Shown here: positions 1-64,000 of the stretch, in pieces | How positions within the stretch are numbered: position 1 is the first letter of the stretch | Layout: each line of letters starts with the position of its first letter | Origin: an uncultured Lachnospiraceae bacterium | GTDB lineage: Bacteria; Bacillota; Clostridia; Lachnospirales; Lachnospiraceae | Length of the DNA: 64,000 nucleotides | Reading direction: 5' to 3' | NCBI GenBank assembly: GCA_902775555.1 | Contig: CACYMQ010000002.1 | Location: 42,794 to 106,793 of the forward strand | The notes under the pieces: generated by a model | Told to the model about the DNA's origin: nothing | Database searches by the model: none | The model's input: only the letters and a program-made list of their open reading frames with translations | Made by a program: the position numbers and the translations under genes

Positions 1-3000
1 AGCCTCCGCAGGGATTTTCTCCCTCGTCACAGATCCAGTATTCCTGATTTCCGTCCGTCGTACAGGTTGCTTCCTTTGCTTCGACCCTGGTCAGCTGATG
101 GACGTGTCCTTTCTTCGGTATGGTCACAGTCTGTGTATGAACGGGATTATTCTTACATGTGCGTGTTTCTTCTCCCTCTTCCAGTTCGGTAGCTTCCTTC
201 GTCACTACCCATTCCCCCCATGCATGTGCATTGGGATCGATTGCTACCGGACGAGACTCCGTATGGGTCGGATCTAAGGAACATACACGGATTTCTTCAC
301 CCATCTGTTCGCAGGTGGGCGCTTTCTTCAGCATCCAGTCTCCGTAGCTGTGACCGGTGGCACGGACCACGGTATCCTCCTTATCGATGGAAAGATTTCC
401 GTATTTGTCCCTGAAATACCGTCCGCAGGGATTCTCTCCCTGATCACAGATCCAGTACTCGATATTTCCGTCCGTCTCGCAGGTTGCAAGCTTTGAATAC
501 ACATGCTTCAACTGATGCACGTGATCCTTCTTCGGAAGGAGTCGTGTCTCCGTATGCTCCTCGTTGTACCGGCAGGTACGGGTTTCTTCTCCTTCTTCCG
601 TCTCCGTTGCGGTCCTGGTCACCTTCCACTGTCCCCAGTCATGGGCATTCGGATCCATGTCCGTCTCTCTTGTTTCCTTATGTGTGGCATCCAGCTTGCA
701 GACTCTGGTCTCTTCTCCCTTCTCACAGCAGGTGGCCTGCTTTGTGACCGTCCAGTCTCCCCAATCATGATTCGTGGCAGTAAGGACCGTATCCTCCCTG
801 TCGATCCGGATCTTCCCGTCAGCGTCACGGAAATACAGACCACAGGGATTCTCCCCCTGATCACAGATCCAGTACTCAATATGTCCGTTTTCAATACAGG
901 TAGCAGCTTTTGCAGGAATCCGGGTCAGCTTGTGAACATGGCTCTTCTTCGGAATGATCCTGGTATCGGTATGACCGGGATCATAGCTGCAGTACCTTGT
1001 TTCCTGGCCTTCCTCGGTTTCCGTTGCGGGCTTTGTCACCTCCCACTTTCCGAAATCATGTGCATTCGGATCGATCGAAACTGCTCGTTTATCCACATGT
1101 TTCGGATCATTCTTACAGATACGGATCTCTTCACCCTCGGAAGAACAGGTAGGAGCCTTTTGAAGCGTCCAGTCACCCCAGTCATGGCTGCTCGATGCGA
1201 TGGGGATTTCCCTTGTTTCTCTATGGCTGTCACTTAAGCTGCAAACTCTTTCTTCCACACCGGCCACAGCGCAGGTGGGCGCCTGGACCATAGTCCATTC
1301 TCCCCAGTTATGAGCCTGCGGATCGATGGCGAGGGTTCTTGTTTCCTTATGATTTGCATTGTTCAGGCAGACACGTTCCTCTTCCCCCCTGGATGTACAG
1401 GTGGGTGCTTTCGTCTGCACCCAATCCGTGAATTCGTGTGCATCCGGTATCGGGTCAATGATACGAGTCTCCACATGCGTCGGATCATTCTTGCAGGTCC
1501 GTTCGTCAAGCCCTTCGGCCATACAGGTCGGGTACTTCGTCCGAACCCAGTCATACCAGGAATGTCCGATGGCACGAAGGACGGTATCCTCTATGTTGAT
1601 CTCGTCATCCGCATCTGCGCTCACATCCGCGAAGCAGCGGTTACAGGGATTATCGCCCCTGTCACAGATCCAGTATTCGATATTTCCATTCTCGGTACAG
1701 GTCGCATCCTTATAAGAAACCTTCGTCAGTTTATGCTCATGATCCTTCGTCGGTATCTTTCTGGTCTCTTTATGCTCGGGATTATCCTGACAGACTCTTT
1801 CCTCCTCGCCTTCTGCCAGTTCCGTTGCTTCCTTCACTACCGTCCACGGACCCCAGTCATGCTCATCCGGATTTATGGGGATTCCCTCCATTTCGGTATG
1901 GGACGGATCATTTCTGCAGACCCGTTCTTCCAAACCTTCCTTACTGCAGGTGGGCGCAAATGTCACCTGCCAGTCTCCCCAGGAATGACCATAGGCCGGA
2001 ACCATCCGGATCACTCTGGAAAGCTCTTCGCCACAGCCTGTACAGTAGAACGCCTCCTCGACCTTACCGTCCGTTTCGCAGGTTGCCTGGACGATATTCT
2101 CCCGGCACTTGTCTCCGGGCGTGTGATGATGCCAAAGCGCCACATAGACCGGATTTGTGTCCGGCATATGATCCGGAAGTGCCACCGGATCCTGAGACTC
2201 ACTGTCCTTCAGTGCCCAGCCCAGGAATACACAATCCTCCTGTGTGGGATCCTCCGGCTGGGAAACAACCGCATCATAGATCGCGGTGATCGTCCTCTTC
2301 GTTTCGGTCGCTCCGAAATGGTCCTTCCAGACGCCACCGTTTGCATCATAAGTAATGGAATACTCAGCCGGTACCCAGACTGCCTGCAGAGTCAGATTCT
2401 CCGCGGGCATTTTCTCCGGAAATGCCGGATTCCATCCTGAAAAGATAAAATGTTCCTTCACCGGATCCGCCGGTGCCTTGCCGCTCAGTTCTTCATCAAA
2501 GAGCACCTGAAGCGGTGAGATCTTGCTTCCTCCCACGGTGTCAAAGGAAATGGTATAGCTTTCCTTCTTCCAGAAGGCAGTGAGCCTCACATCATTATCC
2601 GGCATCGTCATGGGGAATACGACCTTCTCGTAGCCCGCCGGATCCGAAGCGCTGATCCCATACCATCCGTCAAAGGCATATCCTGTTCTTACGGGATCTG
2701 CCGGCTTCTGGATGATGGCTCCTTCCTTTGCGACAACCGAAGCGATCGGACTACCACCTGCCGAATCAAAGATTACGGAATGGTCTTCCAATGGAATTTC
2801 TTCATATTTTGCGGTAAATGCCAGCAGCTTCTGTCCATTCACCGTAGTTGTCATCGTCCAGTCATTAAACGTGAAATCTTCCTTCGCACTGTGAAGGGTT
2901 CCTTTGCTGTCCTCCCATCCGACAAACCGATGCCGCTTGTCCGGTACAGGTGCTTCCGCAAGAGTGATCACTCTTCCGAGAGCCGCCTTCTGTTCCGAAA

Positions 3001-5923
3001 CAAATGCTGCGCCGTATGCGCCGGGATCATACTGAACAGAGATCTCCGCCGGCGTCCATTCTGCCTTCAGTGTAACCACAAGAGAATTGTAATTCTTCTC
3101 CGGATGCGGGATCTTAATGGATGTTCCGTCAGCTGCCTTGTCGCAATAAGTCGGAGTCAGTTCCATGGAGGCTTCCCATTTTACGCCGTCATTTGTATAC
3201 CAGCCCTTCAGAACATATCCGTCTCTTGTGGACTGCTCCATAGCCTCCATACGGAGCTTCTCATTGATATTTACCGTAAACTGACGGCTCTGTACCTTTC
3301 CGTCCGAACCTTCTCCCATGGTTGCGGGTGTATTTCGATAGGAATCCTCCTGATACAGCACGGAATTGTACCAGCTGTAACCCTGATCGATGGCCTCCTG
3401 ATCATAGGAGCCAAGGTCCAGATGAACCTCCAGCCGGTCCGGGATCAGAACCGGATACAGCTTCAGGGTCTCTGTCGGCATGACTCCGCTGAAATCATAA
3501 ATCGCATAGGTATATTTATCCTCAGGATCATCCTGCTGGTCCTCCGGCAAAGATTCCTTATAGTGATAGGATCCCTCTGTCTTCGGTGTAAGCGACCAGC
3601 CTGCGAAGGTATGATCCTCTTTCGACAGTGTCTTCCCGGCATACCGGCCAAGGGATGCCCCGAACCAGACCTTTTCCACGCTGTTTACCTTTGTGCCTGC
3701 GATATCATCGTAATAGATCAGGTCAAAGGTTTTCCTTGAGTAATACAGGTAGAGTTTTCCATTATTTCCGGGTAAACGGATCGAACCGCCCGGAAATACC
3801 GGTTCCAACCTTGCATAGGGATCATACTGTGTCTGATAGCCAAGGAATGTATAATTCTCGATCTCCCGCGGTTTATAGGTATCCGCATCGGAAACCACGG
3901 AATCCTCAGGCTCTTTGTAACTGCCGTCGGCTTCCATAAGGACCTCGTAGATATCCGTATGCTTTACGGAATCGATGTGAACATCCAGCGTACTCTTGTA
4001 GTAGAAGGCAGATCTCGCTTCCTCCCAGGTCGGTTTGGTAAAGAAATGATAATCTCCCTCCGAAAGACCGGAGACAGTCGTTCCCTCTGCCTTTACCGCC
4101 TGAGATGCATCTTGTCCGTCCTTGTAGTACCAGACCGGAAGATCCTGATCCACGGCAAAGGTGACCGAACCATTGCCGGATCCGTAATCCGTCGGCTGGA
4201 CAGTACCTGCCTGGATCTCCGGATATACCAGAAAGATCCGCTGTCCAAGGGAGGTACCTGTTCCGTTTAGACCCGCACGGAAGTTGACCCATGTATAGTT
4301 ACCGGGACTCAGCTTCTTCCAACGGAGACTTCCCGTAGATTCTCCCGTGGCGGGATCGATCACCGGCATATCATATTCGACCGATCCGTTTGAATACATG
4401 TAATATACATCGAGCCCCGTAAAATCTTCCGGTATCCCTCCGTCCTTGTATGTGAGTCGGGTGGTAAAACGTAAACGGTCTCCATATTCGTCCTCCATAT
4501 CCGGTTCGATGGATAAGAGTTCGATCTTATACAGGAGCTTGGGGATCGTATTTTTCTCCACATGAGACGGATCCAGATTGCAGACTCTTTTTTCCTCACC
4601 ATCCTGGATCGCCGTAGGCTGCTTTGTCACCTCCCAGGCTCCCCAGTCATGTGCCTCCGGATCCACGGGTGTATCAACTGTAGTTCTCGAAAGCTCCTCC
4701 CCGCATCTCGGGCAGGTCATAACACTGACGTAGGATCCGGGTGTTGTACAGGTCGCGGGTACTTCGTCTTCCCGGGTCTCCACCGGTTCGGCATGTCCCT
4801 CTTCACATACATTCTCGAAACAGGCTGTAAGCTTCAGCCCGTCTGCCGGAACAGTAAAGATGGTCTTCTTCTCTTCGTTCTCCCCACCTTCCGGATCGTA
4901 TTCGTTCACCCATTTAACAAAGATCCAGCCGGGTGCCGGTACAGCTTCCAGAGAATACTTCGTTCCTACATCGCAATACTCCGAATACTGGGTCTTCTCC
5001 TCACCGTTGACAAGGATCTTACACTTATCCCTCGCCCCGGCATCCACTTCCGCAATAAATGCGGACCGATACGAATCCACATATTCCCTGATCCGGATGC
5101 CGATGTTCGTGTTATTGTCAAAAGTGACTACCAGCATGGATTCCGGTTTATCCGTTTCAGGGTATTCGATCTCATCCGGAACAACGATCTTGTAATCGTC
5201 TCCTTCTTTCAATATCTGCAAAACCGAAGTTCCGTTTACACCGAGCACCTTCGAAACGTCTTTCCGGATACTAAGCGCTTCAAACACTTCCGAAAGATAA
5301 AAGGTCTTCGACTCTCCCTGAACAGTCGAATTGTACGGATAATCATATTCGGCAACATATTCGGCGCTGGTTCTCTTATAAACGAACTCAATCACAAACA
5401 GGGAGAATCCGTCTGTCTCCACGGATACCACACCATTTGCCTCATCCACGGAAGAAGACAGTTCTTCGGCGTGATACTCTGCCGCATCCGTTTCATGAAG
5501 ATGATAGACGACCGGATCCAGACTCTCATCCGCTGCCGCAGCTGTACGGAAGGAGATCTCCACATTCTGTCCGTCCCGTGGCTGCAGTTCCTCACCGTCG
5601 GCATCGATCACCTTGATGTCGAAGGAATGGGATTCCATAACGCCGGTATCCTCCTCCATCAGCTCCGACACGGCATCAAAGGCAGATTCCTTCTCACTGC
5701 CGGTCACCTTTCGAACCGATAAGGATGCTCCCTCCGGAAATGTGCCTTCCTCCGCCCGCACGGTAACGGTCACGCCGTCTGACTCCACGGAACGTTCAAA
5801 TGCAGGCAGTCCGGAAAGATCCGCCTCCTTCTCTGCGAACATGGAAGACGGCAATGTACATAGCACAAAAAAACATGCCAGAAGAACCGCGATCAGTTGT
5901 TTCAAATGTCTTGATTTTATCAT
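1..5923 (-). CDS. Giant secreted/surface repeat protein (>1974 aa, 3' end beyond window): signal peptide, InlB B-type repeats, Cys/His-rich repeats
   Basis: ATG at 5923 overlaps the upstream stop (ATGA). N-terminus MIKSRHLKQLIAVLLACFFVLCTLPSSMFAEKE is a signal peptide. The frame is still coding at base 2 (…YWICDEGENPCGG), and the track lists no closed ORF in this frame. InlB B-like motifs at about 2.4-3.8 kb (FDSAGGS…PADPVRTGYAFDGW). 417-bp DNA repeats (cacagatccagta at 28, 445, 862; another copy at 1663). Confidence 0.85.
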   Translation of the reverse strand, partial: MIKSRHLKQLIAVLLACFFVLCTLPSSMFAEKEADLSGLPAFERSVESDGVTVTVRAEEGTFPEGASLSVRKVTGSEKESAFDAVSELMEEDTGVMESHSFDIKVIDADGEELQPRDGQNVEISFRTAAAADESLDPVVYHLHETDAAEYHAEELSSSVDEANGVVSVETDGFSLFVIEFVYKRTSAEYVAEYDYPYNSTVQGESKTFYLSEVFEALSIRKDVSKVLGVNGTSVLQILKEGDDYKIVVPDEIEYPETDKPESMLVVTFDNNTNIGIRIREYVDSYRSAFIAEVDAGARDKCKILVNGEEKTQYSEYCDVGTKYSLEAVPAPGWIFVKWVNEYDPEGGENEEKKTIFTVPADGLKLTACFENVCEEGHAEPVETREDEVPATCTTPGSYVSVMTCPRCGEELSRTTVDTPVDPEAHDWGAWEVTKQPTAIQDGEEKRVCNLDPSHVEKNTIPKLLYKIELLSIEPDMEDEYGDRLRFTTRLTYKDGGIPEDFTGLDVYYMYSNGSVEYDMPVIDPATGESTGSLRWKKLSPGNYTWVNFRAGLNGTGTSLGQRIFLVYPEIQAGTVQPTDYGSGNGSVTFAVDQDLPVWYYKDGQDASQAVKAEGTTVSGLSEGDYHFFTKPTWEEARSAFYYKSTLDVHIDSVKHTDIYEVLMEADGSYKEPEDSVVSDADTYKPREIENYTFLGYQTQYDPYARLEPVFPGGSIRLPGNNGKLYLYYSRKTFDLIYYDDIAGTKVNSVEKVWFGASLGRYAGKTLSKEDHTFAGWSLTPKTEGSYHYKESLPEDQQDDPEDKYTYAIYDFSGVMPTETLKLYPVLIPDRLEVHLDLGSYDQEAIDQGYSWYNSVLYQEDSYRNTPATMGEGSDGKVQSRQFTVNINEKLRMEAMEQSTRDGYVLKGWYTNDGVKWEASMELTPTYCDKAADGTSIKIPHPEKNYNSLVVTLKAEWTPAEISVQYDPGAYGAAFVSEQKAALGRVITLAEAPVPDKRHRFVGWEDSKGTLHSAKEDFTFNDWTMTTTVNGQKLLAFTAKYEEIPLEDHSVIFDSAGGSPIASVVAKEGAIIQKPADPVRTGYAFDGWYGISASDPAGYEKVVFPMTMPDNDVRLTAFWKKESYTISFDTVGGSKISPLQVLFDEELSGKAPADPVKEHFIFSGWNPAFPEKMPAENLTLQAVWVPAEYSITYDANGGVWKDHFGATETKRTITAIYDAVVSQPEDPTQEDCVFLGWALKDSESQDPVALPDHMPDTNPVYVALWHHHTPGDKCRENIVQATCETDGKVEEAFYCTGCGEELSRVIRMVPAYGHSWGDWQVTFAPTCSKEGLEERVCRNDPSHTEMEGIPINPDEHDWGPWTVVKEATELAEGEEERVCQDNPEHKETRKIPTKDHEHKLTKVSYKDATCTENGNIEYWICDRGDNPCNRCFADVSADADDEINIEDTVLRAIGHSWYDWVRTKYPTCMAEGLDERTCKNDPTHVETRIIDPIPDAHEFTDWVQTKAPTCTSRGEEERVCLNNANHKETRTLAIDPQAHNWGEWTMVQAPTCAVAGVEERVCSLSDSHRETREIPIASSSHDWGDWTLQKAPTCSSEGEEIRICKNDPKHVDKRAVSIDPNAHDFGKWEVTKPATETEEGQETRYCSYDPGHTDTRIIPKKSHVHKLTRIPAKAATCIENGHIEYWICDQGENPCGLYFRDADGKIRIDREDTVLTATNHDWGDWTVTKQATCCEKGEETRVCKLDATHKETRETDMDPNAHDWGQWKVTRTATETEEGEETRTCRYNEEHTETRLLPKKDHVHQLKHVYSKLATCETDGNIEYWICDQGENPCGRYFRDKYGNLSIDKEDTVVRATGHSYGDWMLKKAPTCEQMGEEIRVCSLDPTHTESRPVAIDPNAHAWGEWVVTKEATELEEGEETRTCKNNPVHTQTVTIPKKGHVHQLTRVEAKEATCTTDGNQEYWICDEGENPCGG
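28..1700 (-). repeat. Intragenic ~417-bp (139-aa) Cys/His-rich repeats
   Basis: Motif cacagatccagta recurs at 28, 445, 862 (417-bp period) and 1663. Units encode HxH…ATC…GN.EYWICD.GENPCG and HxWGxWxV.K.AT..EEGEE.R.C…H. Confidence 0.85.
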
Positions 5924-6678
5924 GCTCCGGTTTCCTTTCGTTTTCTGTTGACGGAACCGCCCGGCTCCGAATGAATAAGCTGCTTCTTATGATCCGTCTG
6001 AAACAGGGAATCAACGACGGCCTGCTTTCTCTGGGGTTCCAGGTCGATCACGCGATGTGTAGCACGGATCCTCTCGGCCGTTTCATGATCATGGGTTGCA
6101 AGGATCACTGTGGTTCCCTGTCTGTGAATGATCTCCAGTAATCGGAAGATCTCCTTCGAAGCTTCCGGATCCAGATTCCCGGTAGGCTCGTCTGCCAGAA
6201 GAACCTTCGGGTAGTTCAGCAGCGCCCGCGCCATACAAACCCTCTGGGTCTCTCCTCCGGAAAGTTCCTCCGGATATCTCCTGTAGAGATGCTCCGCGTC
6301 CATCATTTTCAGCACATTCCGGATCCGATGGTCCGTATCCGCCCTTCGGCCCTTTGTCATGGACATGGAAAGCTCCAGATTATCATATACCGTATACCCG
6401 TCGAAAAGCTTCGCATCCTGGAAGACCACCCCCAGCTTCCGCCGATATTCCGAGATGCCTGCGGGTCGTATGGAGGACAGTTCCTCTCCGTCCACCTTTA
6501 TGCTGCCGGTATAACCGGTCAGTTCCCTGATCAGAAGATGGATCAGGGTTGTCTTGCCGCTTCCGCTTCTTCCGCTGACCAGTACGAATTCTCCCCGTCC
6601 GATATGTTCGGTAAAATCCGTAAATACAGGAGCCTCAGAGTCAGGATAGGACATACACATTTTCCTGAAACTGATCAT
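5920..6678 (-). CDS. FtsE/LolD-like ABC ATP-binding protein (no permease adjacent)
   Basis: Walker A GRSGSGKT, Q-loop VVFQD, signature LSGGE, Walker B LLADEP, H-loop ATHD. 4-bp overlaps with both neighbours. Confidence 0.9.
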   Translation of the reverse strand: MISFRKMCMSYPDSEAPVFTDFTEHIGRGEFVLVSGRSGSGKTTLIHLLIRELTGYTGSIKVDGEELSSIRPAGISEYRRKLGVVFQDAKLFDGYTVYDNLELSMSMTKGRRADTDHRIRNVLKMMDAEHLYRRYPEELSGGETQRVCMARALLNYPKVLLADEPTGNLDPEASKEIFRLLEIIHRQGTTVILATHDHETAERIRATHRVIDLEPQRKQAVVDSLFQTDHKKQLIHSEPGGSVNRKRKETGA

Positions 6679-9047
6679 GCCAGTCCTACCTCCTCCGCAT
6701 AGGGTTCAAAATCGGATTTTGTAAATACCTTTCCGACCTTTACGAATTCATACTTGATGGCATTCAGGTAATGCCGCATGTGTACCTCGCCTCCGGCATC
6801 CGGATCTGCTGCCGCAAGGAAGGCGGCATTCAGGATACAGTTCTTGATATTACCACCTGCAAATTCGTACTTCTCCGCCAGGAAACGGATATCCACATCA
6901 TCCGCCAGCGGCGTCCCCTTCGGGATCGTGGTGGTCCACAGCATCTCCCGCGTATCCGGATCCGGGAACTGGAATTCCACGATATATTTCATCCGACGGA
7001 AGAATGCCGGATCGATATTGTGTTTGTAATTCGTGGCCAGGACGGACACCCCGTCATATGCCTCCACCTCCTGCAGAAGGAGCGCGGTCTTATTATTTGC
7101 GGAAGCCTGATTGGAGCCTCCGTCATCCGAACGCTTTGCAAACAGTGTATCGCACTCATCAAAGAAAAGTACCACATTACACTTCTTAGCTTCCCGGAAG
7201 ATCATGGAGATGGATTTCTCCGTCTCACCTACGTACTTATCGATAACCTTGGACAGGTCGACCCTGTACAGTTCCAGGTTGAGTTCGTGTGCGATGACCT
7301 GTGCGCACATGGACTTACCGGTACCCGGCGCACCGAACAGCAGGACGGAGAGCCCGCGTCCGTAGGGATACTTCTTGGTATAGTTCCAGTTCTCATATAC
7401 CTGCTTTCTGTAATTCATCTGGTCGATGGCATGCTCCAGTGTCTCACGCTGGCTGGGATTCATGACGATATCCTCAAAGCCGAAATTGGCCTTGACCTTT
7501 GTTGCCTTCTGGGACAGCTCCGAACTCATCTGGTTATTGCAACCCTGGAAGAGCTTTGCCCTGGAGATCACACTCTCTCCGGCCATGACCGACAGCGCTC
7601 TGGCATTTTTCAGCGCATCATGGATCTTCCCCGGCGTGAACAGGAACTTGGTGGACATTTCCAGTGTATCGATCTCATCATCCAGCTTATAGTCCTTCCT
7701 GTAATACTCCCAGCACTCCACACGCTCCCCTGTATTGGGTGTGGGGAGCTCCAGCTCGGTGAATTCGTTCTTCGTGATCTCACGAAAATCGATATGCTCC
7801 TTACTCATGGAGAATACCATGATCCCCTGCTCGTTCAGCTTGGAGAATGCCAGATCCATGTACCCGAAGAATTTCTCCTTCTCCTCTTCCCGGAAGGTAA
7901 GCTCCGTGAGGCAGCAGCAGGAATTGGTAAGTATGCATTCCCGGGTCACGGCCCAGAGAGCCTGCTCCACATAGTTGAAATCATAATTGAAAAGCTTCTT
8001 ACAGTTGATCGCCACGGCCTGTAAGCCGTTCTCCCTGCAGAAATGTTTTACGAAGAAACGTCTTCCGCTTCCCTCGTCTCCGTAATAGTAGAAGATCCTG
8101 CAGCCTTCCTCATAGGATATCTTCATCTCATTCAGGATCCCCTCATTTGCCAGGATGGGATCCAGTTCCTTTTTATCCGTCAGCATGTAGATGAATCTGG
8201 AATAATCCTCATCCAGTTTGTCCGGATTTCTCCCGAAGAGACAGTCGATCACCCGCTTATCCGGTGAAACGACGGTTGAGAAGGGCATACTCTTCATGAC
8301 CTGCAGGGGGAGCACCGGAAGCATCTGCTCCAGACAGGTGGACATATCTCCGTATGCACCTGTAATGGAGTAGGATTTTCCGTAGAAAACCTTGGCAGCG
8401 GACTCGATTGTCGGGGAAGAGAGATTTGCATTTTCATTGATGATCTGAAATACACCCGCATAATCCGTCTGCGTCGATGACAGGATCCCGCAGGCAAAGC
8501 AAAACAGCGTAAAGGGTTCAAATCCGAGTTTATGGGCAAGTGTATAGAAGGGAAGCGGTATCCCGCTTTCTACGGTGATCCGTGCTCTTTCATCGATATA
8601 GGCCAGTTTTTCCCGGATGGGAAGCTTTGCTCCCGCACCGGATCCGGATTTCTTCTCTTTCTTCTTTGACGTATCCTCAGAAGCGGAAAAAGCACCCAGG
8701 AGAGCCATCAGTTCATTATCAACATCCGACTCCGAAGCATCCTCAGCTTCGCCCTCTCCCTCTCCCTCTTCTTCACCTTCCTCCGCATCCGTATCATCGG
8801 ACAGCTCGTCATATTCCGCGCCTTCCTCCTGATAGAACTGCTCTACCTTGTTTCGACAGGTATCTCCCGCGATCTCGATATCCGGATACAGAATACTCTT
8901 ATAACCACCCTGATCACTGGCATAAGTCGTCTTCATCACATCAATATACTGATCCAGAGCCATATTGACACTGTTAAAGATATACTGCATATATTCATCA
9001 TAGTCCTTAAACGGCTGATCCTTATACTTGCTGTCATATCTTTCCAT
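6675..9047 (-). CDS. AAA+ ATPase, Afp15/Pvc15-like CIS ATPase
   Basis: GAPGTGKS; YRVDLSKVIDKYVGETEK; LFFDECD; LATN…IDPAFFRR. Degenerate first AAA module (GDEGSGRR). Lies in a phage-tail-like operon. Confidence 0.88.
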   Translation of the reverse strand: MERYDSKYKDQPFKDYDEYMQYIFNSVNMALDQYIDVMKTTYASDQGGYKSILYPDIEIAGDTCRNKVEQFYQEEGAEYDELSDDTDAEEGEEEGEGEGEAEDASESDVDNELMALLGAFSASEDTSKKKEKKSGSGAGAKLPIREKLAYIDERARITVESGIPLPFYTLAHKLGFEPFTLFCFACGILSSTQTDYAGVFQIINENANLSSPTIESAAKVFYGKSYSITGAYGDMSTCLEQMLPVLPLQVMKSMPFSTVVSPDKRVIDCLFGRNPDKLDEDYSRFIYMLTDKKELDPILANEGILNEMKISYEEGCRIFYYYGDEGSGRRFFVKHFCRENGLQAVAINCKKLFNYDFNYVEQALWAVTRECILTNSCCCLTELTFREEEKEKFFGYMDLAFSKLNEQGIMVFSMSKEHIDFREITKNEFTELELPTPNTGERVECWEYYRKDYKLDDEIDTLEMSTKFLFTPGKIHDALKNARALSVMAGESVISRAKLFQGCNNQMSSELSQKATKVKANFGFEDIVMNPSQRETLEHAIDQMNYRKQVYENWNYTKKYPYGRGLSVLLFGAPGTGKSMCAQVIAHELNLELYRVDLSKVIDKYVGETEKSISMIFREAKKCNVVLFFDECDTLFAKRSDDGGSNQASANNKTALLLQEVEAYDGVSVLATNYKHNIDPAFFRRMKYIVEFQFPDPDTREMLWTTTIPKGTPLADDVDIRFLAEKYEFAGGNIKNCILNAAFLAAADPDAGGEVHMRHYLNAIKYEFVKVGKVFTKSDFEPYAEEVGLA

Positions 9048-9132
9048 ACCCTGCTCACTCCTGCTTTCCCTGTTCTTCCATGGATATCACGCCCGGCCCG
9101 TCCTGCCGTACTCTGCTGCCGGTGCCGCACAC

Positions 9133-9363
9133 CTATCTGCCGCGATCCGTCCGAAAGACCGTCCCCCTGTCAAAAACGGAGGGCGCTTTATTGATGGAAG
9201 TTACATCGGTTTCTTCCTTCAGTCCTTTGTATTCATTCAGAGGAGGCGTCTTCTTTCTCTCCGCATAGATCATCCAATCCGGCTCCTCTGCATAGTAAGG
9301 CTCTCTCGAAGCATTCTTTTCACTTCTTCTGAGATCATTGACTAAACGGTCATTCAGTCCCAT
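9133..9363 (-). CDS. Small hypothetical protein (76 aa)
   Basis: RBS AAGGAG upstream of ATG; fills the operon gap between the SH3 gene and the ATPase. Confidence 0.65.
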   Translation of the reverse strand: MGLNDRLVNDLRRSEKNASREPYYAEEPDWMIYAERKKTPPLNEYKGLKEETDVTSINKAPSVFDRGTVFRTDRGR

Positions 9364-9374
9364 ACTCTGCTCCT

Positions 9375-10124
9375 TTACTGCGCATTCTTGTCAAATAATG
9401 TCTTATATTCTTCCTTCTTGATCTCCTGCAGCTTCAAAAACCGGTTGTAGCAATATCCGCTCTTCCCTTTATAGAGCACTTTGGACCACTCTTCCCCTTT
9501 TTCAAGCACACAGCCCACGGACCCCGGATATAATGCGACTACGGTCTTCGCCTTCCCGTTTGCCTCTTCCCGGATCCGGAGGGTGGTTCCCTGATTGGTT
9601 GTGACGAAGGAATAATAAGGTCCCGCAGCCGGCATTTGCACGACCGTCTTCCCGGAGGGATCCTCCGATGTCTTCTCCTCCGTTCCCTTCTCGCGGGTAT
9701 TCTTCTCCGTTACAGCCTCCGTCACCTTCTCCGGACCGGGTTCCACAGGCACTGCCACTGTCTCCGTGGTGCTTTCCGTTACTGTCTCCGACCCCTTCGT
9801 TCCGGGATCTGCCTTCGTTTCGGAGCGTGCCTCGGTGGGGAGATCGAGGATCGGTGCCGCCTTACCTTCCGTCGCAGCATCCGGCGCCGGCACATTGCCT
9901 CTTTCCGTACCCGTCTCCCCGAGCCGGTGCTGCACATCTTCCGTATCCGCTTCTATAATATCGATATAATCCTTCTCTGCGGTTTTCTCAACGGCAGCGT
10001 CCTTCTTACCCCGAAGTTCGAAGTAAGATTCCTTGCCGTCTAAAAGGAACAGGGCAAGGACTGCGGTGAACACATAGAACACCATGACCGCAGCAAGAAC
10101 ACGTTTTAACTTCTTTCTGCTCAT
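9375..10124 (-). CDS. Membrane-anchored SH3b-domain protein
   Basis: N-terminal TM (VLAAVMVFYVFTAVLALFLL), E/T/K/P-rich linker, C-terminal SH3b-like LRIREEANGKAKTVVALYPG…GEEWSKVLYKGKSGY. Confidence 0.85.
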   Translation of the reverse strand: MSRKKLKRVLAAVMVFYVFTAVLALFLLDGKESYFELRGKKDAAVEKTAEKDYIDIIEADTEDVQHRLGETGTERGNVPAPDAATEGKAAPILDLPTEARSETKADPGTKGSETVTESTTETVAVPVEPGPEKVTEAVTEKNTREKGTEEKTSEDPSGKTVVQMPAAGPYYSFVTTNQGTTLRIREEANGKAKTVVALYPGSVGCVLEKGEEWSKVLYKGKSGYCYNRFLKLQEIKKEEYKTLFDKNAQ

Positions 10125-11062
10125 GCTTTGCCTCCGGAGGGGATCTGTATATAGATTCCCATGCCATTTCCTGCTGTACTCTTTGCATAGATCGTTCCGC
10201 CATAATACTCAACGATCGCTCTTGCCTGGGCAAGCCCCAGTCCGTTACCGCTGATACGGTTGGAACCCTGATAATTCAGTTCAAAGATATATTTCGTCTC
10301 CTCCGTGGGAAGTCCTTCCCCGGTGTCCTTCAGCACGATAAAGATATCATCCCCGATGGTCGATATGGTGATGACCAGGGATCCGGCCCGGTTCATGTAC
10401 TTGATCGAATTATCAATGATATTCCGGAACAGGGTCAGGATCCTTCCCTGATCCGCCGTGACCAGAAGCGTATCCGTGGCGGAGGATACCGTGATATGCA
10501 GATTTGCCGCTTTTGCCTCCGCCAGCAGTGAATTCTTTGCCTGTTCGGCAACGGCTATGATATTTACGGTTTCTCTTCCGTCTCCGTCTCCCGTAACAGG
10601 AGGAAGAAGTGCACCGAAATCCTGTACCGGCTCACGTCTTTCCTTCTCACGCATATTTGCGATCTCCTGCTCCTTCTGCAGTTTCTCCTCCTCCAGCTTT
10701 CTAATCCTTGTCAGAAGATTGGAGGTCTCGTCCTTAAAGGATTCATTCTTATTTCGAAGACCTTCCACCTGCGCACGTATCTGTTCCAGCAGATTGTCCT
10801 TTTCCTTTACCTGCCCGGTCATCTCACGAAGCGCCTTATCCTTCTCGGCGATCTCGATCCCCACTTCCTGGTGATAGGTATTCAGGGACAGTGCCTTATC
10901 CACCTGATCCGAATAACAGATATAGCAAAAAGAGAAAAGGCACAGACTGTGAAGCACGAAAAATACAATGATGAATACCAGTGACAGGCAGAACATGCTG
11001 TAAATGGTGGCTGCAAAAAAGATGCAGGACCCGATCAAAAACAAGCGCTGTAATTTATACAT
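10121..11062 (-). CDS. Membrane-bound HATPase_c kinase-like protein lacking a HisKA H-box
   Basis: N-terminal TMs and coiled coil; N box NIIDNSIKY, G1 DTGEG, F box IFE, G2 GNGLGL. No His in a phospho-acceptor context. Confidence 0.82.
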   Translation of the reverse strand: MYKLQRLFLIGSCIFFAATIYSMFCLSLVFIIVFFVLHSLCLFSFCYICYSDQVDKALSLNTYHQEVGIEIAEKDKALREMTGQVKEKDNLLEQIRAQVEGLRNKNESFKDETSNLLTRIRKLEEEKLQKEQEIANMREKERREPVQDFGALLPPVTGDGDGRETVNIIAVAEQAKNSLLAEAKAANLHITVSSATDTLLVTADQGRILTLFRNIIDNSIKYMNRAGSLVITISTIGDDIFIVLKDTGEGLPTEETKYIFELNYQGSNRISGNGLGLAQARAIVEYYGGTIYAKSTAGNGMGIYIQIPSGGKA

Positions 11063-11095
11063 AGAGTATATGACCTCCTTAAGTGATACCTGATC

Positions 11096-11395
11096 TTACC
11101 TTATCTCCAGGATCGATAGAAAACCCGTAACCCTGAATACTTCCATCACCTGAGGCTGCGCATTGATTATGATCTGCTTTCCTCCCTTGGACCTGGCCGT
11201 CTTCTCCCCCAGTACAAGCGCGCGAAGTCCTGCACTGGACATATAGGAGACCTCAGCCAGATTTATGATCACATAATTACTCTTTGTAAATGCCTTCAGT
11301 ACAAGGTTCTGGAACTCATCACTGCAGACCGCATCGATCCTCCCCGCTACATCCAGCTGGAGCATATCCTCTTTCTGTATCTCTTCAAAATACAT
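11096..11395 (-). CDS. STAS domain protein (anti-sigma antagonist, SpoIIAA/RsbV-like)
   Basis: 99 aa with VIINLAEVSYMSSAGLRALV (conserved phospho-Ser motif) and VFRVTGF. Confidence 0.92.
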   Translation of the reverse strand: MYFEEIQKEDMLQLDVAGRIDAVCSDEFQNLVLKAFTKSNYVIINLAEVSYMSSAGLRALVLGEKTARSKGGKQIIINAQPQVMEVFRVTGFLSILEIR

Positions 11396-11408
11396 AGTTT
11401 TCCCTCTC

Positions 11409-12503
11409 TTATTTCAGTATCACCGTTCCATCCATTGAAAGGCCGCTGTCCAGCTCAGCCTCCTGTTCCTTCGGCAGCCTGGAATTGATATCCAGATACG
11501 TTCTGGAATCCGCTGTCGGTATCTCATCCATCTGAACTATGCTGATCCTGGTACGGATCGGCTTAAACTGGTTCAGCATGAATACGATCTTGTGTCTCAG
11601 TTCTTCTGTCAGTTTTCCGGGGACCATGACCGTTACATCGTAGATCCCCTGTACCTGAAATCCGTCCGGGACATCGATCCTGTCCTCATTGATCCAGGAC
11701 CGGATCCGATTGTGTTCGATCACCACGGCCGGTTCACCGAGGATGATCTCAAGGACTCTCCGGATGACCGTTTTCGTACCCTTCAGCCGGTTCAGCAGAT
11801 AGGCTTCACGAACGAACTGACGCATCATATGTTCATCCAGGGATCCCCCCTCCAGGTCGATGCCGACCCAGGATCCGTAAACGGGAAGCAGTTCCTTCGG
11901 ACAGACATCCGGATCCAGAAGCTTCGGCAGGTCCCTGATATCCTGTTCAAAATCATTGTAGATACTGGAAAAAACAGAGAGGAATCTGTGAAAGAAGCTG
12001 TTTCTCTCTCTGTAAACCTGTGGAAATGTGGCCATAAAATTATCGCCCGTAGAGTCCACGACCATATTGGATATCCTGAGATGCCCTTCTCCCGCAACAA
12101 GGATCGCGATGTAGAGATACTGCCCCTTCTGCTCATAGAGCAGGATATCCGATCTACCGATGAACCGGGTCGCTCCCTGACTCAGAAGCAGATCCTTCTT
12201 GTCCTCAGAGGAGATATCGGGATTTGTCAGCAGCAGATCCAGATCGATCATGCTGCCCCCGATATTTCTTCTTCTGTCATTCACGGCCAGAACATAAACA
12301 CCGTATGTCCGGTCTTCCGAACATTCCGCTTCGAAGGACAGTCTCCCCCACTCCGCATCCGGTCTTACCCCGTCCAGTCCGCGGAGAAAGATCCCCGGCG
12401 AATCCGACGAAGGGATCAGCTCGAGGGTTGCGGAATCGTCACAGGAAAATCCCGTGATATAACCGGCCTTTATTCTGTTTTTTCGTATCGTATATTTTGC
12501 CAT
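11409..12503 (-). CDS. Phage-tail/baseplate wedge protein (P2 gpI-like C-terminal domain)
   Basis: FPQVY…FFHRFLSVF…LLDPDVCPKELLPVYGSWVG…LKGTK motif; follows two baseplate J-like genes. Confidence 0.75.
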   Translation of the reverse strand: MAKYTIRKNRIKAGYITGFSCDDSATLELIPSSDSPGIFLRGLDGVRPDAEWGRLSFEAECSEDRTYGVYVLAVNDRRRNIGGSMIDLDLLLTNPDISSEDKKDLLLSQGATRFIGRSDILLYEQKGQYLYIAILVAGEGHLRISNMVVDSTGDNFMATFPQVYRERNSFFHRFLSVFSSIYNDFEQDIRDLPKLLDPDVCPKELLPVYGSWVGIDLEGGSLDEHMMRQFVREAYLLNRLKGTKTVIRRVLEIILGEPAVVIEHNRIRSWINEDRIDVPDGFQVQGIYDVTVMVPGKLTEELRHKIVFMLNQFKPIRTRISIVQMDEIPTADSRTYLDINSRLPKEQEAELDSGLSMDGTVILK

Positions 12504-12504
12504 A

Positions 12505-14613
12505 TCACTTTACCGCTATTGATGTGAGCATCGTTTCCAGCTGGATCTGCTTCGGATACAGAAGGCAGTTTTCCGCCGGATAGATATTGGAATCCCTGAG
12601 CTTTGCATATTTCAGGTTCTCCGGCTGCATATAGAGATCATAGACATAATCCACACATTCCAGACTTTCTATACCGGAAAATACTTCTTCAAAGGTAAGA
12701 GGATCCCCGAAGTTCTTCTCACCGTCGATATAACTGAACAACGAACGGATCCTTTCCTCGATCTGCTCCCTGCTGTTGGAATACCTGCGCTTGACATACA
12801 CGGTCAGCTGCACGGATACTCCCACGTAAACCGGAGGCAGGATCTGGAATCTGGTCGTAAGGAGTCTTCGCTCCGCCAGCTCCCTGGTGATCGCATCCAT
12901 ATACTGTTTGGAAAGACGCGGGAACTCCTCATCCGTTCCGGGCAGTACCGAGATGTGGACCATATTGTCGAGTTCATCCATGACCGCCCGGATCTTTCGG
13001 ATACAAAGCCCGGGAACCGAAGCGACCGCATTTTCATAATCCTCTGCCGTGATACAGGTATAAGGCGTATAAACATCCTGTCGGAATCGGACCTTTACTT
13101 CCTCCAGGGTTTCCCGGAATGCTCCTCCGGTACCTGATCCGGGATTATAGAAGATCGGTTTTTTACTGATATCGGGTGCCGTGAAGTAATTCCCGGCCCG
13201 GACATTCCCCTTCGGTCCCTCTGTAACTGCAATAGAACCGATGTATAACTCCGCACCGATAAAATCACCTGCATCCTCTATTACGATCCGTCCGTCATTT
13301 TCGAGGAGATGATAGGTCAGTGCCTCATCCTCCTTCTTGCCCGGCCTTACAAAATCGAAGGATTCTTCCCCGAAATCATCGACTCTTTTTGCGATCAGCA
13401 GAAAACTGTCCGGAACGATATGGGAGAAGGGTAGATCGATCTCCTGATCATCATAACCGATGACCCGTCCCACATGATACTGACGCATGACTTCTTCATT
13501 GTAGACTACGATCCTGACCGCATCCTTCACCTTGGAAGGTTCATAACCGAACAAGCGTCTGTCAAAGGTCAGGGTATACTCGCCGTTTCTTCCCTTCTCG
13601 CAAAGACAGTATCTGCCCCGTCGTCCGGTAGCGGTGGTAAGCTCGTACCGTCGATAGGAATCGCCCTTACTCTCCCTGCCGAAGCAGAGAACATACGACT
13701 CCCCTTTCATGGAGCTCTGCACCCGGATCCGTTCTGTCTTCTGAAAGGTCATGGCCATGGCACGTGTATCCTTCTGCCATACCTCAAAAAGGAAGGCATC
13801 GATCTGAATGATACATGGCCGGATATCATAATTTGCATTTGTCAGGGTTGCACGGATACAGTATCCGCTGAGTTCCCCCAGCTTATACTCGGCGTACCGC
13901 ATATCCGGCGGAAATTTCAGTTTGATCTCCCCGCTTTCCAGAAGGGCACCGGTGAAATCCTTTGCCTTCAGTTCCTGAAATCCGTCCTGCGTATAACATT
14001 CCCATTTGAAGGAGGCGAAAATATTATCTGACCGGTCCTTCAGCGGATTCCGATGATGATCGGAATTGATCCGGATAAAGAAGGAGGTCTCCGAACCGGG
14101 TTCCGGAAGAAAATCACAGATCAGATACAGGGAATCCCCGACCTTCGGTGAATCTCCGAACACCTTTGCCGGCAGGACAATTTCTCTGTCAAACAAATGC
14201 CCATGATCGTGAAAGGCCCCGTCATAAAAGGACCGGACACCAGTCAGATGGCATTCCCCCACGTCCTGCGCACGTTTCGTTTCAAAAACCATGTCTCCGA
14301 GGAAAAACCTCTGATTGTTGCATAAATGTGTTTTTTCGCGAAGTGCGTCCGCAGCAAGCAGGAGTCTGGCACATTTTCCCTTCCTTGCCTCAAATCCGAC
14401 CATTTTCAGAAGTGCTCGTCTTGTCTCATCACTTACCGATGAGATACGGGAACCCTGAAGGGCTTCAAAGAGGATAAGATTCTCCAGGATCGTTATGCCG
14501 GGATCTGATGGGTTGTGATTCGTCCATTCCTCCGCGATAAGAGGAATGGACGATATTGCATCTGCCATTCTCTCTTCATATGTTCTTCCGGTTGTTTCTT
14601 CCAGTCTAAGCAA
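12505..14613 (-). CDS. Baseplate J-like wedge protein (Afp11/Afp12-like)
   Basis: EWTNHNPSDPGITILE N-terminus; GGAFRETLEE…ITAEDYE…VPG…baseplate-J motif. Confidence 0.85.
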   Translation of the reverse strand: MLRLEETTGRTYEERMADAISSIPLIAEEWTNHNPSDPGITILENLILFEALQGSRISSVSDETRRALLKMVGFEARKGKCARLLLAADALREKTHLCNNQRFFLGDMVFETKRAQDVGECHLTGVRSFYDGAFHDHGHLFDREIVLPAKVFGDSPKVGDSLYLICDFLPEPGSETSFFIRINSDHHRNPLKDRSDNIFASFKWECYTQDGFQELKAKDFTGALLESGEIKLKFPPDMRYAEYKLGELSGYCIRATLTNANYDIRPCIIQIDAFLFEVWQKDTRAMAMTFQKTERIRVQSSMKGESYVLCFGRESKGDSYRRYELTTATGRRGRYCLCEKGRNGEYTLTFDRRLFGYEPSKVKDAVRIVVYNEEVMRQYHVGRVIGYDDQEIDLPFSHIVPDSFLLIAKRVDDFGEESFDFVRPGKKEDEALTYHLLENDGRIVIEDAGDFIGAELYIGSIAVTEGPKGNVRAGNYFTAPDISKKPIFYNPGSGTGGAFRETLEEVKVRFRQDVYTPYTCITAEDYENAVASVPGLCIRKIRAVMDELDNMVHISVLPGTDEEFPRLSKQYMDAITRELAERRLLTTRFQILPPVYVGVSVQLTVYVKRRYSNSREQIEERIRSLFSYIDGEKNFGDPLTFEEVFSGIESLECVDYVYDLYMQPENLKYAKLRDSNIYPAENCLLYPKQIQLETMLTSIAVK

Positions 14614-14614
14614 T

Positions 14615-17600
14615 TTAGACGTCCTCTCCTTCGTAATCGATATTTACCTTATGCTCCCCTGATCTTACGGCCATAAAAGGAGTCACCTGTACATCATCCA
14701 GATCCATGGTATGTTCCCCGCTCCTGTCCACATAATGAGCCGTTATGGTCGTTCGTTTGATCACCGCACGATTCTTCAGCATACCCAGCCTCATCTTGAT
14801 CTGCGGGCTCTTTGGAAGAATGCCGATGGGCCATCCCCCCGTCTCTTCTCCCTTCAGGGGATTGAGAAACTCCTTCAGTGTATTTATGATCATATGCTGG
14901 ATCTCAAAGCTGGCATCCTCATCCAGGACCGATGCCCATATGGAGACCGATACGGATACAAAGATCGGTTCCACAACATGGATATGCTCCTGGGAGATCG
15001 TCAGCGGTGACAGTTTTTTCAGATACTGCCGAAGCGGTCCGGATATCCGATGGAAGGAAAAAGAACCTTCCCGGAAATCCTTCATCAGGAGCACAAAGGA
15101 AATGTCCCCTGCAGCCTGCTTTCCGTCCACGGTTTCTCCGGGCACGGAGACCACCTGATCGATGCTGTCCGAGAAATTCAGGATCGAATAGACATAATCC
15201 TTATCCGATACCAGCCTTCCGCGGCTGCTCAGCAGATTTGCCCCGCGGCGAAAAGCCTGCGGGACGGTTTCCATATCCGCTCCGCCATATGCACGCACCG
15301 GATTATAAACCCGGTCAATATACAGTTCCGTACCAACGGTTTCATGGATCGCATCCGGCTCCACATTTCCCGCTGCGCCGTCGCTGGTCCGGACACGGAC
15401 CTTAAATGCCACGTCATCCGTCACTCTCGGCATCTTCGCCTTCACTCCGTCGGAGAAGATCAGCTCACCATTCATACGGTCGATCATATAACTCCTGGGA
15501 TCCGAAGCCGTATCAAAGCCGGCAGTCTCCTGCCACTTTACATAGACTGCAGAGATCCCTCCCAGCATGTCATGTTCCACACGGATATCTTCCGGCTGTT
15601 CCGAAAGCATACGGTCGATTTCTTCCTTCAGGATGCTGCGTTTCTCATTCACCCAGACCTCGGCATCCAGAATGCTCTTTCTTCCGAGGGAGAAATGCTG
15701 GTTCGGACTCGTATCGTCCAGATAGTAATCCACTTCCTTCTCCGTGGTGGTATTGGTGACAAAAACCACATTTGTCATAATACTGCGGATCTTCGGCAGG
15801 AACAGTCTGCTTTCATGCTCATCCTGCAGCTCCGCTCTCCGGATCCGGATCCAGATCCTTTTTTTCCCTTCCAGCGTAATGCTCTGCATATCCGAAGGGG
15901 GCATGAACACGACATTTCCGGTTCTTGAAAAATCCTTTGTGGAATCGATCACCTTGAGGGGTTTGAAACCATCCCCCGCACTATACTCATACCGGCATTT
16001 CATGGTGTTCATATTGATCTGGTCTTCCAGTTCAAAAAACAGACTGACGGGTCCGTTCTCCATGGGGTGGTTAAAACCGAGATAGAGCGCGTCATCATGA
16101 TAAGTGCCGCCGGATACGGCTGTAAATCTGCGGCCGGTCTTCAGCTGTTCCGTGATCTCATCCTTGACGGTACCTGAGATCCTGTATACCCGGTCCGGAT
16201 CTTCAAAATGTCCTTCATAAGTGAATGCAGCCCGAAACTGTCCGATCACGGGATAATGGTGGATCCCCGGTCTCAGGAAACAGTTATCCGACTTGATGAG
16301 CCGTATACGGACTGCCCGTCCGAAATAGGCTCCTGCCTGGATCCTTTCCCAGTCCGATGGACAGGTAAAGCTGATGGATATACTTCCCGCTCCGGCTCCC
16401 CCCAGCACTCCGGTCACATCCATGTCCACCGGAAGATTCTTCCATCCGATGCCATTGAAATACTCCATGCTGATCTCATCGGCAAAAGCCTCTGCCGGGA
16501 TCTCGGATGCCATCATTCTGGGTTTTCTCTTGATCACCTTGAGTTCTGCCTGCTCCTCCTGTCTGGTAAGATAAAGCCCCGTTTCCCTGTGGAGCACCTG
16601 AAAACTGAGTGTGATCCTGGCTCCGGCCTTGGAGAAATACAGGTCCTGTCCGACATAGCACTCATTATAAACGGAAAGCGTATCCGAGAAGGGTGCAAAT
16701 TCCTCAACAGACAGATCGTTGGTCCCGTCCGTAACAAAATCCGGGCATCGTTCTCTCCCCGAGGAGGAAAGCCCGATCCTGCTCAGTTCCTCAGCTGCAC
16801 GGACGACCCCCGCCGCCTCCAGAATGACCACTGCATAGCTTCTCCCGTTTATCACAAGGTGTCTGCATTTTTTCTCTTTGCTTACCTCGATAGTGACTCC
16901 GTCATCGGAAAAATGTACCTCGTCAAACTCACGGAAGCCGGCTGCCGAGTAATACTTCAGTACATACTCTTTGTTCTTCAGCCCCTCCATGATACCGTCA
17001 TTTCCCTCCAGACGGATATAGATCGGTTCACCCTCTATATCAAATAAGGATTCATGATAAAGCACCAGGGCACTTCGGGCGATATTATTATCTTCGGAAA
17101 AAAGCACAAAGGGCCTGAGCCGTCTGTTTATCCCGAAGGAGCGCCTTGCGTCCCCGGACGTCTCCGGATCCTCTGTCCTGCCGGGCTCCTCCTCCGTATC
17201 CCGGGATCTGTCCGGGACACCGTCCAGCAGCGGAACCGGTACATACTCTCCCAGCAGCGGAACGAAGGAACCATCCTCCCGGTCCGTCATAAATGCATCC
17301 GTGAGCCGGGAATTCGTGACATAGATCTCCTGATTTGTCTCAAAGATCACCTGCCCGCTCACCGTCTCTTCCGACCGGGCCACAAGCCGGGTCCCTTTCC
17401 TGATCTGTGTTCCGGGGATCGTATCCTCGATCAGTTCAAACTTCACCATACATCCCGCCGGCTTTGCCGCTTCCAGCGAAAGGTCCAGCATATTTACGAA
17501 TTCCGCATGGAAACGTTCCATAGACCGGTTTGCAAGATCGATATTCTCCTTCATCGATAACGCAAAGATTCTGGCGATGGCAGCTCCGATATCCGCATGC

Positions 17601-17692
17601 TCCGGGTCAAAATGCCATTCGGGCACATATCCGCGGCTCAGTTCACGTATTCGGTTTTCAATATCCTTTACGCTGCGGTTATCTATGTCCAA
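14615..17692 (-). CDS. Large baseplate J-like protein (Afp11-like)
   Basis: YVPEWHFD…DIGAAI…FVNMLDLSLEAAKPA N-terminus; IDRMNGELIFSDG; NPVRAYGGADMET…LSSRGRLVSDKDY. Confidence 0.87.
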   Translation of the reverse strand: MDIDNRSVKDIENRIRELSRGYVPEWHFDPEHADIGAAIARIFALSMKENIDLANRSMERFHAEFVNMLDLSLEAAKPAGCMVKFELIEDTIPGTQIRKGTRLVARSEETVSGQVIFETNQEIYVTNSRLTDAFMTDREDGSFVPLLGEYVPVPLLDGVPDRSRDTEEEPGRTEDPETSGDARRSFGINRRLRPFVLFSEDNNIARSALVLYHESLFDIEGEPIYIRLEGNDGIMEGLKNKEYVLKYYSAAGFREFDEVHFSDDGVTIEVSKEKKCRHLVINGRSYAVVILEAAGVVRAAEELSRIGLSSSGRERCPDFVTDGTNDLSVEEFAPFSDTLSVYNECYVGQDLYFSKAGARITLSFQVLHRETGLYLTRQEEQAELKVIKRKPRMMASEIPAEAFADEISMEYFNGIGWKNLPVDMDVTGVLGGAGAGSISISFTCPSDWERIQAGAYFGRAVRIRLIKSDNCFLRPGIHHYPVIGQFRAAFTYEGHFEDPDRVYRISGTVKDEITEQLKTGRRFTAVSGGTYHDDALYLGFNHPMENGPVSLFFELEDQINMNTMKCRYEYSAGDGFKPLKVIDSTKDFSRTGNVVFMPPSDMQSITLEGKKRIWIRIRRAELQDEHESRLFLPKIRSIMTNVVFVTNTTTEKEVDYYLDDTSPNQHFSLGRKSILDAEVWVNEKRSILKEEIDRMLSEQPEDIRVEHDMLGGISAVYVKWQETAGFDTASDPRSYMIDRMNGELIFSDGVKAKMPRVTDDVAFKVRVRTSDGAAGNVEPDAIHETVGTELYIDRVYNPVRAYGGADMETVPQAFRRGANLLSSRGRLVSDKDYVYSILNFSDSIDQVVSVPGETVDGKQAAGDISFVLLMKDFREGSFSFHRISGPLRQYLKKLSPLTISQEHIHVVEPIFVSVSVSIWASVLDEDASFEIQHMIINTLKEFLNPLKGEETGGWPIGILPKSPQIKMRLGMLKNRAVIKRTTITAHYVDRSGEHTMDLDDVQVTPFMAVRSGEHKVNIDYEGEDV

Positions 17693-18186
17693 CCCTCGTC
17701 GTCCTCCTTATCTGTTGTATCATCGTAATATACACGCTCCAGCGGTTCTCTTTCCTTCGTCTCTTCCGGTTCCGCACCCCTGTCAAGATAGAACGGAAAT
17801 ACCAGATTATCCCTGCTGTTCGTAGAGGCCACCAGATAATTCACATAAATGATCACGGCCCCCTTGTCCGCTCTGTATTCCGTTTCCACATCCACATCGG
17901 AGATACGCGGTTCGTTATGCATGATGGTCTGGGTCAGATCCCGCCTGAGGATCGACATCATGGTATTTGTCGTATCCATAAATGCATAATTCATCATATC
18001 GCTTCCGAAGTCCGGCCTCACGAGCCGCTCGGTGATCTGCGTCATCAGGATCAGGTACAGAGATTCTTTGACCGCTCTGTTTCCGGACACTGTCATGATC
18101 CGTCCGGTAGCAGGATCCACCTGAAGCGGAAATTTTGCGCCTGTACCCAGGAATTTACTTTCTTCCATGCTTCTACCTCTTAACAA
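17683..18186 (-). CDS. GPW/gp25 baseplate/sheath-initiator protein (Afp9-like)
   Basis: FLGTGAKFPL…VKESLYLILMT…ERLVRPDFGS…HNEPRI…NLVFPFYL. Confidence 0.9.
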   Translation of the reverse strand: MLRGRSMEESKFLGTGAKFPLQVDPATGRIMTVSGNRAVKESLYLILMTQITERLVRPDFGSDMMNYAFMDTTNTMMSILRRDLTQTIMHNEPRISDVDVETEYRADKGAVIIYVNYLVASTNSRDNLVFPFYLDRGAEPEETKEREPLERVYYDDTTDKEDDEGWT

Positions 18187-18209
18187 TCAACTTCCGGGGT
18201 CCCCCGCGG

Positions 18210-19100
18210 TTATCCCAGTTTGATGGGCATGCCTGCGACCTCCACCTTTCCGCTGCTGGCGATCTTTACGCCGCCGCTTCCCTCCAATGTAACATTGGAG
18301 CCCTTGAACTGCGCCTTACTGGAGCTTTCGACAGCCACTTCATCATTTGCCTTGACCGATACCTTCTTCGCCTGCAGGCTTACCTCCCCGGTCTCACCAT
18401 TCATGGTCAGGGTGATGTCATTGCCCACCTTAACGGTCAGCTTCTTCTCCGCTGTCACCTCGATATGGCCCTTCTCCGGATCCGTGCTGAGCCGGACGAA
18501 GTTCTTTGCTTCCTTATCCGAAAGCTCGATCACTTTCTTCTCATTGTTCAGTGTCAGTTTATGCATCTCCAGCGCGGTCCGGATGGTCATCACATCCTTC
18601 GCACCGGGTTCATCTCCGCCGCCACCGCCGGCTCCGCCTCCGCCTTGCTGGTCATCATTCTCCACGATATCCTCAAAGATGATGGCATTTCCGTTTCGGG
18701 TCACGATCTTCTTAAATTTATTCTTCTCGTCGATGGATCCGGTCAGGATCTTATCATTTGTTTTCGGGATGCAGCCGATCACATAGGCTCTTTCGATATT
18801 CCCTTCCTCAAATGCCACCAGCACCAGATCACCGACCTCCGGATTGAAATAGTGCCCCCAGGATCCGCCTGCGGAAGGCATGACAACCCTGGCCCACAGG
18901 ATCCGGGTACTGTCCGCCTCATCGCCTTCCCCTTCCCCCTGTTCACGGGAAAGCAGGATCACTGAGACCCGGCCCGGCATATCCTTGTCATAATTCTTTA
19001 CGACCTTGCCGAGCATGACACCCATGATGCGGGAATCACCGGTATCCGTTTTCTCCATTCTTTTTTTTGAGACATCCTCTATGATATCAAAGATCGCCAT
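18210..19100 (-). CDS. Spike protein (gp5/gpV-like OB fold plus beta-helix)
   Basis: GKVVKNYD…GRVSV…WARVVMPSAGGSWGHYFNPEVGDLVLVAFEEGNIERAYVIG, followed by beta-helix-like C-terminus. Confidence 0.88.
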   Translation of the reverse strand: MAIFDIIEDVSKKRMEKTDTGDSRIMGVMLGKVVKNYDKDMPGRVSVILLSREQGEGEGDEADSTRILWARVVMPSAGGSWGHYFNPEVGDLVLVAFEEGNIERAYVIGCIPKTNDKILTGSIDEKNKFKKIVTRNGNAIIFEDIVENDDQQGGGGAGGGGGDEPGAKDVMTIRTALEMHKLTLNNEKKVIELSDKEAKNFVRLSTDPEKGHIEVTAEKKLTVKVGNDITLTMNGETGEVSLQAKKVSVKANDEVAVESSSKAQFKGSNVTLEGSGGVKIASSGKVEVAGMPIKLG

Positions 19101-19149
19101 ACTATTCTTCCTCTGCTGACTCGATACTCATCCCGTGCGACACGGCATG

Positions 19150-20316
19150 TCATTTTCCGATGCTGTTGGCACAGCCTTCAAATGTGGTGCGGAAGCTCTT
19201 GCCCGCTACATATACATGTCTTACATTTGTAAGATAAAAATCATTATTGAGGGGTGTGCCGAAATCCTTCAGTGTTATGAATCTTCCGGGCACCATCTCC
19301 GGAAGTCCAAGATACTCTCCGGATATGCTTCCCAGATGATAATTCATGGTCTCCATCAGATAGGAAGCCCTGTATCCGGCTTCTTCCTTACTCTCCGTTG
19401 TCGGGTCGATATAGACAAGGGCCTGCTTCTCAATCAGGGGCTTGGCCTTGTTCCCGAGGGAGATCTTGCTGTTGCTGGATTTCTTGTCCCCGATATACTT
19501 TCCCTGCTCCATGTCAATGTTCCGGACCACGACCTCCTTCACAAGTCCGGTGATGTCATAGCCCACATCCACAGCGGTCAGTCCGTTGTTCGGGGTCAGC
19601 ACGATCAGCGGGTTGCTGTTCTTCTTGGCTTCGATAAAATAAAGGGTTTTCCCCACGGCAAAGAAATCAAAATTGTACCGCTTTGCCGCTTTCACCATAA
19701 AGTCATAATCGCTCTCTTCTACCATTTCCACTCTTTTGTCGGTGGTCTTATCCCCTCCGCCTCCGGCACCGGCAGGTTTGTCCGGCGTGGCACTGATATT
19801 CGTTTCCATGAACAGCGATCCCGAGGAGTCCCTTTCCTGGAAGATGGAATATCCGTCCAGGATCTCCTTTACGGCGTCGCTATAGTACTTTGCCTTCAGC
19901 CGCCTGGAATGCCGGTTGGCCATCATCAGCCCCTTTACATCCATGCAGGTAAGCTCAACGGTCGGTTTTTCATCCCCTCCGATATCGGGGACGACAAAAT
20001 GCACCTTTGCGATAAATCCGCGAAATACCTCCCGGACAGACATGGCATATCCCAGATATATGATGACGGTGGAGCCGAGAAACAGGAACTGCTTCGAATT
20101 CTTGATCTCAAAGCTCTTGCTGAGCTCATCATAAGCTCCCCCGAGGGTAATGGTCGCAATGGATGCCTCATATCCGGAGGTGAGTTCCACCTCGACCTCC
20201 TTCACGGAAAGGCTCTGCTTATCATCCAGCGCCTTTCCTCCGATGACCACACTCACCTTCGGCTCCCGAAAGTTCTCATATGTTTTTTTCAGATTTTTAA
20301 ACTCAAATTCTGCCAT
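19150..20316 (-). CDS. Baseplate hub (phage late control D/gp27-like; VgrG N-terminal equivalent)
   Basis: FLFLGSTVIIYLGY…VFRGFI; ESDYDFMVKAAKRYNF; GLPEMVPGRFITLKDFG…FYLTNVRH. Confidence 0.85.
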   Translation of the reverse strand: MAEFEFKNLKKTYENFREPKVSVVIGGKALDDKQSLSVKEVEVELTSGYEASIATITLGGAYDELSKSFEIKNSKQFLFLGSTVIIYLGYAMSVREVFRGFIAKVHFVVPDIGGDEKPTVELTCMDVKGLMMANRHSRRLKAKYYSDAVKEILDGYSIFQERDSSGSLFMETNISATPDKPAGAGGGGDKTTDKRVEMVEESDYDFMVKAAKRYNFDFFAVGKTLYFIEAKKNSNPLIVLTPNNGLTAVDVGYDITGLVKEVVVRNIDMEQGKYIGDKKSSNSKISLGNKAKPLIEKQALVYIDPTTESKEEAGYRASYLMETMNYHLGSISGEYLGLPEMVPGRFITLKDFGTPLNNDFYLTNVRHVYVAGKSFRTTFEGCANSIGK

Positions 20317-20322
20317 ACTGTC

Positions 20323-29241: not shown

Positions 29242-29742
29242 TTAGTTCGGAATCACAAGTTCCTCATATGCGATCTCAACGGACTCGATCGCAACACCGG
29301 AGTTGCCGGCATCCAGATCGGGGGCGTTGTACTTACATACCCACGCATTTGTCAGAGTCCATGTTCTGGTACCCGTCGGGGTAGTTACTGTCTGGGTAGG
29401 TGCACCGGGGTTGATGTCGATCAGCTCGATCGTAACATCATATCTCGGCATCTGACCTCTGGTCTCACTTACGCACTCCTGAACCCAGGTCTTAAAGGGG
29501 CTGTCAATGATGTAGCCCATCTTCAAAGTTACATTTCCGTGCTTAACAAGGCCCGGAATCTTTACAGGTGCAAGAGAACCTGAATTACCCTGTCTGAAGT
29601 CGATCACGTCGACCGATCCTTCCACGCCGGTCACCTCTGAGAACGCCGCAGTACCGGCAATCTCGGATACAGTGACCAGAAAGTTCATTTTTGTTAACGG
29701 ATAATAGGAACCTTTACCATTATCATAAGTATTAGCTGCCAT
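29242..29742 (-). CDS. Major inner tube protein (T4 gp19-like; Afp1-like)
   Basis: YPLTKMNFLV…AFSEVTG…FRQG…KIPGLVKHGNVTLKMG…WTLTNAWVCKYNAPDLDA…VAIESVEIAYEEL. Confidence 0.92.
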   Translation of the reverse strand: MAANTYDNGKGSYYPLTKMNFLVTVSEIAGTAAFSEVTGVEGSVDVIDFRQGNSGSLAPVKIPGLVKHGNVTLKMGYIIDSPFKTWVQECVSETRGQMPRYDVTIELIDINPGAPTQTVTTPTGTRTWTLTNAWVCKYNAPDLDAGNSGVAIESVEIAYEELVIPN

Positions 29743-29780
29743 ACTGTATTATCTTCCTTTCTTTAGTCTGTTTCCTTGAT

Positions 29781-31475
29781 TTACTCTCCGCCGCCGGATT
29801 CTGCCGTGAACTGGGTTACACGGAAGATTACGAATTCTGCCGGTCTGGACGGTGCGATACCTACGTTACAGATCAGTCGTCCGTTCATGATATCATCTCT
29901 GGACATCGTAGAAGTTCCGATCTCAACAAAGTAGCTGGAGGACGGTGAATCACCTGCCAGCATACCGTTTCTCCAAAGTCCGTCAAGGAATCCGGATACG
30001 GACAGCTGTACTCTCTGCCACAGTGTTGCATCATTCGGTTCGAATACAACCCAGTTGGTATTTGCCTTGATACTCTCCTCTACATAGATGAAAAGTCTGC
30101 GGACATTGACATACTTGAAGGTTGCATTTGTAGAAGCGGTACGCGCACCCCATACACGGATTCCCTGTCCGGGAAGCGCCCGGATCAGATTGATCCCTTC
30201 GGGGTTCAGGATATCCTGCTCCTCATTCGTATAATTGGTCTTCAGACCGGAGCAGAATACGGTCTCATTTGCAGGTGCCTTATGAACGCCTCTGGTCTGA
30301 TCGGTTCTTGCATATACACCCATGATCGCTCCTGAAGGAGGTACGAAATCAGCCTTGTTGGAAGACGGATCAAATACCTCGATCCACGGATGATACATAG
30401 CCGCATAGGTGGAATCGATCATGCTTCTGTAATTGATCAGATCGATGGGCTTGTAATAATCCTTCGGCATATCGATGACCGCGAAACGGTTCTTCTGGTT
30501 CTCGCAATGTCCTACCAGAGATACAACGACTTCGGGGATCGTAACACCGGGAACCGCCAGCATGCTGACATTGTTATTCTCAACAAATGCCTGCAGACCG
30601 GTACGCTTGCCGGGGCCGTTGTCCTGTCCGATAAATGTTCCGGCATTTACTTCGGATACGGAACCGTCTGCACCATCCTCAAGGAAGAAGGATCCGCTCT
30701 CTTCACCGTCTCCGAGGATCGCCTCAACCGGATCTCCCGCATCCTCCATGGGAGTAACCTCAACATCCACGATCTCGCTGCCGGCCAGCTTGGAGCCTAC
30801 ATAAAGCGGAGAAGCGGGATTGAAGGTCAGATCCGTATAACGCTCCAGATCATCACCGTAACGTACGATCATGTCAAATGTAACAACATACAGTACATTC
30901 TCGGGAATGATATTTGCATCAACGGCATCCTTCGGAAGATCATCCTCAAAGGTAAGCGTCTTGTCCATGATGGTCTTGATCCGTGTATAGGTTCCGTTGA
31001 ACTCGATGATATCGCCTTCACGAAGACCGTCAACGCTCTTTGCCTTATATCCGGAATCGGTCTCCTCAAGGAGCTGGATCTTATGACGCTTTACGGAATT
31101 CAGAGTGATCTGGATCTTGTTTCCCCAGGAACCGGGGTTCTTTGCCTTCACTGTGAGCAGACCCTGCTCAGCGGAAGCAGCCACAGCATCCTCGGGTGCA
31201 ACACGCATAACATAGCATCTGGTTCCGCCATTTGCGAAATACTGCTCTACGCTGTTTGCAAGGTATCTGAACTCACCATAGGTGAACTCATTCAGATATC
31301 CGCCGAAATTCTGCTTAAATGCCTTAAAACTCGGAACAAAAACGGGTGCTCCGCTTACCGGGCCCTTCTCTGCAAGACCGACAAAACCGGCCGTGCTGGT
31401 TCCTACGCCTTCGATGCCGCGTGGTGAATTGTCATATTCTTCCACATATACACCAGGTGAAAAATATTCTGCCAT
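29781..31475 (-). CDS. Contractile tail sheath protein
   Basis: MAEYFSPGVYVEE…TSTAGFVG; VPPSGAIMGVYARTDQTRGVHKAPAN; GIRVWGART; YVNVRRLF; PAEFVIFRVTQ. Confidence 0.97.
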   Translation of the reverse strand: MAEYFSPGVYVEEYDNSPRGIEGVGTSTAGFVGLAEKGPVSGAPVFVPSFKAFKQNFGGYLNEFTYGEFRYLANSVEQYFANGGTRCYVMRVAPEDAVAASAEQGLLTVKAKNPGSWGNKIQITLNSVKRHKIQLLEETDSGYKAKSVDGLREGDIIEFNGTYTRIKTIMDKTLTFEDDLPKDAVDANIIPENVLYVVTFDMIVRYGDDLERYTDLTFNPASPLYVGSKLAGSEIVDVEVTPMEDAGDPVEAILGDGEESGSFFLEDGADGSVSEVNAGTFIGQDNGPGKRTGLQAFVENNNVSMLAVPGVTIPEVVVSLVGHCENQKNRFAVIDMPKDYYKPIDLINYRSMIDSTYAAMYHPWIEVFDPSSNKADFVPPSGAIMGVYARTDQTRGVHKAPANETVFCSGLKTNYTNEEQDILNPEGINLIRALPGQGIRVWGARTASTNATFKYVNVRRLFIYVEESIKANTNWVVFEPNDATLWQRVQLSVSGFLDGLWRNGMLAGDSPSSSYFVEIGTSTMSRDDIMNGRLICNVGIAPSRPAEFVIFRVTQFTAESGGGE

Positions 31476-31514
31476 TTTTTCTTTTCCTTTCTTTGATTAA
31501 GATACCATGAAGAA

Positions 31515-31904
31515 TCAATTTGCATTTGTCTTCTGCTGACCCGGAACGGTTACCGTGATCTGGCCGGCATAGGCACACATCAGCTTGCAATCCTGTGTCA
31601 AACAGGGTTTCCCTGCGATCAGTACCTTTGGATTGGCTGGCAGCCAGGTGCCAACCGGAACCGGCATACATGGCTGCGGTGTCAGGGTTCCCATAGCTGC
31701 TGCCGTTGCGGAAGCAACCGCCGGATTAGCAAGCGACATGCACATCCCAAATGGTCCGACATTTGTCGTCGGAGCCGCGTCCTGAATGGTGGCCGCAGGT
31801 TTCCCTTCCGCCAATACCTTATTCTGTGACGACACTTTGATGGGTGCAGGTGCATTTCCCATGGAACACATCAGATTGCCACTCATAGCCACTAATAAAC
31901 TCAC
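31515..31904 (-). CDS. DUF4280 PAAR-like spike-tip protein
   Basis: LMCSMG…PFGMCMSLANPAVA…PQPCMP…W…VLIAGKP…LMCAYAGQI; four conserved Cys. Confidence 0.9.
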   Translation of the reverse strand: MSLLVAMSGNLMCSMGNAPAPIKVSSQNKVLAEGKPAATIQDAAPTTNVGPFGMCMSLANPAVASATAAAMGTLTPQPCMPVPVGTWLPANPKVLIAGKPCLTQDCKLMCAYAGQITVTVPGQQKTNAN

Positions 31905-32641
31905 TGTAATTCCTCCTGATCATTAAAATCAACTACCTGAAATCTTACCTCGTCTCCGACCACATAACGCACCAGATACTTTGTATCCTCTCCTTCATCG
32001 ATTACCCGGAGCAGATAACTTCCGTCATCCTTTACTCTTCCGTATACGATGCGTGCGATGGGCAGATTGGTGGCGAACTCTCCCTGTAATGGATTTTTCA
32101 GCTTAACAGACTTTTCGGAAATGATTTCCTCGATCTCGATTCTTTCATAGCTTGACCTGTCTGCTGACAGTAAACCGTAAACTGCTTCGTCCATCGGGGC
32201 TCTGCCTCCGGATGGAACATAAACCGACATGACATTGGTCTTCTTATTCAGACCTTCTGACATGCAGATACATTTCTTCAGGTTTACCGCCTCAATTCTT
32301 GTAAGAAAAGGAAGAGTGCCTGAGAAACTCTGCGTAAAATATGCTTTCGGCGTGTTCTCCGATGGCATCAGGAACACGTTGCAAACCGGAAGTCTCTCGT
32401 CCATTTCTTCGTAACAGACCTTTACCTCGTAATCTTCGTACCCCCGTACCGATATCCGCATAAGAAAATCTTCCCTGCCGGTATTGATGAATACATAGAT
32501 TCCCGCACCTCTCGACTCCGGTCTGACTGGTACGCCGTCTCTCATGAAACTAACGCTTCTCTCGTCTACTGTCGCTCCCGTTGTCGTGTCGAACAGATTT
32601 ATTAAAAGATCAAGCCGTGCACGAATAACAGAAGCTGCCAT
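31901..32641 (-). CDS. Hypothetical CIS-associated protein (246 aa)
   Basis: Strong RBS (AGGAGG); overlaps the DUF4280 start; predicted beta-rich sequence. Confidence 0.75.
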   Translation of the reverse strand: MAASVIRARLDLLINLFDTTTGATVDERSVSFMRDGVPVRPESRGAGIYVFINTGREDFLMRISVRGYEDYEVKVCYEEMDERLPVCNVFLMPSENTPKAYFTQSFSGTLPFLTRIEAVNLKKCICMSEGLNKKTNVMSVYVPSGGRAPMDEAVYGLLSADRSSYERIEIEEIISEKSVKLKNPLQGEFATNLPIARIVYGRVKDDGSYLLRVIDEGEDTKYLVRYVVGDEVRFQVVDFNDQEELQ

Positions 32642-32724
32642 TTCCTATCCTCCTTTCCTTCCCGCACAGGTGTAACCCCCCATGCTTCAACAAAAACCTG
32701 GAGACAATAACGCGTAAACACACA

Positions 32725-33315
32725 TTAATTTCCGTTGTCCCCTGCTACATGCAGTCCGATCTCGGCCTCGACTACGCGTGGCGTGTCGATGACTTCCGCA
32801 CTGGACAGATATACGGGTGCCGCCTTGTAGAACAGGCTGATCTGATATGGTTTGTTGATCGCCTGCCACACCCTTACCTTTTCCTCAAGACTTATCTTCG
32901 CCTGAGACAGTACGATCGGAGGTTCCTGTGTCGTAAGCCAGGACTGCAGTTCATCGGGCCGTACGCTGTTATTGTCATTAACAATCTGCGCAACCTTACC
33001 GATGATCTTCTGTACATCCGGATCCTTGAGTCCCATCTGGGCTCCTCCGTTAATAAAGACCATATAGTATAACGCAAATGGTCTGGGCGGCTTTGTCAGT
33101 TCGGCTCTGCCCCGTTCGATCATCCGCGGAGAGATCACCTGTATGTCCTCCACGATGTCGTACAGATACAGACCCACCAGATAATCCACATCCTGGGATG
33201 AGGGTGAGGATATCTCGATATTGTTAGGTGAGGGGATCGGTTCCGGGCACATTTTCTCCCGAAGCTTCCTCACGATATATGCACTTACATCTGCTATGAT
33301 AGGATAATCAGCCAT
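32725..33315 (-). CDS. DUF4255/Pvc16-like (Afp16) cap/tail-terminator protein
   Basis: IADVSAYIV..L…VGLYLYDIVE…PFALYYMVF…SLEEKVRVWQAINKPYQISLFY. Confidence 0.85.
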   Translation of the reverse strand: MADYPIIADVSAYIVRKLREKMCPEPIPSPNNIEISSPSSQDVDYLVGLYLYDIVEDIQVISPRMIERGRAELTKPPRPFALYYMVFINGGAQMGLKDPDVQKIIGKVAQIVNDNNSVRPDELQSWLTTQEPPIVLSQAKISLEEKVRVWQAINKPYQISLFYKAAPVYLSSAEVIDTPRVVEAEIGLHVAGDNGN

Positions 33316-33344
33316 TGTTTTTCCTCTTAAATAAAGCCTTCTGT

Positions 33345-35897
33345 TTACTCCAGGATGCTTCCCAGGATCTCATTTACTCTTCCTTCCATGGATTCCGTCA
33401 GGCAGACTGCGTACTCCGTATTCAGAACATATTCCGAATAACATCTGAGCAGCACTCCTGCATCCTCCTCAGACAGATACAGCGTCCCGTCCGATACCGT
33501 CTTATACATGAGCTTCTCTTCCTGACCGCCGCGCTGTATCTGATCGGATCCGCTGACGAAAACGATGCTGTTCCCGCCGTCACTCATGGTCACGGACCGT
33601 TTGGAAGTATCATAATAATATCTGTAATCCGTGCAGAGGCCGATGGTCTTCAGATTGATATATTCGGGATTCTTGTCCTCATACTGATCATACAGATACT
33701 TACTGTCCTTCGAACGCATCAGACTCGCCATATCCGCTGCAAGCGAACGTGCCGCTGCGACACCGTTCCGCCCGAGTCTGGAAACCAGAGCGGTTGCCAT
33801 GGCAAGATCCTCTGCCCCCATCGTCTCCACCGGTTTCCCGAATTCTGCAGCGAGAGCCGACCGGATATCTTCTTCGCTCAAACGGATCGCAGCCGATGAG
33901 GTACCTTCCTCCTTCCCTGGATCCGATGATCCGGAGCCTGCATCGGAAGCAGACGGATTTCCGACTTCCTCCAGTTTATCCTCAAGCTTATCCAGTGCCT
34001 CATCCGCGTCCAGATCCTTAAGTGCCGTTACGGCTGCGGAAACATCCGCCTTCGGATCCTTTGCCAGTTCTGCCAGTGCCTCCGACGCGATCCTGTCGGC
34101 AAGCTCGGCATCCGCACTCTGTCCGGTCCTTGCAGCCTCGGCCGCGATATCAAGATCCACTGCCGCGATCTTGTCATCATACAGATTGGCGGTGGCAAGA
34201 TCATTATCATCCAGTGCCTGATCTCTCTTGCTCTGGAGCTCGGCTTTTTTATCATACAGCTGATCCATTTTGGATTTCAGGCTTTCCTCCGATGTCCGTA
34301 TCTCCGTCGACGCCTTCTTCAGCCAGTTGGCATGACCGTCGATGGAACTGCCTGCCCTGGATTTAAATGCGTCATCCGGGACAGAGGCATAAAGTCCTTC
34401 CGTCCAGGAGATACAGCCTTTCACATAAAGCAGCCCGTCAGCCGCACTTACACGCATACGATATGCATCAATGAGGAATTCCAGTTCACTCCGTTTCGCC
34501 TCCAGATCATCCATCTGGGTATCAAGCGCCTTCTCGGCAGCCGCCGAAGATGCGCCCCTGGAAGCCTCCCTGGTATACTCTGCCGACGCTCCGCGGGTCA
34601 GTGCCGTCTCATACTGGGTTTCGGCAAGGTTGAGAAGGGAATGATCCAGCAGATATACTTCACTTTCGGAATTTCTGACCATATTTGAACTGATATTCCG
34701 AACGTCTCTCAGATAGGTGAGGGCATTTCCGGCTCCCGACGTGGAGACCTCATCGATCACCTGTCTTGAAAATACATATTGGGCATGTCCGAGGACCGTA
34801 GACCCGTCCATCAAAGCTTTGGACTGCGTATCGTAGTAGGATTGCTGGCAGTTCTGAAGACATTCTCCGATGGCCGAGATCAGAGCGGGATCCGTCTGAA
34901 ATGCCACCTCCTGCTCCGAATCATGTTCTCTCACCTGCATCAGGGATTCCTTCAGGCTCTTCAGATACCCGGGATCCTGCGCATTGGAATCACCGGCGGT
35001 ATAAGGATTCCTGAAATCTCCGGAGGATGTATAATAGCTTCCGGATGCCAGATCATACAGGACACCGAGGGCATGCTCGTCCAGCATGGCCAGTTTATTC
35101 ATTACCACACTTCTTCTGGCCGCATCCACATTTGCCATCAGTGAATATACGATCTCTGCTTCTTCCTGTTTCTTCTCTGCTTTCAGGGACTTATAGGCCT
35201 CATACAGCCGCTTCAGATCCGCGTCGTAACCATCCGTCTCCGCATCCCGAAGATCCATCGCAAAGAACGTCGAAAGGATCTGGTAGGTATAACGGTCCAC
35301 CCGCTTCCTTCCGGTGATCTCGGAATTCTTATCGATCAGATACTGATCCTCGGAAACCGTCTGCCCGGTCTTGGAATCGCTGAACTGTGACCACAGAGGT
35401 TCCAGTTCCTTCAGCTTGGAAAGATCATAAGGATCCGGGATGTCAAAGGGGTTCACCTCAGCTCCGTTGGATGTATCGATCAGGATCCCGTCGGAACCCA
35501 CATAATACTGAACAAAGAGATCTGCCAGATCCGATTCGGGTACGGAATTCGCACTGTTCATGATATCACTAAGGGATTCCGCATCCGTTACATCATACCA
35601 GAGATCATCTCCGACCTCTGATTTATAATAGATCTTCATCTGGCTGGACTGACTGGCGGAATCCACGGCTTTCTCATACAGTTCATCCGTCAGGGCATCC
35701 ATATGGATCAGATAGGTGCCGATAAAGAGGGTGGAAACACCGATATTGTTTTTTGAAGAAAACTGTGAAAAACGAACAGCCTCATCGGGCCCGAGGACAG
35801 CCAGCGCCCTGTCCTTGGCAAAACTGAAGGCGATGACAAACACAAATGCCGTCACCAGAAGCTGAGCTATTCTTTTTTTCAGCTTTTTTCCGTTCAT
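33345..35897 (-). CDS. Secreted coiled-coil hypothetical protein (850 aa)
   Basis: Signal-like N-terminus (IAQLLVTAFVFVIAFSFA); helical K/D/A-rich central segment; ATGA overlap with the upstream gene. Confidence 0.8.
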   Translation of the reverse strand: MNGKKLKKRIAQLLVTAFVFVIAFSFAKDRALAVLGPDEAVRFSQFSSKNNIGVSTLFIGTYLIHMDALTDELYEKAVDSASQSSQMKIYYKSEVGDDLWYDVTDAESLSDIMNSANSVPESDLADLFVQYYVGSDGILIDTSNGAEVNPFDIPDPYDLSKLKELEPLWSQFSDSKTGQTVSEDQYLIDKNSEITGRKRVDRYTYQILSTFFAMDLRDAETDGYDADLKRLYEAYKSLKAEKKQEEAEIVYSLMANVDAARRSVVMNKLAMLDEHALGVLYDLASGSYYTSSGDFRNPYTAGDSNAQDPGYLKSLKESLMQVREHDSEQEVAFQTDPALISAIGECLQNCQQSYYDTQSKALMDGSTVLGHAQYVFSRQVIDEVSTSGAGNALTYLRDVRNISSNMVRNSESEVYLLDHSLLNLAETQYETALTRGASAEYTREASRGASSAAAEKALDTQMDDLEAKRSELEFLIDAYRMRVSAADGLLYVKGCISWTEGLYASVPDDAFKSRAGSSIDGHANWLKKASTEIRTSEESLKSKMDQLYDKKAELQSKRDQALDDNDLATANLYDDKIAAVDLDIAAEAARTGQSADAELADRIASEALAELAKDPKADVSAAVTALKDLDADEALDKLEDKLEEVGNPSASDAGSGSSDPGKEEGTSSAAIRLSEEDIRSALAAEFGKPVETMGAEDLAMATALVSRLGRNGVAAARSLAADMASLMRSKDSKYLYDQYEDKNPEYINLKTIGLCTDYRYYYDTSKRSVTMSDGGNSIVFVSGSDQIQRGGQEEKLMYKTVSDGTLYLSEEDAGVLLRCYSEYVLNTEYAVCLTESMEGRVNEILGSILE

Positions 35898-37945
35898 TCC
35901 GTTACCCGTTTCTTAAGCTTTCCGCTTCCCGTATCCATATATGCGATATACAGGAGTTTTTCCGATGTATCATAGAATTCGATACTGAGTTTATCCAGAT
36001 CTGCGGATACCAGACCGAGATGCCGGAATTCCTCATGGATCTCCGATCTCTCCCTGCTTCCCAGCGTCTTACCGGTTTCCGTGAGCACCCTGTAATAACC
36101 GACGCCTTCGCTCTCCAAAGGCGTAAAAGTGATGCTGGCCATTCCCGTCGTTTCACTGATCCGGGTCAGGAAAGAGCCTACGATCCCGGTCTCTTCCTTG
36201 TTGAGGCTCATGGCTGTCACTATACTCAGCACACCGTTTTCATCGTTCGGGTCGATCACGCAGTCATCCACGAACTCCTCCCCGCTGTACAGCCGGATCC
36301 GAACCTGTCCGATATTCTCCCGGGTCAGTGCCATATGCCGGATGGATCCGTCCACAGGCGTCCGGTCTCCGATCCTCTGGTCATCACACCATAATTCGAA
36401 ATGTGTGATGGTGACCGGGAAATCCTTTGGGATATAGACCGAAAGCTCAAAGAGTTCTCTCTGGATAATGGGCTTCAGGTAATACTGCGCTTCCTTCTTA
36501 TCCCTTTTGATATAACTCTCTCCTTCCGCAGCCACATTCAGCTCCGGGTCCGTACCCGACAGCAGCGCGCTGACAGCTCCGCAGGTCAGACGGTCAAAGG
36601 AATAGAAGGTCTGGGTGTAGAGCTTCATGGCTTCCAGCAGGGAATCCTGATAGTTTTCATATTCCTCCACCGCATTTTCATACTCTTCCTGTGTCAGCTC
36701 CCCCATGCGGTTTTGGGCTTCATACTGCTTTGCTCTGCTCCCGGCTTCCGTCTGTTCCGTCAGATACTTCTGATAGGAACTGCGGATATTGATATAACTG
36801 TTAAAGGCCTCCTCGATCTTCCGGTCGAGCTCAGCCCTGGCCGCTTCTTCCTCTTCCCGGGCGGAGACATAGTCCAGCACATTCTGATAGAGTACATAGG
36901 GATCGTCTTCTATGTAACGGGTACCATCCAGGGAACCCTTCATCCATTCCTTCGGGATCTCGATAAAGCGGCAGATCTTCTTGTCTCCTTCCCAGTAGCT
37001 GTCCACCTGCTCCAGGAATTTCTGATAATCATTCTTAAAGGATCTGGAGTTCACTTCCCGTCCTGCCAGAGCGTCACTCACGTAACGCGAGATCATGTGG
37101 ATATCCTTCTTGTACCGGGACTCCATCAGCTCATAGTTGATACTGAGTTCCAGCTTGGCGGTGAGGGAGGCGATACACGCCTCATAATATGTGGCATCCC
37201 GGTCCTCTGTATAAGTGATCAGCGCCGGAAGCATGGATCGTTGGATCGTCGCCTCCGTATAAGGCCGTTCAAATGTGTAACCTGTAGTCACATCCAGTCC
37301 CGTCATCTCAGACAGTCTCTTCAGATCAGCCTCCAGGGTCCTTCGGTCAGCGGATATACGTCCGGTCAGCTCATCCAGTTTCTTCTGCTGACGTTCCAGA
37401 TCTCCTTCTGTCGCTTCTCCTGTCTTGATCATCTTTCGTGTATGCGCGATCCCGCTTTCCAGTCTCTTATACCGGTCCTCGGCATATGCATTCTTTTCCT
37501 GAAGCGTAACGATCTCTACATAAAGGTTATTCACTTCCTCGGAAAGCCCGTACAGCTCATCCTGAACCTTACGCTCGGCCACCTGAACCTCTCCGGCCAG
37601 CTGAACCGGCTTAAACTCAAACTCCGATGCCTCCGAGAGATTCGGCTTCTCCGAAACGGAAATGCTCTGAAGCGGACTCCAATGAAGCGTGGACATGCTC
37701 TTTTGCCTCATCTTAACGGCTTTTACCGCGCTTTCCCTCTCTGCCTTCTTTGCCTCTACCTGCATCTTTGCAGCCTCATAGGAAGCATCATTTCGAAGAG
37801 CCAGAGCCCGGGCCTCATCCAGTGTCAGATTTTTATCGGCTGCATCTGTGGGGATCGGGGGATAGGTCATGAGCATACTAACCAATACCGCGGCACTTAG
37901 CGCAGCACTGATCAGACGCTTTCTCCATTTCCCGGTCTTTCTCAT
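35894..37945 (-). CDS. TolC/outer-membrane-efflux-like helical protein with C-terminal beta domains
   Basis: Signal peptide; LTLDEARALALRND start; repeated long helices (VNNLYVEIVTLQE…; IEEAFNSYINIRSSYQ…QNRMGELTQEEY) typical of OEP repeats. Confidence 0.68.
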   Translation of the reverse strand: MRKTGKWRKRLISAALSAAVLVSMLMTYPPIPTDAADKNLTLDEARALALRNDASYEAAKMQVEAKKAERESAVKAVKMRQKSMSTLHWSPLQSISVSEKPNLSEASEFEFKPVQLAGEVQVAERKVQDELYGLSEEVNNLYVEIVTLQEKNAYAEDRYKRLESGIAHTRKMIKTGEATEGDLERQQKKLDELTGRISADRRTLEADLKRLSEMTGLDVTTGYTFERPYTEATIQRSMLPALITYTEDRDATYYEACIASLTAKLELSINYELMESRYKKDIHMISRYVSDALAGREVNSRSFKNDYQKFLEQVDSYWEGDKKICRFIEIPKEWMKGSLDGTRYIEDDPYVLYQNVLDYVSAREEEEAARAELDRKIEEAFNSYINIRSSYQKYLTEQTEAGSRAKQYEAQNRMGELTQEEYENAVEEYENYQDSLLEAMKLYTQTFYSFDRLTCGAVSALLSGTDPELNVAAEGESYIKRDKKEAQYYLKPIIQRELFELSVYIPKDFPVTITHFELWCDDQRIGDRTPVDGSIRHMALTRENIGQVRIRLYSGEEFVDDCVIDPNDENGVLSIVTAMSLNKEETGIVGSFLTRISETTGMASITFTPLESEGVGYYRVLTETGKTLGSRERSEIHEEFRHLGLVSADLDKLSIEFYDTSEKLLYIAYMDTGSGKLKKRVTE

Positions 37946-39177
37946 TGATCTCCTCCGGACTGTATCTCGTAAAATGCAAAATTTCCGCCCTTCTCATTAC
38001 ATACGAAGGAATAGTTCAGATCCCCCCGCCTGAAGGTATAAATATAAACTGTATACTGCTGGTCGAAGCTGTTTACGACCACGTCGTCGCTGTACACCAT
38101 CGTGGTGTCCATATTGATCCGCCCCTTCAGCGTATTCTGTCTGTCATTCAGGATATTGATCGCAACCGCCTCCGGTAAGATAACGGAGGAGTATCCCTCA
38201 TAGACCGGTTCCCCGAGGATCTGCTTTACGACCTCGATCCCTCTTGCCTCCAGTCTTCCCGACCGGAATACATTTGACAGGACGATCACATTGACTGCTT
38301 TCATCTCATCATCGGTCGCTGCTCCGTCACCCTTTGCAAGATACAGTGCATTGATGTCGGACAGATGGATCACGGCATCACTGCCCAGATCCTCATTTTC
38401 CTCATACAGCTTCTGTTTTCCGAGATATTTCTCCCGGATCTCCTTCGGCGTTTTTCCAAGCAGTTCCCCATATATGATCTCATCCGAAGCGAAGGTTCCT
38501 TCATACACCGGATTCCCGCCGGAATCAAAGAGTTTGCCTTCGCCCTCCTTCATTCCTTCAAAAAAGGTCCCCTCATACTCTCTTGTCCCGTTGGGACGGA
38601 ACAGCGTTCCCTGTCCTTCATAGAGATTTGCATGGAAATTGCCCTTATAGCGAACCGCTCCGCTCTCGTAGCTCAGCGTACCTTCGCCCTCATAGCGGTT
38701 CTTCTCAAATGTTCCCGAGTACAGCACCACTCCGTCGCGTGAAAAGAGTTTCCCCTCTCCCGTCACATAGCCCTTGCTGACCTGCCCTTCATAAGCGATA
38801 TATCCCGACTTGGCCTTGATCCGGACCTTGTCGTCTGCCAGGCGCAGCATAAAGGAATTGTAGGAATAGGTAGGGATCCCGCCGGAGCTGCCGGAGAACA
38901 GTTTCAGCGAAGAGGTGATGTACCAGATGCTGAGGACTCCTACTACGATGATGATCAGGTAGGCAAGGCGTTTGCTGATCATCCAGCGGAATACCGTGTA
39001 GTAGTCATCCTTGTTCTTCGGTCTTACATCGAACAGCTTTACGAAGAAATCCCGGATCCTGCCAATGATCCTGGTCCTTACAAAATCCCAGCTGAGCAGC
39101 AGGCGGAGTTTGGACACCAGGGACGCGAACTTTGATTTAATTGAAGAAAAAAGTACACTGAATAGATTCTGTCCCAT
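37942..39177 (-). CDS. Membrane-anchored MORN-repeat protein
   Basis: One TM, then tandem YEG.F…YEG.G.L repeats (YSGTFEKNRYEGEGTL, YKGNFHANLYEGQGTL, YEGTFFEGMKEGEGKL). Confidence 0.88.
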   Translation of the reverse strand: MGQNLFSVLFSSIKSKFASLVSKLRLLLSWDFVRTRIIGRIRDFFVKLFDVRPKNKDDYYTVFRWMISKRLAYLIIIVVGVLSIWYITSSLKLFSGSSGGIPTYSYNSFMLRLADDKVRIKAKSGYIAYEGQVSKGYVTGEGKLFSRDGVVLYSGTFEKNRYEGEGTLSYESGAVRYKGNFHANLYEGQGTLFRPNGTREYEGTFFEGMKEGEGKLFDSGGNPVYEGTFASDEIIYGELLGKTPKEIREKYLGKQKLYEENEDLGSDAVIHLSDINALYLAKGDGAATDDEMKAVNVIVLSNVFRSGRLEARGIEVVKQILGEPVYEGYSSVILPEAVAINILNDRQNTLKGRINMDTTMVYSDDVVVNSFDQQYTVYIYTFRRGDLNYSFVCNEKGGNFAFYEIQSGGDQ

Positions 39178-39195
39178 TTCTCCCTGCTTCCTATC

Positions 39196-41658
39196 TTACT
39201 GGTCGACCCGGATATATCCCGACTGAGAAGCAGCCTCATCTTCACTCATATATTTCTCACATTCGAAGATATACCATTTTGTCATACCGTCCTCCGGACA
39301 TTCCTTCAGAATCTCCATGAACTGGTTTCGAGCCAGATAATAATCTCTTGAACCATACAGCTCAAGCGTTGCTTCAAATTTCTCCCTGTTGATCAGCATC
39401 AGCTGACGTGTCTTGGCCGGATATGCATCCAGCATCTCGTAGAACCGGACCTCTCTTCCGCTTTCCTCAAAGTATGCTTTCCCGATATACCGTTTCTCAC
39501 CGACATCATGCGCTTTGATGATATTCTCGGTCGCAACCATCGGGATCCCGAGCCGGCGGAACCATTCCGCATAAGAATCCAGTTCTCTGGAATACTCGGA
39601 ATCGATATAGGTAAGACTCTGGGAATCCGATCCTGCCACACCATATATCAGCTGATCCCGGTATAACAGAATGGAAGAATCCAGTATTCCTGCGGCGGCG
39701 CTGTTCTGGCTGACCTGCAGGATCTGAGGTACCGTAGTTTTCTCATCCTTAAGCAACAGGAACCTCATATTTGCAAAAGACGGTTCTCTGGAGATCAGTA
39801 CCCCTTCGTTCTGCCTTGCATAGACCTCCATGCTTGAGAAGATCCTTGAAATGTTCTGTACCCGGTGCTGAAAATCCTCTTCCTTATTTACGGAGAGCAG
39901 AATAACGATGCCGGCTACCTTCACCACATCTCCGTTTCTGACATCCAGAATGGACTCCTTGCCCATGATGTCCTCGATGCCTCTTGGTGCGAAACGGTAA
40001 TAGGCTTCGTAGATCATATATTTATCATAGTTGATCTGATCGTATCGCTTGGCGAGCTCTCCGTAGCATTGCCAGAGTTCCCGCATATCCCGTGATATCT
40101 TCTTCGGTGACTCCTCACGCTCTTCCTTTTCGAGAGCAAGTCCCTTCAGCGCCCTGGAGAACCGCTTCAGATCGACATGCTGCATGTACAGAACAAAGAA
40201 GAGAAGGACGCTTCCGACCAGATAGATCACGATGAAGATGACTCCGATATCCCGAACGGATGCCCAGGAACGATCCAGCCCTTTCTGACTCCGATAGACA
40301 GCCACTGCAGCCACATCATCCTTCGGATTCTCTCCCTGATATGCCACAGCGATCATCTCCTCCCCTTCCAGAAGGAAGGTTACAGATGCGGAGTCCGGAT
40401 CCTTCTTCATCTGGTCCACCAGAGCGGTCATTTCTCCGCCGTACAGATAGGACACCGGCATGCGGTTATTGCCGCTGCAATCCGCAAGCACAAGTCCCGT
40501 ACTCTTTCTCATGATGAAGGCATCATGGAAAACGTCTTGCTGATCACTGTACTTCACGATATTACTCAGTTCATCCAGGATCTCATAATACTTCTTACTT
40601 TCAAAGAATGTTTTCGAATCATAATCGACACCGGAAAGATCCTCCAGATTCTCCCGCATGACCATCCGGACCTGTGCCATATAGTTCTTCGTTTCATTCC
40701 TTTGGAACTGCTGTCTGATAAACAGAAACGCAACAAAAAGGATGAGGAAGAAGACCACTTCCGATCCGAGATACAGATAAACGATCCTGTCCCGTTCCTT
40801 CGTCAGTTTCAGGGTAAGGATCACAAGAATGATCCATATCGCGAGGATCCCCAGGATCCGGATCAGCCAGGAAGAACGAAGACGGATATTCTGCCCGAAG
40901 CTGAAACTGATGTTGTCCACCGCATTCTTCACATCGGGACTCGGTGCAAAATAGCCGGTGGGTGTATCACTGTCCATCAGAACATAAAGCTGTGCATTCC
41001 GGTAACATGCCTCAACGAAAAATCTCTCGGCGCTTCTGTCCTGATGAATGATATATTCCGGTTTTCTGAAATCATCTCTCGTAACCGGCGTGTCCGCCCC
41101 GTTTTTGTCCGGTTCGGATGTATCATCCTCCAGAAGATCCGACCCCTTCAGATCGGAAACCCGGAGCTGACATACGGAGACGCTTTTGCCATCCTCCGCA
41201 ATGATCGAAAGATACATGAACACATCATCCACCGTAATGGAACTGACCCGTCCCGTATCGGCAAGTGTAAAATGATCGGATACGCTTACCATCTCCAGCT
41301 CACTGTCATACACTATGATCCTGTAAACCCGGAAGGATCCGTCCTTATCCGTTTCATTCGAAGAATAAAGCGCATACAGCCTGCCGTTATAGACCGTTAA
41401 CTCATCGGAACGCTCCATACCTGCCGTACCGGCTCCTGTCATGGCCAAAACCTTCCCTGACGGGTCGATCCGATAGAGCCAACCCTTATGATTCCAGTTT
41501 TCCATGAAGAATACACCGGACTCTGTATCTATCGCACTGCTATCAGCCGTATATTCCGGTTTATGGCGCATCTCATCTGCCGAATCCGCAACGATGAAGA
41601 TCGCGCCCAATATGCTAAGTGCTATTATGCAAAGCACCATCCGCAGCTTTATGCTCAT
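39196..41658 (-). CDS. Multi-pass membrane protein with degenerate class III nucleotidyl-cyclase-like domain and TPR-like tail
   Basis: Several TMs; HAMP-like linker; YYRFAPRGIEDIMGKESILDVRNGD cyclase-entry motif, but no F.DI..FT metal-binding motif; RYIGK…FYEMLD…F…YYLARNQF..IL..CPED tail. Confidence 0.65.
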   Translation of the reverse strand: MSIKLRMVLCIIALSILGAIFIVADSADEMRHKPEYTADSSAIDTESGVFFMENWNHKGWLYRIDPSGKVLAMTGAGTAGMERSDELTVYNGRLYALYSSNETDKDGSFRVYRIIVYDSELEMVSVSDHFTLADTGRVSSITVDDVFMYLSIIAEDGKSVSVCQLRVSDLKGSDLLEDDTSEPDKNGADTPVTRDDFRKPEYIIHQDRSAERFFVEACYRNAQLYVLMDSDTPTGYFAPSPDVKNAVDNISFSFGQNIRLRSSWLIRILGILAIWIILVILTLKLTKERDRIVYLYLGSEVVFFLILFVAFLFIRQQFQRNETKNYMAQVRMVMRENLEDLSGVDYDSKTFFESKKYYEILDELSNIVKYSDQQDVFHDAFIMRKSTGLVLADCSGNNRMPVSYLYGGEMTALVDQMKKDPDSASVTFLLEGEEMIAVAYQGENPKDDVAAVAVYRSQKGLDRSWASVRDIGVIFIVIYLVGSVLLFFVLYMQHVDLKRFSRALKGLALEKEEREESPKKISRDMRELWQCYGELAKRYDQINYDKYMIYEAYYRFAPRGIEDIMGKESILDVRNGDVVKVAGIVILLSVNKEEDFQHRVQNISRIFSSMEVYARQNEGVLISREPSFANMRFLLLKDEKTTVPQILQVSQNSAAAGILDSSILLYRDQLIYGVAGSDSQSLTYIDSEYSRELDSYAEWFRRLGIPMVATENIIKAHDVGEKRYIGKAYFEESGREVRFYEMLDAYPAKTRQLMLINREKFEATLELYGSRDYYLARNQFMEILKECPEDGMTKWYIFECEKYMSEDEAASQSGYIRVDQ

Positions 41659-42500
41659 TGTTGCAAAGACTCCGTTCCTATATTCTTAAAGTTATTGATA
41701 AACCACCGGAAGATCGGAAGATCTCCCCAAACTACATGAGTAAGCAAAAGAACCAGCGCCACGATCCCCAGGATCACACAGACCCAGAAGAGGATCCCAA
41801 ACAGAAGGTCCGCATTTCTGACGAAGAAACTCTTGATACGGATAAAAAAACCGACACGTTCTACGGGCATGGCCGCGATCTGAAGATCCCGGTACAGCTC
41901 GGTAAAACTGTTGTAGCTGTTATTCTCACACTTCCTTGAGATCAGTTCGAAACTGACATTCTTCTGATCCGCTTTGGAGGACAGGAGGTCCCGAAGGATC
42001 TCGGCACATTTGACTGTACAGTCCCTCTCCGTCCTTTTCAGATCCAGAGCCTGAAGATCCACCACAAAGGTGAGATAGGTGGAACCGTCCCTTGCCAGAT
42101 TGATACAGCTCTGTTCCAGAAGCAGGTACAGCATGGGGAAAGGAAGGGACGCCGTCATACAGGTCATCAAAAGATTCCGCCCGATCTCCTCCACCTGACT
42201 CAGGGTGTACGCATCTCCCTCAAAGAAACGGTCGATCGGACGTTCCTGCCGGTAGGGAAAGACCAGGATATACTCATTCCCATGCGAGAAGGCATCCACC
42301 AGCTGGCTCTCTTCCAGAGATTTGATCCTGCCGGATGCTTCCATCAGGGACCGGATGATCTCATGATCCTTTACCGCTATGATAAAGAAATTCCTCCCAT
42401 CCATGTCATCCGTGGGACGGACGACATAGCATGCGTTAGCATCCCCGCTGAACAGGGTAGAAACCACCGTATAGCTTGACTTGTCTGATTCAAACGTCAT
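41655..42500 (-). CDS. Pseudokinase-like protein with C-terminal TM
   Basis: Kinase-like order of motifs (CYVV; IIAVKD; LVDAFSHGNEYILVFPY; CINL) without HRD/DFG; C-terminal TM LLFGILFWVCVILGIVALVLLL. Confidence 0.55.
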   Translation of the reverse strand: MTFESDKSSYTVVSTLFSGDANACYVVRPTDDMDGRNFFIIAVKDHEIIRSLMEASGRIKSLEESQLVDAFSHGNEYILVFPYRQERPIDRFFEGDAYTLSQVEEIGRNLLMTCMTASLPFPMLYLLLEQSCINLARDGSTYLTFVVDLQALDLKRTERDCTVKCAEILRDLLSSKADQKNVSFELISRKCENNSYNSFTELYRDLQIAAMPVERVGFFIRIKSFFVRNADLLFGILFWVCVILGIVALVLLLTHVVWGDLPIFRWFINNFKNIGTESLQQ

Positions 42501-42508
42501 AGAATCCC

Positions 42509-44338
42509 TTAGAATCCGCCATCTCCGGCAGATCCATCCCTCCCTGCAGGTTCACCGACCATCTTCTTTCTGACGATGGCATACGCATAAGTACAGATCA
42601 CCGGCATCTCCGTGCAATAGATCCGGATCTCATATACACCTTCCCTGGTGGGTGCGGTGTAAACTCCGTCGGAACTGATCTCGCCGCTTCCCGGTGAAGT
42701 CAGTTCATACGTGATGCCTGTCGCTTTCATATTGTTGAATCTTACACCAAAGAAATGACTTTCCTTCGTTCCCATGATGACCGTCGGAGTTGCAACGGAA
42801 ATGCTCTTGTCATAGTAATCTTCGGTGATCTCCATCTCATCTCCGGACGGGAAGCGGATCGCAACCCACCGGAAGGTAAGTGTCAGATAATCCACATCCT
42901 TCAGCAGCCGGACAGCCACTACAAAATTTCCTTTTTCATTTAGAACCTTGACTGCCGTTTCCACATCCGTCATCGGATCTCCCTTTCTGCTGAACAGATC
43001 CGGATTTCCGTAGAAGGTACACTTCTGGTTTGCGGCAAGTCCGGGATCGTCCGATACATAGGTATATCCAATGTCTACATATACATTTCCCATACCCAGG
43101 CCATGGGGGATCTCACCGGAATACCGGATATCTCCGGCTCTTGCATTCTTTCCGAGTGGAACCTCTACCGTGCCCGTAGCGATATTGGAGAATTCCGTCC
43201 GGGAACCTCCCTTACTCGAAGTCACCTGCTGCTGACCCTCTGTCCGTGCAGCGGTCAGATCCACTTCCTTTTTGAAGAAGGAAAGATACTGGTTTCGCAT
43301 CATCATCTGTGCCGGCGTCATGATGTAATTCTTAACTGTATCCTCGGTGATCGTATCGATCAGATAGTTATTTGACGTTCTGACGATCTTCAGATCCGCC
43401 AGAGGAACGGAATCGTCCAGAAGACCGATCCCCCGCATCTCCAGATTCACCTTGCCGGCTGCATTTCCGACCAGCTGCATCGGATCCAGCTTACTGAGGA
43501 TCACACGAAGGGTGAAGTTGGACGCTGTGCTTATGGCACTGTCATCCTCAAAAGCAAACCCCGTTCCGCTCCGTAGGATCAGTTCGGTTGCGATCGCCGG
43601 TGTATCCTGAACACGAACCCAATACTCCTTTTTCAGGGAATCTCCGAAGGCAAGCCTCAGGTTCTCAACACTGAATTCGATCTCATGCTCTCCGTCTGCT
43701 GTGACAAATGCCGGCATCTCCAGGACTCCCCGGCAGTTCAGCGAAACATCATTTCCGCTGAGCTTACGGATCTCAAGGACGATCTTGACATTTCCTCCCT
43801 TGCACACCGTGGAAGGCACCATGATCTCGCCAACGTAATTCTCGCTCTTAAACAAGGTCTCCTTCGTCAGGAATTCCGTTTCCGGGGAATAATCGGTCTC
43901 TACGGATTCCTTATCCGAAAGGAACAGCTCATAGCCTTCGGAAATACGGTTGAACTCGTATTCCTTCTCATCCTCCTTACGGTTCACGGAATATACGTTG
44001 TGGATCTCCTGCTCCTTAAAACGGATGCTGAGCCGCGCAACATCTCCCGTAAGCCGGTCAAAGCCCTCGATGGCGGACAGTTTCTTCACCGTGGTGGAAT
44101 CCACGATGATCTCCCTTCCCCGCCCGTCTATGGCGGAACCGCTCTCGATCAGGACCGATTGGTCATCCAATGAAAAAACACCCAGTCCGCAGATCACACC
44201 GGACCCGTACATAAGTCCGTTCATGAACCGCATCTTATTGATGTGATAGTCCTGTTCGGCCTGGAAATCAGCCGAGGTCAGCATCTTTCCCGGATAATAT
44301 CTGTTTCGTTCAAAAGGATAAAGCTTGTTATTGTTCAT
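42509..44338 (-). CDS. CIS-associated fibre/baseplate-attached-like protein (609 aa), first gene of the operon
   Basis: N-terminal ERNRYYPGKMLTSADFQAEQDY…GSGVICGLGV motif recalled from CIS-locus proteins; Ig-like C-terminus (GEISSDGVYTAP). Confidence 0.65.
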   Translation of the reverse strand: MNNNKLYPFERNRYYPGKMLTSADFQAEQDYHINKMRFMNGLMYGSGVICGLGVFSLDDQSVLIESGSAIDGRGREIIVDSTTVKKLSAIEGFDRLTGDVARLSIRFKEQEIHNVYSVNRKEDEKEYEFNRISEGYELFLSDKESVETDYSPETEFLTKETLFKSENYVGEIMVPSTVCKGGNVKIVLEIRKLSGNDVSLNCRGVLEMPAFVTADGEHEIEFSVENLRLAFGDSLKKEYWVRVQDTPAIATELILRSGTGFAFEDDSAISTASNFTLRVILSKLDPMQLVGNAAGKVNLEMRGIGLLDDSVPLADLKIVRTSNNYLIDTITEDTVKNYIMTPAQMMMRNQYLSFFKKEVDLTAARTEGQQQVTSSKGGSRTEFSNIATGTVEVPLGKNARAGDIRYSGEIPHGLGMGNVYVDIGYTYVSDDPGLAANQKCTFYGNPDLFSRKGDPMTDVETAVKVLNEKGNFVVAVRLLKDVDYLTLTFRWVAIRFPSGDEMEITEDYYDKSISVATPTVIMGTKESHFFGVRFNNMKATGITYELTSPGSGEISSDGVYTAPTREGVYEIRIYCTEMPVICTYAYAIVRKKMVGEPAGRDGSAGDGGF

Positions 44339-44392
44339 GATACCCTCTTCAATTCTTTCCTATAGATTTTTGATATACAAAACCCCAGTGTT

Positions 44393-44425
44393 ATTATAAC
44401 AAATGAAAGGACACAAAAAGGACAC
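44393..44425 (-). promoter_or_regulatory. CIS operon promoter: extended -10 (TGtTATAAT) with tandem 9-bp direct repeats over the -35 region
   Basis: TATAAT at 44398-44393 preceded by TG. GTGTCCTTT occurs twice (plus strand AAAGGACAC at 44406 and 44417, 11-bp period). No TTGACA-like -35. Confidence 0.7.
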
Positions 44426-44476
44426 TCAGGTGAAAGGGTCCGGGCCCGTCCGAAAGCCGGTTCAACGGGAGTTTTT

Positions 44477-45778
44477 TCATTCACCCTTTCCTGCCTGTTT
44501 CGGTATCCTGATCACTGCTTCCGTTCCATGACCCGGAGACGAACGGATCACCAGATCTCCCCCGCTGAGACGTCTCAGCCGTTCCTTTACATTTTTGAGA
44601 CCGATATGATCTGCGGATCCCTCCGGGGGATCCGGGAGTTCCATATCGAATCCCACCCCGTTATCCGTAATGGATACGATAAAATCCTGTTCGGTCTCTC
44701 TGGTGGTGATCGTAATGATCCCGCCGGAATCAAGCGGCATGATCCCGTGCCGGACGGCATTCTCCACCAATGGCTGCACCGTAAGGGCAGGCAGTGAAAA
44801 ATGTGTCACCGGCGTGACTATGGTATAGTTCAGTTCTTCGGGAAAGCGTATCTTCTCGATGGCCAGGTAGCTTTCCACAAGTTCCATCTCTCTCGAGAAT
44901 GGGATCGGAAATTTACTGTCGATCGCAGCCATGTTGCTTCTCAGATAATCCGAGAGATGCGAGATGGCATATCTGGCTTCATTCATATCCCTTCCGCAGA
45001 GGACATAAATGGAATTCAGTGCATTATAGAGGAAATGCGGCTTGATCTGGGAAAGTGCGATCCTGGTCTGCATCTCGCGGATCGTTTCTTCCTTTTCACT
45101 GATCAGGATCTCCTTCCCTTCAGACTTTTTTGTCTGAGTCAGAAGTTCCCTGACGAAGAGGATGATTGCCGCGACCATGCATATAATGTTGGTAAACGGA
45201 TAACCGTAGATCAGGATCTGGACAACGATCGCCACCACAGCTCCCCCCACTATGAACAGTATCGTCCACAACTTCTCCCGTATGGCAATGATGAGATAGG
45301 AAAGAACCAAAACGAACTGCAGCCCCATGGCCAGGATCATAAAAGATCCCCTCTGATAGACATTCCACTTATCGATGGTATAGAGGATCCCCGTGAACTG
45401 CGAGACGATGAGCAGGATCGTATCAAAGCCCGAGATCAGAAGGATCATCGGTTTCCACCAGTCGATATAATTCTTTCTTCTTTGCTTTGGGATAAATGTA
45501 CTGAGATACTGAAAGAAAGCACCACCGACCCAGAAACTGCCGAGAAGGGCTATGAAGTTTCCTGCGATCACCAGGATATGTGCCAAGTCCGAGCTTCCTC
45601 CCCGGAAAAAGTATGCGACGGAATCCGCGATCAGCATAAGCCCTGTGATAAGCTCCGGCCATACCCTCGCACGCCGGGAGTTCCCCGATCCTCCGGAAAA
45701 CCACAGGATAAAAGATGCCATAAGGAAGAAAAAGCCTCCCCACAGCTCAAATGCAGAGTAAAATAGTTCAATCTCCAC
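44477..45778 (-). CDS. LytS/YehU-type membrane sensor histidine kinase
   Basis: About 7 TMs; SQIKPHFLYNALNSI H-box; QPLVENAVRHG; DNGVGFD; IGLKNVKERL. Confidence 0.93.
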   Translation of the reverse strand: MEIELFYSAFELWGGFFFLMASFILWFSGGSGNSRRARVWPELITGLMLIADSVAYFFRGGSSDLAHILVIAGNFIALLGSFWVGGAFFQYLSTFIPKQRRKNYIDWWKPMILLISGFDTILLIVSQFTGILYTIDKWNVYQRGSFMILAMGLQFVLVLSYLIIAIREKLWTILFIVGGAVVAIVVQILIYGYPFTNIICMVAAIILFVRELLTQTKKSEGKEILISEKEETIREMQTRIALSQIKPHFLYNALNSIYVLCGRDMNEARYAISHLSDYLRSNMAAIDSKFPIPFSREMELVESYLAIEKIRFPEELNYTIVTPVTHFSLPALTVQPLVENAVRHGIMPLDSGGIITITTRETEQDFIVSITDNGVGFDMELPDPPEGSADHIGLKNVKERLRRLSGGDLVIRSSPGHGTEAVIRIPKQAGKGE

Positions 45779-46586
45779 TTTGATCCTCTCCTCCCCGGAG
45801 AAGTGAGGCTATCCGGTATTCTCCCCAGGTATACTGGGACATATACTCCCCATGAAACAGCTGCTCAACCCCCTTCATTCCCCTGTTATTCAGATAATCA
45901 TACAGATCGCAGTCGATCTCATCCTTCAGGATCCCAAGCTCCCCTCTGCCCCGCATGATGCAGTCCGGACATCCGGCTTCCTCCAGAACACTGATCAGAT
46001 CCCTCCGGATATTTTTCAGATAGGAGATATGCGAACTCTCCATATCATAATCCTCCCAAAGGTACTCAATGATCTCTGCGTTACTGCACATCACTCCCCG
46101 TCTGTCAATGAGCAGTGCAAGCAGTTCCTTCGTCTTCTGGTAATGAAACTGAAGCGGTCGTCCGTCCACAAACGCTTCAAACTTACCGAAGGTCCTGGCA
46201 TAAAGCCTTTTTGATCCGGTATCCTCCGGCGGATACCGCAAATGATCCAGTTCATACCGGATCTTCTCTGCATTGATCGGTTTCAGGATATATCCGCTGC
46301 ACCGCATGCCGATGGCATCGACCGCATATTCCGAAAAGCCTGTGGTATAGACCAGATTCAGCCGGGGATACAGTTTCAGCAGTTCATCACCGAGCGTCAG
46401 TCCGTTCATCCTTTTCATCTCAATATCACAGAATGCAACATCGATACTGTCCCGTTCCCTACAGAAAGCAAGTGTTTCCGCACCGTTCCGGAAGCCATGG
46501 ACCTCTGCCTCGGGTGCTGCAAGCGCAATCTCCGTCACAAGGCCTTCCAGAGCCAGTTTTTCATCATCAATTGCGATTATCGTCAT
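45768..46586 (-). CDS. Response regulator, REC plus SARP-like winged HTH/BTAD (COG3947-type)
   Basis: IDDE…FCDIEM…YILKP receiver domain; RTFGKFEAFVDG…KTKELLALL…LWED…IRRDL…DCDLYDYL output domain. Confidence 0.9.
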   Translation of the reverse strand: MTIIAIDDEKLALEGLVTEIALAAPEAEVHGFRNGAETLAFCRERDSIDVAFCDIEMKRMNGLTLGDELLKLYPRLNLVYTTGFSEYAVDAIGMRCSGYILKPINAEKIRYELDHLRYPPEDTGSKRLYARTFGKFEAFVDGRPLQFHYQKTKELLALLIDRRGVMCSNAEIIEYLWEDYDMESSHISYLKNIRRDLISVLEEAGCPDCIMRGRGELGILKDEIDCDLYDYLNNRGMKGVEQLFHGEYMSQYTWGEYRIASLLRGGEDQSGD

Positions 46587-46610
46587 CTGCCAGTCTCAAC
46601 CTCTCTTTTC

Positions 46611-48848
46611 TCAATCGTCATCCGATCCTTCCGATCCTTCCGGCTCTCTGTCCTTCCTTCTTTCGCCGGAAGCAAACAGCAGGATGGCAATGGGCAGGAT
46701 GCCGATCAGTGATATGATAAGGATCCAGAGCTTCCCGCCGCTTTTCGGCGTATTGGCATATTCATCCGTGATGCTGTCATTTACGTCCGAGATGACAGGG
46801 GCACTTTCAGGCTCCATATTCTCGGAAGGCTGAACAAGAAGCAGATAATCCGTAGCTTCCGGGATCGTAAAGGACGCATATCCCAGATCACTGATCTGCT
46901 TCGCCTGCTGATGCTTCAGACGGTTTTCATTTTCCACATAATAGTAGAGGTTCGCATATTTTCCGGCATTTTCCTTCCCGAGCTTCAGATCCATCTCCGT
47001 GAAAAGGGAATTTCCCTCCCTGTTCTCGACGGAAAAGATCTCCCGGGGATAGACACCCGCAAGTTCATTGACAAGTCCCGCCGGGATCCTGCTTTCATCA
47101 CGAAGGATCCCCAGATCCACGTCCTCCGATACGTCGGTAAGTGTCAGTCCGCGGATCACCCAGATATACGTATCATCCATGATAAGATGAAGCGCGATAT
47201 CCTTTCCGGCGATCCTGGCAAGTACATCTCCCGGGATCCGGACTCCGCCGTTCATATCGATATACATATCCGATGGTTCCGGTGTCTTTGAAAGGACCAG
47301 GCCGATATCATTCCAGCCTGCGATCTTGTCGATCCCGGAATAATCTCTCTCAGCGGAAGCCACGATGTACGGGATCCTGTCCACCGCAGTACTCTGCTTC
47401 ACCGGATCGGTCAGCGACACTCCTTCCGTACGCTTGGCAACATTGCTGTTCCCTCCGGGCTTCATGGTGGAATCCGGGTCGGTACGTACGGAGGAAGCCT
47501 CCACCTCCCCTTCGGTTGCCAGATTTCCGCTTTTTACCGGTGACAGATTTCCTGCTTTATCCTCCACCACCGCATAGAGATCATATCTGGACCGTTTCGT
47601 CAGACCGTTGATGGTAAAGATCCCGTCATCCGACGGCATTCCCAGTCTCCTGACATCCTCCGGTTCCACGCCTGTAAGCTCCAGCTGGTCACGTACCAGC
47701 AGATAGTATTTCGAGATCCCGCTTTCCTCATCACTCCCTGTCACGGTGACGGAAGCACCGGTCTCATCTGCTTTCGCATCGATACTCATAGCCAGGGGAA
47801 GGGTCTCATCCTCCCAGATCCCCCGTGTTGCGATATATGTTTCACTGCCGTCCGATGCGGTGATCTTTACATAGATATAATTCAGCATGTTCCGGACGAG
47901 GCCCGGCTTCGAACCCGGCTCATATGCGGACCATTTGCTGATGTTCACCTGAGAGGCTCCTGCAGAAGTATTGACATCCTGTGCCTCGGTGGCCAGTGTC
48001 TCGATCAGTCCTTCCGAACTGAGGAATCTGTCCGCTATGATATATTCGATGCTCTTTACATCCTGTTCCTTCCCTGTATTGATCGTAATGGTCTCGGACT
48101 GATTTGTATAATCATCGATCTCATCCTTCGTCTGAAGCGACAGATAGACATGTCCCATGACCTCGATCCCCCGGGATCCCAGTGCTGCCCCCCGGCGTTT
48201 GATCACTTCACTCAGATTTCCGTTCTTATCCTCAGCCACCGCATAGAATACATATTCCACATCCGCAGTCAGCGGAGCCATGGACAGATATCCGTCCCTC
48301 GACCCGGTCCCCTCCTTTTTTACTTCGGAGGAAGAAGGTTCCTTCTGATCGGCTTCGCGTACCAGCAGATAATACATGCTGACATCACTGCCGCCGCTGA
48401 TGATCACGGTGGACGATTGATCCGTAAGCTTCACGGTATCGATCGAGAGCGGCTCCGAAGATGCTGCATCGATCCCGATCCCGGAGGAACCTTTTCCGGT
48501 ATTCTTTGTTCCTCCTGTCCCGGACGTCCCTGTTCCCGTGGTTCCCGCAGCACCTGTTCCTGCAGTCCCTGTTCCACCGGTCCCTGCAGCACCGGTTCCT
48601 GCAGTCCCCGTTCCACCGGTCCCTGCAGCACCGGTTCCTGTTCCGGGATCGCCGGTACTTCCGGCACTTCGGGTCTGTCCGCGATATGGCTGTATACCTC
48701 CGGCCGCAGCCACATCCGTTTTCCATAGATTCATGCATGCAAAGAAGACGAGCAGCAGAACCATACATCTGCCCGTCATATCAATCTGTCCGGATTGCTT
48801 CTTCGGCCGGGTTTTATTCTCTTGGGAACCAACACCCCATATTCTCAT
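46611..48848 (-). CDS. Membrane-anchored surface protein with G/T/A repeats and FN3-like modules (start may be ATG 48779)
   Basis: Signal-like MVLLLVFFACMNLW; two similar YYLL…Y..YAV.ED..GNLS modules; C-terminal TM followed by RRK. Confidence 0.8.
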   Translation of the reverse strand: MRIWGVGSQENKTRPKKQSGQIDMTGRCMVLLLVFFACMNLWKTDVAAAGGIQPYRGQTRSAGSTGDPGTGTGAAGTGGTGTAGTGAAGTGGTGTAGTGAAGTTGTGTSGTGGTKNTGKGSSGIGIDAASSEPLSIDTVKLTDQSSTVIISGGSDVSMYYLLVREADQKEPSSSEVKKEGTGSRDGYLSMAPLTADVEYVFYAVAEDKNGNLSEVIKRRGAALGSRGIEVMGHVYLSLQTKDEIDDYTNQSETITINTGKEQDVKSIEYIIADRFLSSEGLIETLATEAQDVNTSAGASQVNISKWSAYEPGSKPGLVRNMLNYIYVKITASDGSETYIATRGIWEDETLPLAMSIDAKADETGASVTVTGSDEESGISKYYLLVRDQLELTGVEPEDVRRLGMPSDDGIFTINGLTKRSRYDLYAVVEDKAGNLSPVKSGNLATEGEVEASSVRTDPDSTMKPGGNSNVAKRTEGVSLTDPVKQSTAVDRIPYIVASAERDYSGIDKIAGWNDIGLVLSKTPEPSDMYIDMNGGVRIPGDVLARIAGKDIALHLIMDDTYIWVIRGLTLTDVSEDVDLGILRDESRIPAGLVNELAGVYPREIFSVENREGNSLFTEMDLKLGKENAGKYANLYYYVENENRLKHQQAKQISDLGYASFTIPEATDYLLLVQPSENMEPESAPVISDVNDSITDEYANTPKSGGKLWILIISLIGILPIAILLFASGERRKDREPEGSEGSDDD
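48522..48638 (-). repeat. 39-bp tandem repeat x3 (GTGAAGTGGTGTA peptide)
   Basis: Units at 48600-48638, 48561-48599 and 48522-48560 (last one diverged). Confidence 0.9.
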
Positions 48849-48895
48849 AGATCATAACCCCTGTGATTCAGATCCACCCAATAACAGTAACTTTG

Positions 48896-48924
48896 ATTAT
48901 ATCACAATTATGTCAACAACGCAA
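48896..48924 (-). promoter_or_regulatory. sigmaA-type promoter for the surface protein-RR-HK operon
   Basis: TTGCGT-N17-TATAAT with an extended TG motif. Confidence 0.6.
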
Positions 48925-48981
48925 AGCCTTCCGCTCCATCACTTCGTTATCACCCCGCAGGCTTTCCGGGTGGTCCGCTGC

Positions 48982-49013
48982 AAAAAAAAGGAAGCCCCGT
49001 TTTCGGGGCCTCC
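48982..49013 (-). terminator. Intrinsic terminator
   Basis: GGAGGCCCCG-AAAA-CGGGGCTTCC followed by T8, downstream of the 49035 stop. Confidence 0.9.
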
Positions 49014-49034
49014 GCCTGCTTTCCCATATCGAAC

Positions 49035-49604
49035 TTATTTGATCACCAAAGATCCGAGAACCGCTTTTGCTTCCGCACTGTCGAACGCAAAACCGGAACA
49101 GGATACACGAACCGGCTTTCCGTTTACCGTAGACATCAGTTCGAAACCATATCCGCCTGCGCCGTCGCTGTACTGGAAGCCCGTCCAGTCGATCTCACCA
49201 TACTTCCCGGACACATCCTTCTGTTCCTGGGTATAGGTCTTCTTATTGTACTCATACTGCTGCTTTGCCGTATCTTCTTTCTCCATCTTAAAATCAAAAA
49301 AGCTGAAATCCGACTTCTTCACCGAGCAGTAACGTGTATCCGCCTCATCAAAGACATCCCCCTTACGGAATTTCCATCCCTCGGGAACCCCTACAGTATA
49401 ATCTCCCCAGGTTTCAGTGGATGCTAAGTTGACAGCCGCTGCTTCCGTAGCGGGAGCCGCTTCTGTAGACGGAGCCGCTGTCGTTGCGGATTCACCGCCG
49501 GGAGCTGCTGTCGTTCCCTCAGTCTTCCCGCCACACGCAACCATAACACTCGTGATCACTCCAAGACAAAGAACAACCGTCACTTTCTTCAACGTCTTTT
49601 TCAT
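49035..49604 (-). CDS. Lipoprotein (true start MKKTLKK at 49604)
   Basis: GGAGG RBS; lipobox VMVAC; A/T/E-rich linker. Confidence 0.85.
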   Translation of the reverse strand: MKKTLKKVTVVLCLGVITSVMVACGGKTEGTTAAPGGESATTAAPSTEAAPATEAAAVNLASTETWGDYTVGVPEGWKFRKGDVFDEADTRYCSVKKSDFSFFDFKMEKEDTAKQQYEYNKKTYTQEQKDVSGKYGEIDWTGFQYSDGAGGYGFELMSTVNGKPVRVSCSGFAFDSAEAKAVLGSLVIK

Positions 49605-49657
49605 GCGATACCTCCATTGAATGTCATTTATAATCGTTTGTTGTAACAACGTTTCCT

Positions 49658-49686
49658 ATTATATCGTATTTATTTACACAATACAA
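49658..49686 (-). promoter_or_regulatory. sigmaA-type promoter
   Basis: TTGTAT-N17-TATAAT upstream of the lipoprotein gene. Confidence 0.65.
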
Positions 49687-49687
49687 A

Positions 49688-50992
49688 TCATTTTTCAACA
49701 AGGTAACCTTCTTTATCAAAGGAATATTTCACTCCGTCGATCTTCTGTGTGGTCCCCTTCGCATACCAGCCGGATGTATCTCCATACCACCAGCCCTTTT
49801 TATCCTTTTTCCAGGCTGCCCTGTATTTATATCTCCATGCTCCGTTTTTGTCCAGCCAGTATCCGCGCCGCCATTCATTTTCGGCCATATAACCCTTTTC
49901 GTTAAAATAGTACCATCGGCCGTCGATCTTCTCCCATTTCTTCTTTGCATACCAGCCGGAGTCATCTCCGTACCACCAGCCCCTCTTATCCTTCTTCCAG
50001 GAGGCGGTATAGGGATAGAGATAGTTCGGCTTCACTCCGTACCACCAGCCGTTTATCCACTCTCCGGCATCCGCTTTCTCTTCATCCGTCGTCCCGTCCG
50101 GAAGCGGGAGGATATAGAGATAGCTGTCAAATTCCGGGATCACCGGAGTGAGTGCGATATCCCTGTCTATGGATATGCCTTTATAGATCCCTTTTCCGAT
50201 GGCATGATACATCATATGCACTCCCTGATCGGTCTTACCGGCATAGACACCCACATGGCAGTCTGTATAACCGGTGGGCCAGAAATAGACGATATAACCG
50301 GCCTTCAGCTTCCCGGCTTTCTCCAGCCGGTCCAGGTGGGTCCCGACGTCGGCCGAGGTCTTTACGATCCCCGCATAATAGAGCTTCGTGCGCGGCACCT
50401 GTCCTGTGGTGCCATCCGGATTGTACTGCTGTCCGTTAAAATAGTAATACCAGCCGCTACTGTCGGCGAAGCTGCTCTGCTGCCCTGTCCTGCGTCCCCG
50501 GATCAGCGGCTGATACAGCCGGGACATACGGGAGTAAGCATCTTCTTTTGTTCCGCCGTTTGCGTAGTATAATACCGAAGCAACGAATCCGGAGCAGTTA
50601 TATCCATACCCCGAAGCTTCGGATCCGCTATATTGGCGGGTTCCGTAATTCACACATTTCCATCCTTCTCTGATGGCGGACTTATATATGGCCGAACTGT
50701 ATCTTAACCCCTTTGTCCAGTTGTCCCTCACGGTCTGTAATACCTTCCGGCGGGTCACACCGTACATGCCCAGATTGTCCGTCAGATATTCTCCGTCCCC
50801 GATATCTCCGGTGATCTCCTGATCCCACTCAAGCCTGATACCATCCGTTCCGTATACAGACCGGACAGCTGACGGTCCGTGAGAGCCCGCCGCATATACG
50901 CAGCTCCCCGTTCCGAATACTCCTTCTGTAAGAAAAAGAATAAAGACCGGCAGAGTAAGGAAAATGTAACGGAGAAAAATACTTTTCTTCAT
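49688..50992 (-). CDS. Secreted NlpC/P60-like (Cys-His) protein with cell-wall-binding repeats
   Basis: Signal peptide; GYNCSGFV and HVGVY motifs; C-terminal WKKDK.GWWY / KIDG.WY.F repeats. Confidence 0.75.
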   Translation of the reverse strand: MKKSIFLRYIFLTLPVFILFLTEGVFGTGSCVYAAGSHGPSAVRSVYGTDGIRLEWDQEITGDIGDGEYLTDNLGMYGVTRRKVLQTVRDNWTKGLRYSSAIYKSAIREGWKCVNYGTRQYSGSEASGYGYNCSGFVASVLYYANGGTKEDAYSRMSRLYQPLIRGRRTGQQSSFADSSGWYYYFNGQQYNPDGTTGQVPRTKLYYAGIVKTSADVGTHLDRLEKAGKLKAGYIVYFWPTGYTDCHVGVYAGKTDQGVHMMYHAIGKGIYKGISIDRDIALTPVIPEFDSYLYILPLPDGTTDEEKADAGEWINGWWYGVKPNYLYPYTASWKKDKRGWWYGDDSGWYAKKKWEKIDGRWYYFNEKGYMAENEWRRGYWLDKNGAWRYKYRAAWKKDKKGWWYGDTSGWYAKGTTQKIDGVKYSFDKEGYLVEK

Positions 50993-51013
50993 ATTACATC
51001 TCCTTCCTTCAGA

Positions 51014-51814
51014 TCACGGGGTTTCCAGCGGACTGAATATTTTCTCCGAGAAATAACCGTTATCGATCTGCTTCATGAAGCTTTCCGTCACATGTCCGTA
51101 AAAAAACTTCCCATCACCTGCCATGTGCATACCGATCACTTTTCCGTATTTATCCACCAAAGGTGCTCCGCTGGCTCCCATGGTGGATCCGTACTTCGGA
51201 TCCATCAGATAGATGATCTGATCATTTCCACAGCTTACCACCTGGCACTCATAGACACAGTTCTGATTCCGGACATCTCCATCCGTGAGTTTTGCCAGAA
51301 GATAGATCTGTTCCCCCTCTTTCGGTTTACGTTCGGATAGTGGCAGTGTCTTCAAAGCCTCATCCCCTCTTATTGAAAATGCAGCAGCATCCTTGGATAT
51401 GATGGGGACTGCATCCGCATCCGGCAGGACCAGTTCACACTTAAGGCTGGCTCCCGTATCCTTCCCGGATCTTGCATAATACAGTTCTCCACCGTGAATG
51501 TAGTCCGGAAGATAGATCGGATCAAACTTGTCAACGGTCTCCGGTTCCAGATAATGATATGCCGTGATCATCAGCTTCATACCATGTTCCTTCGAATCAA
51601 TGAGGAATGAGGTCCCTGCCATATAATCGCCCAGGACCATACTCCAGTTTACATTGAACACTCCTGTATCAGCCAGAGCTTCGATCTCCTGCAATGTAAG
51701 TTCCTTCCCGTTCTCATCCGGGTCCGTCTGTCCCGGAGCTCCGCAAGACGACAGTGTCATGACGAATATCATGACAACCGCCGTGAACTTCATTCTTTTC
51801 CAACATTTCTTCAT
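51014..51814 (-). CDS. Lipoprotein trypsin-like serine protease
   Basis: Lipobox LSSC; triad motifs TAYH, DAA, GASGAP. Confidence 0.8.
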   Translation of the reverse strand: MKKCWKRMKFTAVVMIFVMTLSSCGAPGQTDPDENGKELTLQEIEALADTGVFNVNWSMVLGDYMAGTSFLIDSKEHGMKLMITAYHYLEPETVDKFDPIYLPDYIHGGELYYARSGKDTGASLKCELVLPDADAVPIISKDAAAFSIRGDEALKTLPLSERKPKEGEQIYLLAKLTDGDVRNQNCVYECQVVSCGNDQIIYLMDPKYGSTMGASGAPLVDKYGKVIGMHMAGDGKFFYGHVTESFMKQIDNGYFSEKIFSPLETP

Positions 51815-51986
51815 ACCCGCCTATTCCTCCCAAAACAGTTCATCCGTTTTTTTCCGGGCACTCTCCGGATCGATTTGCAAAGCCGTATTTTCATTTCATG
51901 CGATATAACAGTCCTGCCGTATACAGTATATCACATATCCGATCATACCCACAAAAAAACATGCTGCATGGAAAACCTTGTGATCT

Positions 51987-52034
51987 AAAAAAGGTGTATC
52001 ACCCGCCTGACTCCGGCGTTGATGATACACCTTT
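51987..52034 (-). terminator. Intrinsic terminator
   Basis: AAAGGTGTATCA…TGATACACCTTT stem with a T-tract on the minus strand, after the 52068 stop. Confidence 0.85.
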
Positions 52035-52067
52035 ATGAACTAAAGTTTTTTGATCCTCCGGTTCATC

Positions 52068-52868
52068 CTAGAAGAAGCTTCCAAGGCTGAATCCGGTAGG
52101 CATCGGGATCGTGAACATAAAGACGGTAGCTGCGATCATCAGGACCACTGCAATAACAAATACAGCGAACCGGTTCGGGATATTCTTGAAGATTCCGACG
52201 ATACCAAGAAGGAACAGTACCAGAGAATAAATGACGGTTACCAGATTATAGGTATCACCGTTCTTATTATCCTGCATACCCTCTTTCAGAAGGCTGTCTG
52301 CCTCCTCAAACTTATCCTGTGCTTCCTTGTAATATGTTTCCACATAGCCTTCCTTATCGAAAGGTGATGCTGCATACTCCTGTTCAAACGCCCAGTTGAT
52401 GGCCTCACGGAATTCATCCGAGCAGTTATCATCCATGATCGTATCGATCTTCTCATCGATCAGCTTTGCTTCCTCGTGATTTCCCTTGGATTCCGCCAGC
52501 GTGATATCAAACCGATAATCCGTGATGGCATTCCATACCATCATATCCTGTACCATGTTCTGAAAAGCCTCATTGTACATGGAATTCGCATCGGAAGAAG
52601 CATTATTGCTCTTTGTATAATTGGTTGCCTGATTGCCGCCGTGAAGCGAGCCGATCCAGGTTGCCCATGCCGTCAGTACGGCTGTAACTCCGAGAAAGAT
52701 CGCGATCAGCATCTCCAGTTTGGCTTCGCTGATAAAAGGCTTCTTCGCAGGAGCCTTCTTCTCTTCTTTTTCTTCCTTTTCCTTACTCTCCTGCAGCACT
52801 TCCCTTACTGCTTCCTTGATGGATTCTTTCATCTCATCCACATTTTTCTTTTCCTGTGACTCTGACAT
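52068..52868 (-). CDS. DUF4337-like membrane protein
   Basis: TM (IAIFLGVTAVLTAWA), helical loop, two C-terminal TMs (VIYSLVLFLLGI…). Confidence 0.65.
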   Translation of the reverse strand: MSESQEKKNVDEMKESIKEAVREVLQESKEKEEKEEKKAPAKKPFISEAKLEMLIAIFLGVTAVLTAWATWIGSLHGGNQATNYTKSNNASSDANSMYNEAFQNMVQDMMVWNAITDYRFDITLAESKGNHEEAKLIDEKIDTIMDDNCSDEFREAINWAFEQEYAASPFDKEGYVETYYKEAQDKFEEADSLLKEGMQDNKNGDTYNLVTVIYSLVLFLLGIVGIFKNIPNRFAVFVIAVVLMIAATVFMFTIPMPTGFSLGSFF

Positions 52869-53080
52869 TTCTTACTCCTCCCTGTTATTCTCTCACCAAA
52901 GATCATCATCCTTTACCACCCTTATGATTTGAAAATGATGAACAAAGTCGCTTCTTATTTTACACAAAACCGATCCTATAATTCAATAGAAATGGCACAA
53001 GAATCCGACACGTGACATGAACGTTCTTTTTGGCACGGATCGCGACACTCAGGCACGAACGGCGCAAACCAAAGATACGA

Positions 53081-53350
53081 TCAGTCCACCTTCTCAAACC
53101 GGTATTCCTGCTTTGCTTCCGGGTATTTCGAATGATCCACGTGGCTCATAAACATGGAATAAGGTCGTACGTACATCTTGAAATCACCGTAAAGAGCCTG
53201 GTATACCACCATCAGCTCCTTGGTTTCGGAATGTTCGGCGATCCCTACGATCTTATAGAGATACATATTCGCCTTTGCATCCTCCTCCGAGATCATATTT
53301 CTTTTAAAATGCTGTACGATATCACCTGCATGGAGTCTTCTGTCACTCAT
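53081..53350 (-). CDS. DUF1653 domain protein
   Basis: GDIVQHFK…[25 protein letters not shown]…[14 protein letters not shown]…YRF. Confidence 0.9.
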
Positions 53351-55092
53351 GATTCCCTCCCGTCCTTTTCCTGATCTTTACCTTTATCTTCCTTTGCATC
53401 CGGCTCTGTCTCCTGTCCCTTTCCCGGTGCAGTCTCCTGTTCTTTCTCCGATGTGGTCTCCTGTTCCTTCTCCGGTGCGGTCTCCTGCTCCTTCTCCGGA
53501 ATGTCGGAATACAGAAGATATGCACTCTTCTCATGGGTATGCTTGATCCTGTAAAGTGCCTGATCGGCCAGCTTCAGCAGATTATCCAGGTCTGCCGTAT
53601 CCTGGGGGTACCGCGCCACGCCGATACTTGCGGAGATGACAAATGTATGCTCCTGTTCTCCCTTATCTTCCGTGATCACCCGTGCATCGATCGGCTCATC
53701 CATGCGTCCGGCGATAAGGCGGCCCACATTTTCAATGGCCTGCCTGTTGGATGCATTCCGGAAGATCACCAGGAATTCATCCCCGCCCACACGTATTGCC
53801 GTGCATCGGTCCTGTCCCAGATGTGCCAGCCGGTTTCCGACCTCCTTCAGAACCACATCTCCCATGTCATGCCCGTAATTGTCATTGATCGGCTTAAAGT
53901 AATTCAGATCCAGCGAGTAAAGAGCGATGGGATAATTCTCCGCATCCTGGATGAGCTTTGACAGATGCTCCATACCGTAACGCCGGTTATACAGTCCGGT
54001 CAGTACGTCCGTATTGGAGATCTTCTCCAGATGCGCATTCATTTCACGAAGCTCCCGGGTCTTCTCTTCCACCATCTGTTCCAGGCGGAAATTCTCATTC
54101 TTCTGCTGTTCGATCAGTTCTTCGGAAAGCATATTCGTCAGCAGCGTCTTGCACATAATGACATAGGCCATCGCCACGATGATAAAGACGAATACATCCT
54201 GACCATCGAATACCTTAAGAAAATACAGGACCAGCGAAACGAGAACGAGCGCAATGGCAATTCCCCAGTATCTCTTTCCGAAATTCCTTCTGGTGAAGCT
54301 CTGGGGATTATCCAGGCGGTGATCCTGTTCCAGATCGACCTTATGCAGCTTTCCGAAAGAAAGACCCAGCGCAAATAGAACTATGAACAGGATATACAGG
54401 ATATCCAGAAGCACGCTTTCCGATTCCTTTCCGATCAGCTTCATGGCTGTGTAACGGATCTCCAGTGCATTATTCAGGAGCAATACTCCCCCTATCAGAT
54501 AAAAGGCCTTTGCATGCCTCCGAAGCCCGGAATTCAGGATCACCAGGAATATCAGGAAGAGCGTGAAGATACAGACGAAGAAATAAAGGATCGTATTCAG
54601 ATTGTCGAAGTTGATCTTATACTCCGGATTTGCATACTCAAAGGCCGACTGGGAAAGTACGAAAGCCACGATGGACAGCACAAAGGTGTCGATCATCAGA
54701 AGCGACAGATCATTCTTTCTGAACCGAATGGAGGCATAGGCAAAAAGCCCGCCCACATAGATATAATCCGGGATCAGATAGATATTGTCCGTGATCGTCG
54801 CAATGATCTCATTTTCCGGCGTAAGATAAGATTGTACCAGCCACATCAGATCACCGAGAAACCACACAAAGATCGCCATCATGAACCAAATGGCAACCAC
54901 GCGGTATTTTCCCATATAATCCAGGGATTTGTAGATCAGAAATGATGATAGAAATGTCACCACGGGACTGGTGAAGTTGTATACCACATCCCATTCCAGA
55001 AGTGTTGACACAGCAAACAGAACCCAACCCACTATGATGATTGAGGCGATGATACGATGGATCCGATTCTGTTCTTTATCATAATAACTCAT
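53347..55092 (-). CDS. Multi-TM diguanylate cyclase (GGDEF)
   Basis: [10 protein letters not shown]; [18 protein letters not shown]; RVGGDEF; SASIG; AD.ALY. About 9 TMs. Confidence 0.93.
53408..53500 (-). repeat. 24-bp tandem repeat x~4 (PEKEQETA)
   Basis: Units start at 53408, 53432, 53456 and 53480. Confidence 0.9.
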
Positions 55093-55132
55093 GATTTAAT
55101 TATACAGATTCTGCATTGAAATACAATACAAT

Positions 55133-56443
55133 TTATTGTGCGGCCAGCTTTGCGGTACACCACGCGATCTGCAGATTGAAACCACCTGTCAGCGCATCGA
55201 GATCCATCATTTCTCCCGCCACCCTGAGACCGGGGTACTGCTTTACTTCCATGGTCCGGGGATCCACTTCCTTTACCGACACGCCTCCCGCAGATACGAT
55301 GGCCTCGTCAAAGCCTCTTACTCCCCTAACGGGAAGCGGAAATGCCTTCAGGTTACTTACCAGTCTGCTTCTTTCTTCCAGGGTGATGTCATGTACCCTT
55401 TTCTCAGCAGGAATCCCTGAAACAGACAGAACCACCGGGATGGAAAGTCTCGGCAGAAGTCCTTCTATGGCATGCGATATGGTTTTATTCCTGCTCTTCT
55501 CGAAATCCCGGAGGATCCTCTGATCCAGCTGTTCAACAGAAAGCGCGGGTTTCCAGTCGATCCGGAGTTCCAGCTTCTCTTTCGGTCTTCCTTCGGGCGT
55601 GAAATACTTCTGAAGCATACCGGACGCGGACAGGATCAGCGGACCGCTGACACCGAAATGGGTGAACAGCATTTCCCCGAAGTCCTTATAAACCGGTTTC
55701 TTCGGTTTCTCCGACCGGAAGACGGAGACCTCCACATTCTTCAGTGAAAGACCCATCATGGGCTTACAGATCCCGGGATCACTTTCGAAAGGAACCAGCG
55801 AAGGCTGGAAGGGACGTATCTTCAAGCCCAGCCTCTTCAGGAATTCCACCATATCCCCGGACGCTCCGGTTCCCGGATAAGAGATCCCACCGGTTGCAAG
55901 AACGACCACATCCGAAGTAAGCCTCCTTCCGTCTGCCAGACAAATGTGCCACTTTCCGTTCTCTTTGCCGTCGACCGGATACCCGGCATTTTTCTCCATG
56001 TCCGCCTCTCTTTCCTCCGCCTGCGGACCCGCGGGCGGGAAAAGGGATTTCACTTCCGTATTCAGACAGATACGGACCCCTCGTTTCTCCATCTCCTTCT
56101 CAAGGGTACGGATCACATCGGAGGAGTGGTCGGATGCAGGGAACACACGGTTTCCTCTCTCCGTCTTCAGTGTCAGTCCCCAGGACCGGAAGGATTCCAT
56201 GACTGCTTCGGAATTATAGGCCGAGATCGCACTGTACAGGAATTTGGGATTGGACATGACATTTTTCAGAAAGGTCTCTTCATCACAGGCGTTCGTCAGA
56301 TTGCAGCGGCCCTTTCCGGTGATGAAAAGCTTCTTCCCGAGCTTTTCGTTTTTTTCCAGAAGAAGTACCTTATATTTCTCTGCGGCATGGATCGCTGTCA
56401 TCATTCCGGCTGCTCCTCCGCCTATGATCACCATTTCCTTCAT
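55133..56443 (-). CDS. HI0933/YhiN/BaiN-family flavoprotein
   Basis: IIGGGAAGM; KLFITGKGRCNLTN; GEMLFTHFGVSGP; GGVSVKEVDP; LTGGFNLQIAW. Confidence 0.92.
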   Translation of the reverse strand: MKEMVIIGGGAAGMMTAIHAAEKYKVLLLEKNEKLGKKLFITGKGRCNLTNACDEETFLKNVMSNPKFLYSAISAYNSEAVMESFRSWGLTLKTERGNRVFPASDHSSDVIRTLEKEMEKRGVRICLNTEVKSLFPPAGPQAEEREADMEKNAGYPVDGKENGKWHICLADGRRLTSDVVVLATGGISYPGTGASGDMVEFLKRLGLKIRPFQPSLVPFESDPGICKPMMGLSLKNVEVSVFRSEKPKKPVYKDFGEMLFTHFGVSGPLILSASGMLQKYFTPEGRPKEKLELRIDWKPALSVEQLDQRILRDFEKSRNKTISHAIEGLLPRLSIPVVLSVSGIPAEKRVHDITLEERSRLVSNLKAFPLPVRGVRGFDEAIVSAGGVSVKEVDPRTMEVKQYPGLRVAGEMMDLDALTGGFNLQIAWCTAKLAAQ

Positions 56444-56533
56444 CTGTTTCTTTCCCTTTCCCTGTGTATGACGGGGAATTCAGACCGGGTCTTTGTCTGA
56501 TATCCCGACTCCCTTAAGTTCCTGTATATATGA

Positions 56534-56560
56534 GATCAGCAGGCGTTCTGCCTGCTGATC
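56534..56560. terminator. Perfect 11-bp hairpin after oadA (no T-tract)
   Basis: GATCAGCAGGC-GTTCT-GCCTGCTGATC. Confidence 0.45.
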
Positions 56561-56590
56561 ATCCTGATATGAACGATACCGTGGCATGCC

Positions 56591-64000: not shown

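Follow-up and report, generated by a model that had tools for sequence, protein, structure and literature searches.

Does the contractile injection system (CIS) encoded in this stretch of DNA leave the cell as a free particle, or does it act at the envelope of the cell that builds it? The question was addressed for a 64-kb window from a rumen Lachnospiraceae bacterium, the window here meaning the whole stretch analysed. Judged from its genes, the locus encodes a complete CIS of the Bacillota lineage, whose baseplate is of the Tail_P2_I kind and has a Cis13-like peripheral protein; a conserved envelope module and a signalling block are joined to this CIS in one fused gene cluster.

Gene array and injection-system core

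Positions 1-44338 of the window hold about 30 densely packed genes with all long ORFs on the minus strand, as are all features located below. A lower limit of 99 aa gave 28 ORFs, and 23 of the 27 junctions among them are overlaps or gaps of at most 50 bp. Two of the four larger gaps are occupied by small ORFs kept in relatives, one of 76 aa directly upstream of the AAA+ ATPase gene (9133..9363; five relatives have it in this place too, with tblastn identities of 34-52%) and one of 59 aa (28378-28557; 57-89% in >30 loci). The sole long non-coding spacer (28953..29241) comes directly after the tube gene and is predicted to be strongly structured (MFE -124.8 kcal/mol, z -6.97).

The sequence-only reading had described some 30 co-oriented, tightly spaced genes under one promoter near 44.4 kb, with no internal intrinsic terminator, and the gene array itself is confirmed. 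Minus-strand terminator scans of 1-44338 gave no convincing terminator at an intergenic position, and a predicted promoter-like region (44393..44425) has two GTGTCCTTT direct repeats followed by an extended -10, TGTTATAAT, at 44401-44393, upstream of the first (609-aa) gene. Co-orientation itself says little here, because the 64-kb window and the adjoining 42 kb on its left side have genes on this one strand only. Coordinate 1 is a window artefact, because the giant gene there runs to 3073 codons and related genes extend about 20 kb further left, where the cluster continues into a variable region.

Every CIS core part was assigned by Pfam and NCBIfam, so that the components named earlier, from sheath to ATPase, were all matched. 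The cap protein (Cis16/Pvc16-like, 32725..33315; Pvc16_N, E 6e-27) is followed by a 246-aa protein (31901..32641) whose position is kept in 31 loci and for which family searches gave no match, and then by the PAAR-like spike tip (31515..31904; DUF4280, E 2e-31). The sheath (Cis2, 29781..31475) matches Phage_sheath_1 and 1C, with 9EZM as the top PDB match and 8BKY/8BL4 next, and the inner tube (Cis1, 29242..29742) matches Phage_T4_gp19 (E 4e-28). Beyond the spacer, a 120-aa ORF (28590-28952; identity of 56-92% across all relatives) and the 59-aa ORF together span 28378..28952; the two might act as paired chaperones or belong to one product made by frameshifting.

A 445-aa protein (27021..28358) has a tube-like, Cis5-like N-terminus (CIS5_fam, E 4e-5; weak gp19 match) and carries repeated NRSxNT..PSKW.FPGS motifs. 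The repetitive 1644-aa protein after it (22090..27024; 1040 to 1644 aa in relatives) has no family match and is a tape-measure candidate from its position. Two CIS_tube proteins, the tube initiators (20323..22087; E 2e-16 and 2e-15), precede a split spike/hub (18210..20316) made of a 388-aa VgrG-related N-part and a 296-aa Phage_base_V protein (E 8e-17), with NCBIfam VgrG_rel on both parts. The baseplate genes are a gp25-like sheath initiator (Cis9, 17683..18186; GPW_gp25, E 9e-17), two baseplate-J/Cis11-type wedge proteins of 1025 aa and 702 aa (12505..17692; TIGR02243, E 1e-21 and 1e-28; Pfam Baseplate_J; PDB 9GTP, baseplate J-like) and a Tail_P2_I/Cis12-type protein (11409..12503; Tail_P2_I, TIGR02242, partial CIS12_fam). 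The AAA+ ATPase (Cis15/Afp15-like, 6675..9047; Pfam AAA, E 7e-28) is 71-84% identical among Lachnospiraceae loci. No ORF of the locus matched head, integrase, TssJLM, ClpV, holin or endolysin families, in agreement with the earlier view that it is neither a prophage nor a T6SS and has no lysis cassette.

The envelope module and its conservation

The first gene, at the 'tail fibre' position, encodes a 609-aa Cis13-like, probably eBAP3-type, baseplate-peripheral protein (42509..44338). It is no anchoring novelty of this system: residues 8-156 match NCBIfam CIS13_fam (E 6e-27), consistent with the eBAP3 class of Bacillota fibres, a published class that is described as TssK-like and whose members are presented as tail fibres with which extracellular CIS bind their receptors (PMC12923769). 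In three relatives (G028, G250 and G090) the protein directly follows Tail_P2_I. Its 38 orthologues are conserved over the full length, gap-free, the C-terminus as well as the N-terminus, and show no domain swapping; such uniform conservation is more in keeping with an unchanging partner in the producing cell than with target receptors that vary.

Beside this gene, the envelope module encodes kinase-like, cyclase-fold, MORN, OEP/TolC and secreted 850-aa proteins. The 281-aa protein (41655..42500) carries its kinase-like domain on the cytoplasmic side and is anchored by a C-terminal TM (235-253). It is a candidate pseudokinase, as proposed before: the profile of 37 orthologues lacks an HRD-type catalytic loop, but its kinase likeness is weak (E 0.0055). 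The 820-aa 4-TM receptor (39196..41658) comprises two ectodomains, a coiled coil, a class III cyclase fold and a TPR-like tail. Its AF2 model (pLDDT 82) retrieved adenylyl/guanylyl cyclases by Foldseek (E 6e-7 to 1e-4), and column statistics show that the metal-binding positions are not conserved, bearing out a degenerate cyclase fold. The 411-aa bitopic MORN protein (37942..39177; Pfam MORN, E 4.9e-11) has a basic cytoplasmic N-tail, a single TM (66-84) and a MORN-repeat ectodomain, and is the accessory gene most widely retained among relatives.

The 683-aa secreted protein (35894..37945; Pfam OEP) has a TolC fold with two C-terminal Ig-like domains and is the sole OEP match in the genome. 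Its profile matches both TolC repeats (E 4e-5), and its AF2 model (pLDDT 79.5) gave 42 Foldseek matches at E <0.001, all of them outer-membrane factors. We infer that the alpha-tunnel was retained, the beta-barrel became vestigial and the Ig-like domains were gained. The host genome lacks Omp85/BamA, and the host is therefore monoderm, as had been assumed. A TolC-shaped protein is thus encoded in a cell without an outer membrane. The lumen of a TolC trimer is about 3.5 nm wide, too narrow for a CIS tube of about 8-9 nm, and the protein could serve as a literal conduit only in a different oligomeric state. The gene directly after the TolC-like gene, always so in relatives, encodes an 850-aa secreted protein (33345..35897) with a signal peptide, rich in helices and with a Gly-rich linker; its orthologues are 763 to 1604 aa, and no family or PDB relative was found.

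Whether the flanking genes are conserved beside CIS cores in other genomes was the point most likely to overturn the idea of a fused locus. With the TolC-like profile we retrieved 51 species-level loci, mostly from rumen Lachnospiraceae, cultured Butyrivibrio strains among them, and judged synteny where the contig was long enough. Cultured carriers include Butyrivibrio sp. Su6 and AE2015 and Lachnospiraceae bacterium AD3010 and XBB2008. The six-gene order 609-281-820-MORN-TolC-850 beside the CIS core (cap, DUF4280, sheath, tube) was found in 51 of 51 loci where the contig permits, and STAS, ABC, kinase and AAA genes recur in other Lachnospiraceae. In G028 and G090, from other families, the envelope block is permuted as one unit behind Tail_P2_I. 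Relatives without TolC retain Cis13-like, TM kinase-like, MORN and 4-TM proteins, and a reduced module lacking TolC and 850 occurs in more distant Clostridia. Since about half of the related CIS in the order lack the TolC/850 pair, and since loci with TolC do not form a single clade in the sheath tree, the pair is not essential to a shared mechanism. Our literature search turned up no paper that describes the envelope module, and the claim that no characterised system has such a gene set stands to that extent.

The signalling block and variable neighbours

A second block of STAS, kinase, ABC ATPase and AAA ATPase genes is conserved within Lachnospiraceae. The STAS protein is of the SpoIIAA/RsbV type (11096..11395; Pfam STAS, E 6e-17; PDB SpoIIAA/RsbV, E 1e-8 to 1e-6), and its gene after P2_I is conserved in the family. 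Next to it lies a membrane-anchored GHKL kinase-like protein (10121..11062; HATPase_c, E 9e-20), missing in Butyrivibrio sp. Su6, whose ATP-binding domain is of the histidine-kinase type (like HK853/WalK), not of the SpoIIAB type. An FtsE-like orphan ABC ATPase with no adjoining permease gene (5920..6678; TIGR02673, E 1e-64, under the cut-off) is kept in Lachnospiraceae loci, where in most it adjoins STAS. The accessory assignments to MORN, OEP, HATPase_c, STAS and ABC families were thereby confirmed, as were the Flg_new repeats. The SH3b assignment of the 249-aa protein (9375..10124), which has an N-terminal TM, was recovered in part: its C-terminal domain matches SH3_3 (E 1e-5), but at 26.1 bits against a Pfam cut-off of 27, and the protein is poorly conserved.

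Upstream, a two-component pair (44477..46586) consists of a LytS-type histidine kinase (44477-45778; His_kinase and HATPase_c) and a response regulator (45768-46586; Response_reg), found directly upstream of the locus in part of the relatives only. A 745-aa surface protein (46611..48848), which has a signal peptide and is anchored by a C-terminal TM, gave no Pfam match; it is often upstream of the locus in relatives, and in 22 loci tblastn placed it upstream of the 609 gene (26-50% identity). The 3073-aa surface protein, whose 5' two-thirds occupy 1..5923, has a signal peptide, Listeria-Bacteroides repeats (Flg_new) and a C-terminal TM. It had been taken as belonging to the system, but G016 and the other relatives have no orthologue at the equivalent position, which makes it a variable neighbour.

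Past the window edge, downstream of the ATPase, the variable region contains large cytoplasmic enzymes, GNAT genes and SpoIIE-type phosphatases, the last recurring near the locus. Here it encodes cytoplasmic proteins of 1514 aa and 1641 aa, and a relative has a calpain-like protein of 1667 aa. These large enzymes are cargo candidates, and the earlier remark that no toxin is recognisable was partly an effect of where the window ends.

Possible modes of action

The mode of action of a CIS is not reliably readable from sequence (PMC12998442). The nearest solved sheath is that of the membrane-bound T6SS-like CIS of H. borinquense (9EZM, E 3e-107), the Streptomyces cytoplasmic CIS sheath gives E ~1e-95, and Afp and PVC give ~1e-45. 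The former label of Afp/PVC eCIS therefore fits the gene set, cap and AAA ATPase included, but not the sheath. If the system were nevertheless a classical extracellular CIS, which we consider rather unlikely, particles would be freed by lysis genes elsewhere or by the envelope proteins, and the 609-aa protein would be a fibre binding targets; the module would serve release, by local opening of wall or membrane, or would sense when to produce particles. Besides the core set and the CIS13_fam match, two observations suit this account: a Paenibacillus fibre of the eBAP3 class, grafted on PVC, directed injection (PMC12923769), and cargo candidates lie at the 3' end as eCIS cargo genes do (PMC8213781). 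It is at odds with the missing lysis cassette, the lack of C-terminal variability in the fibre-like protein, the non-extracellular closest solved relatives, and five membrane or secreted proteins strictly syntenic between fibre and cap genes, an arrangement in no known eCIS.

The Streptomyces likeness raises the prospect, improbable in our judgement, of a cytoplasmic CIS which, when the cell is stressed, is fired into the membrane of the cell that made it and so brings about regulated cell death. Firing in Streptomyces requires the membrane protein CisA, whose gene occupies the fibre position (PMC12237407), and the MORN protein shares its layout of cytoplasmic N-tail, one TM and conserved ectodomain, as well as its gene position. 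CisA-like membrane proteins would then recruit and trigger the particle, with the ectodomains and a partner switch sensing envelope stress; the many signalling genes suit this, and no lysis cassette would be needed. However, extracellular, structural-looking TolC-fold/Ig and size-variable 850-aa proteins are hard to explain in this way, and the variable large enzymes with small adjacent genes at the 3' end resemble an inter-cellular effector arsenal. It is highly improbable that a separate surface or signalling operon, made up of the envelope and signalling genes, is simply travelling with a CIS island. Co-orientation is no proof against it, but the module sits between CIS genes (Cis13-like upstream, cap/PAAR downstream) and moves with them as one block in permuted clusters, adjoining genes share overlapping start and stop codons at the junctions, and the TolC-like gene is away from a CIS core in 0 of 51 loci.

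We tentatively favour, at a probability of about 0.42, a membrane-docked, signal-gated injector at the Gram-positive envelope. In haloarchaea, clusters of the T6SS mode tend to have a conserved membrane-protein gene beside them, and the closest relatives of haloarchaeal Cis11 are Firmicute Cis11 proteins (PMC11566945). The nearest solved sheaths, the need for CisA in Streptomyces firing and the lack of holin or endolysin matches in the locus also speak for this reading. The docked particle would be assembled in the cytoplasm and, rather than being released, would dock baseplate-first on the membrane. The 609-aa protein, with its TssK-like class, would be the link to cytoplasmic surfaces offered by the 281-aa kinase-like domain, the 820-aa cyclase fold and TPR tail, and the basic MORN N-tail. 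The MORN ectodomain, TolC-fold protein and 850-aa protein might together span the thin wall as a scaffold or passage, through or beside which spike and tube would be driven into a neighbouring cell in a T6SS-like, contact-dependent manner. Firing or assembly may be controlled by the 820-aa receptor ectodomains and by a STAS/kinase/SpoIIE-phosphatase partner switch, whose target could be the AAA ATPase or the orphan ABC ATPase; the LytS-type system would control transcription in some genomes and cargo would probably be drawn from the variable 3' region. If true, such an envelope-docked injector would be a mode so far undescribed for Gram-positive bacteria.

Gene order and the injection-system core

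Pfam and NCBIfam families were scanned for in all ORFs of at least 99 aa between window positions 1 and 48848. All ORFs of consequence in the window, which is C2:42794-106793 (C2 being contig CACYMQ010000002.1) of a 3.0-Mb genome of 99.5% completeness, are on the minus strand. In transcription order from 44338 downwards, the locus begins with an envelope module. Its first gene encodes a 609-aa protein, residues 8-156 of which match NCBIfam CIS13_fam (E 6e-27), and is followed by genes for a 281-aa protein with a transmembrane (TM) segment at the C-terminus, an 820-aa protein with four TM segments, a 411-aa protein with one TM segment and MORN repeats, a 683-aa protein with a signal peptide and an OEP/TolC match, and an 850-aa protein with a signal peptide.

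The genes of the contractile injection system (CIS) start with the cap (Pvc16_N, Pfam E 6e-27), a 246-aa protein with no assigned role, a PAAR-like protein (DUF4280), the sheath (Phage_sheath_1/1C), a gp19-type inner tube (Phage_T4_gp19) and a small 120-aa protein. A 445-aa protein with a Cis5-like N-terminus (27021-28358) then precedes a 1644-aa repetitive protein, which is at the expected tape-measure place and has no Pfam or NCBIfam match. Further downstream are two CIS_tube proteins as tube initiators, a split spike (388 aa, VgrG_rel, then 296 aa, Phage_base_V), gp25 (GPW_gp25), two TIGR02243/Baseplate_J proteins of 1025 and 702 aa, and a Tail_P2_I baseplate protein. The remaining genes encode a STAS protein, a membrane HATPase_c protein, a protein with a TM segment and an SH3b-like domain, an AAA ATPase (E 7e-28), an FtsE-like ABC ATPase and a giant secreted repeat protein. 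The tube-like N-terminus of the 445-aa protein is followed by at least five copies of the motif H.xNRSxNT..PSKW.FPGS, with acidic stretches between them.

Sheath, inner tube and baseplate set are all present, and CIS sheaths in the PDB match at E 1e-107 to 1e-41. The Pvc16/Afp16-type cap and the Afp15-type AAA+ ATPase, which separate CISs from tailocins and prophage tails, are also encoded. On these family matches, the core is complete and is a member of the Afp/PVC-type CIS superfamily, within the catalogued Bacillota baseplate type. A dense array with a full CIS core over 1-44338, as claimed by the sequence-only reading, is confirmed, with all core parts except the tape-measure candidate assigned by Pfam and NCBIfam and an overlap or a gap of at most 50 bp at 23 of the 27 junctions between long ORFs.

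The same reading had denied a type VI secretion system (T6SS), a prophage and a lysis cassette, and this holds. No TssJ, TssL, TssM, ClpV or TssB/TssC family matches any ORF of the locus, which has one phage-type sheath gene. A canonical T6SS (subtypes i-iii), with TssJ/L/M, ClpV and a two-part TssB/TssC sheath, is therefore rejected here. A prophage or an R-type tailocin is rejected as well, because no head, terminase, integrase or holin/endolysin gene was found among the scanned ORFs, which covered window positions 1-59260 and a further 20 kb on the left, and no holin/endolysin cassette is beside the tail genes.

Two apparent gaps are occupied by small ORFs kept in relatives. The 76-aa ORF at 9133-9363, absent from the gene list of the sequence-only reading, is immediately upstream of the AAA ATPase gene and is found in that same place at 34-52% identity in five other Lachnospiraceae loci. 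The 59-aa frame at 28378-28557, 3′ of the 120-aa gene, is found at 57-89% identity in more than 30 loci, including that of the distant genome G028, and is compatible with both a separate small gene and a frameshift extension of the 120-aa protein. The sole real spacer is 28953-29241 (289 nt), directly 3′ of the tube gene. It contains long hairpins without a U-tract (minimum free energy of -124.8 kcal/mol, z of -7 versus shuffles), and could be a stabiliser of the sheath/tube part of the mRNA or an attenuator of read-through. According to the sequence-only reading, a second copy of the spacer is at 58010-58134.

At 44393-44425, an extended -10 element with two GTGTCCTTT repeats upstream is read from the sequence. 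Terminator scans of the locus gave no convincing intergenic terminator on the coding strand, in agreement with the earlier claim that there is no internal one. Genes are on one strand across ~106 kb (window 1-64000 and C2:1-42793) with GC skew negative throughout, which points to a strong leading-strand bias. Because all genes of the window and of the adjoining 42 kb on the left share one orientation, co-orientation is uninformative on operons and was discarded as evidence for one. Window coordinate 1 is an edge of the window only, and the locus runs further.

Conservation and predicted folds of the envelope module

A profile of the TolC-like protein (683 aa), scanned against one genome per species, gave 51 loci. 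All are annotated as Clostridia, mostly rumen Lachnospiraceae, except for one metagenome-assembled genome labelled Bacteroides. Cultured carriers among them are Butyrivibrio sp. Su6, AE3009 and AE2015 and Lachnospiraceae bacterium AD3010 and XBB2008. Gene order (609-281-820-MORN-TolC-850-cap-246-DUF4280-sheath-tube) is the same in every one of the 51 with a long enough contig, and in none of these loci did the TolC-like gene stand apart from a CIS core. The accessory genes are thus conserved beside CIS cores, on which the sequence-only reading had staked its claim of a joint system. In G028 and G090, genomes of other families, the same block is relocated as a unit behind Tail_P2_I, the classical tail-fibre position.

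A related sheath is encoded by 22 of 301 sampled genomes of the order, and the TolC-like gene is present in 9 of the 21 sheath-positive genomes other than that of the window. The TolC-less loci inspected (G250, G162, G183 and G310) still encode Cis13-like and MORN proteins, and the ORF maps of G250 and G310 have a TM-anchored protein of kinase-like size and one or two 4-TM proteins between baseplate and cap. In the sheath tree, TolC-positive loci are interleaved with TolC-negative ones and are not monophyletic. Therefore, the pair of TolC-like and 850-aa proteins (TolC/850) has been lost or gained repeatedly, and its origin as a single-origin trait is unsupported. Judged by this distribution, the pair is an add-on to a more ancient membrane set.

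The TolC-like protein is encoded by the sole OEP-like gene of the genome. A PDB search with a profile built from 43 orthologues matched TolC in its two helical repeats (E 4e-5), and the AlphaFold2 (AF2) model (pLDDT 79.5) has 42 Foldseek matches with E < 0.001, all of them outer-membrane factors (best E 3e-8; TM-scores of 0.5-0.62 normalised to the target). In the model, the barrel hairpins of TolC are shrunk to a few residues, with strands of 2-4 residues, and two Ig-like domains are appended. No Omp85/BamA was found in the 99.5%-complete host genome by a search that was positive in seven of seven diderm controls. As modelled, this is a TolC-fold protein in a host without an outer membrane, with the two-repeat alpha-helical tunnel and without the 12-stranded outer-membrane beta-barrel.

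The 820-aa protein is modelled by AF2 (pLDDT 82) as a 4-TM receptor in which two ectodomains and a coiled coil are combined with a class III cyclase fold (Foldseek E 6e-7) and a helical-repeat tail, and its profile matches PDB sequences at noise level only. The metal-binding Asp position in beta1 varies (D in 10, E in 8 and R in 3 of 35), and the second position is partly kept (D in 22, S in 6). Because the metal-binding positions are not conserved, the protein is probably not a class III nucleotide cyclase despite its fold. It was also considered as an FtsX/MacB-like partner of the FtsE-like ATPase; this was rejected, as no FtsX/MacB family matches and the model is a receptor with a cyclase fold. 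The profile of the 281-aa protein weakly matches protein kinases (E 0.0055) and has no HRD-type loop, so its identity as a pseudokinase is plausible but not secure. The MORN protein has a basic cytoplasmic N-terminal tail, one TM segment and an ectodomain.

The 609-aa protein, for which no match was found among PDB sequences, is conserved over its full length without gaps in 38 orthologues, its C-terminus as much as its N-terminus. At the level of sequence, this pattern is unlike that of receptor-binding fibres. The secreted 850-aa protein (33345-35897) ranges from 763 to 1604 aa across species via insertions C-terminal to a Gly-rich linker, which suggests a surface-exposed, diversifying part; against PDB sequences, its profile matches Gly-rich linkers only.

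Signalling genes and the variable 3′ region

In Lachnospiraceae, the genes for the STAS protein, ABC ATPase, kinase, TM protein, 76-aa ORF and AAA ATPase are also kept 3′ of Tail_P2_I, with the ABC gene usually adjoining the STAS gene. Su6 is without the kinase and the SH3 protein. An ABC ATPase match in G028 was judged to be an unrelated transporter gene, as it is at a contig end with unrelated genes between. The STAS protein matches Pfam STAS at E 6e-17, and its best PDB matches are SpoIIAA and RsbV. For the SpoIIAB/RsbW-type serine kinase of a partner-switching module, the candidate is the neighbouring kinase; it contains HATPase_c, but its nearest structures are histidine-kinase catalytic domains. 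For the PP2C (SpoIIE/RsbU) phosphatase of a partner-switching module, two SpoIIE-domain membrane proteins are encoded 17-22 kb downstream, outside the window. They are paralogues (C2:23891-25720 and 20914-22683) with two TM segments each, and their genes are on either side of one for an acyltransferase. The loci of G016 (same genus), XBB2008 and AD3010 likewise have SpoIIE genes nearby.

The giant gene has 3073 codons, encoding a signal peptide, a C-terminal TM segment and then a basic tail. It had been taken as part of the system by the sequence-only reading, which had to be given up: no counterpart was found at the same position in any relative compared, including G016, and the protein is rejected as a conserved machine part. 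The family scan places GNAT, GNAT-like, 1514-aa and 190-aa proteins 3′ of it, followed by a 1641-aa protein with an ABC1/APH kinase-like domain, another GNAT, and then a SpoIIE-type PP2C phosphatase with two TM segments, the acyltransferase and the second SpoIIE phosphatase. This region is common to G016, with rearrangement, and different in other carriers. In Su6, the region consists of one GNAT gene, past which housekeeping genes begin; that of G048 encodes a second AAA ATPase and a 1667-aa protein carrying a calpain-type protease domain, and that of XBB2008 a SpoIIE phosphatase besides two large secreted paralogues. By its gene content, the region is a variable, arsenal-like zone. The earlier remark that no recognisable toxin is encoded was thus partly an effect of the window edge, beyond which this zone extends. 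Toxin-gene placement in a survey of extracellular CISs (eCISs) is consistent with such a variable 3′ zone (PMC8213781).

GNAT genes (206, 317 and 334 aa; C2:26117-39491) recur beside the large 3′ proteins, and that of Su6 (L076:15529-16389) is directly 3′ of the AAA ATPase gene; immunity, cargo modification or toxin activity is possible for their products. The 1667-aa protein of G048 (L083:11426-16429), encoded downstream of the CIS ATPase in the variable region, has a cysteine protease domain of the calpain type (E 3e-16), which is common among eukaryotes, and is a candidate effector. Many carriers encode a further AAA ATPase, a paralogue at 30-37% identity, mostly adjoining the Cis15-like one, for example at G041:C2:135828-137375 and G048:C4:62598-64148. 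In XBB2008, STAS is fused to an AMP-binding (acyl-adenylate forming) enzyme (L080:8852-10735), just 3′ of the SpoIIE phosphatase and downstream of the CIS locus.

Known systems and possible modes of action

[quoted passage not shown] The closest relatives of archaeal Cis11 are Firmicute Cis11 proteins, and in haloarchaea the membrane-bound mode correlates with the presence of a conserved gene for a membrane protein next to the cluster (PMC11566945). [quoted passage not shown] Its candidate anchor, compared by description, is a single 6-TM protein with nothing seen outside the membrane, whereas here three membrane proteins and the secreted TolC-fold and 850-aa proteins are encoded in a peptidoglycan-walled bacterial host.

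The sheaths of tCIS, PVC, Afp and AlgoCIS match at 1e-53 to 1e-41. Afp/PVC shares the sheath, tube, initiators, spike, gp25, PAAR-like protein, baseplate, tape-measure position, AAA ATPase and cap, but is more distant in sequence (sheath E ~1e-45). One sheath gene is found here instead of three, no Afp13-type adenovirus-like fibre is present, and the envelope and signalling genes are those which Afp and PVC are without. Of the Afp/PVC eCIS set proposed earlier, the list of core parts therefore stands, while the sheath is nearest to those of haloarchaeal and Streptomyces CISs. Outer-membrane factors (TolC, OprM, CusC and VceC) match the TolC-like protein over the whole fold; unlike them, it is in a host without an outer membrane, has no MFP or RND partner and has Ig-like domains added. 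With canonical T6SS (TssJ-TssL-TssM and TssK) there is functional analogy only, in a TssK-like link, cluster-encoded membrane proteins, a trans-envelope element, and control by a kinase/phosphatase and an ABC ATPase. This control layer resembles the TagQRST-PpkA-PppA pathway of P. aeruginosa. Compared with the T6SS membrane complex, the parts here are unrelated folds (kinase-like, cyclase-like, MORN and TolC-like).

The earlier central proposal of an envelope-tethered or intracellular CIS is reasonable but unproven. Our main reading, given a probability of about 0.4, is an outward, T6SS-like mode. The TssK-like Cis13 protein, together with the cytoplasmic domains of all three membrane proteins, would dock the particle on the cytoplasmic membrane, and the wall zone above the baseplate would be organised by the TolC-fold and 850-aa proteins and the ectodomain of the MORN protein. 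Receptor ectodomains and the STAS/kinase/SpoIIE switch would gate assembly or firing, and cargo would be supplied from the variable 3′ region. More tentatively, monoderm Clostridia (Lachnospiraceae of rumen and gut, and their relatives) may have a contractile secretion apparatus that is anchored to the cell and dependent on contact. It would be the counterpart of T6SS in Gram-positive bacteria, with unrelated envelope parts and firing gated by a STAS partner switch. Its envelope complex would consist of the TssK-like Cis13 protein, a tail-anchored pseudokinase, a pseudo-cyclase receptor, a MORN spacer and the TolC-fold protein, which would have lost its outer-membrane barrel and been repurposed to span the cell wall. 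Against the outward mode, a CIS tube is too wide to pass through the tunnel of a TolC trimer, the TolC/850 pair is dispensable in sister lineages, and the eBAP3 class (see below) is published as fibres on extracellular particles. Sequence alone is also a poor predictor of CIS mode (PMC12998442).

A conventional eCIS released from the cell is rather unlikely. In its favor, a 2026 catalogue describes fibre-like proteins with an N-terminal eBAP3 domain and Tail_P2_I adaptors in Bacillota and Actinomycetota, likens these parts to TssK and TssG of the T6SS baseplate, and treats eBAP3 proteins as receptor-binding fibres of extracellular particles, without describing an envelope module (PMC12923769). 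The 609-aa protein with its CIS13_fam N-terminus, and Tail_P2_I in the same cluster, fit this type by description. On the other hand, no lysis genes are in the locus, and the fibre-like 609-aa protein is not variable, being conserved over its whole length unlike receptor-binding fibres. A self-directed mode as in Streptomyces is less likely still. The sheath of that cytoplasmic CIS is the second-best match (~1e-95), and the S. coelicolor CIS (8BKY/8BL4/9GTP) also shares a baseplate-J match and a Gram-positive host. Its bitopic membrane protein CisA, required for firing, is encoded at the fibre position (PMC12237407), a placement like that of the locus here, and the MORN protein resembles CisA in bitopic layout. 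Streptomyces has one adaptor and no fibre-like gene, whereas the locus here has a Cis13-like gene, an envelope set of five proteins, a block for partner switching and an ABC ATPase. That the envelope module is unrelated to the CIS is hardly credible given its conservation beside CIS cores.

In the eCIS census, 0 of 64 Butyrivibrio genomes were eCIS-positive (Supplementary Data 6), and MORN was noticed only as a 'eukaryotic domain' enriched near eCISs (PMC8213781). The lineage may have been missed there, although the 64 do not necessarily include the carrier strains found here. Within the searchable literature on CISs in Lachnospiraceae, Butyrivibrio or Clostridia, no description of the envelope module was found, and the conserved envelope and signalling module appears to be undescribed in it. 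The earlier statement that no characterised system is known to have this gene set thus applies to that module, and not to the CIS core, which is of a catalogued type.

To our knowledge, only the cytoplasmic self-directed Streptomyces CIS has been characterised in Gram-positive bacteria, and we know of no cell-anchored T6SS-like system in them. The question addressed is how a contractile injector works through a Gram-positive envelope, for which the locus offers a concrete and conserved list of candidate parts for docking at the envelope and for gating. Because carriers are cultured, tractable rumen strains (Su6, AE2015, AE3009, AD3010 and XBB2008), the question is directly testable by cryo-ET and genetics. 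The locus also exemplifies the retention of a TolC-fold protein by a bacterium that has no outer membrane. In the rumen and gut, the system could have a bearing on antagonism among microbes or on interactions with protozoa and fungi.

What the first reader, a model, noticed from the sequence alone, without database searches (positions are those of the whole stretch)
10121..11395. STAS protein plus H-box-less kinase: a possible partner-switching module inside the CIS operon
Seen: STAS with intact SYMSSAGL phospho-Ser motif, next to a membrane HATPase_c protein with N/G1/F/G2 boxes but no HisKA His, and no receiver gene nearby. Established: SpoIIAA/RsbV STAS proteins are Ser-phosphorylated by GHKL-fold kinases (SpoIIAB/RsbW). 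Inference: a membrane-tethered Ser kinase/STAS switch controlling assembly or firing, rather than a two-component sensor.
Basis: partly seen in the sequence, partly recalled or inferred. Interest (0 to 1): 0.58.

Follow-up and report, generated by a model that had tools for sequence, protein, structure and literature searches.

The report
CIS phospho-switch protein beside orphan kinase domain
A phage-tail-like injection machine of a rumen Lachnospiraceae bacterium carries a small phospho-switch (STAS) protein and, next to it, a membrane-anchored kinase domain that has lost its histidine module; comparison with about 90 related loci shows these are two separately inherited accessories, so the neighbouring "kinase" is a candidate for the switch's kinase but not a demonstrated one.

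Summary
Window 11096-11395(-) encodes a 99-aa SpoIIAA/RsbV-type STAS whose Ser54 sits at the phospho-serine position. Window 10121-11062(-) encodes a 313-aa protein (KIN): TM hairpin, one long helix, a flexible LLPP linker, and a histidine-kinase-type ATP-binding domain. KIN has no HisKA/DHp domain and no conserved His.

The STAS is a real partner-switch component of this CIS lineage: it follows the P2-I-like baseplate gene in 18 of 19 sampled genomes, and Ser54 is invariant in 65 orthologues. In basal relatives its neighbours are an RsbW-type kinase and a Cache-HAMP-PP2C phosphatase, not KIN.

KIN travels as a cassette with a TM-SH3b gene and coexists with RsbW in 17 loci. It persists in 7 CIS loci that lack STAS. 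Its catalytic domain is equally invariant with or without STAS.

In the window's crown clade RsbW is gone from the operon, and KIN is the only kinase-like gene there. Two relatives have an in-operon PP2C plus STAS plus KIN. KIN phosphorylating STAS therefore remains possible, at about 0.3.

Nothing on this was found in the searchable literature. Earlier notes of this scan record STAS modules in CIS operons of other genomes, one with a membrane-anchored HATPase.

The parts
11096..11395 (-). STAS protein, 99 aa, SpoIIAA/RsbV type; Ser54 lies at the phospho-serine position in the motif Y51-x-S-S-A-G-L-R-A-L
   Evidence: Pfam/NCBIfam; PDB alignments; S54 and the core Y51-G72 are invariant in 65 orthologues from three locus classes
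10121..11062 (-). KIN, 313 aa: a membrane-anchored histidine-kinase-derived ATP-binding protein without DHp or H box
10913..11056 (-). KIN residues 3-50: two-helix TM hairpin with a 2-residue turn and no extracellular domain
   Evidence: AlphaFold helices 3-25 and 28 onwards; hydrophobic sequence; Q5, F45 and Y47 are conserved
10640..10912 (-). KIN residues 51-141: variable single-helix stalk, about 13 nm if straight; a conserved juxtamembrane motif Y-x-Q-E-x-G-x-E-x-A; homologues differ by a 7-residue indel
10574..10639 (-). KIN residues 142-163: low-confidence flexible linker with the near-invariant L152-L-P-P155
10139..10573 (-). KIN residues 164-308: catalytic (CA) domain of histidine-kinase type; the N, G1, F and G2 boxes and the ATP lid N-Y-Q-G-S-N-R-I-S-G-N-G-L-G-L are invariant or nearly so in 82 homologues
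9375..10124 (-). Single-pass membrane protein with a C-terminal SH3b (SH3_3) domain. Its start overlaps the KIN stop by 4 bases. It travels with KIN as one cassette, including when the cassette is inverted.
9133..9363 (-). Conserved 76-aa ORF (s76) that travels with the AAA+ ATPase gene; no family hit
6675..9047 (-). CIS AAA+ ATPase (Afp15-like position)
5920..6678 (-). FtsE-like ABC ATPase with no permease gene. In most relatives it lies between STAS and KIN, and its start overlaps the STAS stop.
11409..12503 (-). P2 gpI-like / CIS12-like baseplate protein, the conserved upstream neighbour of STAS

Best explanation
Two separately inherited accessory modules of one CIS lineage happen to be neighbours here.

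(1) STAS is the switch subunit of a partner-switching module built into this lineage's operon, directly after the baseplate genes. In basal relatives the module is complete: STAS, an RsbW-type Ser kinase and a Cache-HAMP-SpoIIE PP2C phosphatase, with no sigma factor gene among the genes examined next to the module. STAS itself, phosphorylated or not on Ser54, is therefore most likely the output. It probably acts by binding a CIS component (baseplate, AAA+ ATPase or the FtsE-like ATPase). In the window's crown clade the RsbW and PP2C genes have left the operon. Ser54 control would then come from kinases and phosphatases encoded elsewhere (this genome has 5 HATPase_c_2 and 13 SpoIIE-type genes) and/or from KIN.

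(2) KIN plus the TM-SH3b protein is an envelope module. KIN descends from a small two-TM histidine kinase that lost its DHp. What remains is an ATP-binding catalytic domain on a flexible tether at the end of a stalk about 13 nm long. The SH3b partner faces the cell wall. KIN probably acts in trans on, or docks to, a conserved CIS-associated partner at the membrane, an anchor/trigger role analogous to CisA. STAS is one candidate substrate, but KIN's function does not depend on it.

Shown: domain content, loss of DHp, gene orders, conservation patterns. Inferred: all activities and binding partners.
For: - STAS follows the P2-I-like gene in 18 of 19 genomes of this CIS lineage, in a sample of 400 Lachnospiraceae genera; KIN is in 13 of them.
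- KIN-less loci have canonical partner-switch parts. L082: STAS, HATPase_c_2, eCIS_core, dCache-HAMP-SpoIIE. L083 and L084: STAS plus a dCache-HAMP-SpoIIE-HATPase_c_2 fusion. L086: STAS, HATPase_c_2.
- 17 loci have STAS-(ABC or PP2C)-RsbW followed by an inverted KIN-SH3 cassette.
- On a baseplate-J tree these 17 form a basal grade, and the RsbW-less, KIN co-directional loci form a crown clade of 48.
- The KIN catalytic domain, including the ATP lid, is invariant in loci with STAS only (50), with RsbW (17), without STAS (7) and without CIS genes in the fetched flank (8).
- At least two genomes with STAS-less loci show no CIS-type STAS anywhere.
- KIN lacks a DHp: the model shows a single helix 28-141. 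The nearest HisKA-bearing paralogues (H-G-F-R-T-P and H-S-I-R-M-P) align to a gap in KIN and come with OmpR-type regulators.
- The KIN stop overlaps the SH3b start.
Against: - In about 50 loci, including the window, KIN is the only kinase-like gene in the operon, and it occupies the slot that RsbW holds in the basal grade.
- STAS Ser54 and the whole phospho-loop/helix core stay invariant in 44 such loci.
- L010 has P2I-PP2C-STAS-KIN-SH3-AAA, and L011 has STAS-KIN...AAA-PP2C, neither with an RsbW gene.
- Two class-A genomes show no HATPase_c_2 above cut-off at all (their completeness is unknown).
- All of these fit KIN having taken over STAS phosphorylation.
- No binding partner of STAS or KIN has been identified. 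No complex prediction could be run.
Confidence: 0.5

Rival explanations
1. One reading: KIN is a membrane-tethered Ser kinase that phosphorylates STAS Ser54. In the crown clade it would be a non-orthologous replacement of the RsbW-type kinase. The SH3b partner would supply a cell-wall input, and trans- or cis-encoded PP2C enzymes would reverse the mark.
For: - KIN has intact, invariant ATP-binding motifs but no autophosphorylation site, so any phosphotransfer must go to another protein.
- RsbW is absent from all roughly 50 class-A operons, where KIN follows STAS or STAS-ABC.
- The STAS core with Ser54 is invariant there.
- In-operon PP2C genes occur with STAS and KIN but without RsbW in L010 and L011.
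- STAS positions 88-90 shift (R-V-T versus Q/N/E-M-S/T) together with RsbW loss.
- From general knowledge: histidine-kinase-like domains acting as Ser kinases exist (PDK/BCKDK; plant phytochrome and ethylene receptors).
Against: - KIN matches PF02518 and histidine-kinase CA structures (HK853, WalK, ZraS), not PF13581.
- It coexists with RsbW in 17 loci.
- It is kept unchanged in 7 loci without STAS and in 8 loci without CIS genes in the fetched flank.
- 40 of 42 class-A genomes have RsbW-type kinases elsewhere.
- This genome has an orphan STAS-RsbW pair whose kinase is 47% identical to a CIS-linked RsbW.
- The RsbW-loss/KIN pattern rests on only about 3 independent contrasts.
Confidence: 0.3
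2. There is no phospho-switch in this clade. STAS is a constitutive adaptor, for example an MlaB-like helper of the FtsE-like ABC ATPase. KIN is an ATP-binding pseudokinase or scaffold that tethers the CIS to the membrane.
For: - STAS and the ABC gene are adjacent, and their tblastn hits abut or overlap, in most relatives.
- STAS evolves slightly faster relative to baseplate J where RsbW is absent (distance ratio 1.02 versus 0.79).
- STAS has been lost about 5 times in the crown clade.
- A membrane adaptor needed for firing is known for a Gram-positive CIS (CisA, PMC12237407).
Against: - STAS predates the ABC gene in this lineage: L082-L086 have STAS but no ABC.
- STAS occurs without ABC in the L064 clade, L013 and L075.
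- Ser54 is never substituted in 65 sequences.
- PP2C genes remain linked in several class-A loci and next to CIS-like STAS paralogues.
- Pseudokinases usually lose ATP-binding residues, whereas KIN keeps all of them.
Confidence: 0.12
3. KIN is a cryptic two-component kinase. Its catalytic domain would phosphorylate a His on another protein's DHp in trans, for example the LytS-type kinase at 44477-45778 or an unrecognised His-bearing partner.
For: The catalytic domain is of canonical histidine-kinase type. The nearest paralogues are true kinases with OmpR-type regulators, and in L090 such a pair lies beside KIN.
Against: No DHp-only or HPt-like gene is conserved in the 80 loci. The conserved neighbours SH3b and s76 offer no candidate: s76 has no His, and the SH3b protein's cytoplasmic N-terminus is about 8 residues. 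The upstream two-component pair is complete on its own. H64 is not conserved.
Confidence: 0.04

Closest known systems
Bacillus RsbV-RsbW-RsbU/P and SpoIIAA-SpoIIAB-SpoIIE partner-switching modules
   Same: The STAS protein belongs to the same family (TIGR00377 above cut-off) and has the serine at the same position. Orthologous CIS loci carry HATPase_c_2 kinases and SpoIIE-type PP2C phosphatases next to it.
   Different: No sigma factor domain was found in the ORFs scanned in the window or in the genes examined next to the related modules. The module sits inside a contractile-injection operon. In the window itself the RsbW-type kinase and the PP2C are missing from the operon.
Bordetella BtrU/BtrV/BtrW (type III secretion), Vibrio fischeri SypE/SypA, Rhodobacter RbaV/W/Y (gene transfer agent)
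   Same: In these systems a STAS-only protein is itself the output, or controls a secretion or phage-like apparatus rather than a sigma factor (review PMC8256260; PMC3999984).
   Different: Those kinases are of the RsbW type. None of those modules is embedded in a CIS operon or paired with a DHp-less histidine-kinase relative.
Intramembrane-sensing small histidine kinases (two TM helices with no periplasmic domain; here the HisKA-bearing paralogues in L090 and L094)
   Same: KIN shares the TM hairpin architecture and a catalytic domain about 30% identical to these paralogues. Some KIN homologues align over most of the length.
   Different: KIN has lost the H box and the second DHp helix and has no response regulator. 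Its stalk is a single long helix and its CA domain hangs on a roughly 20-residue linker.
Streptomyces coelicolor CisA (membrane protein required for CIS firing; PMC12237407)
   Same: A membrane protein encoded in a Gram-positive CIS cluster and proposed to link the particle to the membrane.
   Different: No sequence comparison was done. CisA is bitopic and has no kinase-like domain. The KIN/SH3b role as anchor or trigger is inference only.
CapK/CapS (EMBO J 2026, PMC13373217)
   Same: An anti-sigma-type kinase phosphorylating a STAS protein that is itself the effector, encoded beside the operon it controls.
   Different: [quoted passage not shown] Nothing indicates DNA binding here.

Membership tests
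SpoIIAA/RsbV-type anti-sigma-factor antagonist (STAS-only protein) | STAS fold/profile match above curated cut-off | tested here: met
   PF01740 61.9 bits (cut-off 22.6); TIGR00377 72.2 bits (cut-off 53.45)
SpoIIAA/RsbV-type anti-sigma-factor antagonist (STAS-only protein) | Conserved serine at the start of helix 2, aligned with the phosphorylated Ser of SpoIIAA/TM1442 | tested here: met
   S54 aligns to that Ser and is invariant in 65 orthologues
SpoIIAA/RsbV-type anti-sigma-factor antagonist (STAS-only protein) | Cognate HATPase_c_2 (RsbW/SpoIIAB) kinase encoded alongside | tested here: not met
   None in the window operon. Present beside the orthologous STAS in 17 KIN-containing loci and 5 of 7 KIN-less loci elsewhere.
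SpoIIAA/RsbV-type anti-sigma-factor antagonist (STAS-only protein) | PP2C (SpoIIE-type) phosphatase encoded alongside | tested here: not met
   None in the scanned ORFs of the window. The nearest are 17-22 kb beyond the window's left end. In-operon in L010, L011, L064-type, L082-84.
SpoIIAA/RsbV-type anti-sigma-factor antagonist (STAS-only protein) | Sigma factor as final target | tested here: not met
   No sigma factor domain in the ORFs of the cluster that were scanned
SpoIIAA/RsbV-type anti-sigma-factor antagonist (STAS-only protein) | Reversible Ser phosphorylation demonstrated | not testable with these tools
   Needs a kinase assay or Phos-tag
Two-component sensor histidine kinase | HATPase_c catalytic domain with N, G1, F and G2 boxes | tested here: met
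   PF02518 8.6e-20; best structural matches HK853, ZraS, WalK
Two-component sensor histidine kinase | DHp/HisKA helical hairpin with a conserved phospho-acceptor His | tested here: not met
   No HisKA-type hit at E<0.1. H64 is not conserved. The model shows a single helix 28-141. The H boxes of paralogues align to a gap.
Two-component sensor histidine kinase | Cognate response regulator | tested here: not met
   None adjacent in the window or in the 80 related loci. The only receiver protein in the window pairs with its own LytS-type kinase.
SpoIIAB/RsbW-type Ser kinase (HATPase_c_2, PF13581) | Match to PF13581; small soluble protein of about 140 aa | tested here: not met
   PF13581 is not among KIN's hits at E<0.1. 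KIN is a 313-aa membrane protein.
SpoIIAB/RsbW-type Ser kinase (HATPase_c_2, PF13581) | Strict co-occurrence with its STAS substrate | tested here: not met
   KIN is present without STAS in 7 CIS loci and in 8 loci without CIS genes in the fetched flank; RsbW never occurs without STAS in these loci
CisA-like CIS membrane adaptor | Membrane protein of a CIS cluster needed for membrane recruitment and firing | not tested
   Conceptual analogy only; no CisA sequence was compared and no functional data exist

The most novel reading that the evidence does not exclude
KIN is a new kind of bacterial protein kinase: a histidine-kinase catalytic domain that has shed its DHp and, from a membrane stalk paired with a cell-wall-binding SH3b protein, phosphorylates the CIS-resident STAS on Ser54. 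Envelope state would then gate assembly or firing of a Gram-positive contractile injection system, and KIN would have replaced the ancestral RsbW-type kinase.
Probability: 0.27. Interest if true: 0.8.

Novelty: new variant of a known kind. Interest (0 to 1): 0.55.

Why it matters
How contractile injection systems of Gram-positive bacteria are switched on, positioned at the membrane and fired is largely open; CisA of Streptomyces is the one accessory factor described (PMC12237407). A partner-switch module wired into the operon, with a sensor phosphatase in some lineages, gives a concrete, testable control point. KIN defines a conserved family in 252 species genomes: histidine-kinase catalytic domains without a phospho-acceptor module. 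Its substrate is unknown, and finding it would show what an orphan CA domain can do. Cultured strains carry the locus (Lachnospiraceae bacterium AD3010, Butyrivibrio spp. AE3009 and FCS014), or KIN unlinked to it (AE2015, Su6), so genetics and cryo-tomography are feasible.

Tried and rejected
Contexts came from the search for related loci and the genome search instead.
- Cryptic phospho-acceptor: H64 was rejected because it is not conserved. A hidden DHp was rejected by the model and by alignment with HisKA-bearing paralogues.
- Simple non-orthologous replacement (KIN and RsbW mutually exclusive) was rejected: 17 loci have both.
- Class-A genomes lacking any RsbW-type kinase: rejected as a general rule, since 40 of 42 have one.
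- Rosetta-stone search for STAS-KIN fusions: one longer homologue (P0121, 567 aa), with no STAS domain.
- STAS as an obligate partner of the FtsE-like ATPase (MlaB-MlaF style): weakened, because STAS predates ABC in the lineage and occurs without it.
- Independent-contrast test of RsbW loss against KIN orientation or STAS presence: only 3 contrasts, so no test was possible.
- A complex prediction of STAS with the KIN catalytic domain could not be run, because the structure tool folds single chains only.
- Literature searches for STAS or partner switching in CIS/eCIS found nothing relevant.
Full report
**What is there**

The finding spans two minus-strand genes inside a contractile-injection-system (CIS) operon. 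The operon includes sheath 29781-31475, tube genes, VgrG-like 18210-19100, gp25 17683-18186, baseplate J 12505-14613 and a P2 gpI/CIS12-like gene 11409-12503. After these come, in order:
- STAS, 11096-11395;
- KIN, 10121-11062;
- a TM-SH3b protein, 9375-10124, with a 4-base overlap with KIN;
- a conserved 76-aa ORF, 9133-9363;
- the AAA+ ATPase, 6675-9047;
- an FtsE-like ABC ATPase, 5920-6678 (218 bits to TIGR02673, below its cut-off);
- a giant secreted protein.

Both genes of the finding have good ribosome-binding sites, and no promoter or terminator signal exceeds chance. Related records place the organism among rumen and gut Lachnospiraceae.

**STAS**

It matches Pfam STAS and TIGR00377 above their cut-offs. 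It aligns with SpoIIAA, RsbV and TM1442 so that S54 of S-Y-M-S-S-A-G-L falls on the phosphorylated serine. In 65 orthologues the segment Y51 to G72 is almost unchanged and S54 is never substituted.

**KIN**

- Every histidine-kinase match (Pfam, NCBIfam, PDB sequences, Foldseek) covers only residues from about 162 to 313, the catalytic domain.
- There is no HisKA-type hit. H64 is Q, N, R, E or P in homologues.
- The AlphaFold model built from 26 homologues (pLDDT 83) shows TM helix 3-25, one uninterrupted helix 28-141, a low-confidence linker 142-163 containing the near-invariant L-L-P-P, and the CA domain 164-308. There is no helical hairpin, hence no DHp.
- The nearest relatives with a HisKA domain are 299- and 311-aa proteins in L094 and L090. 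They carry H-G-F-R-T-P and H-S-I-R-M-P boxes that align to a gap in KIN, and they are encoded with OmpR-type regulators.
- KIN is therefore a descendant of a small two-TM histidine kinase that lost its phospho-acceptor module.
- Its N, G1, F and G2 boxes and its ATP lid are invariant or nearly so in 82 homologues. This argues for a working nucleotide site and a conserved partner surface.

**Comparative genomics**

A pattern scan of one genome per species found KIN homologues in 252 genomes, and 80 loci were fetched. The commonest order is P2I-STAS-ABC-KIN-SH3-AAA, with the STAS and ABC tblastn hits abutting or overlapping.

Direct STAS-KIN adjacency is seen only in the window's clade (L001-L007) and in L009, L010, L011, L013, L027 and L075. 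The ABC gene lies after the AAA+ gene in the window and in L001-L004.

In 22 loci the KIN-SH3 cassette is inverted relative to the operon. Seventeen of these carry an RsbW-type kinase gene (HATPase_c_2), alone or fused to or next to a Cache-HAMP-SpoIIE phosphatase, directly after STAS or STAS-ABC.

Seven CIS loci have KIN but no STAS. Eight KIN loci have no CIS genes within the fetched flank. For four of five of these that were tested, the genome still has baseplate J and a CIS-type STAS elsewhere.

In a sample of 400 Lachnospiraceae genera:
- 19 genomes have this CIS lineage (baseplate J at 30% identity or more);
- 18 of them have the STAS orthologue;
- 13 genomes have KIN, and all 13 also have the STAS; one of them (G116) shows no baseplate-J match.

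In the KIN-less loci the STAS still follows the P2-I-like gene and sits beside canonical partner-switch parts:
- L082: STAS, HATPase_c_2, eCIS_core, dCache-HAMP-SpoIIE;
- L083 and L084: a dCache-HAMP-SpoIIE-HATPase_c_2 fusion;
- L086: HATPase_c_2.

**Evolutionary order**

A baseplate-J tree was rooted on the KIN-less loci. The RsbW-containing, KIN-inverted loci form a basal grade. The RsbW-less loci, with KIN mostly co-directional, form a crown clade of 48 that includes the window.

The minimum numbers of changes are RsbW 5, STAS 5, KIN state 4 and ABC 7. Only 3 independent contrasts exist, so no correlation test is possible.

STAS evolves somewhat faster relative to baseplate J where RsbW is absent (distance ratio 1.02 versus 0.79). 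Its phospho-loop core is unchanged. Positions 88-90 differ between the classes: R-V-T against Q/N/E-M-S/T.

The general idea, a partner-switch module inside a CIS operon, is well supported.

Points that favour the specific pairing KIN to STAS:
- KIN needs a substrate in trans.
- It is the only kinase-like gene in about 50 operons.
- It sits where RsbW sits in the basal grade.
- S54 stays invariant in those operons.
- L010 (P2I-PP2C-STAS-KIN-SH3-AAA) and L011 (STAS-KIN...AAA-PP2C) combine a phosphatase, STAS and KIN without RsbW.
- Two class-A genomes show no HATPase_c_2 above cut-off, though their completeness is unknown.

Points against it:
- KIN's domain type is that of histidine kinases, not of SpoIIAB/RsbW.
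- It coexists with RsbW in 17 loci.
- Its tightest link is to the SH3b gene.
- It persists with an identical catalytic domain where STAS is missing. At least two such genomes show no CIS-type STAS anywhere.
- RsbW-type kinases are available in trans in 40 of 42 class-A genomes.

This genome has 5 HATPase_c_2 matches above cut-off, 13 full SpoIIE-type phosphatase matches and 9 STAS matches. They include:
- an orphan STAS-RsbW pair whose kinase is 47% identical to a CIS-linked RsbW;
- a STAS paralogue 64% identical to the CIS STAS, lying near two PP2C genes on contig 21;
- two PP2C genes 17-22 kb beyond the window's left end.

**Best reading**

Two modules lie side by side. One is a CIS-resident STAS phospho-switch, inherited from a complete STAS/RsbW/PP2C set, with no sigma factor gene found nearby. 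The other is a KIN/SH3b envelope module whose function does not require STAS.

I put the independent-module reading at about 0.5 and KIN as the STAS kinase at about 0.3. A non-phosphorylated adaptor plus pseudokinase gets about 0.12, and a cryptic trans-acting histidine kinase about 0.04.

**Comparison with known systems**

The STAS passes the sequence tests for a SpoIIAA/RsbV-type protein. In this window, however, it lacks the adjacent kinase, phosphatase and sigma factor.

Functionally the nearest precedents are STAS-only proteins that act as outputs or control secretion or phage-like particles: BtrV/BtrW/BtrU, SypA/SypE, RbaV (PMC8256260, PMC3999984) and CapS/CapK (PMC13373217).

KIN fails the defining DHp, His and regulator tests for a histidine kinase, and it fails the PF13581 test for an RsbW-type kinase. 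As a membrane accessory of a Gram-positive CIS it invites comparison with CisA (PMC12237407), but homology was not tested.

**Novelty**

Full-text searches found no description of STAS or partner-switch modules in CIS/eCIS operons. The eCIS survey PMC8213781 reports GerE-type regulators and occasional histidine kinases only.

Within this scan the same theme was noted before on other genomes, including one note of a STAS followed by a membrane-anchored HATPase protein. My analysis reached the same picture independently. It adds the class structure, the tree order and the finding that KIN is independent of STAS.

Noticed in passing
window 9133-9363 (-): A 76-aa ORF just upstream of the AAA+ ATPase is conserved in about 60 related loci, with a conserved S-V-F ... 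F-x-T end. It stays with the AAA+ gene when the KIN cassette is inverted. It has no Pfam hit and gave no hit in the KIN-less loci fetched.
   Followed up: partly
window 5920-6678 (-), L008-L063: An FtsE-like ABC ATPase with no permease gene. In most relatives it lies between STAS and KIN with its start overlapping the STAS stop. In the window it has moved behind the AAA+ gene, next to a giant ORF that, with the neighbouring contig sequence, spans about 3070 codons. It was not found in five of the seven KIN-less loci (L082-L086).
   Followed up: partly
L081 (own genome, contig 21) 321-6046: A STAS paralogue 64% identical to the CIS STAS lies at a contig start. It is followed by a 101-aa unknown ORF, a second STAS and two SpoIIE-type PP2C genes. 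CIS-like STAS paralogues beside or near PP2C genes also occur in genomes whose CIS locus lacks STAS (L099-L101; in L099 and L100 as 258-263-aa fusions with an unknown C-terminal part).
   Followed up: partly
L097 (own genome, 17-22 kb left of the window) 3915-8721: Two SpoIIE-type PP2C genes (589 and 609 aa) lie on the same strand as the CIS cluster, beyond several giant ORFs and acetyltransferase genes.
   Followed up: no
L094 6907-13593; L090 9656-12319: The nearest HisKA-bearing paralogues of KIN come with OmpR-type regulators. In L094 the order is regulator, AAA+, STAS, small kinase, AAA+, with no baseplate genes in the 20 kb fetched. In L090 a KIN homologue is divergent from such a regulator-kinase pair.
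   Followed up: partly
many loci, e.g. L016-L018, L037, L048, L073, L074; L039, L047, L061, L067: A second, distant AAA+ paralogue (about 30% identical to the CIS ATPase) often follows the CIS ATPase. It also lies about 6 kb from KIN in loci without CIS genes in the fetched flank.
   Followed up: no
L082 10615-10995: A 126-aa eCIS_core (DUF4157-type) protein is encoded between the RsbW-type kinase and the Cache-HAMP-PP2C phosphatase of a KIN-less CIS locus.
   Followed up: no
window 10640-10912 (KIN residues 51-141): Homologues differ in the stalk by an indel of exactly seven residues, one heptad. This fits a coiled coil whose register is preserved.
   Followed up: no

Follow-up and report, generated by a model that had tools for sequence, protein, structure and literature searches.

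To our knowledge, the trigger of contractile injection systems in the Gram-positive commensals of the gut and rumen is not known. That a winged-helix dimer binds direct repeats in place of a −35 element is a textbook principle of regulation, and PhoB binds in tandem, head to tail, to the two 11-bp direct repeats that take the place of the −35 element in the pho box. At the target promoters of SARP activators, the repeats recur with a period of 11 or 22 bp, the 3′ repeat lies 8 bp away from the −10 element, and the afs box extends from −40 to −19 (PMC10936776). Near extracellular contractile injection systems, the sections of Geller et al. (2021, PMC8213781) considered here name as predicted regulators GerE/LuxR, occasionally accompanied by a histidine kinase, genes with a BTAD domain, and the RfaH-like AnfA1, and they count BTAD among the ‘shell’ domains of these loci.

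The locus analyzed here is contained in a window of 64,000 nt (GCA_902775555.1, contig CACYMQ010000002.1) from an uncultured rumen Lachnospiraceae bacterium. On the minus strand, two perfect copies of GTGTCCTTT (distal repeat at 44425–44417, proximal repeat at 44414–44406) are spaced 11 bp start to start and separated by TT. The proximal copy starts 16 nt upstream of the −10 hexamer; after it come CATT and the extended −10 element TGtTATAAT (44401–44393; hexamer at 44398–44393). No −35 box resembling TTGACA was found at spacers of 16–18 bp, where CTTTTT, CCTTTT, and TCCTTT stand instead. Each feature of the original prediction at this site, namely a perfect 9-bp repeat, its 11-bp period, and an extended −10 promoter lacking a −35 element, was thus confirmed in the sequence. 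If transcription starts at 44386, as predicted from the position of the −10 element 7 nt upstream, the distal and proximal repeats would cover approximately −39 to −31 and −28 to −20, respectively. The site lies inside the 138-bp gap between the stop of a kinase gene (44477) and the start of a 609-aa gene (44338), whose ribosome-binding site AGAGGG (44348–44343, minus strand) is kept in four congeners.

On its own, the GTGTCCTTT repeat is only mildly unusual: the window contains two cases of an exact 9-mer recurring with an 11-bp period where 0.21 would be expected, and 41 of 200 shuffles contain at least one. Its significance comes from its register relative to a perfect −10 element within a short intergenic gap, from its uniqueness in the genome, and from its conservation. 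A genome-wide search of the 3.0-Mb genome returned no further sites of this kind with a −10 element, and nothing convincing with an 11-bp period was found beside its seven paralogous regulators. Several neighboring candidates were set aside. A possible third repeat, GACCCTTTCA at 44440–44431, shares CCTTTCA but lies 16 bp from the distal repeat rather than 11 or 22 bp; a plus-strand promoter-like sequence (TTGATA-16-TATTAT, 44370–44397) is not conserved in congeners; and the sole Rfam match in the leader was at chance level for a known RNA element.

Conservation upstream of homologous loci, which had been proposed as a check, was examined, and the repeats proved to be kept both in congeners and in distant loci. 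In three species of the same genus (G011, G016, and G019), the regulator–kinase–fibre synteny was retained together with GTGTC(C/T)..GTGTCC and TGaTATAAT, and the intergenic DNA flanking the site was diverged or deleted. In a sister species (G024), the gene for a 745-aa protein directly adjoins the fibre gene, and the two-component system, the repeats, and the −10 element are all missing. In approximately 15 more remote loci, two GTG(T/A)C(C/T) repeats with an 11-bp period are likewise kept, and the proximal one begins 16 nt upstream of the −10 element. The repeats were of the GTGTC type in three loci with 63–49% identical regulators (L024, L028, and L032), read GTGAC(T/C) twice in two loci with 45% identity and kinase–regulator order (L076 and L099), and consisted of GTTGGACA twice in a locus with 35% identity (L151); all of these loci share the 11-bp period and the 16-nt distance from the second repeat to TAnnnT. 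Conservation of the core GTG(T/A)C(C/T) extends across 22 related promoters and is stronger in the proximal than in the distal repeat; the 16-nt distance between the proximal repeat and the −10 element is identical in 22/22 sites, TAnnnT is invariant, and most sites have the TG extension. The L076 and L099 promoters possess neither a −35 element nor the TG extension and should therefore depend on an activator. One locus, L114, contains an orthologous two-component system but no recognizable repeats. Clustering of the half-site classes on the regulator tree was not significant, and covariation of the recognition-helix residues (positions 183–197; H-[IV]-S-Y-L-K-N versus variants) with GTGTC as opposed to GTGAC half-sites was only suggestive.

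Co-occurrence was evaluated in two sets of loci. Among 80 metagenome loci chosen by fibre-gene homology alone, the two-component pair and the site occurred together in 12, the pair without the site in 1, the site without the pair in 9, and neither in 40. The site was therefore present in 12/13 loci with an adjacent pair and in 9/49 without one (Fisher p 1.5e-6, a value that overstates independence because the loci are phylogenetically related). The nine loci carrying the site without an adjacent system indicate that adjacency is not obligatory; other signalling genes lie upstream in some of them (in L117, Hpt, REC, and HD-GYP-like; in L178, GGDEF-EAL). In 80 genome loci chosen by regulator homology alone, most of which contain no injection-system genes, the pattern GTGWC-N6-GTGWC-N10-12-TAnnnT was found 14 times, whereas shuffled sequence gave 0.1 and reversed sequence gave 0. 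Moreover, none of the 14 sites is more than approximately 2 kb from the two-component genes, and most directly adjoin one of these.

The adjacent response regulator (272 aa; 45768–46586, minus strand) consists of a REC domain (E 1.9e-15), a winged helix, and a short BTAD-like stub. The REC residues D7/D8, D54, and K102 are intact, and the receiver is nearest to LytR/BtsR/YesN/AraC-type receivers. The Trans_reg_C match was weak (E 0.0044), although 38/42 relatives match that profile (best 2.4e-6), and the predicted models contain a winged helix of the OmpR type. Foldseek searches with the full-length model returned OmpR/PhoB regulators as best matches; since the receiver domain made these dominate the whole-protein search, the output domain was modelled alone (pLDDT 86). 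Its best matches were then AfsR (8HVR and 8K60; E 5e-6) and EmbR (TM 0.75, 164 columns), and the whole 151-residue output domain was aligned to AfsR/EmbR over 161–164 columns with TM 0.68–0.75, whereas OmpR/PhoB domains aligned over only ~86 columns with E >= 0.01. Given that the alignment spans the whole output domain, the regulator appears to retain the initial helices of the BTAD. However, only two to three short helices follow the wing in the models, a stub of ~45 residues, and Pfam BTAD matched 0/42 relatives, so that the BTAD appears truncated rather than full. The REC domain and the winged helix of the originally proposed REC-wHTH/BTAD regulator were therefore upheld, and the predicted fold is SARP-like, but its BTAD was reduced to a stub. 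In addition, the output domain carries a conserved C-terminal extension (CDxYDY...GEYMSQYSW), and a sequence-only profile search of the PDB did not separate SARP from OmpR domains (E 0.03–0.04 for both). A receiver fused to a SARP-like output domain, as predicted here, is the arrangement of the ‘SAPR family’, which we take to be the COG3947 type. Loci of such regulators number at least 565. Four homologues with 47–67% identity carry the JGI label ‘two-component SAPR family response regulator’, and a literature search found no functional study of COG3947-type SAPR family regulators.

The sensor histidine kinase (433 aa; 44477–45778, minus strand), whose GTG start overlaps the regulator stop, contains PF06580 His_kinase and HATPase_c domains and an intact H-box (PHFLYNALNSI), and inspection of hydrophobicity by eye suggested ~6–7 membrane helices. 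Neither a 5TMR-LYT nor a GAF domain was detected in it. Its designation as a LytS-type kinase is thus appropriate for the LytS/YesM-class H-box domain and HATPase_c but does not extend to a 5TMR-LYT sensor.

Directly downstream of the site, the 609-aa gene (42509–44338, minus strand) encodes a protein with an N-terminal domain of the CIS13 (tail-fibre) family. The protein matched NCBIfam NF053767 over residues 8–156 (94.8 bits, E 6.4e-27, below the curated cut-off of 370 bits) and had no Pfam match. As only its N-terminal 150 residues match NF053767, the protein is read as a CIS13-type attachment domain joined to a different distal part. The core genes of the injection system lie on the same strand (6675–33315) and form one cluster with sheath, tube, baseplate, spike, Pvc16-like, and AAA ATPase genes (Pvc16_N, DUF4280/PAAR-like, sheath, tube, two CIS_tube, VgrG-like, gp25, Baseplate_J, Tail_P2_I, and AAA ATPase). 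The sheath, tube, and baseplate genes start ~11 kb beyond the site. The term ‘CIS promoter’ hence holds for the gene just downstream, with its CIS13-like N-terminus, and less directly for these structural genes.

Taken together, conservation, joint loss in G024, co-occurrence, family-wide enrichment, afs-box geometry, and the SARP-like predicted fold strongly support the reading of the repeats as the predicted operator of the adjacent two-component system, acting at the −35 position in the SARP/OmpR manner. As a candidate mechanism, we consider that the regulator activates the fibre gene and the genes following it from this operator, with a probability of roughly 0.68. We infer binding, dimer arrangement, activation, transcription start, signal, and transcript reach from these data as follows. 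The multi-pass kinase, of the PF06580 class and with no sizeable extracellular domain, would sense a membrane or envelope signal and phosphorylate Asp54 of the regulator, which is encoded 1.3 kb upstream of its proposed operator. The phosphorylated regulator would then bind as a head-to-tail dimer, with one winged helix on each 11-bp repeat at approximately −39 to −18, and would stand in for the missing −35 contact in the SARP and PhoB-type manner, recruiting RNA polymerase to the strong extended −10 element. The expected result would be increased transcription of the CIS13-like fibre gene and of the tightly packed genes behind it.

How far such a transcript would reach is a separate matter, as the site may serve no more than the fibre gene plus a small number of accessory genes, with the structural genes transcribed mainly from internal promoters or from the one upstream of the 745-aa gene, a reading that we regard as plausible but somewhat short of even odds. 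The 745-aa protein has no assigned function, and its gene (46611–48848, minus strand) is the first of the upstream unit. The unit is preceded by a good candidate promoter of the sigma-A type, read from the sequence (TTGCGT, 17 nt, TGaTATAAT; 48896–48924, minus strand), and by a strong intrinsic terminator closing the preceding unit (48990–49013, minus strand; 10-pair stem with 8 GC pairs and a T8 tail). The sole hairpin between the kinase and the site (44432–44476) was rejected as a terminator, since its folding does not surpass that of shuffles (z = +1.18) and congeners lack it. In G024, no promoter of the present type stands between the 745-aa gene and the fibre gene that comes after it. Furthermore, gaps of 83 (32642–32724), 289 (28953–29241), 231 (28359–28589), 346 (11063–11408), and 327 bp occur further down the cluster. 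Against a short reach, neighboring genes between 44338 and 33345 either overlap or are separated by 8–29 bp, and no convincing minus-strand terminator was found in the intergenic DNA from 44338 to 28000. Since a separate promoter is predicted to drive the 745-aa, regulator, and kinase genes and no convincing terminator precedes the site, the data suggest that the site is an internal, signal-dependent promoter and not the sole promoter of the cluster. The claim that the two-component system directly activates the whole CIS operon therefore survives, through comparative genomics, as an operator of the adjacent system, whereas ‘whole operon’ goes beyond the evidence, given the upstream promoter, the lack of a convincing terminator between kinase and site, and the downstream gaps of 83–346 bp. 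A short reach is compatible with activation by the adjacent system and limits its scope only.

The direction of control and the identity of the binding factor were also considered. Promoters of the form TGnTATAAT can work without a −35 element, and a protein at −39 to −18 could for this reason also repress, with the dimer blocking polymerase at a constitutive extended −10 promoter until the signal removes it. The TG extension in most of the 22 sites fits such repression, but the position and orientation of the repeats fit SARP and PhoB-type activators, the L076 and L099 promoters, having neither TG extension nor −35 element, would be very weak unaided, and the predicted fold matches that of the activator AfsR; we therefore judge repression unlikely. 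It is still less probable that another factor binds the repeats, or that they form a promoter element unrelated to the neighboring system and adjacent to it by coincidence. The nine fibre-gene loci with a site and no adjacent system, and the other signalling genes upstream in L117 and L178, are what this explanation can draw on. However, the site accompanies 12/13 adjacent systems, the same architecture recurs beside the system in loci chosen by regulator homology (14 versus 0.1), and site and system were lost together in G024. A functionless chance repeat in T-rich intergenic DNA is the least credible explanation of all: although an exact 9-mer recurring after 11 bp is not very rare in 64 kb of sequence (expectation 0.21), loci with proteins no more than 45–65% identical have kept the core, the period, and the −10 distance, and the site is missing where the system is missing (G024). 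Conservation effectively refutes chance.

Activation by the adjacent system would make this locus a concrete candidate switch made up of one regulator, one kinase of the intramembrane type, and a defined operator of 22 bp. The switch is of an ordinary kind; its regulator family is the uncharacterized part. The candidate recognition motif for receiver-SARP regulators of Clostridia, two copies of GTG(T/A)C(C/T) with an 11-bp period, the second beginning 16 nt upstream of the −10 element, could serve regulon prediction and the design of inducible promoters for Lachnospiraceae. More tentatively, we speculate that the kinase, the REC-mini-SARP regulator, and a promoter that has two 11-bp repeats in place of a −35 element constitute a portable regulatory cassette of Clostridia, which has been coupled to the fibre gene by at least three regulator lineages; these might be distinguished by GTGTC sites with regulator–kinase order, GTGAC sites with kinase–regulator order, and GTTGGA sites. 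If this is the case, selection for control of machine production or re-targeting by envelope or intramembrane signals would be strong, and the motif would represent a first DNA-recognition code for a little-studied response-regulator family of more than 500 members.

Compared with the systems described above, the site resembles the SARP targets in several features. The 11-bp period is shared, the first 8 bp of the proximal repeat end 8 bp before TATAAT, the box is likewise centered near −29, and the proximal repeat is the better conserved one. As for AfsR at the afsS promoter of Streptomyces coelicolor (PMC10936776), the 11-bp repeats cover the −35 and spacer region, with the box at −39 to −18 in the present case, and the predicted output fold, a winged helix and what appears to be the start of a BTA domain, is that of AfsR and Mycobacterium tuberculosis EmbR (2FEZ). 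In contrast to full SARP domains, which contain a ~145-aa all-helical BTAD, the regulator carries only the ~45-residue stub, and an N-terminal receiver with a cognate kinase replaces the NOD/TPR domains or Ser/Thr phosphorylation of SARPs. Moreover, SARPs target antibiotic clusters, whereas the predicted target here is a contractile injection system in a Firmicute host with a strong extended −10 element. OmpR/PhoB regulators (1GXP among the fold matches) share the receiver and winged helix, but their kinases are of the HisKA type (PF00512) rather than PF06580, and their output domains match less well than those of SARPs (E >= 0.01 versus 5e-6), placing the pair outside the OmpR/PhoB systems. 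Similarly, LytSR/YesMN-type systems share PF06580 with HATPase_c, the multi-pass membrane sensor, and the receiver type, but their output is LytTR or AraC, whereas the present regulator has a winged helix and no LytTR domain and hence does not belong to the LytS/LytR systems. The loci in the sections of Geller et al. (PMC8213781) considered here likewise encode a regulator, and sometimes a kinase, beside the injection-system operon; those sections describe gene neighborhoods and define no operators, whereas the rumen and gut Lachnospiraceae loci combine a REC-mini-SARP regulator and a PF06580 kinase with a candidate operator of fixed geometry.

The genes around the repeat site all lie on the minus strand. 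On that strand, the gap that runs from the kinase stop (44477) to the start codon of the following gene (44338) reads ...cctgaGTGTCCTTTttGTGTCCTTTcattTGtTATAATaacacTGGGG...AGAGGGtatcATG. Two 9-mers, a distal repeat at 44425-44417 and a proximal repeat at 44414-44406 (11 bp start to start), precede an extended -10 element, TGtTATAAT, read from the sequence at 44401-44393, and the hexamers at the -35 position are unlike TTGACA. These coordinates agreed with the original prediction of a perfect 9-bp direct repeat with an 11-bp period at a promoter without a consensus -35. If transcription starts 7 nt past the -10 (44386), the repeats are predicted to occupy -39 to -31 and -28 to -20, within a predicted 22-bp box at -39 to -18. 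Taken by itself, a 9-mer that recurs after 11 bp is not rare, since at least one occurred in 41 of 200 shuffles; the window held 2, against 0.21 expected. No second such site was found across the 3.0-Mb genome, even when three mismatches or degenerate cores were allowed. The plus strand carries a promoter-like match overlapping the -10 (TTGATA-16-TATTAT with TG, 44370-44397) and directed antisense into the kinase gene, for which no conservation was found in congeners. No Rfam family was found in the leader.

Homologues of the 609-aa fibre gene were present in 10 of 61 related genomes. Three congeners keep the gene order (745-aa gene, regulator, kinase, fibre gene) with 79-82% identity of the fibre protein, and the intergenic alignment showed that they also keep GAGTGTC(C/T)TTTTTGTGTCCAT(T/C)GCTTTGATATAAT, while their DNA from the kinase stop to the repeats is missing or unalignable. 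In a fourth congener (G024), the fibre gene directly adjoins the 745-aa gene, without regulator or kinase, and neither repeats nor -10 were present in the alignment. Around the predicted start, TGGGGT (44382-44387) is shared by the window and the three promoter-keeping congeners and not by distant loci.

Among loci collected by regulator homology, five more have an injection-system fibre gene beside the two-component system. The repeats are GTGTC(T/C) or GTATCC in L024, L028 and L032 (regulator 63-49% identical) and GTGACT-N5-GTGACC in L076 and L099 (45% identical, kinase-regulator order); all five have the 11-bp period and 16 nt from the second-repeat start to TAnnnT. Furthermore, 80 metagenome loci chosen by fibre-gene homology only were classed by script; those with an upstream flank of 1 kb or more, or in which a two-component system was detected, entered the count. 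The site was present in 12 and absent from 1 of the loci with an adjacent system, and present in 9 and absent from 40 of those without (Fisher p = 1.5e-6, with loci treated as independent despite their relatedness). The sole exception among the 13, L114 (2940-3030), has an orthologous regulator-kinase pair adjoining the fibre gene (regulator 62% identical) and no recognisable GTGTC repeats ahead of its TGaTATAAT. The expected conservation upstream of homologous loci was borne out in three congeners and distant loci, and in G024 the repeats are absent together with the system. Repeats without an adjacent regulator-kinase pair were seen at L117 (51-3825; Hpt, REC and HD-GYP-like proteins upstream) and L178 (89-3805; GGDEF-EAL protein upstream).

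Another class of half-site, GTTGGA(A/C), lies ahead of homologous fibre genes in L151 (3740-4000), L123, L130, L131, L135, L144 and L147, where it occurs twice with an 11-bp period and 16 nt from a TAnnnT -10. Of these loci, L151 alone has a regulator next to the site, which is 35% identical to that of the window and belongs to the same family. Covariation between recognition helix and half-site is only suggestive from these sequences, and half-site class did not cluster significantly on the regulator tree. Alignment of 22 sites revealed invariant G1, T2, C5, T11, G12, T13, G14 and C16, plus TA...T of the -10, with the proximal repeat better conserved than the distal one.

The pattern GTGWC-N6-GTGWC-N10-12-TAnnnT was also searched in 80 genome loci (832 kb) chosen by regulator homology only, giving 14 occurrences compared with 0.1 in shuffles and 0 in reversed sequences. 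All 14 were within about 2 kb of two-component genes, most directly beside one. Outside injection-system loci, the element precedes an OmpR-family regulator gene (L031, L033, L035 and L036; about 190 bp upstream of the regulator and divergent), perhaps as part of a cascade; the regulator's own gene (L038, 5647), suggesting autoregulation; a CPBP/Rce1-like membrane protease (L055, 8633 and 5885); and large surface-type proteins. Since the same element occurs near two-component genes in such loci, the design goes with the regulator family and not with the injection system. This genome encodes another seven full-length paralogues of the regulator (32-40% identical; contigs C23, C3, C49, C14, C13, C21 and C35), six of which have a PF06580-type kinase match within about 1 kb; a search beside these genes gave no GTGTC-type or similar repeats.

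The regulator (45768-46586, minus strand, 272 aa) has a receiver (REC, E 1.9e-15) and a weak Trans_reg_C match (E 0.0044), and its homologues in Lachnospiraceae and other Clostridia comprise 379 clusters at E <= 1e-10 and at least 565 genome loci; JGI names some 'two-component SAPR family response regulator'. For the full-length model (pLDDT 89.9), the best matches were OmpR/PhoB regulators. Modelled separately (pLDDT 86, pTM 0.83), the output domain aligned with AfsR (8HVR, 8K60) over 161 columns at E about 5e-6 and with EmbR over 164 columns (TM 0.75), compared with only about 86 columns for PhoB-type domains (E >= 0.01). Trans_reg_C matched 38 of 42 relatives and Pfam BTAD none of the 42. 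On these models and matches, the protein is best read as a receiver plus a mini-SARP, that is, a winged helix followed by the first helices of the bacterial transcriptional activation (BTA) domain; the family's most conserved motif, CDxYDY...GEYMSQYSW, sits in this stub. The REC and winged helix of the predicted REC-wHTH/BTAD architecture stood, but the BTA domain is reduced to its first helices. The kinase (44477-45778, minus strand, 433 aa; GTG start overlapping the regulator stop) carries PF06580 and HATPase_c domains behind an N-terminal half that, by eye, seems to form 6-7 membrane helices joined by short loops. The receiver is nearest in sequence to LytR/BtsR/AraC-type receivers, in agreement with a PF06580 partner. 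The LytS-type assignment applies to the kinase's H-box domain, and no 5TMR-LYT sensor domain was detected. The phospho-acceptor residues and the kinase H-box are intact.

In the fibre gene (42509-44338, minus strand), the first 150 residues resemble the CIS13 tail-fibre family NF053767 (E 6.4e-27), under the full-length cut-off. Five genes of unclear function follow closely. Below them, starting at 33315, lie Pvc16_N, DUF4280/PAAR-like, sheath, tube, two CIS_tube, VgrG-like spike, gp25, Baseplate_J, Tail_P2_I and AAA ATPase genes. Because sheath, tube, spike, baseplate and AAA ATPase genes are present, the cluster is, judged by gene content, a real contractile injection system; the promoter predicted to be that of the system, however, lies at the end with the fibre gene, and the sheath is 11 kb away. 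The cluster also contains a 313-aa HATPase_c protein (10121-11062) followed by an SH3-domain protein (9375-10124), and the window encodes a GGDEF protein (53347-55092).

Direct activation by the two-component system was supported in part, and its extension to the whole operon goes further than the evidence; a single transcript may cover the cluster. No convincing intergenic terminator was found from 44338 to 28000, and genes down to 33345 overlap or lie 8-29 bp apart, but wider gaps follow (83, 289, 231, 346 and 327 bp). Moreover, a candidate promoter, TTGCGT-17-TGaTATAAT (48924-48896, minus strand), located after a strong terminator (49013-48990, minus strand), should separately serve the 745-aa gene and the regulator-kinase pair. 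Read-through from the kinase past the repeats is likely, since the lone hairpin between them is no more stable than in shuffles and is missing in congeners.

The kind of switch is already known, and this locus varies it. In their account of gene neighbourhoods (PMC8213781), Geller et al. count BTAD among the 'shell' domains of loci of this kind; the neighbours they list include GerE regulators, in some cases with a kinase. That account describes neighbourhoods, and no operator definition was found in it. No functional study of SAPR/COG3947 regulators was found in the literature searched. What is new and useful is the predicted operator of a so far unstudied family of regulators. The promoter is probably activated and not repressed, judging by where the box lies, the fold of the regulator, and L076 and L099, which lack both -35 and TG. 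PhoB binds the pho box with similar geometry. SARPs recognise direct repeats with a period of 11 or 22 bp, the 3' copy lying 8 bp from the -10, and AfsR binds its afs box (-40 to -19, overlapping a poor -35) as a side-by-side dimer touching sigma region 4 and core polymerase (PMC10936776). The predicted SARP-type arrangement of 11-bp-period repeats over the -35 matches this afs-box layout: the first 8 bp of the proximal repeat end 8 bp ahead of TATAAT, and the box lies at predicted positions -39 to -18.
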